In this document: positions 1 through 25,339 of the stretch, piece by piece | Numbering within the stretch: the first letter of the stretch is position 1 | Layout: every line of letters begins with the position of its first letter | Virus record (IMG/VR): IMGVR_UViG_3300020401_000081 | Span: 1 to 25,339 of that record | DNA: 25,339 nt | DNA from: a virus | Lineage: Duplodnaviria > Caudoviricetes | Reading direction: 5' to 3' (one strand) | Program-made: the position numbers and the translations under genes | The notes under the pieces: model-generated | Database searches by the model: none | What the model was told of the DNA's origin: nothing | Seen by the model: the letters and a program-made list of their open reading frames with translations, nothing else

Positions 1-122
1 TGGTGTTTTGCAACCGCCCTCATTAATTAGTGTCAGACCCCATATATGGTTAACTCACATTCTCAATAAGGGGTGGTTATTTAGTTAAATAGCTGGTAAT
101 TTTGAGTGTAACGCACTAGGAT

Positions 123-728
123 ATGGCTATGAATAAAACAATAAATAGCAAATATAGTGTAACTATGGCTCAAAAAATTGAGCTTTGGAACTTAGAGCGT
201 TTAATACCTTATGAAAAAAATGCAAGGGAACATAGTGTTGAGCAAGTTGCTCAAATTGCAGCAAGCATTGTTGAATTTGGGTTTTTAAACCCTATCTTGG
301 TTGATAGCAATGACGGAATCGTTGCTGGTCATGGTCGATTGTCTGCAGCAAAAGAATTAGCTTTAGACGTTGTGCCTGTTGTTGTTTTAGACCATTTAAC
401 AGAAAATCAAAAAAAGGCATATGTGTTGGTTGATAATAAATTGGCTGAAAATGCTACTTGGAACGAAGATTTATTAGCGGAAGAAATAATCAAATTAAAT
501 TTGCAAGATTTTGATTTAAATATTTTGGGTTGGAGTGATGAAGAACTTGAAGCTTTACAGCAAGATGGTTGGGCTAGTGATATTGATGATCCAGCAAGTG
601 ATGGTGAACATATGGACGCAATAAAAGCCAGAATTGTTGTTGAGTTAGATGCTGAAAATAAAGATAAAGTTATTGATGCTATTAATGATTATTGTGAAAG
701 TAACGAAGTAGCAATTGAAATAAAATGA
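123..728 (+). CDS. ParB/Srx-like N-terminal domain protein (type usually fused to phage DNA methyltransferases; no MTase domain here)
   Basis: Motifs LIPYEKNAREH, IAASIVEFGFLNPILVD, IVAGHGRLSAA and DNKLAENATW are typical of phage ParB-like domains found upstream of terminases. Alternative starts at 129 or 165. Stop overlaps the next start (ATGA). Confidence 0.85.
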   Translation: MAMNKTINSKYSVTMAQKIELWNLERLIPYEKNAREHSVEQVAQIAASIVEFGFLNPILVDSNDGIVAGHGRLSAAKELALDVVPVVVLDHLTENQKKAYVLVDNKLAENATWNEDLLAEEIIKLNLQDFDLNILGWSDEELEALQQDGWASDIDDPASDGEHMDAIKARIVVELDAENKDKVIDAINDYCESNEVAIEIK

Positions 729-1567
729 CAACTAAATTAAATATATTAATTGCCTATCCTTATTGTAACGAGCCAGTTATGGAATTATTAAAAAAATTTC
801 CAAAAAATGATTTACGGTTTGTTTTAGATAGTGGTGCATTTACAGCATGGAAAAGTGGCAACCCTATTGAGTTAGACGATTATTGTACTTTTTTAGAAAA
901 ATTGCCAATAAAACCTTGGCGTTATTTTACGCTTGATGTGATTGGCGACCCTGATAAAACAGCAGTTAATTTTGAAAAAATGCTTGAGCGAGGTTTTAAC
1001 CCAATACCTATTTATCAGCCCGGCGAAGATATTAAAGCTTTTGATTATTTTTATAGCAAAAGTGATGTTGTTGCTATTGGAGGAATTAATGGGTTTAGGG
1101 GTAAAAAAAGGAAAGGTTATATTCATGGGGCAATGAAAGTAGCAAACGGAAGAAAAGTTCATTTACTAGGTTTTACAAATATGGATTATATAAAACTTTA
1201 TAAACCTTATATGTGTGATTCAAGCACATGGGAAAACGGTGCAAGATATGGTTATTTAATGATGTATATGGGGAGAGGTCAATTTGAAAAAATACAAAAA
1301 CAACTTTTTAAAACAAAAGTAGGTAATACAAAAATATTATCAAGGATTAAACATTTTGGAATTGATCCATACCTGATGGCTAAAACTGAATCATGGCATG
1401 GCGGTGTTTCACGAATAAGAACATTATCGGCAAGAAGTGGTGTTGCTTTATCAGTTGATGTAGAAAAATACTTAAATACAAAATTATTCTTAGCATTAAT
1501 AACAGATATGGCTTTTGAGCTTTTATCCAAAAGCTTTAATTATCTTTACAGAGGAGGACAATCGTGA
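725..1567 (+). CDS. dpdA: DpdA-like (TGT-fold) guanine transglycosylase, probable 7-deazaguanine DNA insertase
   Basis: TGT-superfamily motifs VLDSGAFTAW (D35), LDVIGD (D71), VAIGG, KVHLLG and CDSSTW (D165). No C-terminal Zn-binding CxCxxC. Lies directly upstream of folE/queD/queE. Confidence 0.8.
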   Translation: MTTKLNILIAYPYCNEPVMELLKKFPKNDLRFVLDSGAFTAWKSGNPIELDDYCTFLEKLPIKPWRYFTLDVIGDPDKTAVNFEKMLERGFNPIPIYQPGEDIKAFDYFYSKSDVVAIGGINGFRGKKRKGYIHGAMKVANGRKVHLLGFTNMDYIKLYKPYMCDSSTWENGARYGYLMMYMGRGQFEKIQKQLFKTKVGNTKILSRIKHFGIDPYLMAKTESWHGGVSRIRTLSARSGVALSVDVEKYLNTKLFLALITDMAFELLSKSFNYLYRGGQS

Positions 1568-2244
1568 ACGAACCAATTTCCAAAACAATAAAAAAACGAA
1601 TTGAATTAGAAAATGGTAATTATTTTGCTAATGATAATATTGCTGATTTCATACATGATAATGAGCTTAAAGTTTTACAAGAAGAAGTAACCGAAAAAAT
1701 ACAAAGTTTATTGGAAAGCTTAATTATTGATACAAAATATGATCACAACACAATTGAAACTGCTCAAAGAGTAGCAAAAATGTATTTAAATGAAGTTTTT
1801 AAAGGACGTTATCATAAACAACCCAAAGTAACTGATTTTCCTAATGCTAAAAATTTAGATCAAATATATACAGTTGGAGCTATAAGTGTAAGAAGTGCTT
1901 GCTCTCATCATTTAGTGCCAATCATTGGTAAATGTTGGATAGGAGTAATTCCAAGTGATCGTGTTATAGGGTTAAGCAAATTTAATAGAATTGTAGATTG
2001 GGTAATGTCAAGACCACAAATACAAGAAGAAGCAGCTATTCAATTAGCAGATACTATTGAAAAATTAATTAAACCAAAAGGGTTAGCAGTAATAATTAAA
2101 GCCAAGCATCAATGTATGACTTGGCGGGGAGTAAAAGATAATGAAACTGAAATGGTAACAAGTGTTATGAGAGGTATTTTTAGGGAAACTGCTGAAGCTC
2201 GTAGCGAACTTATGGACTTATTTAAAGGACAAGGGTATAAATAA
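1564..2244 (+). CDS. folE: GTP cyclohydrolase I
   Basis: Motifs TAQRVAKMY, SACSHHLVP, IGLSKFNR, RPQIQE and HQCMTWRG. GTG start preceded by a GGAGGA Shine-Dalgarno. Confidence 0.95.
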   Translation: MNEPISKTIKKRIELENGNYFANDNIADFIHDNELKVLQEEVTEKIQSLLESLIIDTKYDHNTIETAQRVAKMYLNEVFKGRYHKQPKVTDFPNAKNLDQIYTVGAISVRSACSHHLVPIIGKCWIGVIPSDRVIGLSKFNRIVDWVMSRPQIQEEAAIQLADTIEKLIKPKGLAVIIKAKHQCMTWRGVKDNETEMVTSVMRGIFRETAEARSELMDLFKGQGYK

Positions 2245-2696
2245 TGGGAACATTTAAATCAACAAAAACTTATAAATCAACTAAAGGTTTTAGTTGTTGT
2301 TTTAGACAATTTAAAGCAACTTCTCATTGTAGATTTTTACATGGTTATTCATTAGAAATATATTTAGAATTTCAAGCAAAAAATTTAGACGAGCGTAATT
2401 GGGTTGTTGATTATGGTGGTTTAAAAGATTTAGAAAATAAATTTCGAAAATATTTTGATCATAAAACTTTAATTGATATAAACGACCCACATATAGAATG
2501 GTTTGAAGCTGGCCAAGATTTAGGGTTGTTAGATTTAGTTATTTTGGAAGAAGGGGTAGGAAGTGAAATGTTTGCTTTAAAAGTTTATAAATTAACCTCT
2601 GAATGGTTAAATAATAGTGAATATGCTGGACGTTGTGAAATAACAAAAGTAGAAGTAAAAGAACATGATTCAAATTCAGCATTTTATGTGCCATGA
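2244..2696 (+). CDS. queD: 6-carboxy-5,6,7,8-tetrahydropterin synthase (QueD/PTPS family)
   Basis: Motifs SHCRFLHGYS, WVVDYGGLK, FDHKTLI and VKEHDSNSA. TAATG overlap with folE. Confidence 0.9.
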   Translation: MGTFKSTKTYKSTKGFSCCFRQFKATSHCRFLHGYSLEIYLEFQAKNLDERNWVVDYGGLKDLENKFRKYFDHKTLIDINDPHIEWFEAGQDLGLLDLVILEEGVGSEMFALKVYKLTSEWLNNSEYAGRCEITKVEVKEHDSNSAFYVP

Positions 2697-3076
2697 TTAA
2701 TTTTAGTTGGAAGTCTTTTGACAGCGCAGTTAAATTAGCTGTTTCAAAATATAAAGATCAAAAATTTGTTGGTGTTTATGGTATTCCAAGAGGTGGTTTA
2801 TGTTTAGCAGTTGCACTTAGTCACCATTTAAAAATTCCATTATTAAATGCACCACAAGACAATTGTTTAATTGTTGATGATATTTATGATTCGGGAAAAA
2901 CCTTAGAAAAATACAAAAAATATAAAAATTGTAGTTATTACGTTTTAGTATCTAAGCAAGAACCTACATATTTTTCTAGCTATATAACAACTAAATCAAT
3001 GGGATGGGTTATTTTTGCTTGGGAAAGTGTCGAAAACGCTAAAGCAGATAAAGAGGAATATGATGCTAAAAATTAA
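2693..3076 (+). CDS. Small type I phosphoribosyltransferase (purine/xanthine-guanine PRTase-like)
   Basis: VYGIPRGGL loop, PRPP-binding motif LIVDDIYDSGKTL, and C-terminal WVIFAWE, like the WIxFPWE of Gpt-type enzymes. Confidence 0.88.
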   Translation: MINFSWKSFDSAVKLAVSKYKDQKFVGVYGIPRGGLCLAVALSHHLKIPLLNAPQDNCLIVDDIYDSGKTLEKYKKYKNCSYYVLVSKQEPTYFSSYITTKSMGWVIFAWESVENAKADKEEYDAKN

Positions 3077-3719
3077 TGAAATTTTTGACACTATACAAGG
3101 GGAAGCATATTTTACAGGTACGCCAGCAACTTTTATAAGGTTACAAGGTTGTCCAGTGGGTTGTGCTTGGTGTGATACTAAACATACATGGAATACAGGC
3201 GTAGAAAAGTTAAAAATTGAAATTGATGAAATGCTACACAAAACAAAAGATTCCCCAAAATGGTCTGAAGTTAGCGAAAGGGAACTTGTAAAAATTGTTA
3301 AAAATTTAAGACCTAGACATTTTGTGCTTACAGGTGGTGAGCCTTGTAGTCAAGATATTTTCGAATTAACAAGATTATTATCAAGTGTTGGAACAGTACA
3401 GGTTGAAACAAGCGGAACACATACAATTAATGTTTATCATAAAACGTGGGTTACTGTTAGTCCTAAAGTTGATATGCTTGGTGGCTTAAAAGTGCTTAAT
3501 TCAGCTTTATTACGAGCAAATGAGCTTAAAATGCCTATAAATGGGCTTAATGACGTTAAAAACCTTAAAAAATTAGTTAAAAAAATAAATTATGGACAAT
3601 TAGTTTGGTTACAACCAGTAAGCCAAGAACTACAAAATACGGAATTATGCGTTGAGACAGCAAAAAATAATAATTGGAGGATTAGTATTCAAACTCATAA
3701 ATACATGGGGGTAAGATAA
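3063..3719 (+). CDS. queE: 7-carboxy-7-deazaguanine synthase (radical SAM)
   Basis: Motifs INEIFDTIQGEA, FIRLQGCPVGCAWCDTKHTW (CxxxCxxC), TGGEP, VETSGT and IQTHKY. Start moved from 3015 to ATG 3063, which has GAGGA 5 nt upstream; 3060 is also possible. Confidence 0.95.
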   Translation: MLKINEIFDTIQGEAYFTGTPATFIRLQGCPVGCAWCDTKHTWNTGVEKLKIEIDEMLHKTKDSPKWSEVSERELVKIVKNLRPRHFVLTGGEPCSQDIFELTRLLSSVGTVQVETSGTHTINVYHKTWVTVSPKVDMLGGLKVLNSALLRANELKMPINGLNDVKNLKKLVKKINYGQLVWLQPVSQELQNTELCVETAKNNNWRISIQTHKYMGVR

Positions 3720-3724
3720 AAATT

Positions 3725-4225
3725 ATGGACGCTAAAGCCTACGCTATTCACAGAAAAGTAAGTGGGGCAATGATAACTAAATATCTTAAAAACGGTATGA
3801 TTCCAAGTGCTAAACAAATAGGAAGAAAATGGTATATTGACCCACAAAAAGCAGATATTGAACTAGATGCAGCATTAGGACGTACAGAAAAAGTAATTAC
3901 AAAAATACAACCTAAAGAATATATAGATCAAAGTCAAAAAACTCCTATGCCGTCACTAGCAGCAAATAGAGCAATAAAAGAAATGTATGCTGCAAGGTTA
4001 CAAAAACTTGAATTTGAGGAAAAAAGTAAAAAATTAGTGCCATTTGACGAATTAAAACTTAAATTAAGCAAGTTACATTTACAAGTAAGAGATAATTTAA
4101 GAACAATTCCTGATAGAATTTCACCAATAGTAGCTGCGGAAACTGATCCGTCAAAAATACATAATTTAATCTCTACTGAAATAAGAGAATGTTTGGAGGG
4201 ACTAAAATCAATTGACATTAGTTAA
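3725..4225 (+). CDS. Terminase small subunit (N-terminal HTH, C-terminal helical region)
   Basis: HTH-like N-terminus (AYAIHRKVSGAMITKYLKNG), coiled-coil region ARLQKLEFEE, and position immediately before TerL. Confidence 0.75.
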   Translation: MDAKAYAIHRKVSGAMITKYLKNGMIPSAKQIGRKWYIDPQKADIELDAALGRTEKVITKIQPKEYIDQSQKTPMPSLAANRAIKEMYAARLQKLEFEEKSKKLVPFDELKLKLSKLHLQVRDNLRTIPDRISPIVAAETDPSKIHNLISTEIRECLEGLKSIDIS

Positions 4226-6101
4226 AACATTAATTAAAGATTGCATTAATTGCTTACAGTTTGAAGAACCTTTAAATGTTGCTGAATGGGCTGAAAAGCA
4301 CAGAGTTTTAAGCAGTAAATCAAGCAGTGAAGCAGGTGCTTGGAAAAATAAAAGAACACCCTATTTAGTTGAGCCTATGGATTGTTTATCAACAGATAAT
4401 CCAGTTCAAAGAGTTGTATTACAATTTGCAAGTCAACTAGGCAAAACAGAAGCGGGTTCGAATTGGCTTGGATATGTTATATCTCATTCGCCAGCTAGTA
4501 TGCTTGTTATTCAACCAACTCTTGAAATGGCAAAAAGGTTAAGTCGGCAAAGACTTGAAGGTTTAATTAATGACACGCCTGTTTTAAATAATTTAGTAGC
4601 ACCAGCAAGAAGTCGAGATAGTGGCAATACTATGTTTTCAAAAGATTTTCCGGGAGGAATAATGGTTTTAACAGGAGCTAATAGTGCTGTTGGTTTAAGG
4701 TCTATGCCTTGTAGGTATATTTTTATGGACGAAATTGATGCTTTCCCACCTGATCTTGACAATGAAGGAGATGCTGTAAGTTTGGCTGAAAAAAGAACAA
4801 TGACATTTAGTAGGCGAAAAATTTTAATGACAAGCACTCCTACAATTAAAGATTTTAGTCGTATAGAACAAGAATATTTAGAATCAGATCAACGTAGGTA
4901 TTATATCCCATGTGTACATTGTGGTCATATGCAATATTTAAAATGGAGTCAAGTTAAGTGGGAGGACAATGATCCTAAAACTGTAAAATATGAATGTGAA
5001 AGTTGCAAAAAAACTTTTAAAGAAAGGGATAAACATTATTTTTTAGAACGTGGTGAATGGAGGGCAACTGCCCCTAGTGATGGTAAAACTGCCGGATTTC
5101 ATTTAAACGGTTTATATTCTCCTCTTGGTTGGAAGGGGTGGGAAGAAATTGTTGATGATTTTATAAAAGCAAAGTCTGATCCACAAAGATTAAAAACTTT
5201 TGTAAATACTGTTCTTGGGGAGACATTCGAAGAGAATTATGCAGCAAAAGTTGGTGCTGATGTTTTACTAGAAAGGGTTGAGTCTTATGAGTCCAATATG
5301 ATACCAGAAAAAGCTGTTGTTTTAACTGCTGGTGTTGACGTACAAGATAATAGGCTTGCTATATCTGTTTGGGGTTGGGGTCGTGGGGAAGAGGGGTGGT
5401 TAATAGATCATCAAGAAATATATGGTGACCCCTCAACTAGCGAATTATGGAAACAATTAGATCAATTATTATTAAGACCTTTTAGGCATGAATTAGGGGG
5501 TAGTTTTACACCTGATGTAATTGCTGTAGATAGTGGTGGTCATTTCACAAGCGAAGTTTATGCTTATACAAGGGACAGAAGAAAATATGGTGTTATAGCT
5601 ATAAAAGGTGCAAGTATTAAAGATAAGCCACCTATAGGAAAAGGTAAAAAATTAGATTTGAATTGGAAAGGAAGGGTAATTAAACGTGGAGCAGAATTAT
5701 TTACAGTAGGTACAGATACAATTAAAACAACATTATTTTCAAGATTACGTCATGTTGAAGAGGGTGCTGGTTATTTACATTTTAATATTAAAGCGGATGA
5801 AGAATATTTTAAACAGTTAACAGCAGAGAAACAAATAATTAGATTTGTAAAAGGTTTTCCTGTTAGGGAATGGGTTAAAAAATCATCAGAAAGAAATGAA
5901 GCTTTAGATACTACAGTTTATGCTTATGCTGCTTTGCATAGGCTTTATCAAAAACGAGATAGAAGAACAATTTGGGACGTTTATGAAGAAAGAGGACGAA
6001 TTAAGGACAAAATAAAAGAAAATAAGGGTGAAAAAGATTATATTAGTGAGCTAAGATCAAGAAAGAAGGCTCAAAAGCCTAAATTTATTTCATCATGGTA
6101 A
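4212..6101 (+). CDS. Terminase large subunit, lambda GpA family
   Basis: RTPYLVEPMD, Walker A ASQLGKTE, Walker B IFMDEID, STPT, CxxC pairs (CVHC, CESC), and nuclease motifs AGVDVQ, DSGG and NEALD. TTG start. Confidence 0.96.
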   Translation: MTLVKTLIKDCINCLQFEEPLNVAEWAEKHRVLSSKSSSEAGAWKNKRTPYLVEPMDCLSTDNPVQRVVLQFASQLGKTEAGSNWLGYVISHSPASMLVIQPTLEMAKRLSRQRLEGLINDTPVLNNLVAPARSRDSGNTMFSKDFPGGIMVLTGANSAVGLRSMPCRYIFMDEIDAFPPDLDNEGDAVSLAEKRTMTFSRRKILMTSTPTIKDFSRIEQEYLESDQRRYYIPCVHCGHMQYLKWSQVKWEDNDPKTVKYECESCKKTFKERDKHYFLERGEWRATAPSDGKTAGFHLNGLYSPLGWKGWEEIVDDFIKAKSDPQRLKTFVNTVLGETFEENYAAKVGADVLLERVESYESNMIPEKAVVLTAGVDVQDNRLAISVWGWGRGEEGWLIDHQEIYGDPSTSELWKQLDQLLLRPFRHELGGSFTPDVIAVDSGGHFTSEVYAYTRDRRKYGVIAIKGASIKDKPPIGKGKKLDLNWKGRVIKRGAELFTVGTDTIKTTLFSRLRHVEEGAGYLHFNIKADEEYFKQLTAEKQIIRFVKGFPVREWVKKSSERNEALDTTVYAYAALHRLYQKRDRRTIWDVYEERGRIKDKIKENKGEKDYISELRSRKKAQKPKFISSW

Positions 6102-6105
6102 AACT

Positions 6106-6687
6106 GTGACTATTCCAAAAAAAATAATTGCGGGAGACTACATTCAATGGACACTCAACGCAACACAAGATCATTTTGGCAATCCAATATCAAGCCCAGA
6201 GTGGTCGGTTGTTTATTATTTAAGAACTAATAAACAAAATTTTGCAGCTACTATCAATAGCACAGCACATGAAGATGGTTTTAAATTTACTATAAGTAAT
6301 GCCACATCAGCTACGTTTCCTGACGGTTTATGGTTTTATCAGGCTATGGCTAATAAGTCTGGTAATGAAAGACAAACTATAGCTCAGGGACAATTTACAG
6401 TTTTAGAAAGTACTTTATATTCTGGTAATAATCCAAAAGCATTTGATGGTAGAACACAATTAAGAAAAGATTTTGATGCTATAGAGGAAACAATAAGATC
6501 TTTAAGTACTGGACAAGCTGTTCAAGAATATAAAATAGGAAATAGAAGTTTGAAAAAATTTGATTTAACTGAATTAATTATTATTAGAGATAGGTATAAA
6601 AGAGATTTAATTAAAGAGGAAAAGCAACAAAAGATTGCAAACGGTGAGGGCAATCCTCATAATTTATATATTCGCACAAGAGGTTAA
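6106..6687 (+). CDS. Head-tail joining protein, gpW-like C-terminus with an N-terminal extension
   Basis: Lies between TerL and portal. C-terminal VQEYKIGNRSLKKFDLTEL resembles gpW-type adaptors. Confidence 0.6.
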   Translation: MTIPKKIIAGDYIQWTLNATQDHFGNPISSPEWSVVYYLRTNKQNFAATINSTAHEDGFKFTISNATSATFPDGLWFYQAMANKSGNERQTIAQGQFTVLESTLYSGNNPKAFDGRTQLRKDFDAIEETIRSLSTGQAVQEYKIGNRSLKKFDLTELIIIRDRYKRDLIKEEKQQKIANGEGNPHNLYIRTRG

Positions 6688-6689
6688 TT

Positions 6690-8162
6690 ATGGCTTGGCA
6701 TACACCAATTACAAGATTATTTAATAGGCAGCCAGAAGTAAAAAAAATACAAAGACGCAGATATGCTGGTGCAGCTATTTCACGTTTAACAGATGGTTGG
6801 GTATCAAGTAACACTTCAGCAGATGCGGAAATTAAGGTAAGTTTACGCAAATTAAGGGATAGAAGCCGTCAATTAATGCGAGATAACCCATATGCAAAGC
6901 AAGCTAAGAGAACAACACAAATAAATGTTATTGGTCAAGGTGTAAAACTTCAGTGCATGGTTCCAGCTATTAGAGGTAAGAAAAAAGATAAAAAATTAAG
7001 CATGATGATTGAAGCAGAATGGAAAAAATGGTGCAAAAGAGATAACTGTGATGTATCAGGTCAAAAAAGTTTTTTTATGCTTGAAAATTTAGCAGTCGGA
7101 GCTTTGGTTGAAAGTGGTGAAGTATTTTTAAGAATAGTCAGAAGAAAATTTGGTAAAAGTACAGTTCCTTTGGCATTAGAAATTATTGAAAGTGATTTAT
7201 TAGATGATGAATATTCTGGTAAACCAGCAAGAAAAGGAAATGAATGGAGAATGGGAATTGAGGTTGACAAATTTGGTAGGCCACAAAGATATGCCTTTTT
7301 AAATAAACATCCGGGCGACAACTGGTTTGAAAATAGTTATGAGAATCAAAAACATACAATTATAAATGCCAACGATATTATTCATTTATTTATACAAGAA
7401 CGTCCCGGACAAAATAGAGGTGTGCCTTGGCTAAGTTGCGTAATGGACGATATGCACCAAATGTCGGGCTATGAAAGTGCAGCCGTAATTCGAGCCAGAG
7501 CTGGAGCAAGTTTGATGGGTTTTATTAGTTCAACTGAAGGTGAGTTAGAAGCTGATGATGTACAAGAAGAACAAAGACTAACTGATTGGGAAGCAGGTGT
7601 TTTTAAATACTTAAATCCGGGCGAGGAAATTACAGTGCCTAATATTAGTAGCCCTGACAGTCAATATGAAATGTATGTAAGAGCCAAAATTAGAAGGTTC
7701 GCTTCTGGACTAGGCTGTTCCTATGAAACTATAAGTCGTGATTTCAGCGAAACTAATTATTCTAGTTCTCGTTTAAGTTTGTTGGAAGATCGGGAACATT
7801 GGAAAATGCTACAAACATTTATTATTGAAAATTTACATCAAAGAGTATTTGAGGAATTTTTAGATGCTGCTGTTTTATCAGGTTCATTAAATTTACCTGA
7901 TTATGAATTAACACCTTTAAGGTATTCAAACCCAAGATGGCAGGCTAGGGGTTGGAGTTGGGTTGACCCTAAAAAAGAAATTGAAGCTTTTAGAATGGGT
8001 GAAGCTGCTGGTTACTATACAAAAGGTGAAATTGTTTCAATGTTAGGTAAAGATTTCGAAGACAATATAGATCAAATTAAGGCGGAACAAGAAACTTTAA
8101 GCGAGTCTGGAGTTCAATTAGACCTAGATTTAGGTGGCGGAACTACTATTAGTGAAAACTAA
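6690..8162 (+). CDS. Portal protein, lambda family
   Basis: Motifs LRDRSRQLMRDNPYA, RPGQNRGVPW, NYSSSRLSLLE and WSWVDPKKE. Confidence 0.95.
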   Translation: MAWHTPITRLFNRQPEVKKIQRRRYAGAAISRLTDGWVSSNTSADAEIKVSLRKLRDRSRQLMRDNPYAKQAKRTTQINVIGQGVKLQCMVPAIRGKKKDKKLSMMIEAEWKKWCKRDNCDVSGQKSFFMLENLAVGALVESGEVFLRIVRRKFGKSTVPLALEIIESDLLDDEYSGKPARKGNEWRMGIEVDKFGRPQRYAFLNKHPGDNWFENSYENQKHTIINANDIIHLFIQERPGQNRGVPWLSCVMDDMHQMSGYESAAVIRARAGASLMGFISSTEGELEADDVQEEQRLTDWEAGVFKYLNPGEEITVPNISSPDSQYEMYVRAKIRRFASGLGCSYETISRDFSETNYSSSRLSLLEDREHWKMLQTFIIENLHQRVFEEFLDAAVLSGSLNLPDYELTPLRYSNPRWQARGWSWVDPKKEIEAFRMGEAAGYYTKGEIVSMLGKDFEDNIDQIKAEQETLSESGVQLDLDLGGGTTISEN

Positions 8163-8527
8163 GAGTCTTTTTCTTTTTCGCAATGTGGACAAGATGGCGG
8201 GTCAAGAACTAGCTCTTTCATCATTGCTACAAGAAAAAGAATAGCAACCATAGAAGGCGGTTGGTCAATATTAAATGGAAGTTTAGAGTGTTTATTTTGT
8301 GGGAAACTTACCCCATCATAAGCAACACAAACAGTATGCTCTGTATCAGTAGGATTAATAACTTGGCTAAAAATGCAACCTGTAGTTAATTCATTTGTAT
8401 TTTCATCACGCAAATGAACATAGGTTGGGTTGTAATTTTCAAAATCTAGACCCGCTTGTGCGAGTCCAGATTCAAGGTGTTCTAAAAATTCAGTTACTCT
8501 TGGGTCAAGTGTAAAATCTTCGGTCAT
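8159..8527 (-). CDS. Hypothetical protein, acidic, with C-terminal CPHC motif
   Basis: 122-aa ORF with GGAGG 9 nt upstream of its ATG, inside the preceding gene's end. Its stop overlaps the portal stop. Fills an otherwise non-coding gap. Confidence 0.7.
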   Translation of the reverse strand: MTEDFTLDPRVTEFLEHLESGLAQAGLDFENYNPTYVHLRDENTNELTTGCIFSQVINPTDTEHTVCVAYDGVSFPQNKHSKLPFNIDQPPSMVAILFLVAMMKELVLDPPSCPHCEKEKDS

Positions 8528-8529
8528 TT

Positions 8530-9351
8530 TTAATAACCTCCTAAACGTCTTTGACTGCTACCAGACATTTGTCTGCTTAAACCAACTTGACTGCCAGCCG
8601 CACGACCAGCACTTGCACCTGAGCCACCTGTTTCATAGCCTGATCCACCTCTTCCAATACTTGGGTAACGTTCAGCATAAAACTCTTCAACCTTAGCTAA
8701 TTCCGCTTTATTGGCTTTAGTAATAGCTAAAGCAGAAACGTTAATAGTTTTACTAGCTAATTTTAATTGAGTACCGTTTCTTTCTTCATCAGCTTTCATT
8801 TTTTCGAAACGTGCTTCAACTTCCCAAGCCCAATTCTTTCTAAAACTGTTTCTATGTGCTGCACCTTCCATAGCAACTTGAAATGGGTCTTCTTGACAAT
8901 GTCTCGCCCAAGCATCTTGTAATGCTTGTACTAAGTAATCTGTATAAATTTCTATTTCTATCTTTCTAGCTTTGTTAGCAGTGATTTCCATTTGTCTATA
9001 TATGTCACCTTTTTTATCTCTTATGTATTCTTTTTGATGTTTTTGGTTTCCACTTCTTTCAAACTTAAAAGGAGTAAAAACAATTTTACCGTTATAGTAA
9101 TCAGCAACAGCACCAACAATAATTGAAACTGCTGGGTCAATACGTTTGTAAGGTGTTCCGTATCTAAAAGCAATAACTTCAATTTCTTCCTCAACTACAG
9201 ACATATCGCCTAGTTGTGCTTCTAATTGGTCAAGGTCAATTCCTCGTTTTTCAAGTTGCTGCTGTAATTTAGCTTTTGCTAAATTTGCTTCATGTGGATT
9301 AGTACTTTCAGTTAGTGCTAATAATTTGCCTAAAAATGAAGTGTCTCTCAT
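8530..9351 (-). CDS. DUF2786-domain protein
   Basis: N-terminal KLLALTESTNPHEANLAKAKLQQQLEKRGI matches the DUF2786 pattern, followed by the RNSF motif and a Gly-rich tail. Start reassigned to ATG 9351 (GAGG at 9361-9364, 9 nt spacing). Confidence 0.8.
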   Translation of the reverse strand: MRDTSFLGKLLALTESTNPHEANLAKAKLQQQLEKRGIDLDQLEAQLGDMSVVEEEIEVIAFRYGTPYKRIDPAVSIIVGAVADYYNGKIVFTPFKFERSGNQKHQKEYIRDKKGDIYRQMEITANKARKIEIEIYTDYLVQALQDAWARHCQEDPFQVAMEGAAHRNSFRKNWAWEVEARFEKMKADEERNGTQLKLASKTINVSALAITKANKAELAKVEEFYAERYPSIGRGGSGYETGGSGASAGRAAGSQVGLSRQMSGSSQRRLGGY

Positions 9352-9373
9352 TTTGTAATTCCTCAATGGGGTG

Positions 9374-9403
9374 AATAGTTAGAGTTATCATTCCCTAACT
9401 ATT
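9374..9403 (-). other. Inverted repeat / 5'-leader hairpin
   Basis: AATAGTTAG (9374-9382) and CTAACTATT (9395-9403) form a perfect 9-bp inverted repeat, extendable to 11 bp with a G-U pair on the minus-strand RNA. It starts at about the predicted +1. Confidence 0.65.
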
Positions 9404-9406
9404 GTT

Positions 9407-9436
9407 AATATAACATATATACTAAGCATACGTCAA
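9407..9436 (-). promoter_or_regulatory. Sigma70-type promoter for the reverse-strand two-gene cassette
   Basis: Minus strand reads TTGACG (9436-9431), 18-nt spacer ending in TGn, then TATATT (9412-9407): a near-consensus -35 and extended -10. Confidence 0.7.
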
Positions 9437-9487
9437 CTATTAATAACAAAATATTCTGATAATATGTTGTATATCTAATATTTAAGA

Positions 9488-12163
9488 ATGGCAAAAGTAA
9501 ATGGAACTGAAATAAGTTTGATGCCAACAGATGGTATGAAGGTTGCAGCAAAACGATATAAAAAATGGAAACAAGAGGGCAAAAAAGGTGGTACTGCTGT
9601 AGCAGCAAGACGAGCAACTCAAATACTAAGTGGCTCAGAACTTAGTGTGGATGTAGTAATGCGTATGTTTAGTTTTTTCGCACGGCACGAAGTAGATAAA
9701 AAAGCTGAGGGATTTAATTCTGGCGAAGAAGGTTTCCCATCAAAAGGCAGAGTGGCTTGGGACGCTTGGGGAGGTGACAGTGGTTTTAGTTGGAGTCGGA
9801 AAAAATCTGAGCAAATTAAAAAAGCAAGAGCAAGATTTGATGATACGCTTTTAAATGAGTATGATAAAGACAACATGAGTGAGAATTTTATGGATTCAAC
9901 ATTAGAAAAAAAGCCAGAAAAATTAAAAGCAGCACCTGATGAATTAAAAGTTGGTGATTATGTTTCTTGGAACTCTAGTGGTGGTAGAGCCAGAGGATTA
10001 ATTGAAAAAGTAGAAAGAAATGGGACTATAAACATACCTGACAGCAGTTTTACTGTTGATGGCACAGCAGAAGATCCAGCTGCATTAATTTGTATTTACA
10101 GACCTGCTCCAAGTGGAGGTGGTTTTGTTAAAACAGATAAATTAGTTGGTCATAAGTTTAGTACATTAACTAAAATTGATGATTTACCATTAAATGAAGA
10201 ATATGGTGGCCGTCCATGGCATGATGATGATAAAAAATCAGATAATAAAGAAATACAACAATTTAGGAAAGTAAATTTAAATGAATTAGTTGAAAGAAAT
10301 AAAGGACAATCTTTAGTACAAACAAGAGAACTAAAAGCACAAATTGAATCAGATGGCAATGAATTATTTTTAAGTTTTAGTTCAGAAGAACCAGTTGCAA
10401 GATATTTCGGACAAGAAGTTTTATCGCATGATAAGGGGGCTGCTGACCTATCACGTTTAAACAACGGAACTGCCCCTTTTCTTTGGAATCATAATCGTGA
10501 CGAGGTTCTTGGCGTTGTACAAAATGCAGAAATATCAGATGATAGAAGGGGTTATGCAACTATTAAATGGAGCAGAAATCCTAACGCTACAGAAAAACGT
10601 AATGATGTAGAAGATGGCATTATTTCACAAGTAAGTTTTGCATATCAAATAAATGAAATTGAGGAACGTGGCGATCAGATGGTTGTTACCTCATGGAAAG
10701 CCATGGAAATAAGTTTGGTTTCGGTGCCAGCAGACGCTTCCGTTGGAGTAGGGCGAAGTTTAGAAAATGACGATAAGATTGAAATTAAACAGGTTGCAGA
10801 TTCTCCACCAAAAGAAAATGCAGCCGACCTAGAGCAATCTAGGGAAGCTTTGACGGCTCAAGCTCCGTCATCTAGTCCAACTTTAACTTCCAAAAATATG
10901 GAGCAAACTAAAGAGGCTGCAAGCAAAGCCGTTGAAGCAGAGCAAAAACGCAGCCAAGATATAATCGTTGCTGAAAGAAGCCGTGCAAATGCGGTAACAG
11001 CAATGGGCGAAAAATACAATTGCCCTGATTTAGCACATAAGTTAAATCAAGATGGTGCATCAGTAGAAGATGCTCGCCACGCTATCAACACTTACAGAGA
11101 GGAGAGACTCAACAACGTGGAACAAACACAAATACAAAAAGCCCCAGAAGTAGGCTTAGATCAAAAAGAAATTAAAAGATTTTCTTTCACAAGAGCTTTG
11201 CATGCTTTGTCAAATCCAACAGATAGACAAGCACAAGAAGCTGCTGCTTTTGAAAGAGAAGTCTCTGACGCTACATCTAAAAAGTATGGCAGACCCGCTG
11301 GCGGTATTCTTGTTCCAAACGAAGTGCTTGAGCAAAAAAGAGATTTAACAGTTGGCTCCGCAACTGCTGGAGGTAACTTAGTTGCTACAGAATTATTAGC
11401 TGGTTCATTTATTGAGCAGTTGAAAAATTCTATGGCCATAATGGCTGCCAACCCTTCTATGTTGACAGGACTTGACGGTAACATTTCAATTCCTAGACAA
11501 ACATCAGGAAGCACCGCTTATTGGGTAGGAGAAGGATCAAGTCCAACAGAAAGTAACCTAGCGTTTGACCAAGTGAACATGACTCCTAAGACAATTGGAG
11601 CTTTTGTTGACTACAGCCGCCGTTTACTATTACAAGCATCTGTTGACGTTGAGCAAAGAATCAGAAATGATATTGCACAAAACATAGCTCTTGAATTAGA
11701 TAGAGCAGCTATCTATGGTACAGGTTCTTCAAACCAGCCTTTAGGTATTAAAGATACAACTGGTATCGGTACACAGACTATTACTACTTTTGGTTCATTT
11801 GCTGAATATATAGCAATGGAAACCGACATTGCTGTAGCCAATGCTGAAGTAGCAAATATGTTCTATATCATTAACTCTTCTGCTAGAGGTGCTTTAAAGT
11901 CAACTGAGGTTGCATCAGGCACAGGCAAATTTGTTTTTGAGAACAATCAAATTAATGGTTATAACGCAATTGTCACAAACCAGTTAGCAAACAATGATTG
12001 CCTATTTGGTGACTTTAGTAAATTTACTATTGGTATGTGGTCTGGATTAGACTTAACAGTTGATCCATACGCTGGTGCTACATCAGGTAACGTAAGAGTT
12101 ATAGCTCTACAAGACGTTGACTATGCTGTAACACAGCCCGGAGCGTTCTGTTTTGGTACATAA
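9488..12163 (+). CDS. Prohead protease-major capsid polyprotein (HK97 fold) with two additional N-terminal domains
   Basis: Protease motifs FSSEEPV, PFLWNH (H335), VSFAY (S383) and EISLVSVPAD. Capsid motifs GGNLVATE, AYWVGEG, GTGSSNQPLGI and FGDFS. Confidence 0.93.
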   Translation: MAKVNGTEISLMPTDGMKVAAKRYKKWKQEGKKGGTAVAARRATQILSGSELSVDVVMRMFSFFARHEVDKKAEGFNSGEEGFPSKGRVAWDAWGGDSGFSWSRKKSEQIKKARARFDDTLLNEYDKDNMSENFMDSTLEKKPEKLKAAPDELKVGDYVSWNSSGGRARGLIEKVERNGTINIPDSSFTVDGTAEDPAALICIYRPAPSGGGFVKTDKLVGHKFSTLTKIDDLPLNEEYGGRPWHDDDKKSDNKEIQQFRKVNLNELVERNKGQSLVQTRELKAQIESDGNELFLSFSSEEPVARYFGQEVLSHDKGAADLSRLNNGTAPFLWNHNRDEVLGVVQNAEISDDRRGYATIKWSRNPNATEKRNDVEDGIISQVSFAYQINEIEERGDQMVVTSWKAMEISLVSVPADASVGVGRSLENDDKIEIKQVADSPPKENAADLEQSREALTAQAPSSSPTLTSKNMEQTKEAASKAVEAEQKRSQDIIVAERSRANAVTAMGEKYNCPDLAHKLNQDGASVEDARHAINTYREERLNNVEQTQIQKAPEVGLDQKEIKRFSFTRALHALSNPTDRQAQEAAAFEREVSDATSKKYGRPAGGILVPNEVLEQKRDLTVGSATAGGNLVATELLAGSFIEQLKNSMAIMAANPSMLTGLDGNISIPRQTSGSTAYWVGEGSSPTESNLAFDQVNMTPKTIGAFVDYSRRLLLQASVDVEQRIRNDIAQNIALELDRAAIYGTGSSNQPLGIKDTTGIGTQTITTFGSFAEYIAMETDIAVANAEVANMFYIINSSARGALKSTEVASGTGKFVFENNQINGYNAIVTNQLANNDCLFGDFSKFTIGMWSGLDLTVDPYAGATSGNVRVIALQDVDYAVTQPGAFCFGT

Positions 12164-12444
12164 TGAAACTTAAGCTCTTAAGAAACACAATGATAGCTGG
12201 CACTCCTACGAGTGCTGGCTCCATTATTGATGTTGAAGATCACATAGGTTTAATGCTTTTAAATATTCACAAAGCCGAAGAAGTAAAAGCACAAGAACCA
12301 AAAGTTGATAAACAGCCAAATTTTGAACGTATGACTAAATTAAATTTAGAAACATACGGAAAAGAGCTTGGATTAGAGCTAGACATTACAAAAACAAAAA
12401 CCGAATTAATAACTGAAATCCAAACTGCAATTTCAACAACTTAA
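12163..12444 (+). CDS. Small head-associated protein with C-terminal HeH/Rho-N-like motif
   Basis: Follows the capsid gene with TAATG overlap. Has the pattern MTKLNLETYGKELGLELDITKTKTELITEI. Confidence 0.6.
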   Translation: MKLKLLRNTMIAGTPTSAGSIIDVEDHIGLMLLNIHKAEEVKAQEPKVDKQPNFERMTKLNLETYGKELGLELDITKTKTELITEIQTAISTT

Positions 12445-12448
12445 AAAA

Positions 12449-12832
12449 ATGGCGATTATTCAACAAGCACTTGATAAATTACAATTATTTTCATGTGTAG
12501 CTACTGCTGCTGTAACAAGTACAGCAACATCAGCAGCTATAGATTTAAAGGAATATGACGGTGATGTTTCTTTAATTCTTACAAGTGCTGCTGGTACAGG
12601 TTCAAGTCCAACATTAGATGTAAAAGTTCAAGACTCTGATGCTAGTGATGGTACTTACGGTGATTTAAGTGGTGCAGCTTTTACTCAAGTAACTGATTCT
12701 GTATCTATGCAAGTAATCACATTTAAGAAAGACGAAGCAAAACGCTACATCAAAATAGTACAAACAGTTGGAGGGTCAACACCCTCATTTACGTTTAGTA
12801 TTAATGGTTTAGCACTAAACAAATACGGTTAA
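12449..12832 (+). CDS. Putative virion structural protein (head decoration-like, beta-rich)
   Basis: Thr/Ala/Ser-rich with TLDVKVQDSD and KRYIKIV. Sits before the terminator that ends the capsid unit. Confidence 0.55.
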   Translation: MAIIQQALDKLQLFSCVATAAVTSTATSAAIDLKEYDGDVSLILTSAAGTGSSPTLDVKVQDSDASDGTYGDLSGAAFTQVTDSVSMQVITFKKDEAKRYIKIVQTVGGSTPSFTFSINGLALNKYG

Positions 12833-12837
12833 TATAT

Positions 12838-12860
12838 AGCCCCTTAATGGGGCTTTTCTT
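12838..12860 (+). terminator. Rho-independent terminator
   Basis: AGCCCC-TTAAT-GGGGCT hairpin followed by TTTCTT, after the capsid/decoration genes. Confidence 0.8.
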
Positions 12861-13157
12861 ATGTCTTATATTGATTCCGATTTAGATGTTTTTCTTCAAG
12901 AACCTTTTGGACAAAAGGTTCATTATGCTGGCGGAACAAAAATTGGTATTTTAGATATGCCCGATCAAATATTATCTGGAGATATGATTTACTCAACAGA
13001 TTATGTTTTACAGGTAAAAACAACAGATTTTGCGGATTTGGAGATTGGTGAAACTATAAAAACTGATGTAAATGGCATACAAACTGCTTTTGAAGTTAAA
13101 GGACAAAGACTATTAGATGACGGTAAATTTACAGAAATAACACTTAGCAAGACATGA
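12861..13157 (+). CDS. Head-tail joining protein (gpFII-like)
   Basis: Size (98 aa), synteny, and GILDMP...DDGKFTEITL pattern. Confidence 0.65.
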   Translation: MSYIDSDLDVFLQEPFGQKVHYAGGTKIGILDMPDQILSGDMIYSTDYVLQVKTTDFADLEIGETIKTDVNGIQTAFEVKGQRLLDDGKFTEITLSKT

Positions 13158-13582
13158 GTACAAAACGAGAACTAATATTAACCAAAATAAAAACACAAAT
13201 AGCTGGCACTACTGGCTTAGGAACACGCATATTTAGAAGCAGGGTTACACCTGTTTCAAGGGAAGAAGGTGCTGTATTAATTTATGAACCTATTACCGAT
13301 AATTGTGAGCTTAGGAGAAATAATTTACAATGGACGCTACAAATTAGATTAAGTATTATTACAAGGGGGTCAAAAACAAAAACACTTGACCAAGCTGCTG
13401 ACCCAATAATTAAATCTTTACATACAAAATTAGTAAGTGATCTAACTTTAGGTGGAAACGCAATTGATATACAACCTAGAAGCGTAAGTTTTGACTTAGT
13501 AGATGGAGATCAACCTAGCGGAGTGGTATCTTTAGATTATATTATTATATATCAGACATCAATTGCTGATTTATCCACATAA
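13154..13582 (+). CDS. Tail terminator/completion protein (gpU-like)
   Basis: MSTKRELIL start, RIFRSRV and DLTLGGNA motifs, and position before the tail tube. Confidence 0.65.
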   Translation: MSTKRELILTKIKTQIAGTTGLGTRIFRSRVTPVSREEGAVLIYEPITDNCELRRNNLQWTLQIRLSIITRGSKTKTLDQAADPIIKSLHTKLVSDLTLGGNAIDIQPRSVSFDLVDGDQPSGVVSLDYIIIYQTSIADLST

Positions 13583-13593
13583 TTAACGCTATT

Positions 13594-13737
13594 ATGAATG
13601 ATAAGTACGCAGGTCAAGGGGGTTCTTACCTTATTGATCCTAAAACTGGTAAGAGAAAGCTGATTAGGCAAACTCAACCAGCCCAACCAACAGAATCTTT
13701 ACCAACAGAGGACACCTCAGATGCCAAAGAAAACTAG
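13594..13737 (+). CDS. Small 47-aa hypothetical protein (not in the ORF track)
   Basis: MNDKYAGQGGSYLIDPKTGKRKLIRQTQPAQPTESLPTEDTSDAKEN* fills the gap and overlaps the tail tube start by 17 nt. Confidence 0.7.
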   Translation: MNDKYAGQGGSYLIDPKTGKRKLIRQTQPAQPTESLPTEDTSDAKEN

Positions 13738-14653
13738 ACTAAGAGCTTTACTTGCAAAAGACGAAAGTACATACGGAACTGACCCTACTGCTACAGGAGC
13801 GCAAAATGCTATTCTTTGTACTGAATTATCAATAGAGCCAGTACAAAGTGACGAGGTTTCTAGGGATTTAATAAGAAGTTATCTTGGTAACTACGATACG
13901 CTTTTAGCAAATACAAGAGCGCAAGTAACAATAACAGTGGAGATGGCTGGGAGTAAAACAAAAGGGGTTGCACCTCAAATAGCCCCATTGCTTACATCAT
14001 GTGGACTAAGCGAAACTGTTGCTAGTGGTACTAGCGTTACTTATGCACCTGTTAGCAGTAATTTTGATTCTTGTACTATTGTCTATAATGCAGATGGTGT
14101 ACAGCATAAATTGACAGGCTGCCGAGGAACATTCAGTTTAAATGCTGAAGTTGGCTCAATTCCAACAATAACCTTTGTTATGACAGGATTGTATAATGCT
14201 CCAACTGACACAGCTATGCCAAGTTGTACATTTCAAAAACAAGCAGACCCCCTAGTTTTTAAACAAGGAAACACAACTGGCTTTCAATTTCAAGGTTACT
14301 CAGCATCTTTAAATACATTTAGTTTTGAAATGAATAATGAGATTGTTTATCGTGAATTAGTAGGAGGTACAAAAGAAGTTATTTTAAATAATCGTGCGCC
14401 CTCTGGCACAGTTCAAATTGAAAATATACCATTAGCTACAAAAAACTATTTCACTGCTGCAACTGATAACTTAAGTGGTAATAATACATTCCAACATGGT
14501 CAGTCTGATGGTAATAAAATAACAGTATCAATGCCAAAGGCTAATATTACAGCACCAGCTTATGCTTCTGTTGATGATATAGATATGCTTGATTTAGCTT
14601 ATACAGCAGTTCCTAACAGTGGAAATGATGAAGTAAGCTTAGTTTTTGCATAA
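13721..14653 (+). CDS. Major tail tube protein
   Basis: 310 aa, beta-rich, with AKDESTYGTDP and HKLTGCRGTF. Lies upstream of the chaperones and tape measure. Confidence 0.85.
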   Translation: MPKKTRLRALLAKDESTYGTDPTATGAQNAILCTELSIEPVQSDEVSRDLIRSYLGNYDTLLANTRAQVTITVEMAGSKTKGVAPQIAPLLTSCGLSETVASGTSVTYAPVSSNFDSCTIVYNADGVQHKLTGCRGTFSLNAEVGSIPTITFVMTGLYNAPTDTAMPSCTFQKQADPLVFKQGNTTGFQFQGYSASLNTFSFEMNNEIVYRELVGGTKEVILNNRAPSGTVQIENIPLATKNYFTAATDNLSGNNTFQHGQSDGNKITVSMPKANITAPAYASVDDIDMLDLAYTAVPNSGNDEVSLVFA

Positions 14654-14676
14654 TTATATATTTACTTTTTATAAAT

Positions 14677-14714
14677 AAGGGTTAAACTGTGCGTTACATG
14701 GTTTAATCTTTTTT
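14677..14714 (+). terminator. Long hairpin plus U-tract after the tail tube gene (terminator/attenuator-like)
   Basis: AAGGGTTAAACTGTG-CGTTA-CATGGTTTAATCTTT forms a 15-bp stem including G-U pairs, then TTT and the next ATG. Confidence 0.6.
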
Positions 14715-15122
14715 ATGGCACTAATTATTAACAAAGTTAAGACTTTTAAATGGACAGTTGAATATGAATATCCAGTAGATGATGATTTTGTAGAGGTTAA
14801 ATTTAAAGCTATTTTTAAGCGTATGCCACAAAAATTTCTTAATGAAATGGCAAAAAAAGCAACGCCAAAAAAAGATAAAGACGGAAATGAATTACCTAGT
14901 GATTTTGACCCTTTGGAATTATGTGAAAAGGTACTTATAGGGTGGGAAGATGTTTTTGTAATAAATGATAAAGGCGAAGAAGTGGAAGTTCCTTTTAATA
15001 AAGAAAATTTAAAAGAAATATTGCAAATTCCAATGTTAACTATGTATTTAGCAAAAACATTTTATGAAGGTCAAACAGGAAGAAAACTAAAAAACTTAGA
15101 GGGGCAGTCGATCATCTCTTAA
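14715..15122 (+). CDS. Tail assembly chaperone (gpG equivalent)
   Basis: VLIGWEDV...VPFNKENLKEIL pattern, position, and slippery site near the 3' end. Confidence 0.85.
   Translation: MALIINKVKTFKWTVEYEYPVDDDFVEVKFKAIFKRMPQKFLNEMAKKATPKKDKDGNELPSDFDPLELCEKVLIGWEDVFVINDKGEEVEVPFNKENLKEILQIPMLTMYLAKTFYEGQTGRKLKNLEGQSIIS
15089..15095 (+). other. Programmed -1 ribosomal frameshift site A AAA AAC
   Basis: Heptamer is in the X XXY YYZ phase of the gpG frame. The -1 frame is open from here to 15427. Confidence 0.8.
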
Positions 15123-15427
15123 ACGGTGGTGTTGAAGATAAATCGCATGATGATGCTGCTGTTTTAGGTATTAAAGGGCTGCCCTCACTAAGAGTAGAAA
15201 AAGATTTTGAAGTATGGGAAGAACATTGGGAGTCAGTAATGTTTTTTATAAGAATGATGACTCAGTGGAGAACTACTATGGGAGGTGTTATTGGTTTTGA
15301 TTATAATGTTTTACAAATGCTATTTGACTTGTATGATGTAGATAATCGTAAAGAAATTTTCGAAGATATACAAGTCATGGAACGTGAAGCTATGATACAC
15401 ATGAATAAAGATAGGAAAGGTAAATAA
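15095..15427 (+). CDS. gpT-equivalent C-terminal part of the G-T frameshift fusion (DUF1799-like)
   Basis: -1 frame reads LRGAVDHLLNGG...FEVWEEHWESVMFFIRMMTQWRTTMGGVIGFDY...IQVME. The ORF-track entry 15239..15427 is only its last part. Confidence 0.8.
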   Translation, partial: LRGAVDHLLNGGVEDKSHDDAAVLGIKGLPSLRVEKDFEVWEEHWESVMFFIRMMTQWRTTMGGVIGFDYNVLQMLFDLYDVDNRKEIFEDIQVMEREAMIHMNKDRKGK

Positions 15428-17898
15428 TGGCTTTAAATTTAGATACAACTTTTAAACTAAAAGCAAAAGTTGAAGGTGCAAAATCTGTTGATAATTTTAA
15501 AAAACAATTAAGGGGATTAGACACTAGCTCGAAACTTAGCAAAGTACAGCTAGGTAAAATGAATATTGAAATTAACAGAATGGCTAGGGCTGCTGGTAAT
15601 ACAACAAAAGGTTTAAGGGAACATATTAGGGCATTAACTTTATTAAGGGACAGAACTGATATAGGTGGTAAGGCTTATAAAAGGTTAGGTAATCAAATCG
15701 ACAGATTAAAAAGTAAATTAAAAGGTTTAGACGGTCAAGCTGCTAGTACTGGTCAAAAATTAGCAGGTCTTGTTGCTACTTTAGGTGTTGGCAGGGGTAT
15801 TAGACGTATTATTGGAGGTGCTACAAGTTATGAAGCAGAAGTTACAAAAGCTGCTGCTATTGAAGGGGGTGGTAATAAAACACAACTTGATGATGCTATT
15901 AAAAGTACAGCACAAGTAGCAGCAGGTACGCCTACTGAAGTTGCACAGTTGGCTACTACTTTATCAAGAGCAGGTTTTAATGCAGATGAAATATCTGTAT
16001 CCCTAAGAGATATTGTGGCTGCTGCTGAAGCTACTGATGTGTCTTTTGCAGAAATGGGTTCTATTGCATCAAATAATTTAAGAGCTATGGGTTTAGAAGC
16101 TAACAGGGCAGGTGACGTTTTAGATATTTTAGTCTCTACTGCTAACAGTTCGAACCAAACAATAGGAGATTTAGGCGAATCATTAAAATATACAGCACCT
16201 ATGGCTAGAACTTTTGGTGTAAATATGAATGAAGCTGCTGCTATGACAGCACTTTTAGCAAATAGTGGTATTAAAGGAAGTGATGCTGGTACAGCCTTAA
16301 GACAAGTATTTACTAGATTAACAATGGCTGCAACAGGGGCTAACGGCGAACTTTTAAATTTAACCAAAGGTAATGCAAAACTGTCTAAAGCATTTAAACA
16401 TTTAGGAGCAGATATTTTAGATGCAAATGGTAATTTAAAACCTATGGATCAAGTAATAATGAGTTTAAGGGACAGTTTTCAACAAGTAGGTAATCTTGGA
16501 CAAAAAGCAGAAGTAGCTAAAGCATTATTTGGTCAACAGCAAGGTAGTAAAATATTAGCTCTTATAAACCAAACAGATTTAGATGTAGCAAAATTGTTTG
16601 ACACTATAAGAAATAGCGGTGGGACATCGGCAGAAACTAGAAAAAATATGGATAGCTTTGCTATGACTACAAAAGTTTTAGGAGGTAACTTTGAAATATT
16701 AACTAATCAAATTGGTGGTGCTTTTATAGCAGTTTTAGACCCTTTAGCAAAAATAATAAATCAATTTTTAACTGATTTATCAAAACTTCCTAAACCGATT
16801 AAAGATTTTGGTGCTGGTTTGGCTGCTGCTGGTTTGGCTGCTTTAGCTCTTAAAATAACAATGGTAACTCTGACAACTTTTGGAATTAAAGCTTTAATAT
16901 TTTCAAAAGTAGCAGCAGCGTTTGTGTTATTGAAAAAAGCTTTAATCGGAGCAAAAGTGGCAATGATAGCTTTTAATTTAACAAATCCTCTTGGATGGGT
17001 AGCTTTAGGAGTGGGAGCATTAGTACTTGCAATTGCAAAAATAAGAGAATTTAAAGATGAAATTGGTAACTTTTTTAAGGCCGTAAGAGATGGGCTTTAT
17101 AGATACGTTGTAATTGCATTTAATGCCCTTCCAAAATTTTTAAGAGAATTTTTAATTGGTAAAAATAACAGAGCAGCAGGTGATGATTTTACAATTACTT
17201 TGCCAGAAGTAAAACCACCAAAAGACCCAGAAAACATAGTTGAAGGTAAATCAAACTTAGATGCTGCTGGTGGTGGTATTACTCCTGAAACTGGTGATGA
17301 ACAAAAAACTGTATTAGATGGTATGAAAAGTGCTATAACTGATTATCAAGCAAAAGTAAATGATGTTGCTGGTAATGTAAAAAATGCAATGTCAAATGCT
17401 TTTCAAGGTATGGAAGATGCACTTGTTAATTTTGTTATGACAGGAAAACTTGCTTTTGGAGATTTAGCAAGATCAATAATTGAAAGTATGGCTCGTATAG
17501 CAATACAACAAACAATTATGAAACCATTTACTAATTGGTTTAGTGGTTTATTGGGTAATGCAAAAGGTAATGTTCTTCAAGGAGGAGAAGTTCAAAAATA
17601 TGCTTACGGTGGAACAATCGTAAATCGTCCCACTATGTTTCCTATGAAGAATGGAATGGGTTTAATGGGCGAAGCTGGTGCGGAAGCTATAATGCCGCTT
17701 AAACGTGGCAGTGACGGCAAATTAGGTGTAATGTCTCAAGGTGGGGGAAGTAATGTTGTAAATGTTTCAGTTGATGCTGGTAATACTAACGCTCAAGGTA
17801 ATAACGCAAAAGCACAACAATTAGGCAAAATGATAGGTCATGCTATTCAAGCAGAGTTAGTTAAACAGAAAAAGCCCGGAGGAATACTTTATAGCTAA
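15427..17898 (+). CDS. Tail tape measure protein (TP901-type core, lambda-type C-terminus)
   Basis: 823 aa, helical. Motifs LGESLKYTAP, LANSGIKGSDAGTALR, MEDALVNFVMTGK and MGEAGAEAIMPL. Confidence 0.95.
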   Translation: MALNLDTTFKLKAKVEGAKSVDNFKKQLRGLDTSSKLSKVQLGKMNIEINRMARAAGNTTKGLREHIRALTLLRDRTDIGGKAYKRLGNQIDRLKSKLKGLDGQAASTGQKLAGLVATLGVGRGIRRIIGGATSYEAEVTKAAAIEGGGNKTQLDDAIKSTAQVAAGTPTEVAQLATTLSRAGFNADEISVSLRDIVAAAEATDVSFAEMGSIASNNLRAMGLEANRAGDVLDILVSTANSSNQTIGDLGESLKYTAPMARTFGVNMNEAAAMTALLANSGIKGSDAGTALRQVFTRLTMAATGANGELLNLTKGNAKLSKAFKHLGADILDANGNLKPMDQVIMSLRDSFQQVGNLGQKAEVAKALFGQQQGSKILALINQTDLDVAKLFDTIRNSGGTSAETRKNMDSFAMTTKVLGGNFEILTNQIGGAFIAVLDPLAKIINQFLTDLSKLPKPIKDFGAGLAAAGLAALALKITMVTLTTFGIKALIFSKVAAAFVLLKKALIGAKVAMIAFNLTNPLGWVALGVGALVLAIAKIREFKDEIGNFFKAVRDGLYRYVVIAFNALPKFLREFLIGKNNRAAGDDFTITLPEVKPPKDPENIVEGKSNLDAAGGGITPETGDEQKTVLDGMKSAITDYQAKVNDVAGNVKNAMSNAFQGMEDALVNFVMTGKLAFGDLARSIIESMARIAIQQTIMKPFTNWFSGLLGNAKGNVLQGGEVQKYAYGGTIVNRPTMFPMKNGMGLMGEAGAEAIMPLKRGSDGKLGVMSQGGGSNVVNVSVDAGNTNAQGNNAKAQQLGKMIGHAIQAELVKQKKPGGILYS
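16812..16842 (+). repeat. 15-bp tandem duplication inside the tape measure gene
   Basis: TGCTGGTTTGGCTGC x2, encoding AGLAA AGLAA. Confidence 0.7.
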
Positions 17899-18266
17899 TG
17901 GCAACTTTTGACACACAAACAGTTGGATCGGATGTATCCCCAAGTTTTACTCCTAATTTAAGCATTGAAAATAATGTTATTACAAATAAATTAGGAGATA
18001 ATTATGAACAGCGTATAGTTGCTGGTTTAAATTCAACAGTAAGAACATGGACATTGCCTTTTAATAATCGAGATGATGTCTCAACAACAAATATTTTAAA
18101 TTTTTTAGCTAGTTCAACAGGTGGCAATAATGGTACAAAAAGTTTTAATTGGACTCCCCCTTATGGTAATACTGGCAAATGGGTATGTGAAAATCCAACA
18201 GTTGAAAAAGTTGCTTATAACATTAACAATATTCAATTAGTTTTTCGAGAAGTATTTGAAGCATGA
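17898..18266 (+). CDS. Minor tail protein M-like (distal tail)
   Basis: Motifs LGDNYEQR, GLN, SFNWTPP and FREVFE. Confidence 0.85.
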   Translation: MATFDTQTVGSDVSPSFTPNLSIENNVITNKLGDNYEQRIVAGLNSTVRTWTLPFNNRDDVSTTNILNFLASSTGGNNGTKSFNWTPPYGNTGKWVCENPTVEKVAYNINNIQLVFREVFEA

Positions 18267-19201
18267 CAATACCAATTGACGAATTACAAAAAACTAATCC
18301 AACAGCAATAATTACATTGTTTGAATTACAGTTAATTGAAGGCTTGCATTATCCAACAGGAAATCCTAGTAATCAAATAACTATTTATAGATGGCACTCA
18401 GGTGTCGCTCAAAATGCAACAGGAGAACTAATATTTGGTGGACAAACTTATAGTCAAATGCCTATAGATGCGGAAGGTTTTGATTATAAAGGTACTAATA
18501 AAGGATCAAATTTACCTAGACCAACTTTGAGAATAAGTAATTTATTATCAACTGTATCAACTATTTTACAAGAAATTAATAACATCACACCTAATAATGA
18601 TTTGATTGGTGCTGTATTAACAAGGAAACGAACCTTTGCCAAATTTATATCTGCGTCAAATACTAGCGGTCAAACTATAACTTATGTTGTTACTGTTCAA
18701 AATGTTGGTGGAGCTAATTATTTTTATATAAATGGTGTTTATAAACCCTCTTTAAGTTTAGTTGGAGGTAATACATATAGATTTATACAGTCAGATTCAT
18801 CTAATACAAATCACCCTTTAATTTTAAAAACTGCTAGTGGTTCAACAATTTTTAATAATCAAAATGGTGGTTTAGTGGCTACTGGAACAGCAGGGATTGA
18901 TAGAATAGTTGTTTATTTAGCAAGTACAAATGCAAGTTATAATGCTGCAAAATATTCATGCTCAGTACATGGCGATAATATGGGAAATACAATAAGTGTT
19001 TCAGCAGCACCAAGTAATCCAGACGAAGATGCTTCAATGCGTTGTGAAGATGATGTATATGTTATTGATAGAAAATCGTCTGAGAACAGGGAAATAGTTG
19101 AATTTGAGTGTGCTGCCAAACTCGACACTCCAACAGTACAATTACCAAGACGTCAGGCTTTGCCAAGAGAATTTCCGGGAATAGGATCATTTCATGCTTA
19201 G
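18263..19201 (+). CDS. Minor tail protein L-like with internal cupredoxin-like insertion
   Basis: gpL motifs PIDAEGF, PRPTLRISN, GAVLTRKRTFAKFI, IDRKSSENREIVEFE and LPRRQ. Insertion spans about aa 134-250. Confidence 0.85.
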   Translation: MTIPIDELQKTNPTAIITLFELQLIEGLHYPTGNPSNQITIYRWHSGVAQNATGELIFGGQTYSQMPIDAEGFDYKGTNKGSNLPRPTLRISNLLSTVSTILQEINNITPNNDLIGAVLTRKRTFAKFISASNTSGQTITYVVTVQNVGGANYFYINGVYKPSLSLVGGNTYRFIQSDSSNTNHPLILKTASGSTIFNNQNGGLVATGTAGIDRIVVYLASTNASYNAAKYSCSVHGDNMGNTISVSAAPSNPDEDASMRCEDDVYVIDRKSSENREIVEFECAAKLDTPTVQLPRRQALPREFPGIGSFHA

Positions 19202-19898
19202 TTGGCAACAAGAAGCAGAATTACATTCAAAACAATGTTATCCAGAAGAAGCTTGCGGATTAGTATATATATTTAAAGGTAAAACAAAATATAAAGCTTG
19301 TAAAAATATATCAATTAATCCCAAAGATACTTTTATTATTGACCCTTTAGAATATGCCGAAATTTTTGATAAAGCTTCAATTATAGGTGTTTTTCATTCT
19401 CACCCTATTGACCAACCCTATCCAACACCAGCAGATAAAGCGATATGTGAAAAATATAAATATAAATGGCATATATATTCTGTTGATTTCAACAACTGGT
19501 ACAGTTTTGAACCAAGTGGCTATAAAGCACCATTAGTGGGACGTGAATATGTATTTGGAATACATGATTGTTGGAGTTTAATAAGGGATTATTTTGAAAC
19601 TTTAAATATTAAATTAAGAGATTGGGATAGACCAATTAACCCTCAAGATTTTTGTGATAATCCCTATTTTGAAAATTGTTTTGAAAAAACAGGTTTTAGG
19701 GAATTAAAACCTAATGAAAGTTTAAAAGAAAATGATTGTATATTATTTTCGCTAAATAGTACTGGATTAAATCATATAGGGGTATTATTGAAGAATCAGA
19801 TGATTTTACATCACATAGAGGGTAGAGTGAGTTCAAAAGATTTCTATGGAGAATGGTTAATGAAATGTACAGGTAAGAGGATTCGTTATGTTAAGTAA
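19194..19898 (+). CDS. Tail assembly protein K (JAB/MPN + NlpC/P60)
   Basis: JAB motifs PEEACG and FHSHP...D. NlpC/P60 motifs DCWSLIRDY, NHIGV and ILHH. Confidence 0.92.
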   Translation: MLSWQQEAELHSKQCYPEEACGLVYIFKGKTKYKACKNISINPKDTFIIDPLEYAEIFDKASIIGVFHSHPIDQPYPTPADKAICEKYKYKWHIYSVDFNNWYSFEPSGYKAPLVGREYVFGIHDCWSLIRDYFETLNIKLRDWDRPINPQDFCDNPYFENCFEKTGFRELKPNESLKENDCILFSLNSTGLNHIGVLLKNQMILHHIEGRVSSKDFYGEWLMKCTGKRIRYVK

Positions 19899-20493
19899 AA
19901 TAAAACTATATGGCGAGCTTTCTGAAAAATGTAATGGCCATAATGAGTTACAAGCTGTATTAAATAGACCTGTTGATGCCATAAGATTTTTGATTAATAA
20001 TTTTAATAATTTGGAAAAACATATTATTGAAAATAATTATAAAGTTATTGTTGATGAAGAAAATATTGAAGAAGTTGAACTTAATTTTCCAAGTAGGCCA
20101 AAAGAAATAAAAATAATACCAGTAATAAGTGGATCAGGTAATGTTGGCAAAATTATTGCTGGAGTTGTTTTAATTGGTGCTGCTGTTGCTTTTAGTGGTG
20201 GTGCTGGTCTTGGCATTTTAGGTAAACCAATAGTATCGTCAGCTGGTGTTTTTAGTGGGGCTGCATTAGCTGGAAAAGTCGGAATGGTTTTACTTTTATC
20301 AGGTGTTGCAGGTTTGTTGTCTCCTACACCTGATGTTCCCGAAGAAGAAGGAGATCCTACAAAATCATTTAGTTTTAATGGGGTGCAAAATAACGCAAGA
20401 GCAGGTATTCCAATTCCGATTTGCTATGGTCATGTTTTAGTCGGTAGTATTCCAGTATCAGCTTCAATAACCACAGTTGACATAGAAGTATGA
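19888..20493 (+). CDS. Tail assembly protein I
   Basis: IKLYGEL start, IKIIPVISGSG, Gly-rich hydrophobic stretch, and SFSFNG...GIPIPICYG. Confidence 0.9.
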   Translation: MLSKIKLYGELSEKCNGHNELQAVLNRPVDAIRFLINNFNNLEKHIIENNYKVIVDEENIEEVELNFPSRPKEIKIIPVISGSGNVGKIIAGVVLIGAAVAFSGGAGLGILGKPIVSSAGVFSGAALAGKVGMVLLLSGVAGLLSPTPDVPEEEGDPTKSFSFNGVQNNARAGIPIPICYGHVLVGSIPVSASITTVDIEV

Positions 20494-23400
20494 CTAACAA
20501 TTTTATCAAAGGCTCTGGCGGGGGCGGTGGTGGTAAAGGTGGTGGCGGTGGTTCAAGGACACCAACAACCGCAAAAGATTCATTAAATAATAGAAGTTTT
20601 GCAAATATTTTAGATGTAATTTCGGAAGGGGAAATTGATGGAATACATGATCCCGGAGGTTTTACAAATAGTTTTCATCAATCAATTTTTTTTAATAACA
20701 CACCCTTAAAAAATGCTGATGGGACTGATAATTTTAATGATGTAAAAATAGATGTTAGAAACGGCACTCCTATACAAAATGTAATTACAGGCTTTAACAA
20801 AAGCTCAAGTCCTGTTCCTGTTAGTTTAGAAATAACAAAAAGTACTCCTGTTACTTTTACAATTACTGATACAAGTGTTACAAGTGTAATTATAGATATT
20901 GGGATTCCAGCCCTTCAAAAAGTAAACAAAGACGGTGACACGAAAGGTACTGAAGTTATATTTAAATTTTTAAAAAGTCAAAATAATAGTAGTTTTCAAA
21001 ATATAAGTATTAATGGCACTGTAAATCAAAAAATAACAGGCAGAACAGGCGACTTATATCAAAGGCAATATGAATTTAATATACAAGGTAATAATTTTCC
21101 TGTTCAATTTCAAGTACAACGAATAAGTGATGATGATTCAACAATTAATAATAATAACAGTGATAATTTAATTAATCATACAAGTGCAATACAATTAAGG
21201 TCTTATCAACTTGTAAAAGATTTTGATAATCCTATACAAGGTACTTTTTCACAGTCAGGCACTACTATTACAGTTAATACAACTGAGCCACATACTAAAG
21301 TTCTTGGAGATAGTTTAGGTTTTGAATTTATAAATGACGGTACACATCAACAATTTACTTTTAGTGGCAATAATCAAGTTAAAAATAATAATTATACAGG
21401 TGCTAGTAATGGTAACTTTCAAATTGCATCAATTATTAGTAGCACAAGTTTTACAGTTGAACATACTGAATCAAAAAACGTAGCTAATGGTTCTTGTAAA
21501 TTTTATAGGGTATTAAATTATCCAAACTCAGCTTTAGTTGGTATTAAATTAGATGCTGAACAATTTAATTCAATACCAAGAAGAGCGTTTTTAATAAATG
21601 GTATAAAAGTAAAAATTCCAGCAGCAAACTCAACTGGTACACCAGTTGTAGTGAGAAACGCTACTCAGGCTGCCAGTTTAGGTATTTCAAATGCAAATCA
21701 AATTAAAAGTTTTGGTTTTATACATTATCCAAACGGATACATATTTGATGGTAATTTAACTGCTGCTCAATATACAAATGACCCTGCTTTTTGTTTGTTG
21801 GACATTTTATTATCTGAAAGATATGGTTTAGGTCAATTTTTAAAGTTAAGTGATTTAGATATATATAGTTTTTATTCAATTAGTAAATATAGTTCCGAGT
21901 TAGTAACTTTTAAAGACAGAAGAAATGATGGTCAAGTGGAAACAATCAAAGAGCCTAGATTTTCTTTGAATTGTGTTATTCAAAAAAGGGAAGATGCTTT
22001 TAAAATCATCAATAATCTTTGTTCAGTATTTAGGGGTATGCCATTATACTCTGCTGGATCGTTAACTTTATTACAAGATCGAGATGGTTTAGATCCTACA
22101 TTTATTTTCAATAAAACAAACGTAACTCCTGATGGTTTTACTTACTCAGGTTCATCTCAAAAAACAAGAGCAAATATCGCAGTTATTAAATATTTTGATA
22201 ATGAACTAAGAGACTCAGCTTATGAAGAGGTTATTGACGAAGATGATGTAGCAAAATATGGAGCAATAACAAAAAATTTAAATAGTTTTGGCGTAACATC
22301 TCGAACTCAAGCTAGACGTCTTGGCAAATGGTTTTTAACAACATTAAAAACTGAAACTGAAACTGTTAATTTCACAACCACATTAGAAGCAGGCTCTTTA
22401 TGCAGACCCGGACAAATAATCGAGATACAAGACCCTGTTAAAAGCGGTGTCAGAAGAGGTGGTCGAATTTTAAATATTCAAACTGTAAATAATAATCATG
22501 TTATTACTACTGACGAAGCAAACCTTCCTAACAATTTAACAAGTACTGTAAGTGTAATAATGTCAAACGGACAATTTAGTAAAAAAAATGTATCCACAAT
22601 AAATACTTCAAATAAAACAATAACAATAAATGGCAAATTTGATATTTTGGTAAATGACTCAAATGGAAATAAACCTTTTTTAGATTCTTTACAACCAAAT
22701 CCTGATTATGTAAAAACCACACAAGTAGCAACACCTAATTTAAATTCAGTTTGGATTTTAGAAACTACAGGGAACTCACAACAAACAATTCTTTCACAAC
22801 AATTTAAAGTTATATCTGTTGAAGAAGAAGACGATTATATGTATTCAATAACAGCAGTGTCACATAATGAGTCTAAATATGCTCATGTAGAGCAACTAGA
22901 AACTTTAATTCATCGAGATATAACTAATTTAGATGAAATACCGACAGCCCCAGAAAACTTTTCTAATGCTGTTTTGTCTGATGGTAGCACTGTAAATTAT
23001 CCAATTGAATCATTATATAAATATAGAGATCAAGTAAAAGTAAGAGTTATAGTTCAATGGAAACCAGTTGTAGGCATTAGTAAATACGAATTGATTTATA
23101 ACCAAGATAATAAGAGTGAAATTGTTGTAACAACTCAAAGCCCTAGTTTTGACATTGATGATGTCAATGTAAATACTGCCACAAGCTCAATTTTTAACTT
23201 TAAGGTAAAATCTATAAGTGGATCAGGCCGAAAATCAACAGATACTTTAGAAACTTCTTTAACAGTTCAAGGTAAAAATTCACTCCCAAGTCAAGTTAGT
23301 TCAGATTTTAGTGGTCAAATAGATTCTAATTTAGGAATACAATTATCATGGACTCCAATAGAAGCTATCCCACCATTTTTTAGAGATCTTGATATAAGGG

Positions 23401-25339
23401 GTTACATAATTAAAGAGGGTAGTAATTACGATACTGGAACTTTAATCGGTGAATTTAATACAACTAATATTCTTGTCCCCACTTTGCCAAATAAAAATGA
23501 TAATGCAAAAGTTTATTCAATTAAGGCTGTTGATTCTGATGGAAATTTAAGTTCTCAAAATAGAACAACAGCTATAACAATAAATAACCCGCCTTCAATA
23601 GATGTAAATACAATTTCTCACGAATATAAAGATGATAATTTAATTATTAATTGGACAGAACCAACAGTAGGAACAGGTCAATTTGCTATTAAAGAATATG
23701 AAATTTTTGATGATAGTACAAGTTTAGGTAAAGTTAGTTCTACTACTTTTACGTTGCCTGTTAATTTTAATACTGACAGAAATATAAAAATAAAAGCATT
23801 TGACATTATTGGTAAAGAGGGCGCATTAACATCAAAAACAATTCCGTTTGTAAAAACAGCAGCTCCAAATATTAATATTGCGTTTGAAGGTACAAAACTT
23901 AGATTATTTTGGTCAGAACCTACACAAGGAGACACAAAAATCAAAGAATACGAAATCAGAAGAAGTAGTAATTTAATTACTGATATAGGCAATGCAACAT
24001 TAGTCGATAAAATAAATTCTGATAGTTATGTACTAGATATTGATTCAACTTTTGTGGTTGGAACTGCTGTTAGGTTTTTCGTTGTAGCTTTAGATGCAAA
24101 CGGTTTTAGAGGTGAAATAGGTAGAACTGGTATAGCTAATTTCCCTGATGCTGTTTTAGCTGCTCCACCTAAACCCCTTAATCTTACAGCAGTTATTAAA
24201 TCAGATAGTGCTTTTGTAAGTTGGGACTCAGTTACACCTTTAAGTAATGGTCTTCCAATAAAAGATTATAAAATTTATAGGGAAGTTGCAAGTGCTACAA
24301 CTGCTGGCATAGCTGACTTTCAACAAAACGGAACGCAGGTAACAGAAAGAGTTTTATGGACAGATTCACAGCAAAAATATTTTGTTAGGGCAATTGATAC
24401 TAATAATAATGAAGGGGAATTAGAAGAAGTGTTGTTTACAGTAGCAACACCTTCTAAAGTTACAAATTTAAAAAACGAGGTTATTGACAATAATGTTTTA
24501 TTAAGGTGGCAAGAAAGCACAGTAGCAGCAAATCAACTTCCAATTATTCATTACAACATTTATAGAAATACAACTGATGCAGCTAATTTAGTTGGACAAA
24601 AACAAGGAACATTTACTACTGTTTTTGAGCAAGTTGGCGGTAGTTTTACATATATTTTAATTCCTGTTAATAGTGCAGGCGTAGAGGGTCAACAAGAGGA
24701 CACAACAGCAAATGTAAATCAACCTCCTGATTTTGTGTTAACTGATGAAGTTGACAGTACTTTTAGCGGTACTATAGTTAATGGATTTTTAGATGATGAT
24801 GGATTATTTTTTAATGTTAATAATACAAGAACTTGGAAACAGCATTTTGACCCAAATAACAATGATACGTCTAGGACTTTTGGTGTTTACGGTAGCTCCA
24901 CTGTTTATGCTTTACCTAGTGAAAACTCAGGTAGTTACGAAGAAGTTATAGATACAGGAGCAGTAATAGCATCAACTCGAATTGAAGCAACATTAGGCTT
25001 AGATGCAGGGGAAACTATAGGTTCAACAACAATAACTCCAGAAATATTTACGTCATTAGATAACGTAAGTTTTACAAGTAAAGGACAAGGAAATACAAAT
25101 GTTTTAGGAACTAATTTTAGATATATAAAAGTAAAATTCGATTTTGATGGTGCAGATAATAATGATTTAGTTAAAGTAAAAAGTCTTAAAATTAAAACAT
25201 TTTTAAAACGTAAAACCGATCAAGGAAGTACAACTGTTACAGCAGCAGAAAGTAATGGTAGTGGTAAACAAGTTAATTTCACTGAAACTTTTGTAGATGT
25301 TGATGCTATTTCTCTTACAATTAGAGGGTCAAGTTCTAG
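20490..25339 (+). CDS. Tail tip / host-specificity protein J-like, >1616 aa, truncated by the window end (not in the ORF track)
   Basis: ATG overlaps the gpI stop. Motifs GSGGGGGGKGGGG, DVISEGEI, YPNSALVG, NDPAFCLLD..RYGLG, EPRFSLNC and QARRLGKW, then FN3-like repeats. No in-frame stop seen in the stretches I translated, and the frame is still open at the window end. Confidence 0.92.
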   Translation, partial: MTNNFIKGSGGGGGGKGGGGGSRTPTTAKDSLNNRSFANILDVISEGEIDGIHDPGGFTNSFHQSIFFNNTPLKNADGTDNFNDVKIDVRNGTPIQNVITGFNKSSSPVPVSLEITKSTPVTFTITDTSVTSVIIDIGIPALQKVNKDGDTKGTEVIFKFLKSQNNSSFQNISINGTVNQKITGRTGDLYQRQYEFNIQGNNFPVQFQVQRISDDDSTINNNNSDNLINHTSAIQLRSYQLVKDFDNPIQGTFSQSGTTITVNTTEPHTKVLGDSLGFEFINDGTHQQFTFSGNNQVKNNNYTGASNGNFQIASIISSTSFTVEHTESKNVANGSCKFYRVLNYPNSALVGIKLDAEQFNSIPRRAFLINGIKVKIPAANSTGTPVVVRNATQAASLGISNANQIKSFGFIHYPNGYIFDGNLTAAQYTNDPAFCLLDILLSERYGLGQFLKLSDLDIYSFYSISKYSSELVTFKDRRNDGQVETIKEPRFSLNCVIQKREDAFKIINNLCSVFRGMPLYSAGSLTLLQDRDGLDPTFIFNKTNVTPDGFTYSGSSQKTRANIAVIKYFDNELRDSAYEEVIDEDDVAKYGAITKNLNSFGVTSRTQARRLGKWFLTTLKTETETVNFTTTLEAGSLCRPGQIIEIQDPVKSGVRRGGRILNIQTVNNNHVITTDEANLPNNLTSTVSVIMSNGQFSKKNVSTINTSNKTITINGKFDILVNDSNGNKPFLDSLQPNPDYVKTTQVATPNLNSVWILETTGNSQQTILSQQFKVISVEEEDDYMYSITAVSHNESKYAHVEQLETLIHRDITNLDEIPTAPENFSNAVLSDGSTVNYPIESLYKYRDQVKVRVIVQWKPVVGISKYELIYNQDNKSEIVVTTQSPSFDIDDVNVNTATSSIFNFKVKSISGSGRKSTDTLETSLTVQGKNSLPSQVSSDFSGQIDSNLGIQLSWTPIEAIPPFFRDLDIRGYIIKEGSNYDTGTLIGEFNTTNILVPTLPNKNDNAKVYSIKAVDSDGNLSSQNRTTAITINNPPSIDVNTISHEYKDDNLIINWTEPTVGTGQFAIKEYEIFDDSTSLGKVSSTTFTLPVNFNTDRNIKIKAFDIIGKEGALTSKTIPFVKTAAPNINIAFEGTKLRLFWSEPTQGDTKIKEYEIRRSSNLITDIGNATLVDKINSDSYVLDIDSTFVVGTAVRFFVVALDANGFRGEIGRTGIANFPDAVLAAPPKPLNLTAVIKSDSAFVSWDSVTPLSNGLPIKDYKIYREVASATTAGIADFQQNGTQVTERVLWTDSQQKYFVRAIDTNNNEGELEEVLFTVATPSKVTNLKNEVIDNNVLLRWQESTVAANQLPIIHYNIYRNTTDAANLVGQKQGTFTTVFEQVGGSFTYILIPVNSAGVEGQQEDTTANVNQPPDFVLTDEVDSTFSGTIVNGFLDDDGLFFNVNNTRTWKQHFDPNNNDTSRTFGVYGSSTVYALPSENSGSYEEVIDTGAVIASTRIEATLGLDAGETIGSTTITPEIFTSLDNVSFTSKGQGNTNVLGTNFRYIKVKFDFDGADNNDLVKVKSLKIKTFLKRKTDQGSTTVTAAESNGSGKQVNFTETFVDVDAISLTIRGSSS

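Follow-up and report, generated by a model that had tools for sequence, protein, structure and literature searches.

The site CCWGG was absent from the window, by which we mean the whole 25,339 nt stretch of DNA analysed, from an uncultured marine cyanophage, and every Pro-Gly pair encoded in it used the proline codons CCC or CCG (CCS). We consider that this pattern reflects site avoidance, with some hosts carrying an enzyme that cuts unmethylated CCWGG, and we give this reading a probability of roughly three in four.

CCWGG and the codons of Pro-Gly pairs

As a first-pass annotation of the same DNA had claimed, an exact word count found 0 CCAGG and 0 CCTGG across the window. CCNGG occurred in 10 copies only, all of them CCSGG and all in-frame Pro-Gly pairs, and these are exactly the ten CCC/CCG positions that the annotation had reported. 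The pairs and the genes around them are as follows, all on the + strand.

123..728, +, ParB-N protein, left border of a variable modification-gene slot
725..1567, +, DpdA-like deazaguanine DNA transglycosylase (phrog_887, E 2.6e-31; 28% to CAjan DpdA over aa 6-179)
1019..1024, +, Pro-Gly CCC-GGC, dpdA, aa 99
1564-2244, +, folE
2244-2696, +, queD
2693-3076, +, phosphoribosyltransferase-like gene
3063-3719, +, queE
3725..6101, +, small and large (lambda gpA-type) terminase, right border of the modification-gene slot
4650..4655, +, Pro-Gly CCG-GGA, terminase (terL), aa 147
7311..7622, +, Pro-Gly CCG-GGC at 7311, CCC-GGA at 7404 and CCG-GGC at 7617, portal gene
12137..12142, +, Pro-Gly CCC-GGA, protease-capsid fusion
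17875..17880, +, Pro-Gly CCC-GGA, tape measure gene
19175..19180, +, Pro-Gly CCG-GGA, minor tail protein L (gpL)
20652..22412, +, two Pro-Gly CCC-GGA (20652 and 22407), tip attachment protein J (gpJ)

Proline elsewhere was mostly CCA or CCT, as also annotated, these two codons making up 87% of the proline codons in the window (142+119 of 300). An order-2 Markov null predicted 23.6 copies of CCWGG in the window, and shuffling synonymous codons with the proteins held fixed gave 11.7 +/- 1.9, which agrees with the annotation's expectation of about a dozen; none of 2000 shuffles reached 0, the lowest giving 4. In a junction-aware control, proline codons preceding Gly were 0 W and 10 S, while those preceding other codons starting with G were 66 W and 3 S (Fisher p 2e-10), so that the depletion held under all three nulls.

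We repeated these counts in G001, a 49,752 nt record that contains the window and differs from it at 16 positions, synonymous in the four genes where they fall. Here CCWGG was again 0, against 21.3 expected from the codon shuffle (lowest of 2000 shuffles, 12), all 17 Pro-Gly pairs used CCC or CCG, and the junction-aware control gave 0 W and 17 S as compared with 122 W and 10 S (p 9e-16), indicating that the 24.4 kb outside the window, where gene calls are longest-ORF guesses, repeat the result. An artefact of one assembly was ruled out, the same result being given by this independent record and by relatives whose TerL genes are 79-89% identical.

The same gap might have been put down to base composition and chance, or to a preference of translation for certain codon pairs at Pro-Gly, given that in AT-rich DNA most opportunities for CCWGG are Pro-Gly pairs. 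This reading is refuted: chance and composition are rejected by the Markov, codon-shuffle and junction-aware nulls, close relatives (TerL genes 76-79% identical) encode Pro-Gly by CCW only, and CCWGG was empty in the other reading frames of G001 too, with NCC before TGG or AGG in 0 of 63 cases and CAG in the C-Gln-G context in 0 of 15. The purge was specific to the site rather than to its sub-words or neighbours, the one-change neighbours ACWGG, GCWGG, TCWGG and CAWGG being at normal levels in G001 (O/E 0.96-1.07) and CGWGG at 0.82.

The remaining neighbour, CTWGG, bears on mutational decay, in which CCWGG would become CTWGG through deamination of its methylated inner cytosine, selection playing no part. 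Besides CCSGG, it was the only one-change neighbour in excess, with an O/E of 1.34 in 15 CCWGG-free contigs as compared with 1.06 in 9 CCSGG-free ones, and 134 observed to 107 expected in G001. However, a similar excess was present in podoviruses that keep CCWGG (9515-10a, 148/127; NATL1A-7, 151/126; SS120-1, 175/145), while the purged P-GSP1 showed only 126/115. Deamination cannot change CCA or CCT to CCC or CCG at an invariant Pro-Gly, and these synonymous flips from CCW to CCS already largely refute decay, which we regard as very improbable.

Other erased sites and the choice between CCWGG and CCGG

CCWGG was one of 23 sites, among 279 REBASE sites of 4-6 bp, that were nearly erased (expected count at least 8, O/E at most 0.15). 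Within the window, zero copies were also found for GGNCC, ACCGG, CGCG, ATGCAT, ACTAGT, YACGTR and GDGCHC. Erasure among plain 6-mers affected 8 of the 100 REBASE words and 5 of the 26 palindromic ones, compared with 12 of 1386 other words; REBASE words were barely enriched among erased 5-mers (1/41 against 4/461). CCWGG itself is present in the REBASE-derived list used, and several erased words, such as CCTGAA and GCAGGA, match no site in it.

Any Pro-Gly codon pair (CCN-GGN) necessarily contains either CCWGG or CCGG. In G001, CCGG outside CCSGG occurred twice against 22.2 expected, Pro-Gly occurred 17 times and, owing to the loss of GGNCC, Gly-Pro only once, each dipeptide being expected 39 times. 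Because CCGG is nearly erased outside Pro-Gly, Pro-Gly is halved and Gly-Pro is almost gone, the surviving CCS-GG pairs would be a forced remainder at residues that the phage cannot change. No halo of cytosines marked the surviving sites, C and G being 0.15 and 0.16 within 15 nt of the 18 CCSGG sites and 0.17 genome-wide.

Relatives resolve this conflict in opposite ways. When 48 low-GC contigs were scored (51 less L019, L117 and L135), 30 lacked CCWGG, 12 lacked CCSGG, 4 had neither and 2 had both; because of common ancestry, and of near duplicates among the contigs, the figures of 30 and 12 cannot be taken as independent. The Pro-Gly at 4650 was invariant in all 29 aligned TerL rows covering the position, encoded with CCS in 14 of 14 CCWGG-free relatives and with CCT in 6 of 6 CCSGG-free ones. 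At column 125, Gly-Pro was present in all 8 distant outgroups and in none of the 19 core low-GC rows. In the branch to which this phage belongs, Pro-Gly had become Ala-Gly at column 71 and Pro-Ala at column 124. On the tree built from TerL of this phage and its relatives, the CCSGG-free L103 nests within a CCWGG-free group (L016, L017 and L020), and the CCWGG/CCSGG state has switched more than once. A phage-encoded CCWGG methyltransferase was rejected as the reason why some relatives keep CCWGG, none of five records, three of them less than 90% complete, giving a PF00145 match.

The annotation had proposed selection by a host CCWGG restriction or methylation system. This stands as the best reading, the host enzyme itself being postulated. 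Predicted Prochlorococcus hosts, some of them with a CCWGG endonuclease, would let only site-free phage genomes survive; the selecting agent would be an orthodox Type II enzyme, and the long list of erased sites may reflect the enzymes of many host strains added together. According to the survey by Rusinov et al. (2018; PMC6286503), whose main text does not name CCWGG, non-temperate dsDNA phages typically show site elimination where the site belongs to an orthodox Type II system. In agreement with that survey, short and mostly palindromic Type II sites were fully lost here. There was no integrase among the genes scanned: neither an integrase nor a methyltransferase was matched among 65 ORFs, by profiles that can miss divergent genes, and PF00145 found no C5-methyltransferase in G001. 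Two differences were apparent. The surveyed coliphages with a DNA hydroxymethylase avoid almost nothing, whereas this phage, which carries a modification cassette, purges 23 sites; and here the purge reaches protein sequence (Gly-Pro and Pro-Gly) and forces the choice between CCWGG and CCGG.

Prochlorococcus genomes are described as typically having 0-1 R-M systems (PMC8262939), which is hard to reconcile with the loss of 23 sites unless the phage encounters a large number of strains. Such hosts would suit a different agent, an orphan Dcm-type host methyltransferase: CCWGG methylated by it would be cut by modification-dependent (Type IV) enzymes once the phage enters its next host, and losing the site would spare the phage this methylation. 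The sequence footprint predicted is the same. We judge it unlikely, since it leaves the joint loss of about two dozen unrelated sites unexplained, extreme avoidance is tied to orthodox Type II sites in the survey (PMC6286503), and both the methyltransferase and the Type IV enzymes are hypothetical, none having been seen. Among the papers listed by our literature searches, none dealt with the Pro-Gly trade-off or with a Prochlorococcus enzyme for CCWGG or CCGG; the supplementary tables of PMC6286503 and PMC8262939 may bear on both points.

The DpdA pathway

In this phage dpdA is accompanied by folE, queD and queE, as in the systems of Escherichia phage CAjan and Pseudomonas phage iggy, and its product is homologous to the DpdA of CAjan. 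Unlike these, G001 has no queC in its 49.7 kb (PF06508 profile, L003 and CAjan controls positive), which makes the identity of the modified base uncertain, host preQ0-derived or CDG-derived (PMC10516641), and the modification is a prediction from the genes.

The annotation had suggested that the CCWGG gap may hint at G contexts that DpdA leaves unmodified, in which case the gap would map DpdA specificity. All 9 core contigs carrying the dpd cassette lack CCWGG, and neither GA nor GGC, the DpdA motifs described for CAjan (GA and GGC; PMC7544227) and iggy (GA; PMC10484667), occurs within CCWGG. However, all 9 of these contigs fall in a single branch of the TerL tree, and purge and dpdA were each found without the other. 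The purge was present without dpdA in L008, L009, L016 and L017, which hold other cassettes in the modification-gene slot, in L231, and in P-GSP1 and P-SSP3, whose complete genomes gave no DpdA match (CAjan control positive). Conversely, dpdA occurred without the purge in CAjan (CCWGG 63/72.8), in L112 (5/15.8) and at 43 of 50 other dpdA loci, these being the ones with an expected count of at least 6 among the 54 of 75 loci (L151-L225) of at least 8 kb, duplicates kept. We therefore rejected DpdA as the cause of the purge, and the suggested link to its unmodified contexts did not hold up; that the gap maps DpdA specificity is very unlikely.

Two further patterns had seemed to favour the DpdA link. 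The first, that 16 of the 18 CCSGG sites in G001 read CCCGGA, was rejected as a signal of GA modification, since the preference is also found in L008 and L009, which have no dpd genes, and is explained by the loss of RCCGGY and WCCGGW. The second concerned the 74 words that both groups with non-dpd cassettes have purged, of which 10 stood at an O/E of at least 0.9 in the dpd group, all containing GA or GGC. Yet GAATTC, GATATC, TCTAGA, GAATGC, CGWCG and CCTGAA, which are GA words, were still purged in G001, and the sparing of GA words gave a Mann-Whitney p=0.073 (26 GA against 44 non-GA) from overlapping words, a post hoc cut-off and one branch, leaving a weak hint that dpd-carrying relatives keep GA-containing sites. 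The CCWGG purge is probably what restriction evasion ordinarily leaves behind, rather than a signature of the deazaguanine system, and it says nothing reliable on DpdA specificity; the DpdA pathway would be a separate, exchangeable layer.

Host affiliation and comparison with cultured phages

One G001 gene matched 361 phage records, every one of which bears the name Synechococcus, Prochlorococcus, Cyanophage or Marine virus; taken with the TerL and exonuclease matches that follow, the cyanophage affiliation is strong. The nearest cultured TerL proteins were those of the Synechococcus siphoviruses S-CBS1 and S-CBS3 (45%), which share the lambda-like order of head and tail genes, and the exonuclease VIII of S-CBS1 is 41% identical to that of this phage. 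S-CBS3 differs in having 61% GC and in keeping both CCWGG (138/146) and CCGG (181/198). To judge from its sequence, the phage is a probable Prochlorococcus siphovirus, the genus-level call resting on a GC content of 34% and on purged sites, 2-7 of which are shared with Prochlorococcus podoviruses and none with two Synechococcus podoviruses. The use of CCWGG as a host fingerprint, which the annotation had put forward, is consistent with these shared sites at the genus level only; at a finer level it failed, P-GSP1 and P-HM2 having opposite states although both were isolated on MED4. A scan of genome contigs for a host returned 6 loci, none of them titled as cyanobacterial; L092, a phage contig of 6.7 kb found within a Bacteroidota MAG, is probably misbinned.

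A close parallel among cultured phages was in P-GSP1 (NC_020878) and P-SSP3 (NC_020874), with CCWGG at 0/36.5 and 1/37.2, every Pro-Gly encoded by CCS (24 and 28) and 7 and 5 purged sites in common with this phage. They differ in being T7-like, in lacking DpdA and in keeping CCGG and GGNCC, which are nearly lost here. CAjan differs in another way, as it keeps CCWGG while purging CTGCAG and CAGCTG, counts for CAjan, P-HM2 and P-SSM2 covering 50 kb only (the first 50 kb for CAjan).

The purge is a clean case of a known footprint of defence evasion. Because phages of a supposedly restriction-poor genus have erased many sites, even changing amino acids, restriction pressure on open-ocean cyanophages may exceed what cultured host genomes suggest. 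As a tentative speculation, wild Prochlorococcus might comprise CCWGG-cutting and CCGG-cutting host groups; since Pro-Gly must contain one site or the other, its proline codon could then be a one-bit record of the group last beaten, flipping on host shifts, and, in siblings of this clade that swap three different modification cassettes in one slot, the sites kept thanks to DpdA (TTCGAA, GGGAC and TCSGAA), and not CCWGG, might reveal its target (GA, perhaps GGC). Sequence is enough to score the choice at Pro-Gly, and both states are represented among cultured phages (P-GSP1 and P-SSP3 as opposed to P-SSP10 and 9515-10a): among nine Prochlorococcus podoviruses, 2 purge CCWGG, 4 are without CCGG and 3 mostly use CCW.

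CCWGG and the Pro-Gly codon choice

By exact count, the window contained neither CCAGG nor CCTGG, as the first-pass annotation had reported. All ten CCNGG words were CCSGG, each an in-frame Pro-Gly at a position for which it had claimed CCC or CCG codons (1019, 4650, 7311, 7404, 7617, 12137, 17875, 19175, 20652 and 22407), and its statement that Pro is otherwise mostly CCA or CCT held at 87% of Pro codons in the window. Shuffling of synonymous codons with the proteins fixed gave an expectation of 11.7 CCWGG sites, and none of 2000 shuffles had fewer than four. The depletion persisted in a codon-junction control, in which Pro codons ended in A/T in none and in C/G in ten cases before Gly, as compared with 66 and 3, respectively, before other G-starting codons (p = 2e-10); a codon-pair effect or chance is a highly implausible explanation. 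In G001, the 49,752-nt record of which the window is the first half, CCWGG was likewise absent (21.3 expected by codon shuffle, 49 by a Markov model). The two sequences differed at 16 positions (1884, 3179, 7487-7514 and 8700-8716), all synonymous. Fourteen fell into two compact clusters, and the pattern suggests patchy recombination or strain differences between the two assemblies.

In a Pro-Gly codon pair (CCN-GGN), A or T at the third position creates CCWGG and C or G creates CCGG, so that no Pro-Gly can escape both words. Elsewhere in G001 CCGG was nearly gone (2 vs 22 expected), and the remaining Pro-Gly pairs, 17 as compared with 39 expected, were all spelled CCS-GG. Among 48 low-GC contigs, which are not independent of one another, the distribution was bimodal, with 30 free of CCWGG, 12 free of CCSGG, four with neither word and two with both. 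The Pro-Gly of the terminase (TerL) at window position 4650, present in 29 of the 29 rows covering it, was coded CCS in 14 of 14 CCWGG-free genomes and CCT in six of six CCSGG-free genomes. On a single-gene TerL tree (FastTree), in which recombination could affect branch placement, the CCSGG-free state occupied separate places (G003/G004/L013/L023; L103, nested within a CCWGG-free group; and the more distant L111 and L116), and switches between the two states are repeated. No paper on this trade-off was found in the literature searched.

The purge extends into proteins. GGNCC, inherent in every Gly-Pro codon pair, occurred nowhere in the window and once in G001, and Gly-Pro is accordingly nearly absent (0 vs approximately 22 expected, and 1 vs 39, respectively). 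A TerL Gly-Pro that eight of eight distant outgroups retain had been replaced in every one of the 19 core low-GC relatives. In G001, two TerL Pro-Gly pairs had become Ala-Gly and Pro-Ala.

Probable restriction-site avoidance and the probable host

The CCWGG purge is real and is specific to the site, spread over reading frames and proteins; avoidance of this kind is already well known (PMC6286503). We favour restriction-site avoidance, with a probability of about 0.75: an orthodox Type II CCWGG endonuclease in part of the host population would kill phage genomes bearing the site, and in this lineage such killing would be more frequent than that by CCGG-type enzymes. This endonuclease would be of the EcoRII or MvaI type. 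The MvaI recognition site is also given in PMC3001055. The selection by a host CCWGG system that was proposed initially stands as the best reading, with the enzyme itself a putative one. An orphan methyltransferase combined with Type IV restriction is unlikely. Decay of CCWGG by deamination would leave CTWGG, whose observed/expected ratio in the clade was 1.34 in CCWGG-free contigs vs 1.06 in CCSGG-free ones, but the excess was equally large in podoviruses retaining CCWGG, making decay very unlikely.

In G001, 23 of 279 REBASE-derived sites (4-6 bp, at least 8 copies expected) were at or below 15% of expectation, including CGCG, GGNCC, RCCGGY, WCCGGW, ATGCAT, ACTAGT, CTGCAG, CAGCTG, GTMKAC and YACGTR. 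Among 6-mers, listed sites and palindromes were over-represented in the erased set (8/100 and 5/26, respectively, vs 12/1386 other words); 5-mers showed hardly any enrichment (1/41 listed sites vs 4/461 others). Since Prochlorococcus genomes typically carry 0-1 restriction-modification systems (PMC8262939), so many erased sites would reflect the enzymes of numerous host strains added together. Strongly depleted non-palindromic words (observed/expected: CCTGAA 2/33.7, GCAGGA 1/20, CGATG 6/33, GAGGC 6/27) may be targets of enzymes not yet described or of other kinds of defence; CCTGAA, GCAGGA and GAGGC did not figure in the set of depleted listed sites, and depletion of CCTGAA was also seen in P-HM2 (2/38).

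Among nine cultured Prochlorococcus podoviruses, CCWGG was purged in P-GSP1 and P-SSP3, CCGG was absent from four, and three were mostly CCW; two Synechococcus podoviruses had purged neither word. The myoviruses P-HM2 and P-SSM2 had no CCGG in the 50 kb parts counted. Each Prochlorococcus podovirus shared 2-7 purged sites with this phage, as compared with 0 for the two Synechococcus podoviruses, which supports Prochlorococcus as the probable host genus. The suggested use as a host fingerprint may hold at this level and fails at that of the strain, since P-GSP1 and P-HM2, both isolated on MED4, are in opposite states.

The phage is a lambda-like siphovirus with the following features.
Window, gene order: parB, dpdA, folE, queD, phosphoribosyltransferase-like gene, queE, terminase, portal, protease-capsid fusion, tail genes
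2693-3076: short phosphoribosyltransferase-like gene between queD and queE
8159-9366, minus strand: two opposite-strand genes between portal and capsid
G001 outside the window: tail fibres, RecE/RecT, SSB, many small genes

Neither queC nor a C5-methyltransferase was found in G001, and no integrase was matched among the genes scanned. Among cultured phages, S-CBS1 and S-CBS3 of Synechococcus had the nearest terminases (45%), two G001 genes matched almost only cyanophage records, and the GC content of 34% makes Prochlorococcus the likely host. The phosphoribosyltransferase-like gene also occurred between queD and queE in dpd cassettes of the clade and in the high-GC contig L021. The minus-strand pair encodes 122 aa (no family) and 278 aa (weak DUF2786/DUF7168 matches, phrog_421). 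L092, a 6.7 kb contig in a Bacteroidota MAG with DpdA 99% and TerL 94% identical to those of this phage, is likely misbinned.

The modification slot and DpdA

Comparing window positions 123-4225 with contigs L002-L004, L008-L011, L013, L016-L018, L022, L023, L112, L228 and L231, we found three different, interchangeable cassettes of predicted DNA-modification genes between parB and terS.
Cassette 1: dpdA-folE-queD-queE, with or without queC, Gat-QueC or a methyltransferase-like gene
Cassette 2: ParB-methyltransferase fusion and CmoA-like gene
L010 781-3430 and L228 769-3418: CmoA-like gene, 509-aa ParB/methyltransferase-like fusion, 157-aa gene
Cassette 3: PAPS-reductase-like gene and second ParB-like gene
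L013 753-3106 and L016 732-2403: PAPS-reductase-like and ParB-like genes, in some also a GNAT acetyltransferase

In the 509-aa fusion the SPPC motif diagnostic of CmoX (PMC12783734) is missing, and the protein may therefore be a different carboxymethyl-transfer enzyme. The PAPS-reductase-type set is likely a DNA-modification module, and no paper was found to which its product could be tied.

CCWGG was absent from nine of nine core dpd contigs, which form one branch, and also from contigs of the CmoA type (L008, L009) and the PAPS type (L016, L017, L231), all fragments of genomes that could carry dpdA elsewhere. It was absent or nearly so from the complete P-GSP1 and P-SSP3 genomes, where no DpdA profile match was found (Escherichia phage CAjan, the control, was positive). 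Conversely, CCWGG is kept (63/72.8) by CAjan, in which DpdA modifies GA and GGC motifs (PMC7544227), dpd-carrying L112 retains five as compared with 15.8 expected, and the word was unpurged in 43 of 50 other dpdA loci. The purge is independent of cassette type, and CCWGG, purged without dpdA and kept with it, is no reporter of DpdA; the suggestion that it marks contexts left unmodified by DpdA finds no support, and CCWGG as a DpdA context is distinctly unlikely.

A weaker lead to the DpdA target comes from 74 words that the CmoA and PAPS groups have both purged, ten of which had an observed/expected ratio of at least 0.9 in the dpd group (for example, TTCGAA 21/21 and GGGAC 57/52), eight containing GA and two GGC; the ten represent about five overlapping families, and host differences confound the comparison. 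A rank test for GA in the dpd group gave p = 0.073, TTCGAA was absent from dpd-carrying G002, G005 and L112, and the GA words GAATTC, ATCGAT, CCTGAA and GAATGC were still purged. The dpd group kept TTCGAA, GGGAC, CTGGAC, TCSGAA and ACGCY-type words, all of them purged in the CmoA and PAPS groups, GATC and RGATCY reached their lowest levels in CmoA-type contigs (21/73 in G003), and CAGCTC was retained solely in the PAPS group.
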